Source of the DNA: Atribacterota bacterium
GTDB taxonomy: Bacteria; Atribacterota; Phoenicimicrobiia; Phoenicimicrobiales; Phoenicimicrobiaceae
Length of the DNA: 27,298 nt
Reading direction: 5' to 3'
NCBI GenBank assembly: GCA_038203565.1
Contig: JBBRDV010000015.1
Coordinates: forward strand, 1-27,298
This document shows positions 1-27,298 of this stretch, piece after piece. Under the pieces are notes generated by a model. It saw only the letters and a program-made list of their open reading frames with translations, searched no databases and was not told the DNA's origin. Positions within the stretch are counted from its first letter, which is position 1, and each line of letters begins with the position of its first letter. The position numbers and the translations under genes were made by a program.

Positions 1-17
1 AATAAAGGAGGAGAAAA

Positions 18-1280
18 TTGGATCCAGAAAAGCTTATTATTTCCGGAGGAAATAGATTACAAGGTACAGTAAAAATTGATGGGGCAAAAAATTCAGCTTT
101 ATCTATTATGGCAGCAACCTTATTAACTAAAGATGTTTGTATTTTAAGGAATGTCCCTCGTCTTACCGATGTTGAAACTATGTCGGATGTTATAAGGAAA
201 TTAGGGGTAAAGGTGGAATGGAAAGAAGATAACAACCTCTATATCGATTCTAATAATTTTAATAATTATGAGGCACCTTATGAATTAGTAAAAATGATGA
301 GGGCTTCTATTTTGGTGATGGGACCGCTTCTGGCTCGCTTAAAAAGAGCAAAGATATCTTTACCTGGTGGTTGTGCTATTGGTGCTCGTCCGGTTGATTA
401 TCATTTAAAAGGATTTGAGGCTTTAGGCGCTCAAGTTGAAGTGGAAAAAGGTTATATTGAAGCGAAAGTTAATACATTAAAAGGGGTTGAAATATACTTA
501 GATTTCCCTAGTTTGGGAGCGACTGAAAATATAATGATGGCTGCCTGTTTGGCGGAAGGTGTAACAACCATTGAAAATGCAGCCAAAGATCCTGAAGTAG
601 TGGAATTAGGGTATTTCTTAAATAAGATGGGGGCTAAAGTTGAAGGATTAGGGGCTGATTTAATCAAAATAGAAGGAGTAAAAGAATTACATGGAATTGA
701 TTATACTATCATTCCTGACCGCATTGAAGCAGGTACCTATATGATAGCAGCTGCTATCACGGGTGGGGATGTTTTAATAGAAAATGCTGATCTATTATTA
801 TTAAAACCATTGATAGTGAAGTTAGAAGAGGCAGGAGTGCAAATTGAGCTAGAAAAGAATTTGATTAAAGTAATAGGGCCAGACAGAGTGAAAGCAGTGG
901 ATATCAAAACTTTACCTTTTCCTGGATTTCCCACCGATATGCAACCCCAATTTATGGCTTTATCCTGTGTAGCAAGAGGCACCAGTGTTATTACCGAGAC
1001 TGTGTTTGAGAAAAGATTCGCTCACATCGGTGATTTGATAAGGATGGGAGCAGATATTAAAGTAGAAGGGCACAGTGCTATTATTAAAGGAGTAAATAAG
1101 TTAAGTGCTGCCCCAGTAATGGCTTCAGATTTAAGAGGCGGAGCAGCTTTGGTATTAGCAGGTTTGATAGCAGAAGGAACCACTGAGCTAAGCAGAATAT
1201 ATCATTTAGATAGAGGATATGTGAAGTTAGAGGAAAAACTAAATTCCTTAGGAGCAGATATTAAGAGAGTGAAAGAGTAG
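18..1280 (+). CDS. murA: UDP-N-acetylglucosamine 1-carboxyvinyltransferase
   Basis: [18 protein letters not shown] (catalytic Cys loop), [16 protein letters not shown] and HLDRGY motifs; TTG start after AAGGAGGAG. Confidence 0.98.
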
Positions 1281-1465
1281 TTTAGTATTTAGTATTTAGT
1301 ATATAGTATATAGTATATAGTAAAGAAGAAAGAAAAGAAAAGTTCAAATTGAAATTAGTTTACCAGTTAATGTAGCAACACGGCGTATCGTTTTGAATTA
1401 ACCTGAGATACAATTTTAGGTTTTGTTCTTTTTTACTAAATACTAAATACTATATACTATATACT
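1281..1465. repeat. Inverted heptamer-array element
   Basis: (TTTAGTA)3(TATAGTA)3 at 1281-1322 and complementary (TACTAAA)2(TACTATA)2TACT at 1434-1465. Confidence 0.95.
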
Positions 1466-1491
1466 TATTTATAGGGGAGGAGAAGATAAAC

Positions 1492-2508
1492 ATGCTAGGA
1501 ATGGATAGAAGTCTGGGCATAGATCTGGGTACCGTAAGTGTCTTAATCTATCAGAAGGGGAAAGGAATTGTCCTTCAGGAACCTTCAGTAGTTTCTATTT
1601 TTAGAGATAGCGGAAAAGTTTTAGCTGTGGGAGAAGAAGCCAAGCAAATGTTAGGTAAGACACCGGGGAACATAATTGCTATTCAGCCTATGAAGAGCGG
1701 AGTTATCGCCGATTATGAGATAACAGAGAAGATGCTAAGTTATTTTATCAGAAAAGTTTGTGGTAATAGTAAGCTGTTCCGTCCTCAGGTAGTAATTTGC
1801 GTACCGTCGGGAGGAACAGAAGTAGAAAAAAGAGCAGCAATAGAGGCAGCTATGCAGGCTGGAGCAAGGAAAGCATATTTAGTTGAAGAACCAATGGCGG
1901 CAGCTATTGGAGCCGGCCTAGATATTAGTGAACCTTATGGCAATATGATTGTTGACGTGGGGGGAGGAACCGCAGATATCGCCGTTATCTCATTAGGTGG
2001 GATTGTGGTGAGTGAATCATTGAGAGTAGCGGGTAATAATTTTGATGAAGATATTATTAAATATATTAAAGAAAAATACAGGTTAATGATTGGCGAAAAA
2101 ACTGCTGAAACTTTAAAGATTGAAATCGGTACTGCCATGGAATTAGAAGAAGAATTGTTTTCCGAAATAAGAGGGAGAGATTTAGTATCCGGGTTGCCCA
2201 AGAGTATTTCGGTCGGCTCTAATGAAGTGCTCAAATCCATTTCTGCTTCGTTGAAGACAATAATAGAGGGAGTTAAAACAGTTTTGGAGAAAGTTCCCCC
2301 TGAACTGGCAGCTGATATTGCTAATAAAGGAATTGTTATCACCGGTGGAGGAGCATTATTGAGAAATTTCGATGATTTATTAACTGAAGTGACCGGAATA
2401 CCGGTTTATTTAGCTGAAAATCCAATTTCATGTGTAGCTTTAGGTGCGGGGAAAGTTTTAGACAATATTCATGTACTTAGGAGTGGATTAGTAAGTTCGT
2501 ACAAGTAA
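1492..2508 (+). CDS. mreB: Rod shape-determining actin-like protein, MreB/Mbl family
   Basis: GIDLGT, EPSVV, EEPMAAAIGAG, DVGGGT, IGEKTAE and TGGGALL motifs; position after murA matches mbl. Confidence 0.95.
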   Translation: MLGMDRSLGIDLGTVSVLIYQKGKGIVLQEPSVVSIFRDSGKVLAVGEEAKQMLGKTPGNIIAIQPMKSGVIADYEITEKMLSYFIRKVCGNSKLFRPQVVICVPSGGTEVEKRAAIEAAMQAGARKAYLVEEPMAAAIGAGLDISEPYGNMIVDVGGGTADIAVISLGGIVVSESLRVAGNNFDEDIIKYIKEKYRLMIGEKTAETLKIEIGTAMELEEELFSEIRGRDLVSGLPKSISVGSNEVLKSISASLKTIIEGVKTVLEKVPPELAADIANKGIVITGGGALLRNFDDLLTEVTGIPVYLAENPISCVALGAGKVLDNIHVLRSGLVSSYK

Positions 2509-2577
2509 ATTGACCAATTAACCAATAAACCAATAAAATAATTGGCCGATTCACCAATTTACCGATTGACCAATTAA

Positions 2578-2630
2578 GTAGGGGTCGAATTTATTCGACC
2601 CGAAACGGGTTCGATGAATCGAACCCCTAC
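2578..2630. repeat. REPIN-like inverted pair of GTAG REPs
   Basis: GTAGGGGTCGAATTTATTCGACCCG-AAA-CGGGTTCGATGAATCGAACCCCTAC; each half is a GTAG foot plus an internal palindrome. Confidence 0.88.
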
Positions 2631-2636
2631 ACTTAG

Positions 2637-2662
2637 ATAGACATGCGAGATGTCTGTCCTAC
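2637..2662 (-). repeat. GTAG REP, second family
   Basis: Reverse complement GTAGGACAGACATCTCGCATGTCTAT matches 24155-24180 at 23/26 positions. Confidence 0.8.
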
Positions 2663-2817
2663 GGTTTTATTAGATTATTGTGGATGTATAGTAATACACC
2701 AATGCGTCTTTTTCAAACTTGCAACTTGTAACCCGAAACCTATTAACTGGTAAACTGGCTAACCGGCTAACCATCCTCGCGAGATACGAGATACAATTTT
2801 TGATAAAGAAGGAAAAG

Positions 2818-4656
2818 ATGAAGATAAAATTAAATAAAAATATTTGTAGAAAAATTATATTTATTTTATTAATTTTATTTAGTACGGGCATAAATTTAGT
2901 CTTTAGCAAGAATGCTTTTATGCCAGTTTCAGAGATAAGTCCGGGGATGAAAGGGATAGGAAAAACTGTTTTTCACGGAACGCAGATAGAGACCTTTCAG
3001 GTGGATATCATTGATATAGTTAAAGGCGAAGGCGGAGTTAGTCATTTTATATTAGCTAGTTTAGGCGGAGATAAGATTAAAGAGAGTGGCGGGATCTCAG
3101 AAGGGATGAGTGGCAGCCCGGTCTATATAGATGACAGATTGATTGGAGCTGTATCTTATACCTGGGAAATGAGTGAACATAATCTCTGCCTTGTAACCCC
3201 CATTCAAGAGATGTTAGAAATATTAAATCTCCCCTATAATAACAGTCACACTATATCGCAAGAATATAAGATCAATAATTCTTTATGGTTTACAGGGGAA
3301 AAAGCAAACGAGATAAAAGTAAAAAATTCTATGAAAAATAATAATTTTCCAGAATTAGCAGGCCGAGAGGATTTTATCTTTTACCCCGTAGTTTCACCGA
3401 TTATTATAAACGGCATTAAGGGTAGAACTTTAGAGAGATTAAGCAGTTCTCTAAAAAAATATAATCTTATGCCTGTTCAAGGAATCGGGTTTAATGAAAA
3501 TAATGATATAAGCTTTCAAGATGTGGGAGAAAGACCTTCTAATGAAATAGAAGCTGGTTCTGCCATAGGAATACAATTAACTCGGGGAGATGTCAATATT
3601 ACTTCTATCGGAACAGTAACTTATCGAGAAGGAGATAAGATTTTGGCTTTAGGGCATCCTTTTTTAAAAAAGGGTGAAGTTTCATTTTTTCTTTCCGCAG
3701 TATATATCTATCATAGTTTGCCTAATATAGTTATGCCCTTTAAATTAGGTGCTCCTTTAAATTTGGTAGGGAAGATTGTCCAGGATAGAGAAGCAGGTAT
3801 ATTAGCCATAATGAATTCTTATCCCCGGGTGATTCCGCTTAAAATACAGGTAACAGATGTTAGTTCAGGATTATCTTACCAGATGGGAGTCCAGATGATA
3901 AATGATTATGATCTGTTAGAGCCCCTGGTTTCAAACATAGTTGTGCAGGCTATAGATAATGCTTTGGGTAGGATTGGAGCGGGAACTGCTCAAATAGATA
4001 TAGAGATAAAAGGGAAGAAAGAAGGACAAAAACTTTTCCGGAAGAATATGTATTACAGTTCAGATGACATAGCTACACAGGCGATTACCGAAATACCAGA
4101 AATTATAAATTTAATCGCAAATAATTATTTTGAAATAGTCGATTTGGTAGCGATAAATATCGATATTAAAATAGATAATAAAAAGAAAATTGGCAGGATA
4201 GAGGAAGTTGTATTAGAAGATTCTTCAATTAAGCCGGGAGATCATCTTAAAGCAAAAATTAAAATTAGACCTTTTCGGGGAGAGTTAATCGAAAAGATGC
4301 TAACTATTCAGATTCCTTCCGATACACCTCCAGGCGAAGCTTTATTAATAGTAAACGGAGGAGGAGAGTTAGATAATCAACAAGAAGAGTCTATTAATAG
4401 CAGTAAACAGAATTATAAAAACTTAGAAGAGACTTTTAAGGATATTTCTGACCGACCAAGAGGCAATCAAATTATTGGAGAAGTAATTATATATTCTGAT
4501 GGATTACCTTACGAAGAAAATGTTAGTGATAGCGCCCTGAGGAAAAAAGAAGAAGAGGATTTAATAATTTCTAAGATCGAAACAGATAGGGTTATTGAAG
4601 GATACCTGGAGATACCTTTTACAATATTAGAAAATAAATTAGTCGTTAGTGAATAG
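2818..4656 (+). CDS. SpoIVB-like peptidase S55 domain protein, probably exported
   Basis: GMKGIGKTVFHG, GISEGMSGSPV and ALGHPF motifs; hydrophobic N-terminus. ATG 2818 after AAGAAGGAAAAG is preferred, because the 2719 extension reads through repeat DNA. Confidence 0.85.
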   Translation: MKIKLNKNICRKIIFILLILFSTGINLVFSKNAFMPVSEISPGMKGIGKTVFHGTQIETFQVDIIDIVKGEGGVSHFILASLGGDKIKESGGISEGMSGSPVYIDDRLIGAVSYTWEMSEHNLCLVTPIQEMLEILNLPYNNSHTISQEYKINNSLWFTGEKANEIKVKNSMKNNNFPELAGREDFIFYPVVSPIIINGIKGRTLERLSSSLKKYNLMPVQGIGFNENNDISFQDVGERPSNEIEAGSAIGIQLTRGDVNITSIGTVTYREGDKILALGHPFLKKGEVSFFLSAVYIYHSLPNIVMPFKLGAPLNLVGKIVQDREAGILAIMNSYPRVIPLKIQVTDVSSGLSYQMGVQMINDYDLLEPLVSNIVVQAIDNALGRIGAGTAQIDIEIKGKKEGQKLFRKNMYYSSDDIATQAITEIPEIINLIANNYFEIVDLVAINIDIKIDNKKKIGRIEEVVLEDSSIKPGDHLKAKIKIRPFRGELIEKMLTIQIPSDTPPGEALLIVNGGGELDNQQEESINSSKQNYKNLEETFKDISDRPRGNQIIGEVIIYSDGLPYEENVSDSALRKKEEEDLIISKIETDRVIEGYLEIPFTILENKLVVSE

Positions 4657-4872
4657 TGAATAGTCGTTAGCAATAAACGCAAAATGCAAAACTAGTTTTT
4701 GGTTTATGGTTTTTAGTTTTTAGATAAGGAAATTAGTTTTCAGTTAATAGTTGCAAGATGTAAGGTACACAGTTTATTCAAATTTACAGTCGCTTAATCA
4801 ATTCAGTTAACTTGTTTTGATTTTATTTCCTTAACTAAATAACTAGGTAACTAGCTAACCAAATCAATTAAT
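4639..4872. repeat. Composite array element
   Basis: TTAGTCG/ATAGTGA 7-mers, AAAACGC-type 7-mers, GTTTTTR 7-mers, stem TAAGGAAAT (4725-4733)/ATTTCCTTA (4825-4833), then AACTAGST-type 8-mers. Confidence 0.85.
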
Positions 4873-4875
4873 TGG

Positions 4876-5592
4876 ATGGTAAAGATGAAAATAGTAGCTT
4901 TAATTGCGGCTGCCGGCAAGGGTAAAAGGATGAATACCAGAATAAGTAAGCCCTTCATTCCTATTTCTGGTAAATACATTCTAGCCTATACTATTGAAAA
5001 ATTTGAAAAATGCAAATTAATTGACAAAATATATCTCATAATTAGCCCTGAGGAAAGGGAGATATGTCATAAAAATATAATATTAAAATACAGCTTTTCT
5101 AAAGTTCAAGAATTAGTTGATGGAGGAGAAACCAGGCAGGATTCAGTATATAATGGTATTAAGGCATTGGATAAGGATACAGATATAGTGGTGATTCACG
5201 ATGGTGCCCGCCCTTTAGTTGAAGAAACTATTATTCGGGATTCAATTGAAAAAGCACAGAGATATGGAGCAGCAATTGCAGCTATTCCCGTTAAAGATAC
5301 CATAAAAAAGATCGATAATAATTTTTTTATAAAAAAAACCCTTAATCGAGAAAAGATTTGGAGAGCACAAACCCCTCAAACTTTTAAATATAATATAATT
5401 TTAGCTGCTTATCGTCAGGCTTACGAAGAGAAATATTTAACCACAGACGATGCAGCGATTGTAGAAAGGTATGGACATAAAGTAAAATTAATAATAGGTT
5501 CAGAGGAAAATATTAAAATAACCACTCCTTTTGATATCATTATAGCAGAGAATTTCTTAAAGAAAGGCTTTAGATTTAAGTTTAAATTATGA
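4876..5592 (+). CDS. ispD: 2-C-methyl-D-erythritol 4-phosphate cytidylyltransferase
   Basis: AAAGKGKRM, GGETRQDSV, IHDGARP, AQTPQ, TDDA and NIKITT motifs; the start may be ATG 4885. Confidence 0.96.
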   Translation: MVKMKIVALIAAAGKGKRMNTRISKPFIPISGKYILAYTIEKFEKCKLIDKIYLIISPEEREICHKNIILKYSFSKVQELVDGGETRQDSVYNGIKALDKDTDIVVIHDGARPLVEETIIRDSIEKAQRYGAAIAAIPVKDTIKKIDNNFFIKKTLNREKIWRAQTPQTFKYNIILAAYRQAYEEKYLTTDDAAIVERYGHKVKLIIGSEENIKITTPFDIIIAENFLKKGFRFKFKL

Positions 5593-6446
5593 AAGAAATT
5601 GAAATAGATAGCTATTCCAAGATAAATTTGACTCTAAATATACTGGGAAAACGCCGGGATGGATATCATAATATCGAAACTATAATGCAATCTATTAATC
5701 TTGCTGACAGGATATTTATTAAGGAAGAGGAAGAAGGGATAAAGATAAAATGCAGTCATCCTTTGGTACCCACCGATACCCAAAGTTTAACTTATAGATC
5801 AGCAGAGAAGATTCTCAATAGATGTAGAATAAAAAGGGGAGTTCAGATAGAAATTGATAAAAAAATTCCTTTAGCCAGTGGGATGGCGGGTGGTTCTGCT
5901 AATTCTGCCTCTATTTTAGTAGGAATAAATAAACTTTTTGCTTTAAATTTAAGTGATAAAGATTTAAGAGAGATAGGAGAAGAATTAGGAATGGATGTTC
6001 CTTTTTTTATCCAGAATGGTACTGCCCTTGCTTATCATAGGGGAGAAAAAATAACTCCTCTACCCCCGATTAACCCACCACTGTGGATTATAGTAATAAA
6101 TCCTGGGTTTGAAATACCTACTAAGTGGGCTTACAATAATCTTGATTTGGATCTGATTAAGAGGGAGAAGAATAATACTACAGCCATGCTTAAAGCTTTA
6201 AAAGAGGGAGGGCTTGAGGGCATTACTAAAAATCTATTTAATTCCTTCGAAGAGTTAATTATTAAAAAATATCGGGAAATTGGAAAAATCAAAGATAGAT
6301 TAATAGAAGAGGGTACTTTGGGTACCCTTATGTCCGGCAGTGGTCCTACAGTTTTTGGAATAGCCCAAAACAAAGAACAGGCTATAAAGATTTACGAAAA
6401 ATTAAAATTAGAATACAAATCAATCTGGGCAGTGCAGACAATCTAA
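5589..6446 (+). CDS. ispE: 4-diphosphocytidyl-2-C-methyl-D-erythritol kinase
   Basis: KINLTL, DGYHNIETIMQ, KKIPLASGMAGGS and MSGSGPTVF motifs; ATGA overlap with ispD. Confidence 0.96.
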   Translation: MKEIEIDSYSKINLTLNILGKRRDGYHNIETIMQSINLADRIFIKEEEEGIKIKCSHPLVPTDTQSLTYRSAEKILNRCRIKRGVQIEIDKKIPLASGMAGGSANSASILVGINKLFALNLSDKDLREIGEELGMDVPFFIQNGTALAYHRGEKITPLPPINPPLWIIVINPGFEIPTKWAYNNLDLDLIKREKNNTTAMLKALKEGGLEGITKNLFNSFEELIIKKYREIGKIKDRLIEEGTLGTLMSGSGPTVFGIAQNKEQAIKIYEKLKLEYKSIWAVQTI

Positions 6447-6512
6447 AACAGTATATAGTATATACTATATACTGTTTTCTCGCGATACTCGATACACGAT
6501 ACTATATACTAA
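6445..6512. repeat. Perfect 34-bp heptamer palindrome followed by a CGATACN array
   Basis: AAAACAGTATATAGTAT|ATACTATATACTGTTTT at 6445-6478, then CGCGATACTCGATACACGATACTATATACTAA at 6481-6512. Confidence 0.93.
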
Positions 6513-6530
6513 TAAAAAGAGGGGAAAGTA

Positions 6531-7001
6531 ATGCGAATAGGTTTTGGATATGATGTCCATCCTTTAATTTTGGGGAGAAAATTAATTTTAGGAGGAGAGG
6601 TTATTCCGTACCAAAAGGGTTTGAATGGACATTCAGATGCCGATGTTTTAATTCATTCCCTAATAGATGCTTTATTAGGGGCAGCAGGAGAAGGAGATAT
6701 CGGCCAGCATTTCCCGGATAATGATGAACAATATAAAGATATTTCCAGCCTAAAGTTATTGGAAAATATTTATGAAATATTAAAAAGAAAGAAACTTACC
6801 ATAAATAATATAGATGCTTCCGTAGTATTAGAAGAACCACGAATTGCGCCTTTTATTATGAGCATGAAAAATAATATAGCTCAAGTTTTGAAAATATCCT
6901 CTGAAAAGGTGAATATTAAAGCTACAACTAATGAGAAGATGGGTTTTATTGGCAGAAGAGAGGGTGCAGCTTCTTATTGTGTGGTTAGTTTGAATGAGTA
7001 A
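6531..7001 (+). CDS. ispF: 2-C-methyl-D-erythritol 2,4-cyclodiphosphate synthase
   Basis: MRIGFGYDVH, GHSDADVLIH, GDIGQHFP and VNIKATTNEKMGFIGR motifs. Confidence 0.97.
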   Translation: MRIGFGYDVHPLILGRKLILGGEVIPYQKGLNGHSDADVLIHSLIDALLGAAGEGDIGQHFPDNDEQYKDISSLKLLENIYEILKRKKLTINNIDASVVLEEPRIAPFIMSMKNNIAQVLKISSEKVNIKATTNEKMGFIGRREGAASYCVVSLNE

Positions 7002-7034
7002 ATATTTTTTATAAGGGGGAAAAGAATAGTAATT

Positions 7035-7433
7035 ATGAAAAAGGAAGAAGAAGTAAGAGATAAGAAAACAGAAAAAGACGAAGAGATAAAAGAGAAAAAG
7101 ACGCAGAAAGAGGAAAAAGAAGGAATAAAAGAGAAAGCTAAAAAAGAAGAAAAAAAACAAGAAGAAGGTTTTAAAGAACCCGATTTACCTGTTCTTTTTG
7201 TTTGGTTTATAAGTATGTTGAGCGGAAAAGCCTGGGAGTATTTGGGTCTCATCATGAATCCCGAGACTAAGGAAATGAATAAAGATTTAAAAAAAGCTAA
7301 AATTACCATAGATACTGTAGCATTTTTATACGATCAGATTAAAGATTATTTAAATCCGGAAGATTTTAAGCGGATCGAAAATTTACTGGCAAATTTAAGA
7401 ATGAATTATGTGGAGAAGTTGAAAGAATCATAA
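7035..7433 (+). CDS. DUF1844-like protein with a charged low-complexity N-terminus
   Basis: K/E-rich N-terminus; C-terminal AWEYLGLIMNP...AKITIDT...LANLRMNYV resembles DUF1844; SD AAGGGGGA. Confidence 0.7.
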   Translation: MKKEEEVRDKKTEKDEEIKEKKTQKEEKEGIKEKAKKEEKKQEEGFKEPDLPVLFVWFISMLSGKAWEYLGLIMNPETKEMNKDLKKAKITIDTVAFLYDQIKDYLNPEDFKRIENLLANLRMNYVEKLKES

Positions 7434-7548
7434 GATGCTTCTGATTGCTTAGTTTTACAATTAAATAAAACCAATTAGTAAGATAGGCATTCTGTTTGTC
7501 TATACTAAGGAATATTAACAAGAAAAAAGCGGGGAAGGTGCAAGAATA

Positions 7549-8475
7549 ATGGAAAAATATTTTCACAAAATCGGTCTTAGTTTAATAAACCTACCTTTAA
7601 TTTTAATTTTAAGCAGTGCAATAAGTTATGCCCAAGATTATCAGACCCATTATAAAAATGGGTATGAATATTTCCTTCAGGAAAAATATGAGATGGCCGA
7701 ACAATATTATAAAAAAGCTATAGAACTGAACCCTGATTTCGAGGATGCCCATTACTGGTTGGGGAAAGTATATAAACAGACCGGTGCTTATAGTCAGGCT
7801 ATGGAACAATGGAAAGAAGTTTTAAGAATTAACTCTGGAAATCAATATGCCTTTCAGAATTTAACAGGTAGTTTTAAGAGCATCTCCCGGGTTCAATCAG
7901 TTAAGGCAAGTGATTATTTGGATGAGGGAATTAAAATAATTGGAAATCCGGAAGAATATCTTTTTAAAGCAAATGCCCCTTCCGTAGATAGTTTATTGAG
8001 TGCCATTCCTTATTTTAAAAGAGCAACCAGTATGGAACCGAATTTATTGGAAGCTTTTTACTGGATGGGTGAAACTTATCAAGCTTTAGGAGAAAAGAGT
8101 ACCCGACAGTTTAATCCTTTAGCTAGGGAAAGTTATATAAAAGTTATCGGTATAGAGGAAGCTGCTAATCTAATATCCTTTGATCATCCTTCCGCATATT
8201 GGCGCTCTTACGTGCAATTAGCCAAAATATATCGTTCTTTGGGGTTGAAAGATAGAGAAGAAAAATTGTGGCTTCAGTTGGAGAAAGCAAAATCCCTCCC
8301 TTATACACAGGTTTTAGAAGGAAAAGGGTATTTTGGTTTTGGCTATCCTTCTCGAATAGAAGTTAACTTTAAAGATGGAGATAAAATAGAGAACTGGAGT
8401 TATCCGGAGAAGGAAATCATTTTTACAGTAATCAATGGAGAAGTAAAGGGCGAAAAAGAGAAAGAACCCGAATAG
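7549..8475 (+). CDS. Exported TPR-repeat protein
   Basis: Signal peptide-like N-terminus ending in SYA-Q; TPR patterns YKKAIELNP, AHYWLGKVY and AFYWMGETY. Confidence 0.85.
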   Translation: MEKYFHKIGLSLINLPLILILSSAISYAQDYQTHYKNGYEYFLQEKYEMAEQYYKKAIELNPDFEDAHYWLGKVYKQTGAYSQAMEQWKEVLRINSGNQYAFQNLTGSFKSISRVQSVKASDYLDEGIKIIGNPEEYLFKANAPSVDSLLSAIPYFKRATSMEPNLLEAFYWMGETYQALGEKSTRQFNPLARESYIKVIGIEEAANLISFDHPSAYWRSYVQLAKIYRSLGLKDREEKLWLQLEKAKSLPYTQVLEGKGYFGFGYPSRIEVNFKDGDKIENWSYPEKEIIFTVINGEVKGEKEKEPE

Positions 8476-8531
8476 AGTGAAATAGAAACAAAAGCTGAAG
8501 AAAGTATACCGGAGGAGAAAGGTGACTAGCT

Positions 8532-8758
8532 TATAGCGTTTAGCGTATAGTATATAGTAAAAACAAGTATATAGTATCGAGTATAGAGTATATAGCAATA
8601 AAAATAAGAGAGAGAAAAGTAGTAGGGGCAGACCTTGTGTCTGCCCGCAATAAATATTGTGCTGTAGGGGCTCGATTCATCGAGCCCGAAAGAAAATAAT
8701 CACTGAACGGGGCGGATAAATTCGCCCCCTACAATAAAAAGTAACGATTAACGACTAA
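8532..8758. repeat. Composite array element with three GTAG REPs
   Basis: TATAGYR-type 7-mers 8532-8596, purine linker, REPs 8622-8647 (+), 8664-8688 (+) and 8708-8731 (-), terminal TAACGATTAACGACTAA. Confidence 0.9.
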
Positions 8759-8760
8759 AA

Positions 8761-9387
8761 GTGGGAGGAAGAATAATCTTAAAGGAAAAAGCAAGCATCA
8801 AACGTTTAGGGATAATGGGTGGAGTATTTGACCCCATACATTATGGACATTTATTTACAGCTGAAGAAGCAAGAGTTGAATTTAAATTAGATAAAGTAAT
8901 ATTTGTACCCTGTCGCCAGCCTGCTCACAAAAGAGAAAATGATATATCTGCCCCTGAAGATAGATATTTAATGACAGTCCTGGCCACTAGCAATAACCAA
9001 TTTTTTGAGGTATCCAAAGTTGAACTCAATAGGCCGGGACCTTCTTATTCTACAGACACTGTTAAAGAATTTTTAAAAAAATATAACCATAGTGTGAAAA
9101 TATTTTTTATTACCGGGGCTGATGCTTTTTTAGAGGTAGATTCCTGGTATAAAAGTGAGGAATTAATTAAGCTTTGTCAGTTTGTGGCTGCAACCCGACC
9201 AGGATATGATTTGAATAAATTAGACGAAAAATTTAAAAAAATTATTAAAATTATGGAAATTCCCGCCTTATCTATATCTTCTACTGATATCAGAAGAAGA
9301 GTGAGAGAAGGGAAAAACATAAAATATTTACTCCCCCAAGAAGTGGAAGAATACATCTACAAAAAAGAATTATATCGTAAAATGTAA
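8761..9387 (+). CDS. nadD: Nicotinate-nucleotide adenylyltransferase
   Basis: GIMGGVFDPIHYGH, FITGADA and ISSTDIRRR motifs; nadD-yqeK-rsfS synteny; start codon uncertain. Confidence 0.95.
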   Translation: MGGRIILKEKASIKRLGIMGGVFDPIHYGHLFTAEEARVEFKLDKVIFVPCRQPAHKRENDISAPEDRYLMTVLATSNNQFFEVSKVELNRPGPSYSTDTVKEFLKKYNHSVKIFFITGADAFLEVDSWYKSEELIKLCQFVAATRPGYDLNKLDEKFKKIIKIMEIPALSISSTDIRRRVREGKNIKYLLPQEVEEYIYKKELYRKM

Positions 9388-9421
9388 CATTTAGTGCCTG
9401 GCCCAAAATGTTACATTTTAC
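9377..9421. repeat. 16-bp perfect inverted repeat with a 13-nt loop
   Basis: GTAAAATGTAACATTT (9377-9392) / AAATGTTACATTTTAC (9406-9421). Confidence 0.9.
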
Positions 9422-9449
9422 ACCAGGAGACTCTTAAGACAAGAGATAG

Positions 9450-10031
9450 GTGATGAGAGTGGATATCGATTTAATAAAATTAAAATTAAAAGAGATGTTG
9501 GGCGAAGAGAGATTAGAACACTCGGTTAATACTTCTAAAATTGCCCGTAAATTAGCTCTGAAATATGATTATGACACAGATAAAGCCGAAGTTGCTGGAT
9601 TATTACATGATTGTGCCAAAGATTTAGATTATAAAACTTTGGAAAAGATGGTTTTAGAATATAATATTGAACTTGATGAAATGGTTCAAAAAATTCCTAA
9701 ATTATTACACCCTTTAGTAGGGGTAGTTATTGCCAGAAAGGAATTTAACATTCAAGATCCTGTTATTTTAAAAGCAATACAAACACACAGTACCGGTGCA
9801 GCTCAAATGTCCCTTTTAGATAAGATAATTTATCTAAGTGATAAGATTGAACCTTTAAGGAACATGAACGGAATAGAAGAAGTAAGAAAAATGGCAGAAA
9901 TAGATTTAGATAGAGCAGTCTTAATGGCTCTGGATAAAGGATTACTTTATCTGATAAGTAAAAATTTATTCATTCATCCAATTTCTATTGAAGCCAGGAA
10001 CAATATCCTAAGTAAGGTGGTTTTTATTTAA
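9450..10031 (+). CDS. yqeK: HD-domain Ap4A hydrolase, YqeK family
   Basis: RLEHS, AGLLHDCAK, HSTG and LDKIIYLSDKIEP motifs; follows nadD. Confidence 0.9.
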   Translation: MMRVDIDLIKLKLKEMLGEERLEHSVNTSKIARKLALKYDYDTDKAEVAGLLHDCAKDLDYKTLEKMVLEYNIELDEMVQKIPKLLHPLVGVVIARKEFNIQDPVILKAIQTHSTGAAQMSLLDKIIYLSDKIEPLRNMNGIEEVRKMAEIDLDRAVLMALDKGLLYLISKNLFIHPISIEARNNILSKVVFI

Positions 10032-11215
10032 TGTATGAAAATAATTTAGGGGAAAGCATAAGAAGGAACAAAAAAAGAGAGTTGAAAAAGAAAAAAGAAA
10101 GAAAAGTAATCTTGATTATATTTTCTGTCCTATTATTTGCTGCCCTATTTTTTTTATTAGAATATTTTGGGATATTTCCCTACAGCTCTGATATAATGTC
10201 TTGCAATCGAGTGAATATCTTAATTGTGGGCTGTGACGAGACTGAAAACCACGGACGTGCGGATACTATTGTTTTTTTAAGCATTTCTCCAAAGACTAAA
10301 GATGCCCTTATCCTGTCCATTCCCAGAGATACCAGGGTGGAAATTCCAGGAAGAGGAATGGACAAAATAAATCATGCCTATGCTTTTGGAGGAGAAAGCT
10401 TGATATCTGAAACTGTCAGTTCTTTTTTAGATGTACCGATTCATTTTTATGCAGTGGCAGATTTTAACGGATTTGTTTATATTATTGATGAGTTAGGCGG
10501 GGTAGAGATTGATGTAGAAAAAGAGATGTATTATGTGGATAAGGCAGGAGGGGTGGAAATAAATCTTCACCCGGGGAAGCAAATATTAGATGGGGAAAAA
10601 GCCTTGCAATACATAAGATTCAGGTACGATAAATTGGGAGATTTAGGCCGAATAAAAAGGCAACAAAAATTAGCCTTAGCTGTAATAAAAAAATTGATAA
10701 ACTTTGATTCTATAATTAAAATTCCCCAGATATCTGAAGGGATGAAAGAATATATAGAGACTAATATAGAAGTACGAGATACTGTTGCCTTAGCTAATTT
10801 GTTCAGAGGCGTAAATCAAGAAAAGTTTAGGATGGATACTGTTCAGAGCAAACCAGTTTACATTAAGGGAATCAGTTATTTAGAACCAAACGTGGAAGAA
10901 GTACAGCAAAGAGTGAAATCACTGATCTATAGTAAAAATAGCGGGATGAAAGTCGAAGTTTTAAATGGAAATTCAATGATGGGTACTGCCCATAAAATAG
11001 CCCAAGATTTAGAATTACAGGGATTTGAAATCGTAAATGTTGGTAATGCCGATAATTTTAATTACCAGCAAACTAAAATTATAGTTTATTCAAAAGAGGT
11101 AAATTTAGATAATCAATTTAAAGAATTGTTTAAAGATTTTGAGATGGTTAAAGAATACCAAGACCAGGCTAATTTAGATTTAGTTATAATATTGGGGAAG
11201 GATATGGCAAATTAA
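10031..11215 (+). CDS. LCP (LytR-CpsA-Psr) family protein with C-terminal LytR_C domain
   Basis: TM anchor; RADTI, LSIPRDT, KINHAYA, YIRFR and GRIKRQQ motifs; C-terminal VEVLNG...VIILGKD. Confidence 0.93.
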   Translation: MYENNLGESIRRNKKRELKKKKERKVILIIFSVLLFAALFFLLEYFGIFPYSSDIMSCNRVNILIVGCDETENHGRADTIVFLSISPKTKDALILSIPRDTRVEIPGRGMDKINHAYAFGGESLISETVSSFLDVPIHFYAVADFNGFVYIIDELGGVEIDVEKEMYYVDKAGGVEINLHPGKQILDGEKALQYIRFRYDKLGDLGRIKRQQKLALAVIKKLINFDSIIKIPQISEGMKEYIETNIEVRDTVALANLFRGVNQEKFRMDTVQSKPVYIKGISYLEPNVEEVQQRVKSLIYSKNSGMKVEVLNGNSMMGTAHKIAQDLELQGFEIVNVGNADNFNYQQTKIIVYSKEVNLDNQFKELFKDFEMVKEYQDQANLDLVIILGKDMAN

Positions 11216-11225
11216 AAAAAGGTGG

Positions 11226-11612
11226 GTGATGTTTTTGAATAAAAATTCACTGGCTATTGCAAAAATAGCTGTAGTTGCTGCCGAAGATAAAAAAGCAAAA
11301 GATACAGTAATATTGAACCTAGGCAAATTGACTCTGATTGCTGATTATTTTGTAATCACCAGTGGTGATTCAGAGCCTCAATTAAAGGCAATAAGTATTT
11401 TTATTATGAGGAAATTAAAAGAAAATAAAATTAGATTATTGCATTATGAAGGCAAGCCTGAAACAGGATGGATATTATTAGATTACGGTGATGTGATAGT
11501 TCATATATTTTCTAAAGAGAAAAGGGATTTTTATGACCTGGAATATATTTGGCAGGAAGCAAAGAAAATTCGTTTATTAAAAAGAAAGAAAATAATAAAG
11601 GAGGAAAAGTAA
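11226..11612 (+). CDS. rsfS: Ribosome silencing factor
   Basis: DKKAKD, ADYFVI, WILLDYGDVIVHIF and RDFYDLEYIW motifs. Confidence 0.95.
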   Translation: MMFLNKNSLAIAKIAVVAAEDKKAKDTVILNLGKLTLIADYFVITSGDSEPQLKAISIFIMRKLKENKIRLLHYEGKPETGWILLDYGDVIVHIFSKEKRDFYDLEYIWQEAKKIRLLKRKKIIKEEK

Positions 11613-11983
11613 TGAGTGCGAGTGAAGAAGGTAAGGGAAATTGGGTTTTCGGATTAATCATATTAGCGGTTGGTATCATATTTATAGTTGAGAATTTCAC
11701 TGATTTAGAAATATGGGGAAGAGTATGGAATCTGTGGCCAGTAATTTTACTTATTTGGGGAATTAAAGAAATTTGGCAAAATAAATCCATTTTTTTTGGG
11801 GTAATATTAATAGCTATAGGAACCATTTTTTTAGCTAAATATTTTTTCAGTTTTGAAGTATCTGAAAATATCTGGAAATATTGGCCAATATTAATAATTG
11901 CCCTGGGAATCGATCGAATTTTTAAATCTTTTGGAGGAGTTAGAGCCAAAATTAAGAGGAAAGTAAAAGAAGAAGAAATATAA
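11612..11983 (+). CDS. Small membrane protein with two LiaF/DUF5668-like repeats
   Basis: ATG 11612 after AAGGAGG, overlapping the rsfS stop; duplicated WNLWPVILLIWGI / WKYWPILIIALGI. Confidence 0.75.
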   Translation: MSASEEGKGNWVFGLIILAVGIIFIVENFTDLEIWGRVWNLWPVILLIWGIKEIWQNKSIFFGVILIAIGTIFLAKYFFSFEVSENIWKYWPILIIALGIDRIFKSFGGVRAKIKRKVKEEEI

Positions 11984-13060
11984 TTACTTTTTGTCTACTT
12001 CTTGTTGCTGTCGTCGTTTCTTGTTTTTTACTCTTTTAATTTCTACCAAAAGGACTATAGCTCCGATACACAAATTAAAGTAAAAGACTATAAATCTCCA
12101 AGTCCCTACAAAGAGACCTAGAAGGTGAAAAGGAACAAAGAAAGAAAATAATGAGGCAAAACCTGCTTCTGCTGTCCCGCTGCCACCCGGAGTAGGCATA
12201 AAAGGTAAAATAAAATAGAATATAACTTGTATTACTAATACATGGGAGAAATTAAAGTGTAGGTTAAATCCCCAAAGAAGCAGGGGGGCTACCAGGAAAA
12301 AAGTGCCCCAATAGATAATTGTATAGAGGGTAGATAATAGTAGTTTAATCCAATTTTCTTTTAGTAAAGAAAAACTCTTGTGAAATTCTTTGATTTCCAG
12401 GATTACTCTATTGAATAATTGTGATATTTGTTCTTTTCTTGAAAACTTCGAGATACAGGGTAAATGTTGAATTTTAGAGATTATTCCTGACATCTTCTCG
12501 GGGCATTTTACTGCCAAGATAAATAAAAAGAGAAGAAACAGAGAAATTAAGATAACTCCGTTGATAAGGATGGCAGAAAGAATGGTATAATTAGTTATTG
12601 TTCTTTTAAAGGTAAAAAAGATGATAGGGGTAAAAATGGTAAAAACTATGGTCTTAGTCAGAGGCATAATAGTGGCAACCATAGTAGCCTTACCTAAAGT
12701 CATCTTATTTTTTATATCTTTATTAAATAGATATAGTTGAGCGGGTAGGGTACCGGAGAAGAAAGGGGTTACACCACCGGCAAAGTTACTAATATAGTAC
12801 ACTTTTAGGGCTTCGGTAAAAGTAATATTTTCATTAACTGTTTCTACGGTCATTTTTATTCTGAGAGCATCTATCACTGCAGTAAATACCATTAGAACAA
12901 AAGCTAAGAAGAGGTATTTTTTATTAACATAAGATAAACTTATCCAGGTATCCTGGTTAGTAGTAACAAAAATAATAATTAAGGCAGTTATGGCACCGAT
13001 AAATATAGAAATACCCAATCCTTTGAGTAATCTTTTTTTATCTAAAATCAATTCATCCAA
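11984..13060 (-). CDS. Lysylphosphatidylglycerol synthase TM / flippase-like (UPF0104) protein
   Basis: Multi-TM protein with VTPFFSG and PTPGGSGTAEAGF...WRF motifs. Confidence 0.85.
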   Translation of the reverse strand: MDELILDKKRLLKGLGISIFIGAITALIIIFVTTNQDTWISLSYVNKKYLFLAFVLMVFTAVIDALRIKMTVETVNENITFTEALKVYYISNFAGGVTPFFSGTLPAQLYLFNKDIKNKMTLGKATMVATIMPLTKTIVFTIFTPIIFFTFKRTITNYTILSAILINGVILISLFLLFLFILAVKCPEKMSGIISKIQHLPCISKFSRKEQISQLFNRVILEIKEFHKSFSLLKENWIKLLLSTLYTIIYWGTFFLVAPLLLWGFNLHFNFSHVLVIQVIFYFILPFMPTPGGSGTAEAGFASLFSFFVPFHLLGLFVGTWRFIVFYFNLCIGAIVLLVEIKRVKNKKRRQQQEVDKK

Positions 13061-13084
13061 AAAGTCATTCGCTCCTTGATTTGT

Positions 13085-13264
13085 AATTCACCAATTAATC
13101 AATTTACCGATTTGCCAATTCACCGATTCACCAATTAATTTAATCTACTAGTCTACCGGTCAACCAGTCCGCCGGTCTTCCGGTCAATACGTCAGGTAAT
13201 ACGTCATTTCAAACTTTCGTTAAATTTAAAACTTGCAACTCGTAACTTGAAACTTGCAACCTAT
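13085..13264. repeat. Composite array element
   Basis: RATTYACC-type 8-mers 13085-13137, RGTCNNCC-type 8-mers, AATACGTCA twice, AACTTGC-type 7-mers ending in AACCTAT. Confidence 0.88.
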
Positions 13265-13410
13265 AAATTAAAGTATAGCATGTTTTCATTTTTATTTAAA
13301 ATTATACTAAAAGGTGTGTTTTTCAAAAATGTTCCTATTTATTATATTTCAGAGTATAATAAATGAAGCACTAATTAGAATATTAAATTGTTTAAAAGGA
13401 AAAAACATTA

Positions 13411-13749
13411 ATGAAAGGAACTATAGTAAATGTAATTGCCATTTTTTTAGGGTGTTCTGTGGGATTTATTTTGAAGAGTAGATTTCCTGAAAAGATTGGG
13501 AAGATTGTAATGCAAGCCTTGGGGTTAGCTTCCTTATTGATTGGTGCACAGATGGCCCTCAAAACGAACAATATTTTATTGGTCATTTTTTCCCTGGTAA
13601 TTGGTGGAGTGATCGGGGAGATAATAGGCATTGAAGAAGGTCTGGAAAGATTTGGGGAAAGAGTTAAGCTAAAATTTAAAAGCAATGATACCTCAGAAAG
13701 ATTTGTAGAGGGATTTGTAACTGCCAGCTTGTTATATTCGTTTTATTGA
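13411..13749 (+). pseudogene. 3'-truncated DUF554 (YqgA-like) membrane protein
   Basis: GTIVNVIAI...SLVIGGVIGE...FVEGFVTASLLY matches the N-terminal half of DUF554; stops at 112 aa, roughly half the usual length. Confidence 0.75.
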
Positions 13750-13803
13750 TTAGTGGATTGTTTAGTTGTATAATTGATTAAATCGCTATAATCAATCGAA
13801 TTA
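13736..13803. repeat. Degenerate ATTGWTTA-like array with an internal inverted repeat
   Basis: ATTGATTA, ATTGTTTA, GTTGTATA and ATTGATTA units, then complementary TAATCAAT. Confidence 0.55.
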
Positions 13804-13860
13804 AAAAATATATAATTTAAGTATTAATTAATTAATTTAAAGTATTGGAGGTTGTATAAG

Positions 13861-15060
13861 ATGCAAAAAAAGACTATTAAAGATTTGAATAAAAATCAAT
13901 TAGAAGGTAAAAGGGTTCTGGTAAGAGTTGATTTTAATGTTCCTCTAAACGAAAAATTAGAGATTACTGACGATACGAAAATAAAAGCAGTCCTTTCCAC
14001 TATTAAATATTTAACCTCTCATCAAGCGAAAGTAATTTTGATGAGCCATTTGGGTCGTCCCAAAGGGAAAGTGATTGAGAAATTAAGATTAGATGCAGTG
14101 GCCAAAAGATTGAGCGAATTATTAGAACAGGAAGTTAAAAAACTTAATGATTGTATCGGAGAAGAAGTAGAAAAGATTGTTTTAAATATGCGAAAGGGTG
14201 AAGTTGTCTTATTGGAAAATTTAAGATTTCATCCGGAAGAGGAAAAAAATGATTACGAATTTTCTAAAAAATTAGCCAATTTAGCTGATATTTTTGTGAA
14301 TGATGCCTTTGGCACAGCTCACCGAGCTCATGCTTCTACTGTTGGTGTGGCCAGAATGTTGCCATCTTATGCCGGATTTTTGATGGCTAGAGAAATAGAG
14401 GTGTTGAGCAATTTATTGGAGAATCCCGAAAGACCTTTTGTGGTGCTATTGGGAGGAGCAAAGGTATCCGGAAAAATAGAGGTTGTCCAGAATTTATTAA
14501 CCATTGCAGATAGAATATTGATTGCCGGCGGAATGAGCTATACCAGTTTGGCTGCTTTAGGTTATGAGGTAGGTAATTCACTGTTAGAAGAATATGACTT
14601 GGAAATAGTTAAAAAGATGTTAAAGGAGGCGGAAGAAAAAGGCAATAAAATACTTTTACCGGTTGATTTAGTAATAACTAAAGAGGTATTAGAAAAGGCC
14701 GAAAGTAAACTGTTTGAAATAGATAATATTCCTAAAGATGGCATCGGGGTGGATTTAGGTGAGAGGTCTTTAATTAAATTTGAGGAGGAGATTAAAAAAG
14801 CGAAGACTGTATTCTGGAATGGACCAGTGGGAGTATTTGAAATAAAAAAATATGCTAAAGGGACCAATAGAATAGCAAAAATATTGGCAGATATGCAGGG
14901 GAAGGCTGTAACTATAATTGGCGGTGGAGATTCTATTGCTGCAATTAAAAATGCTGGGTTAGCAGAGAAGATGACTCATATTTCTACCGGTGGAGGAGCT
15001 TCTTTAGAATTTTTAGGCGGGAAAAAACTTCCTGGTATAGAGGTTTTACCAGAAAAATAA
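13861..15060 (+). CDS. pgk: Phosphoglycerate kinase
   Basis: [33 protein letters not shown] and [11 protein letters not shown] motifs; ATG 13861 is 9 nt after GGAGG. Confidence 0.98.
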
Positions 15061-15106
15061 AAATATATTTTAATCAAAATTATGGGAAACGGTTTTTAAT
15101 TTATCT

Positions 15107-15628
15107 TTAAGAATCATTCCCTGATTCGATAAGAGAGAATTTTATAATTTTTTTCGTCATTCTTTGCCAGTGAGTTCCTCTCCAGTAATATTTTTTACAA
15201 GAAGGACAATAAACAAACTTGTTTTGAGTTAAAAATACATAAGGAGGTACATGGGTTTTAACTTCTTTTTTATCGATATCTTTGGTGGGGGTGTTGCATA
15301 GAGAGCAACGAGAAAATATTTTTGAATTAAGATCAATTTCTAATTTTAACCCCTTTATTATCCCTGCTAACTGCTCTTCCCAGTGATCACTCCTAATAAA
15401 CAAGAAATCACAGATATTTCGTCTTTTAATCAGATTAACGTCTCTGGTAAGCAGTATTCTTCCTTCTTGCCGTGCAGTTAGGATAAGAGATAAATCATTA
15501 TCGAAGGAAGGATAAGCGGTATCGTAGCCTAAGATGCGCAGCCATTTAACTAATTTACCCAACATTCTATCAGCTAAAAATTTTATTTCTTCTTCTTTTT
15601 TTTCTTCTATATTATTATTTCCCCTCAT
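15107..15628 (-). CDS. Mut7-C RNase domain (PIN-like, DUF82) protein
   Basis: FLADRMLGKLVKWLRILGYDT, RILLTRD and zinc ribbon RCSLCN...CPSCKKYYWRGTH. Confidence 0.9.
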   Translation of the reverse strand: MRGNNNIEEKKEEEIKFLADRMLGKLVKWLRILGYDTAYPSFDNDLSLILTARQEGRILLTRDVNLIKRRNICDFLFIRSDHWEEQLAGIIKGLKLEIDLNSKIFSRCSLCNTPTKDIDKKEVKTHVPPYVFLTQNKFVYCPSCKKYYWRGTHWQRMTKKIIKFSLIESGNDS

Positions 15629-15742
15629 GTTTCTATATTAAACTTATTCTTAAAATATTTAACTTTTCTTTTTTAATTTATTTGTCATATGATTATAAAT
15701 TAACTAAAAAAATATCTCTAAATTATTATACCACGCTATTAT

Positions 15743-16013
15743 TTAGTTAGCCAGTTAATAAGTCGTTAGTATGTAGTATATCGTATATCGTATATCCGAA
15801 GCGTAAAGCGAAAAACGCAAAACTGAATTCGTATCTCGTATTGTGTATTGCGTATTACGTTCAGATTTAAATGACAAAAAGAAAGAGAAAACCCGCAATC
15901 TGGAAGATAACTATTTACTTGTCACATATTACCCATCACCGTTTCTCTCTGTTTTATGGCTCCTATTACTATTTTCTTCACGATATACGATATACGATAT
16001 ACGATATACGAGA
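15743..16013. repeat. Composite inverted array element
   Basis: Left arm AGTTAGCC, TAAGTCG, TATCGTA, AAAGCG/AAAACG and CGTATY 7-mer blocks; purine/pyrimidine inner stem; right arm (CGATATA)4CGAGA at 15981-16013. Confidence 0.92.
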
Positions 16014-16017
16014 GAGC

Positions 16018-16068
16018 TTGACAATTAAGATATTTAGTTATATTATTTATATACCCCCATAGGGTATA
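16018..16068 (+). promoter_or_regulatory. Sigma70-type promoter with CsoR-like operator
   Basis: TTGACA (16018-16023)-17 nt-TATTAT (16041-16046); TATACCCCCATAGGGTATA (16050-16068), a C/G-tract inverted repeat typical of CsoR/RcnR operators. Confidence 0.8.
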
Positions 16069-16097
16069 AAATAAATATAGGGTAAATTGTTGCCATT

Positions 16098-16382
16098 ATG
16101 AATGATTCAAGCTTTAATCAATTGAAAAAAATAAAAATGTTAAGTCGATTAAAAAGGATAGAAGGTCAGATCAGAGGTATCCAGGGGATGATTATTGAAG
16201 AAAGGCCCTGTTCAGATATTATGGTTCAAATAACAGCGGCTAAATCAGCTCTTAATCAAGTAAGTAAATTAATTTTGGAAAACCATGTTAATTTCTGGTT
16301 TGATTCATCTGTTTCTTCTGATGATATTTCTCAGGAGATGGTTTCCGAGGTAATGGACCTGATATTAAGGTTTGTAAAGTAA
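16098..16382 (+). CDS. CsoR/RcnR-family transcriptional repressor
   Basis: RLKRIEGQIRGIQGM...C.DIMVQITAAKSAL...LENH; adjacent operator-like palindrome. Confidence 0.9.
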   Translation: MNDSSFNQLKKIKMLSRLKRIEGQIRGIQGMIIEERPCSDIMVQITAAKSALNQVSKLILENHVNFWFDSSVSSDDISQEMVSEVMDLILRFVK

Positions 16383-16515
16383 GAAGCCATTACTTTAATT
16401 AGATAAGTATGGTAAAATTAATAATCAAGAAGCCAGGAGCCAAAATAAAACAAATAAGATTCAAAGGAGAACCATTTCTTAATTTTGGATTAATTATACC
16501 GATTATTTGAGTCAA

Positions 16516-16545
16516 TTGACAATTATTTATATTATAAATTATAAT
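16516..16545 (+). promoter_or_regulatory. Sigma70-type promoter for mcsA-mcsB-clpC-radA
   Basis: TTGACA-18 nt-TATAAT. Confidence 0.65.
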
Positions 16546-16604
16546 TTAATGGGATTTAAGAAAGTGGGAAATAATGAGAAATATTGGAGGAAAATTAGAT
16601 ATAA

Positions 16605-17138
16605 ATGTTATGCCAAATATGCAAGACAAAAGAAGCTGCCATAACTTTCACTAAAATCGTTGGAGGGCAAAAAACAGAGATTCATCTATGCAAAGATTGC
16701 GCCTCTACCTTTAGTGATAAATTTTCCATATTTCCTCTTCCCCAGTTTGACATTAATGATCTATTGGCTGACCTGTTAAATGCTATAGATCTTTACCACA
16801 AGGAGGAAGGGGTTATTTCGGGTAAAAAAATAGAGTGCAGCAATTGCCATTTGACCTATGATGAGTTTAAGCAATCTGGAAAATTAGGCTGTAGTGTCTG
16901 TTATCACGATTTCAGAGAACAATTGACCCCTCTTTTAAGAAGGTTGCATGGAAATAGTGAACATCTGGGGAAAATACCGCGACAATCTAAGGGTAAATTG
17001 AATAAAATTAGGAAAATCAAACAACTCAGGAAGGAATTGCAAAAACTGGTATTAAAGGAAGAGTACGAGAAGGCAGCAAAGACAAGAGATGAAATATTGA
17101 AGCTTGAAGGAGTATTAAAGAAAAAGAATGCAAAATAA
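16605..17138 (+). CDS. mcsA: Protein-arginine kinase activator
   Basis: Four CXXC motifs and a C-terminal UVR domain (EEYEKAAKTRDEI). Confidence 0.93.
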   Translation: MLCQICKTKEAAITFTKIVGGQKTEIHLCKDCASTFSDKFSIFPLPQFDINDLLADLLNAIDLYHKEEGVISGKKIECSNCHLTYDEFKQSGKLGCSVCYHDFREQLTPLLRRLHGNSEHLGKIPRQSKGKLNKIRKIKQLRKELQKLVLKEEYEKAAKTRDEILKLEGVLKKKNAK

Positions 17139-18201
17139 AGATAAAAGTATAATATTACAAAATCTAAAAGAATCTTCAGCTGAATGGATTAACGGGCAAG
17201 GCCCTTTATCGGATATAGTGATCAGTTCGAGAATTAGATTGGCACGAAATGTAGAAGGAATTCCTTTTTCACCACGAGCTGAGCAAGCGGAATTAAAAAA
17301 TATATTTGAGCTTAGCCGACAGATTGTAGAAGAAGATTCTCTCTTTAAGGATTCTAATTTACTTTTATTGGATGAATTAACCCCCCTGGAGAGTCAATTT
17401 TTAGTGGAAAAACATCTAATTAGCATTTATCATGCTCAAGAGAAACACCCTTACCGAGGGTGTGTTTTTAATCAAAAAGAGACATTAAGTGTAATGGTTA
17501 ACGAAGAAGACCATTTTCGAATTCAATATTTACTTTCAGGGTTGCAATTAAATAATATTTGGAAACTTATTAATAAGATTGACGATGAAATTGAAAAAAA
17601 GGTAACTTATGCCTTTAGCGAAAAAGAAGGATATTTAACTTCCTGTCCTACTAATGTAGGAACCGGAATGAGGGCTTCAATAATGTTACACCTGCCAGCC
17701 CTAGCAATGGTAAACGGTATAAATGATATATTTAGAGCCATATCTAAAATAGGTTATGTAGTGAGAGGATTTTATGGAGAGGGAACCGAAGTAATGGGAA
17801 ATTTATTTCAGGTTTCCAACCAAATTACTTTAGGTCTTTCAGAAGAAGAAATTATCGACAATTTGGAAAAGGTTAATCAACAGATAATAAACAAGGAACA
17901 GAAAGTAAGGAAAGAACTATTATCTAATTCTAAAAGTCAGTTGGAAGATCAAGCATGGAGAGCTTATGGTATCTTAAGTAGTGCCCGCATCATATCTTCG
18001 GCGGAAGCAATGGAACTGTTATCTAAATTAAGGTTCGGAGTAGGGTTAGGGATAATTCCTCATCCTAATTTAGGGACTTTAAACAAATTGATGTTACTAA
18101 TACAACCAGCCTATTTGCAAATGTTAACAGGCAAAGATTTAGATCATTTAGGCCGGGATCTGCAAAGAGCGGTGTTGATTAGAAATGAGATTAATCGTTA
18201 G
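17128..18201 (+). CDS. mcsB: Protein arginine kinase
   Basis: SSRIRLARN, MVNEEDHFRIQ, GYLTSCPTNVGTG and FQVSNQITLG motifs. Confidence 0.96.
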   Translation: MQNKDKSIILQNLKESSAEWINGQGPLSDIVISSRIRLARNVEGIPFSPRAEQAELKNIFELSRQIVEEDSLFKDSNLLLLDELTPLESQFLVEKHLISIYHAQEKHPYRGCVFNQKETLSVMVNEEDHFRIQYLLSGLQLNNIWKLINKIDDEIEKKVTYAFSEKEGYLTSCPTNVGTGMRASIMLHLPALAMVNGINDIFRAISKIGYVVRGFYGEGTEVMGNLFQVSNQITLGLSEEEIIDNLEKVNQQIINKEQKVRKELLSNSKSQLEDQAWRAYGILSSARIISSAEAMELLSKLRFGVGLGIIPHPNLGTLNKLMLLIQPAYLQMLTGKDLDHLGRDLQRAVLIRNEINR

Positions 18202-18310
18202 TTGTTAGTATATAGTATATAATATATAGTAACCTGAAAGCTAAAAACCAAAAACCAAAAACCAAAAACCAAGAACTAACGACTAATTTAATTGGTGAAT
18301 TGGCAAATTA
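18191..18310. repeat. Composite array element overlapping the mcsB stop
   Basis: TTAATCG TTAGTTG TTAGTAT ATAGTAT..., (AAAAACC)4, ACTAACGACTAA, AATTGGTG AATTGGCA. Confidence 0.9.
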
Positions 18311-18373
18311 TTATTAATTATCTAATAAGCTAGTTTAAAATTATTTACTAAAATGGAAGGATGTGTATAAAGA

Positions 18374-20812
18374 ATGTTTAAAAGATATACCGAAAAAGCA
18401 AAGAGGGCTATAATGATAGCTCAAGAAGAAGCGATAAACCTAAATCATGACTACATAGGGACTGAACATATTCTTATTGGTTTAATAAAAGAAGAAGAAG
18501 GAGTCGCTTCCCAGGTTTTAAGACAATTGGGGGTAAATGTAGATAAAGTAGTAGAAGAGGTAGAACGATTAGTAGGAAAAGGTGAGTATCAGCAAGTGGG
18601 TGAGATTGCTTTTACTCCTCGAGCGAAAAAAGTCTTAGAATTAGCTTCGCAAGAGGCAAGCCAATTAAAAAATAACTATATTGGCACCGAACACATATTA
18701 TTAGGTTTAATAAAAGAAGGAAGCGGAGTAGCGGTTAGAATTTTAGCAGACTTGGGTATTAATCTGGATAATGTTTATTCTGAAATCATGAAAGTTCTAA
18801 TGGAGGGTGAGGCTCAAGGTTTTCCATCTGCTCCAGGAAAAAGAACCACGAAGACTCCTGCTTTAGATGAATTTGGAAGAGATTTAATTAAATTAGCCCG
18901 AGAAGATAAATTGGATCCGGTTATTGGCAGGAGCACGGAAATTCAAAGAGTGATACAAATTTTAAGTAGAAGAAAAAAAAACAATCCCTGCATAATAGGA
19001 GAGGCTGGGGTAGGAAAGACGGCTATTGTAGAGGGTTTGGCTCAGAAGATAACTAATAATGATGTTCCGGAGATATTAAAAGAAAAAAGAATTATCTGCC
19101 TTGACCTAGCTTTAATTGTTGCTGGCACTAAATACCGAGGTGAATTTGAAAAGAGATTAAAGAAGATTGTTAAAGAGGTTCAGGAATCAAATGATGTCAT
19201 ATTATTTATTGATGAAATACATACCCTGGTAGGAGCCGGAGCAGCTGAAGGAGCAATAGACGCTTCTAATATATTAAAGCCTGCTTTAGCAAGGGGAGAG
19301 CTTCAAGTTATTGGTGCAACTACTGCCGATGAATACCGCAAGTATATTGAAAAAGATGCTGCTTTAGAGCGAAGATTTCAACCTATTTATATATCTGAAC
19401 CTTCGATAGAAGAGACTATTATGATATTGCAAGGACTTAAGGACAAGTATGAAGCTCATCATAATATAAAAATTACCGATCAAGCATTAGAGGCAGCAGC
19501 ACATTTGTCAGCTCGTTATATTTCGGGTAGATTTTTACCGGATAAAGCTATCGATTTGGTAGACGAAGCGGCTTCCAGGATTAAATTACAAAACACTATT
19601 TCTCCACCTGACATAAAAGAAGTAGAAATGAAATTAAATAAAATAAGGAAGGAAAAGGAATCAGCAGTAAAATTGCAAGAATTTGAAAAAGCAGCTCAAC
19701 TAAGAGATAAAGAAAAAAAGTCGGAAGCTGAACTCCAAAAGATAAAAGAAAAATGGAAGACCAGAAGAATGGTTAGTAAAGTGGAAGTTATAGGAGAAGA
19801 TATTGCAGAAATTGTATCCAGCTGGACCGGGATTCCAATTTTTTCTCTTAAAGAGGAAGAAGCACAAAAACTACTTAGAATGGAGGAGGAATTACATAAA
19901 AGGATAATTGGACAGGATGAAGCTATTATATCTATTTCTAAAGCTGTAAGAAGAGCCCGAGCTGGGATGAAAAGCCCCAAACGTCCCATTGGTTCTTTTA
20001 TATTTTTGGGACCTACCGGAGTAGGCAAAACAGAATTAGCCCGTACTTTAGCAGAATTTCTTTTTGGTGATGAAAATGCATTGATTAGTTTAGATATGTC
20101 AGAATATATGGAAAAATTTGCTGTTTCCCGATTGATTGGAGCTCCCCCTGGTTATGTGGGGTATGAGGAGGGAGGTCAATTAACTGAAAAAGTTAGAAGA
20201 AAGCCTTATTCGGTAATTCTATTAGACGAGATAGAAAAAGCACACCCCGATGTCTTTAATATATTACTACAAATATTTGAAGATGGTAGATTGACTGATT
20301 CCCAGGGGAGAGTAGTAGATTTTAAAAATACAGTTATTATTATGACGTCTAATGTTGGGGCTACCCTGATTAAAAAAGAAGCCACTTTAGGATTTCGGGG
20401 GACCAATGAATCTGAAGAGATTTCCTATAAAGAGATAAAAAATAGAGTAATGGGAGAGTTGAATAAAACTTTTCGACCGGAATTTTTAAATCGAATTGAT
20501 GAGGTAATAGTCTTTAAATCCCTTACTAAAGAGGAAATTAAAAAAATAGCTAGTCTAATAATAAACAATGAAGTAAAAAAATTATTAGAAGAGCGAAAGA
20601 TTGACCTGGAAACAACGGAGGAAATTAAAGAATTATTGACTAAAGAGGGATATGATTCTAATTTTGGAGCTCGTCCTTTAAGGCGGACCATTGAAAGATT
20701 GATAGAAAATCCTATTTCTGAAAAGTTATTGGCTGGTGAATTTGAAGAAGGGGATTGTATATTAATTAAGGCAAAGGACGGGAAAATAATGTTTTCTAAA
20801 AAGAAAAAATAA
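18374..20812 (+). CDS. clpC: ATP-dependent Clp protease ATP-binding subunit
   Basis: Two Clp-N repeats, Walker A motifs GEAGVGKT and [11 protein letters not shown] middle domain, LGF loop. Confidence 0.97.
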
Positions 20813-20836
20813 CCAGATTAAGACAGAGGAGCTAAA

Positions 20837-22213
20837 ATGGCTAAAGAAGAAAAAGCTTTTTTTCGGTGCCAGCAATGTGGCTATGAATCTTCCAGGTGGT
20901 TGGGGCGTTGTCCAGATTGTGGAGGATGGAATACTTTAATTCAAGAAGTATTTAAAGAAGAGAAAAAATATTCTCTTCATCCTGAAGGGCATTCTATACC
21001 TTTACCCATTAGCAAAATTGAGGTAGAAGAAGAAAGTAAATCGAGATATAGAACAGAAATTTCGGAGTTTGATAGAGTATTGGGTGGGGGGATTGTCCCT
21101 GGTTCCCTAATTTTAGTTGGGGGAGAACCGGGCGTTGGAAAATCTACCCTTCTTTTACAAATAGCCAATTCCTTGAGCAGCAACTGTGGGGTAATATTAT
21201 ATATTTCTGCAGAAGAATCACTTTATCAGATTAAATTAAGAGCTACCCGATTAGGTGTTCTTGCGGAAAAGCTTTTTTTAGTTTCTGAAACCGATATAGA
21301 AGTTATAAAAAAACATATCAGTGAAATTAAACCAAAAGTGGTTATTGTAGATTCTATTCAAACTATTAATGATTACGAGATTAGTTCCTCACCAGGAAGC
21401 ATTAGTCAGGTAAGAGAATGTACTGCTCAATTAATGCGTTTAGCCAAGAGTAAAGAAATTTCTGTCTTTATTATTGGACATGTAACTAAAGGAGGGATGC
21501 TAGCCGGACCTAAAGTTATTGAACATATTGTAGACACCGTTCTCTATCTGGAGGGTGAAAAATACAATATTTACCGGATACTTCGTTCTACAAAGAATAG
21601 ATTTGGTTCTACCAATGAATTGGGGATATTTAAAATGGGAGAGAAAGGCTTGATAGAAGTATTAAATCCTTCTGAATTGCTTCTTTCAGAAAAACCTTCC
21701 CATGTTTCTGGTTCAGTGGTGGCAGCTACTTTTGAAGGCAGTAGGCCATTATTGGTGGAGATGCAAGCGTTGGTGAGTTATAGCAGTCTGGGTATACCTC
21801 GAAGAATGACTACTGGCGTAGACTATAATCGGGTTTTACTTATCCTGGCGGTTCTCGAAAAAAGAGTGGGATATTCCTTACGCTCTCAAGATGTTCATGT
21901 AAATATTGCTGGTGGGATAAAGGTATTAGAACCTGCCTTAGATTTGGCTATTAGTATGGCTATAGCTTCAAGCTTTAAGGACGTGCCGATTGATCCAACT
22001 ACAGTTATATTTGGAGAAGTAGGGCTGGCTGGAGAAGTTAGGATGGTGAATCAGGTAGAAAAACGGATACAGGAAGTATTTAAAATGGGCTTTAAAAGAT
22101 GCATTCTTCCAAAAAGCAATTTAAAGAATTTAAACAATTTTTCATCAAAAAAAGGTTTAGAGATTGTAGGAGTAAAGACTGTTCAAGAAGCTATCAACCT
22201 TGCTCTTAATTAG
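20837..22213 (+). CDS. radA: DNA repair protein RadA/Sms
   Basis: C4 zinc finger, GEPGVGKST, KNRFG and Lon-like C-terminus. Confidence 0.97.
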   Translation: MAKEEKAFFRCQQCGYESSRWLGRCPDCGGWNTLIQEVFKEEKKYSLHPEGHSIPLPISKIEVEEESKSRYRTEISEFDRVLGGGIVPGSLILVGGEPGVGKSTLLLQIANSLSSNCGVILYISAEESLYQIKLRATRLGVLAEKLFLVSETDIEVIKKHISEIKPKVVIVDSIQTINDYEISSSPGSISQVRECTAQLMRLAKSKEISVFIIGHVTKGGMLAGPKVIEHIVDTVLYLEGEKYNIYRILRSTKNRFGSTNELGIFKMGEKGLIEVLNPSELLLSEKPSHVSGSVVAATFEGSRPLLVEMQALVSYSSLGIPRRMTTGVDYNRVLLILAVLEKRVGYSLRSQDVHVNIAGGIKVLEPALDLAISMAIASSFKDVPIDPTTVIFGEVGLAGEVRMVNQVEKRIQEVFKMGFKRCILPKSNLKNLNNFSSKKGLEIVGVKTVQEAINLALN

Positions 22214-22221
22214 TTAACCAA

Positions 22222-22620
22222 TTAGGTAAGATTATAAATACCTAAAGTTGAGATTCTTTCTTCTTCTTTTTTAATTATTTCATCAAAATCTAAATTTAAT
22301 ATGTTACATATTGCGGTAGCATAAAAAAGACTTGAACCTAATTCTGTTTCGACAATTTCTTTACAACTATCACATAATGAGCCTTCTATATGGGCATCCA
22401 TGAATTTATAGATTTCCATCAATTTTGCATTAGAAGGAATGGTTTGCTTCTTTGCTTTAATTTGTATACAACCGCATTGGGTAACCGCTTTAGCAATTGC
22501 TCGGTTTACACGGGCGTTAGATTCTTGATATTTAGTCATAAGGTCAAGGATACTCCGATGCTGGATTAAAAATTGGTTGACACTTTTTTGAAAAGTAACA
22601 TTTCCATTTTCTTTGTTCAT
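22222..22620 (-). CDS. Conserved hypothetical Cys-containing protein
   Basis: ATG 22620 after GGGGT; HRSILD...KAVTQCGC...LCDSCKEIVETELG; own promoter upstream; resembles small proteins found near radA in Clostridia. Confidence 0.7.
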   Translation of the reverse strand: MNKENGNVTFQKSVNQFLIQHRSILDLMTKYQESNARVNRAIAKAVTQCGCIQIKAKKQTIPSNAKLMEIYKFMDAHIEGSLCDSCKEIVETELGSSLFYATAICNILNLDFDEIIKKEEERISTLGIYNLT

Positions 22621-22713
22621 AATCAGTACCCCCAGGAAAACATTTTGCCATTTAGATAAATGCCGAGATAGTTTTAATGAAATTACTAAAATACTCAATT
22701 TTAACTTTATTTA

Positions 22714-22743
22714 ATTATACTTACAGGTTAAGCTCTTTGTCAA
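22714..22743 (-). promoter_or_regulatory. Sigma70-type promoter (minus strand)
   Basis: TTGACA-18 nt-TATAAT on the reverse strand. Confidence 0.65.
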
Positions 22744-22761
22744 GGAATTATTATTCTTATT

Positions 22762-22790
22762 TTGACAGAAATAAGGGAGCATGCTATAAT
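22762..22790 (+). promoter_or_regulatory. Consensus sigma70 promoter with extended -10
   Basis: TTGACA-17 nt-TATAAT with TGn. Confidence 0.8.
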
Positions 22791-22995
22791 TTATTTGGTT
22801 TTTAGAGAATCAAAGGAATAACTTAAGAGTTTGAAGATTTAGTATTTGGGTAATGAGTTTATTAGAGCTATAAGTATCAAATTAAAACAATTTGAGATAT
22901 TATTTAAAAAATACAATTTGGTAATAGAAAAAAGGGGAGGTGTTAATTCTATATTTTTTTATAAATAAAATAGCGCATAGAAGGAGGAAATAACT

Positions 22996-24120
22996 ATGCC
23001 AGCAAAAAGAATTTTAAAAATCATGTTTATTATTGTTGGCGCAGTGATAGGCTACGGGGCATATAATAAATTCTATTTTATTTCTGACTTATATATTTAT
23101 TATGATATTTTATTCAGGATCTTAGCAATAACTGGAGGAGGAACAGTTGGTTTTTTGTTCTCCTTTTTATTTAATACCAAAATCCAAAGTTTATTTTCAG
23201 AAATTATTTGCCATTTACAGAAAATACCCACTCAAAACTTTGCTGCTGCTACAATTGGATTAATTATTGGTCTTATTATTGCAAATTTGTTAGCCTATTC
23301 ACTCTCATTTATTCCTATAATTGGTTCCTATCTTCCTATTATATTAAGCGTGATACTAGGATCTTTAGGGATAAATATAGGAATTAATAAAAAAGATGAA
23401 GTATTTAATTTTTTTGGATATTTTAGAAATATTAATAAAGTAAGAGGAAAAGAAAATAGTAAGAATTTTGTCCATCCCAAGATCTTAGATACGAGTGTAA
23501 TTATTGATGGTCGTATTTTAGACATTTGTCAGACAGAATTTTTAGAGGGTGAACTTATAATCCCCCGTTTTGTTTTGTCTGAGCTCCAGCATATTGCCGA
23601 TTCTTCGGATTCTTTAAAAAGGAACCGAGGGCGCCGAGGTTTAGATATACTTAATAAAATGACTAAAATCAGAAAGAATAAGGTAAAAATTGTTGGCAAA
23701 GATTACAATGAACCCAAAGAGGTTGATGCCAAGATAATTAAACTTGCGAAAGAGATTAAAGCAAAAGTAATAACTAACGATTATAATTTGAATAAAGTTG
23801 CCCAGCTTGAGGGGATTCCTGTTTTGAATATCAATGATTTATCTAATGCTCTAAAGGCGGTTATCTTACCTGGCGAGGAAATGAATACCCAAATAATAAA
23901 GGAAGGCAAAGAACCAGAGCAGGGGATTGCTTATCTTGATGACGGTACCATGATAGTAGTGGAAGATGGGCACAAATATATTGGGAAAAAAGTGAATATT
24001 TTAGTAACCAGTATTTTGCAAACTCCTGCCGGTAGGATGATCTTTGGCAGGGTAAAAAGTGTAATGGATAGAAAATCTAATGAATTTAAAAATGTAGTTA
24101 GATTATCTTCAAGACAATAA
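22996..24120 (+). CDS. Membrane-anchored PIN/TRAM domain protein (YacL family)
   Basis: N-terminal TMs; KILDTSVIIDGRI, TNDYNLNKVA, YLDDGTMIVVE and LQTPAGRMIF motifs. Confidence 0.93.
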   Translation: MPAKRILKIMFIIVGAVIGYGAYNKFYFISDLYIYYDILFRILAITGGGTVGFLFSFLFNTKIQSLFSEIICHLQKIPTQNFAAATIGLIIGLIIANLLAYSLSFIPIIGSYLPIILSVILGSLGINIGINKKDEVFNFFGYFRNINKVRGKENSKNFVHPKILDTSVIIDGRILDICQTEFLEGELIIPRFVLSELQHIADSSDSLKRNRGRRGLDILNKMTKIRKNKVKIVGKDYNEPKEVDAKIIKLAKEIKAKVITNDYNLNKVAQLEGIPVLNINDLSNALKAVILPGEEMNTQIIKEGKEPEQGIAYLDDGTMIVVEDGHKYIGKKVNILVTSILQTPAGRMIFGRVKSVMDRKSNEFKNVVRLSSRQ

Positions 24121-24123
24121 TAT

Positions 24124-24318
24124 TCGTATATCGTATATAGTGAAGAAAATAGAAGTAGGACAGGCGTCTCGCCTGTCTATTAGTCAATTAACCACTAACT
24201 TAACTGGTAAACTGGCTAACTTTAATCTTGCACCGTGCTTTTATCCATGAATTCTGATTGTCTTCACGCGATACTCGATACGCAATACGATATACTAACG
24301 ATTAATTTTACCAGTTAA
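24124..24318. repeat. Composite inverted array element with a REP
   Basis: TCGTATA array + GTGAAGAAAATAG linker + REP 24155-24180 + AACTGGYW 8-mers + TCTTCAC + CGATACN array + TAACGATTAA. Confidence 0.92.
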
Positions 24319-24352
24319 TTAAAATAAATTAAGATTTGAAAAGGTACAAAAA

Positions 24353-25795
24353 ATGGCGTTAAAGATATATAATACTTTGACTCGAAGGAAAGAAGAATTT
24401 ATCCCCCTTAAAGAAGGAGAAGTTGGGATGTATGTTTGTGGACCTACAGTTTACAATTACATTCATATAGGGAATGCTCGACCCTTTATAACCTTTGAAG
24501 TAGTTAGAAGGTTTCTAAAATTTAAAGGTTATAAGGTAAAATACATACAAAATATAACTGATATCGATGATAAAATGATAAATAAAGCAAAAGAATTAAA
24601 GATTACAGTCTCGGAATTAGCGGAAAAATTTATTCAAGAGTATTTTATTGATGCTGATTCACTTAATATAGAAAGAGCAGATGTTCATCCTCGAGCAACA
24701 GAACACATCAAGGAAATAATAGAACTGGTAAACGGATTAGAAGAAAAAGGATATGCTTACGAAATAGACGGTGATGTATTTTTTAATGTATCTAAATTTA
24801 AAGGTTACGGAAAACTTTCTGGTCAAAATATCGAAGAACTAAAAGAAGGAGCTCGAGTAGAAGTAGATGAAAGAAAAAAGGAACCTATAGATTTTGCCTT
24901 ATGGAAAAGAGCGAAGGAAGGAGAACCCTCATGGGAGAGTCCCTGGGGGAAGGGAAGACCCGGTTGGCATATTGAATGTTCTGCTATGTCGATGAAATAT
25001 TTGGGAAAAAGTTTTGATATACATACCGGGGGTTCAGATTTAATCTTTCCTCATCATGAAAATGAAATTGCCCAAAGCGAAGCTTACACTAATCAACAGT
25101 TTGTAAGGTACTGGATGCATAATGGTTACCTTTGTTTAAATAATCAGAAAATGTCTAAATCTTTAGGAAATATAATGAAGGTAAGAGACATCAGCCAGAA
25201 ATACAAAGGAGAAATAATTCGGTATTTCATCCTTTCAGCTCATTATAGGAGTCCCCTTAATTTTAACGAGGAGCAACTTCAGCAAGCAGAGAGCAGTTTG
25301 CAGAGATTAAATAATACAATTTTTAATGTAAAACATTTATTAAAACAAGGTAAATTTAGAAAATCAAAAGATAAAAATGATGAGCTGATCTTAGAAAAAA
25401 GAAAAGAAAATGAACAAAAATTTATAGAAGCTATGGATGATGATTTTAATACCCCTGTTGCCCTAAGCTGGTTATTCAGTTTTGCCAGAGAGGTAAATAC
25501 CTACCTGAACTCTCCGAGCACAAAAAATAAAGAAGTGTTAGAAAAAATTCTTAAATTTTATCAGGAATTAGCCGGTGAAATATTGGGGATTTTGAAAGTC
25601 TTTGATCAAGAAGAAAGTTTCGAGCAAGAAATTAAGAAATTAATTGAAGGGAGAGAAGAGGCGAGAAAAAAGAGGAATTGGGTTGAATCGGATCAAATTA
25701 GAGATAAATTGAAGGAAAAAGGAATACTTCTCGAAGATACCTCTAGCGGTGTGAGGTGGAAGAGGATATACGAATTTTCAAGGAGGAACAATTAA
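24353..25795 (+). CDS. cysS: Cysteine--tRNA ligase
   Basis: YVCGPTVY, HIGN, GRPGWHIECS, FPHHENE and KMSKS motifs. Confidence 0.98.
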   Translation: MALKIYNTLTRRKEEFIPLKEGEVGMYVCGPTVYNYIHIGNARPFITFEVVRRFLKFKGYKVKYIQNITDIDDKMINKAKELKITVSELAEKFIQEYFIDADSLNIERADVHPRATEHIKEIIELVNGLEEKGYAYEIDGDVFFNVSKFKGYGKLSGQNIEELKEGARVEVDERKKEPIDFALWKRAKEGEPSWESPWGKGRPGWHIECSAMSMKYLGKSFDIHTGGSDLIFPHHENEIAQSEAYTNQQFVRYWMHNGYLCLNNQKMSKSLGNIMKVRDISQKYKGEIIRYFILSAHYRSPLNFNEEQLQQAESSLQRLNNTIFNVKHLLKQGKFRKSKDKNDELILEKRKENEQKFIEAMDDDFNTPVALSWLFSFAREVNTYLNSPSTKNKEVLEKILKFYQELAGEILGILKVFDQEESFEQEIKKLIEGREEARKKRNWVESDQIRDKLKEKGILLEDTSSGVRWKRIYEFSRRNN

Positions 25796-26427
25796 TGAGG
25801 CTAAAAGAAGGGGATGGGAGTTTTATTAATTGCCGGAATTGTGATGATGAAGAGCTTATTTGCTTAGCTTACCAAGGAAATTTGTTAGCAGAAGAATGTT
25901 TGATTAATAGATATAAAAAATTAGTAAAAATAAAGGCTCGCTCGTATTTTTTGGTCGGTGCTGATACGGAAGATATCATTCAGGAAGGAATGATTGGACT
26001 TTACAAAGCAGTAAGAAGTTATCAATTTAAAAAACTTTCCTCTTTTAAGGCATTTGCTGAATTATGTATTACTCGGCAGATTATTACAGCCATAAAAAGT
26101 GCTACCCGGCAAAAACATATACCTTTAAATTCATACATATCTCTTAATAGACCAATTTATAATGAGGATTCTGACAGAACCTTATTGGATATTGTAGATA
26201 ATATGAACATTAATGATCCTCAGGACTTATTTTTAAACAGTGAAAAATTGAACAATCTAAAAGTGAGAATCAAAAGAATATTATCAGAATTAGAAAGAGA
26301 TGTTTTGGAATCTTATTTAGATGCTAAATCTTATCAAGAAATTGCAGCTAATTTAGGAAGGCATGTAAAGTCTATAGATAATGCTTTACAAAGGATAAAA
26401 AGGAAGTTAGAATTAATTACGAAATAG
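25795..26427 (+). CDS. sigH: RNA polymerase sigma factor SigH
   Basis: ARSYFLVGAD.EDIIQEGMIGLYKA, AIKSATRQKHIPLNSYISL and KSIDNALQRIKRKL; ATG 25795 after AAGGAGG overlaps the cysS TAA. Confidence 0.93.
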   Translation: MRLKEGDGSFINCRNCDDEELICLAYQGNLLAEECLINRYKKLVKIKARSYFLVGADTEDIIQEGMIGLYKAVRSYQFKKLSSFKAFAELCITRQIITAIKSATRQKHIPLNSYISLNRPIYNEDSDRTLLDIVDNMNINDPQDLFLNSEKLNNLKVRIKRILSELERDVLESYLDAKSYQEIAANLGRHVKSIDNALQRIKRKLELITK

Positions 26428-26452
26428 CTTTTAAAAATAGCTTTTAAAAAGA

Positions 26453-26481
26453 TTGACTTAATTATTAAAAATAACTATAAT
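26453..26481 (+). promoter_or_regulatory. Promoter of the tRNA-tuf operon
   Basis: TTGACT-17 nt-TATAAT, 10 nt before the first tRNA. Confidence 0.8.
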
Positions 26482-26491
26482 ATGTAGAATC

Positions 26492-26567
26492 GCCGATGTA
26501 GCTCAGTTGGCAGAGCAGCTGATTTGTAATCAGCAGGTCATCCGTTCGAACCGGATCATCGGCTCCA
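26492..26567 (+). tRNA. tRNA-Thr (TGT)
   Basis: 76-nt cloverleaf, anticodon arm GCTGA-TT-TGT-AA-TCAGC, TTCGAA T-loop, encoded CCA. Confidence 0.96.
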
Positions 26568-26580
26568 AGATGATAAAGCA

Positions 26581-26688
26581 GTATCTCGTGAATCGTATCT
26601 CGCAAAGATGCAATAATTAAGGATATCAAATGAATATTTAAAACCTGTTTTCTATAACGAGATACGGACGACGATATACGAGATACGA
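26581..26688. repeat. Inverted heptamer-array element in the tRNA spacer
   Basis: GTATCTC GTGAATC GTATCTC G ... ACGAGAT ACGGACG ACGATAT ACGAGAT ACGA. Confidence 0.88.
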
Positions 26689-26695
26689 AAATCAT

Positions 26696-26782
26696 GGGGA
26701 GGTACCAAAGTGGTTAAATGGAGCGGACTGTAGATCCGTTGGCTTAACGCCTTCGAAGGTTCGAACCCTTCCCTCCCCACCA
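26696..26782 (+). tRNA. tRNA-Tyr (GTA)
   Basis: 87 nt, anticodon arm GCGGA-CT-GTA-GA-TCCGT, long variable arm, encoded CCA. Confidence 0.95.
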
Positions 26783-26795
26783 CTCCAAAAATTGC

Positions 26796-26871
26796 GCCCG
26801 CGTAGCTCAGTTGGAAGAGCGCATCCTTGGTAAGGATGAGGTCACCAGTTCAATTCTGGTCGTGGGCTCCA
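26796..26871 (+). tRNA. tRNA-Thr (GGT)
   Basis: 76 nt, anticodon arm CATCC-TT-GGT-AA-GGATG, encoded CCA. Confidence 0.96.
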
Positions 26872-26928
26872 GTTAAATCAGATAAATATAGGAATACTAT
26901 TTTTTTGTATTTAAGGAGGAAAAATCAA

Positions 26929-27298
26929 ATGGCAAAAGAAAAATTTGTAAGAACTAAACCCCATGTTAATGTGGGTACTATCGGTCATGTAGACCATGGC
27001 AAAACAACCTTAACCTCAGCAATCACTAAATATCTGGCTACTAAAGGCCTTGCCGAGGTGAAGGAGTTTGATGATATCGATCATGCTCCCGAAGAAAAGG
27101 AAAGAGGTATTACCATCTCGGTCTTTCATGCCGAATACGAGACCGAAAAGAGACACTATGCCCATATCGACTGTCCGGGACATGCTGACTACATCAAGAA
27201 TATGATTACCGGAGCAGCCCAGATGGACGGAGCTGTCCTGGTGGTATCTGCTGCCGATGGCCCCATGCCCCAGACTCGAGAACATATTCTTCTGGCCC
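26929..27298 (+). CDS. tuf: Elongation factor Tu (5' part, runs off the window)
   Basis: My translation: [29 protein letters not shown]...[37 protein letters not shown]. Confidence 0.98.

Follow-up and report, generated by a model that had tools for sequence, protein, structure and literature searches.

Cyanobacterial STRR sequences are intergenic 7-mer arrays, often of four units and often in inverted pairs after stop codons. REP/REPIN systems have GTAG-type hairpins or doublets with a cognate HUH enzyme. The DGR accessory protein Avd is a pentamer that binds nucleic acid.

The heptamers of Xanthomonas and Nostoc are also intergenic 7-mer arrays, often of four units, and often form inverted pairs a few bases past stop codons (PMC4692102). 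Xanthomonas repeat 15 lies 6 nucleotides past bccP and abuts XCC0516, a four-helix-bundle family member of solved structure; the table gives no downstream partner for this repeat (PMC4692102). In Coxiella, the S23p-bearing 23S rRNA intervening sequences have direct repeats of a heptamer ahead of the ORF, vary in unit number, and show ORF decay (PMC4990558).

Repeat Arrays in the Window and Genome

The window is the whole stretch of DNA analyzed here, 27,298 nucleotides of the genome designated G000. Arrays of 7- and 8-base repeats are present between its housekeeping genes where an earlier note had located them, and they are found genome-wide rather than in the window alone. AC-anchored intergenic arrays of at least four units number 151 for period 7 and 20 for period 8 across the genome. 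The remaining periods in the range 5–11 have at most two each, and shuffled sequence gives zero for both period 7 and period 8. TRF arrays with a score of at least 40 number 134 for period 7, 10 for period 6, 30 for period 8, and 26 for period 9. The genome therefore has the intergenic excess of period-7 tandem arrays that marks the STRR class. Array density is 0.98 per kb in tandem gaps versus 0.56–0.59, a modest enrichment.

Ten of the 11 window spacers match the arms of cassettes present in relatives. These cassettes consist of a four-helix-bundle gene (TIGR02436/23S-IVP, here IVP) flanked by arms of 7- or 8-base repeats in inverted orientation. The exception is 13736. Arm families were labelled with data-derived words instead of hand-made motif lists, and 144 of 219 spacers received a label. 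Of 84 pairs, 78 have the left-type arm ahead of the right-type arm; too few pairs were informative to establish a set order among arm families. Genome-wide, pairing of an arm with its own partner depends on the words used: a generic detector gives 9 of 49 versus 6.3 ± 2.2, which is not significant, whereas words from the cassette clades give 19 of 43 two-sided spacers versus 6.8 ± 2.3.

The genes adjoining the window spacers are housekeeping genes or tRNAs, although the genes on either side of the 13085 and 15743 spacers are divergent and so depart from the co-transcribed setting first described. The spacers contain no ORF, in agreement with that description, and the only Rfam matches are 3 tRNAs.

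Structure of the Window Spacers

Spacers are on the plus strand unless noted. Four contain long cognate arm pairs. The murA–mreB spacer (1278..1478) has a 7-mer left arm at the stop codon (1281–1334), a purine-rich linker, and a cognate right arm before the RBS (1434–1465), with a fold z of −7.2. The stack upstream of the CsoR-like gene (15743..16013) has left arms at 15767–15860 and a cognate right arm at 15980–16013, with an inverted similarity of 0.86 and a fold z of −2.9. In the spacer between the PIN-TRAM gene and cysS (24118..24310, pair at 24124), cognate 7-mer arms surround a REP-like hairpin (24155–24180) and an 8-mer array (fold z −3.8). The tRNA-Thr/tRNA-Tyr spacer (26577..26689, pair at 26581) also has cognate 7-mer arms (fold z −4.5), and its left arm shares an identical 27-nucleotide stretch with a clade-1 IVP cassette leader.

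Two spacers contain short cognate pairs. The ispE–ispF spacer (6444..6511, pair at 6445) is composed of a short 7-mer hairpin and a right-type arm (fold z −2.0), and is 66–481 nucleotides long across 14 genomes. The mcsB–clpC spacer (18191..18310) contains a 7-mer left arm, an AAAAACC array, a short outer pair, and an 8-mer remnant (fold z −0.3), and ranges from 103 to 677 nucleotides across 12 genomes.

Left and right arms belong to different families in three spacers. The mreB–spoIVB-like spacer (2506..2800) begins with an 8-mer array (2508–2577), followed by a REP doublet and right-type arms of three other families (approximately 2716–2794). The GTAG-type doublet (2578–2631) and an adjoining REP-like hairpin (2637–2664), together 2578..2664 with no strand assigned, have 15–20 and 3 genome copies, respectively; the motifs of the doublet are among those that flank RAYT-like genes. 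The spoIVB-like/ispD spacer (4635..4872, arms at 4639) stacks 7-mer and 8-mer arms that are not cognate (fold z −0.4), and the upstream reading frame enters its left arm and stops at 4656. The very high depth of RNA runs at the 4639 arm does not indicate expression, since the contigs responsible are numerous and unrelated. The spacer between the TPR gene and nadD (8527..8757, arms at 8532) contains two left-arm families, three REP hairpins (approximately 8619–8733), and a short right arm.

The stack upstream of the flippase-like gene (13085..13260, minus strand) is one-sided, with one 7-mer and two 8-mer arrays (fold z −1.5). The sequence at 13736..13800, upstream of pgk and with no strand assigned, is a plain hairpin beside a deletion that truncates a DUF554 gene. 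It has no array and 0 cassette-arm matches and is not a member of the family. Complementary arms, proposed for most loci, are therefore cognate in only about half of the window spacers, and many of the spacers are not single paired elements but chimeric stacks.

IVP Cassettes in Relatives

IVP genes are present in 35 of 41 genomes. A cassette's arm sequence tracks the protein subfamily and not the site, each subfamily keeping one characteristic repeat word from site to site. Periodic DNA flanks both sides of 89 cassettes, and in 72 of these the two sides resemble each other more in inverted than in direct orientation; mean arm similarity is 0.33 for a cassette's own inverted arm, 0.04 for direct orientation, and 0.03 for other sites. 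For cassettes at different sites, the arms have a similarity of 0.64 if the proteins are at least 90% alike (77 pairs) and of 0.02–0.04 below 60%. Pairs at the same site with proteins below 60% alike have arm similarities of 0.01–0.06. These counts include kin and are not independent. The co-variation of protein and arm would also be explained by travel as one block without binding.

Arms have a median length of 4–5 units, and in 28 of 35 cases no more than 13 nucleotides separate the upstream stop from the first periodic block. Where seen, the neighbors of cassettes are protein or tRNA genes; the cassette shares the orientation of the upstream neighbor in 67 of 68 called cases and of the downstream neighbor in 58 of 59. 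A survival filter alone may explain why insertions lie at stop/RBS junctions. Both relatives with solved structures have five chains. In other phyla, such arrays occur at 56 of 74 IVP genes versus 2 of 68 controls, and the 23S-IVP/four-helix-bundle family is estimated to have about 15,000 matching stretches in the genome collection.

The 2 IVP genes of G000 belong to a single clade and have flanking arrays mainly in direct orientation; no IVP gene was found in G001. Because G000 has only these two genes, most of its array families have no cognate gene found there, and both the mobilization in trans suggested by the earlier note and the current activity of most families are conjectural. Orthologous sites of cassettes are near-empty in G000 at 4 places. 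One G000 spacer (contig C2) is a cassette with the gene deleted, the loss lying between 13-nucleotide direct matches. A nucleotide search for IVP remnants gave 62 matches versus 9 in reversed controls, mostly arm matches from mis-bounded broken records (24 of 115 cassette records are broken), and inspection by eye upheld just two, C2:48030 and C42:7681. Hidden cassettes are not indicated by enrichment at contig ends (4 of 436 ends versus 30 of 2180 interior windows).

We consider it somewhat probable that the window spacers are stacked, gene-less leftovers of small promoterless cassettes that spread between gene junctions, aided by host repair enzymes and by the ring protein that the cassettes themselves encode.

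Empty, Filled, and Exchanged Sites

The presence/absence variation proposed as a check is seen among relatives: window sites occur empty in some congeners, whereas in others they are occupied by different array families, as at 13085. The murA–mreB site has a 24-nucleotide empty allele in G012, the TPR gene–nadD site is empty in G012, and the tRNA-Thr/tRNA-Tyr site is represented by a 24-nucleotide empty allele at 2 of the 13 genus-level loci. As a candidate target-site duplication, a near-duplication of 7 nucleotides exists at the tRNA site; none is clear elsewhere by eye. The mreB–spoIVB-like spacer has a close likeness in G012 and unrelated sequence in G001. The spoIVB-like/ispD site is empty in G009, and its spacer is identical in G007 except for one 8-mer unit. 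The near-identical run X2 (run contigs, 4300–6400 only) has 104 other letters in its place. Lengths at single sites range from 66 to 712 nucleotides. No IVP genes were found inside the orthologous window spacers of relatives, the scan covering all except the two mreB spacers (all at most 410 nucleotides).

Ordinary lateral transfer with homologous recombination through conserved flanking genes, the arms varying by slippage and the protein having no role in mobility, is a rather unlikely source of this pattern. It would fit the unit-number indels between related spacers, the multi-family modules common to unrelated sites, and the microhomology deletion in C2. It would also fit a protein in which no catalytic, nuclease, or recombinase domain was found. 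It sits less well with one protein clade and the same word at up to 10 separate sites, or with different clades at one site. It also sits less well with a 251-bp spacer, matched in G007, that is nearly unchanged in two species with flanks only 83% alike. The tract in common has sharp edges: at the gene end it stops within about 15 nucleotides, and at the other end it stops immediately ahead of the RBS. Chimeric assembly might account for the G007 match.

The fixed polarity and position of the arrays at stops and RBSs would also suit binding sites selected for a host post-transcriptional regulator, either the IVP ring or another RNA-binding protein, as likewise proposed for the Beggiatoaceae heptamers (PMC4679880). 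This is improbable given that spacer content is not conserved (identity mostly 0.2–0.8 where flanks are at least 93% alike), that empty alleles exist, and that most words have no cognate gene in G000.

Nested Hairpins and RAYT-Like Genes

The GTAG hairpins nested in the spacers are REP-like, with 3–34 genome copies per motif. They flank RAYT-like genes in 4 of the 54 Y1 loci examined (0 of 34 and 4 of 20), and also flank one on G000 contig C63 that carries the motifs of the window and sits behind a 7-mer arm. This cognate gene was overlooked by profile search and recovered by tblastn; the one RAYT-like protein tested scores 64.9 against NF047646, for which the cut-off is 80. The strongest Y1 transposases were rejected as REP partners (0 matches in 34 loci), as was GxxExxY as a partner (0 matches in G000).

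These genes and the placement of the C63 copy would be expected if a RAYT-type HUH transposase moved whole composite spacers as REPIN-like units. That is highly improbable, as REP-like hairpins occur in only 3 of the 11 window spacers, inside the stacks and not at their ends, and the arms follow IVP clades. The two candidate partners named in the earlier note, RAYT and four-helix-bundle genes, are both real and form separate layers: the arrays are IVP arms and the GTAG hairpins go with RAYT-like genes.

Proposed Mechanism

How the cassettes move is something we infer. For leftovers of spreading cassettes, the arms would fold into a stem within the host transcript, with the left arm often supplying stop codons, so that insertion would cost little. 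Stop codons in all three frames number 17 of 42 versus 10 antisense and 8.8 shuffled, and 22 of 49 versus 12 and 6.2. As the reason for periods 7 and 8 this was set aside, having modest support and a Xanthomonas consensus word without a stop. The pentameric protein may bind a single strand at about one repeat unit per subunit. Host recombination would then copy the element into a junction through short homology, an older arm acting as landing pad. Gene loss and left/right recombination would give chimeric stacks that are still transmissible, and RAYT-like enzymes would independently place REPs in these tolerant loops.

Alternatively, an Avd-like ring could recruit a reverse transcriptase (RT) that copies the hairpin RNA. 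The strict co-orientation, a group II intron-like RT in G000, and a similarity of the IVP-type protein to the DGR Avd profile NF033474 (E 4.6e-6, weak and below the cut-off) are in keeping with this. We regard it as very unlikely, since RT was detected in just 15 of 41 genomes (5 of the 20 of high quality), whereas IVP occurs in 35 of 41, a comparison in which MAGs may leave RT genes unassembled.

If the window spacers are cassette leftovers, the origin of many bacterial heptamer repeats would be explained, and two long-open questions are tied together: the function of the very large 23S-IVP/four-helix-bundle family and the origin of heptamer repeats. Since a dozen or more protein clades in this lineage have distinct words, and the same sites occur as empty and filled alleles, specificity and mobility are directly testable here.

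More tentatively, with the balance somewhat against it, these could be pan-bacterial transposase-free elements. In such elements, a pentameric ring reads its own 7- or 8-base word, one unit per subunit, and homes cassettes and stacks into transcribed junctions, even across species. The heptamers of STRR, Xanthomonas, and Beggiatoa, as well as the 23S rRNA intervening sequences, would all derive from such elements. If so, the elements form a natural library of orthogonal protein–repeat pairs.

Comparison with Known Systems

Likeness to REP/REPIN-RAYT systems lies in the GTAG hairpins and doublets and the cognate HUH Y1 gene, and applies to the nested multi-copy hairpins only; the whole 7/8-mer stacks are not bounded by REPs, which are internal or absent. 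The spacers also differ from MITEs, which have a conserved length and terminal repeats matching a transposase-bearing IS, in that their length varies at single sites and the gene between the arms is IVP. Avd of DGRs belongs to a related fold family, but the DGR arrangement, with Avd adjacent to RT and a template repeat, is absent: neither was seen beside the two G000 IVP genes.

The Xanthomonas/Nostoc and Beggiatoaceae genomes are described as having one main word each, unlike the dozen or more here plus 8-mers, and the available parts of those accounts name no four-helix-bundle link (PMC4692102, PMC4679880). The literature searched, which excluded subscription papers and bioRxiv supplements, yielded no description of the cassette outside rRNA.

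The loop of the stem in 23S rRNA intervening sequences encodes a PF05635 protein (PMC4990558); the cassettes in relatives likewise carry a gene of this family inside a terminal stem. Unlike the intervening sequences, the cassettes lie not in a 23S rRNA helix but at dozens of mRNA and tRNA gene junctions, the window neighbors being protein or tRNA genes. They also have clade-specific periodic inverted arms and leave gene-less stacks.

Arrays in the Window and Genome

The source genome (G000) is 1.97 Mb in length and 99% complete, and the window is its contig C15. The arrays described in the earlier note are present at the listed spacers, which lie between housekeeping genes and tRNAs, with the exception of spacer 13736 (upstream of pgk), which is without an array. 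Complementary arms, claimed for most loci, exist as long cognate pairs (the left and right arm of one family) in four spacers only and as short pairs in two more; the rest lack them. The unit families extend across the genome, with 151 period-7 and 20 period-8 AC-anchored intergenic arrays (counts that rest on a crude ORF caller) and none in shuffled sequence. Among tandem gaps, 134 of 1322 contain arrays; the figures for convergent and divergent gaps are 9 of 90 and 15 of 86. No more than 10 nucleotides separate the first array from the stop in 56 of 130 tandem cases. The DUF554 gene at 13411-13749 of the window is cut to half of the domain by a deletion; compared with congeners, roughly 300-580 bp are missing.

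Gene-Bearing Cassettes

TIGR02436 (23S-IVP) four-helix-bundle genes are present in 35 of the 41 genomes. G000 has two, each adjoining 7-mer arrays. An IVP gene between such repeat arms is termed a cassette here. The 111 loci fetched, with about ten of the weakest matches excluded, gave 115 records (24 broken) at 53 flank-defined sites, although some sites may be merged where a locus has cassettes in tandem. Periodic DNA lies on both sides in 89 of the 99 records with full flanks, and in 72 of these 89 it is more inverted than direct. The IVP clade (protein subfamily) of locus L001 is an exception to the inverted-arm rule; at 1100-1600 of this locus, the IVP gene and the next gene are preceded by the same array-plus-RBS leader in direct orientation.

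Arm similarity between different sites is 0.02-0.04 below 60% protein identity, 0.40 at 80-90%, and 0.64 above 90%, and same-site pairs below 60% identity score 0.01-0.06. This co-variation of protein and arm could result from block inheritance alone.

Cassette arms align with 10 of the 11 window spacers, and a spacer on G000 contig C2 equals a cassette minus about 290 bp, lost between 13-nucleotide direct matches. Through both flanks, 51 records were placed on G000; the IVP gene is absent from these positions, except at the two loci of G000 itself, and four of the mapped sites are nearly empty. The array/cassette pattern is real.

Window Spacers in Relatives

Filled and empty orthologous spacers, which the earlier note proposed to compare, both occur among relatives; the murA-mreB gap ranges from 24 nucleotides (relative G012) to 388. 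This gap carries different array families among relatives whose MreB is 93-98% identical. Empty alleles also occur at spoIVB-ispD (1/10), TPR-nadD (1/14), and the tRNA pair (2/13 genus loci). Spacer likeness is mostly 0.2-0.8 where flanks are at least 93% alike. None of the orthologous window spacers scanned contains an IVP gene, and the sister family has no arrays at the sites shown.

At the spoIVB-ispD spacer (4639), sequencing run X2 has 104 other bases in place of 234, with 27 differences over 1385 flanking bases. Relative G007 has the same spacer as G000 bar one 8-mer unit, with flanks 83% alike. Lateral transfer is the likely source of this common spacer; assembly chimerism could also produce it. 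The gap after radA (window 22213-22222) is empty in the window and in G007, at 14 nucleotides as measured, and spans 266-350 nucleotides in 8 of 10 loci.

REP Hairpins and Reverse Transcriptases

GTAG hairpins, at 3-34 copies apiece, are a second, already known kind of element nested inside the stacks. They are found around none of 34 strong Y1 (HUH-type transposase) loci and flank 4 of 20 weaker ones. The RAYT-type partner proposed in the earlier note stands for the nested hairpins, as a RAYT-like gene on G000 contig C63 bears GTAG hairpins at both ends. Both ends of this reading frame (7103-7620) overlap its own REP hairpins, and a 7-mer arm precedes it. A palindrome follows nadD at window 9378-9421, and its loop resembles repeats flanking the Y1 gene of locus L007.

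Involvement of a dedicated RT is unlikely, with an RT in only 15 of 41 genomes. In relative G015, the region from ispE to nadD is lengthened by an RT gene (contig C46, 7022-7693). Another, at 359-3171 of locus L216 (G000 contig C54), is split into two ORFs; its motifs suggest that it is group II intron-like, inside an IS3-like element.

Orientation and Proposed Mechanism

Cassettes share the orientation of the upstream neighbour in 67 of 68 called cases (8 uncalled) and of the downstream neighbour in 58 of 59 (11 uncalled), and 28 of 35 cassettes start within 13 nucleotides of the upstream stop. The left arm precedes the right in 78 of 84 relic arm pairs. Median arm length is 4-5 units, which is near the ring's subunit number of five (PMC4990558).

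We infer a promoterless hairpin cassette that would be carried on host transcripts. Its own ring would bind the arms and read them unit by unit, and host recombination would copy it into junctions of short homology. Stacks may arise by gene loss and left/right exchange; the cognate pair is kept in only 19 of 43 stacks.

Other Phyla and Known Systems

Of 80 loci sampled from other phyla, 74 were usable. An array adjoins the IVP gene in 56 of these, on both sides in 25; among control positions the figure is 2 of 68. The arrays have periods of 7 (64), 8 (16), and 9 (1), and the two-sided cases (n = 45) include 31 inverted and 6 direct. In a quick tree of 91 proteins, many of whose forks are unresolved, proteins with the same period group together, with 12 changes against 18.3 when shuffled. 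In the portion of the published Xanthomonas heptamer list seen (PMC4692102), a 4-unit repeat lies between bccP and XCC0516, its downstream partner unlisted there. XCC0516 is a solved relative with five chains. The Xanthomonas heptamer beside it was an advance prediction that held in part.

As a class, the arrays are heptamer repeats of the known kind. The Coxiella element is already on record as containing heptamers (PMC4990558), and IVP genes have been noted between cas genes (PMC3936711); searches of the literature turned up neither clade-specific arms nor cassettes at mRNA junctions. Although the cassettes here fall outside the 23S intervening sequence by its rRNA-location test, they work like its ORF-bearing form.
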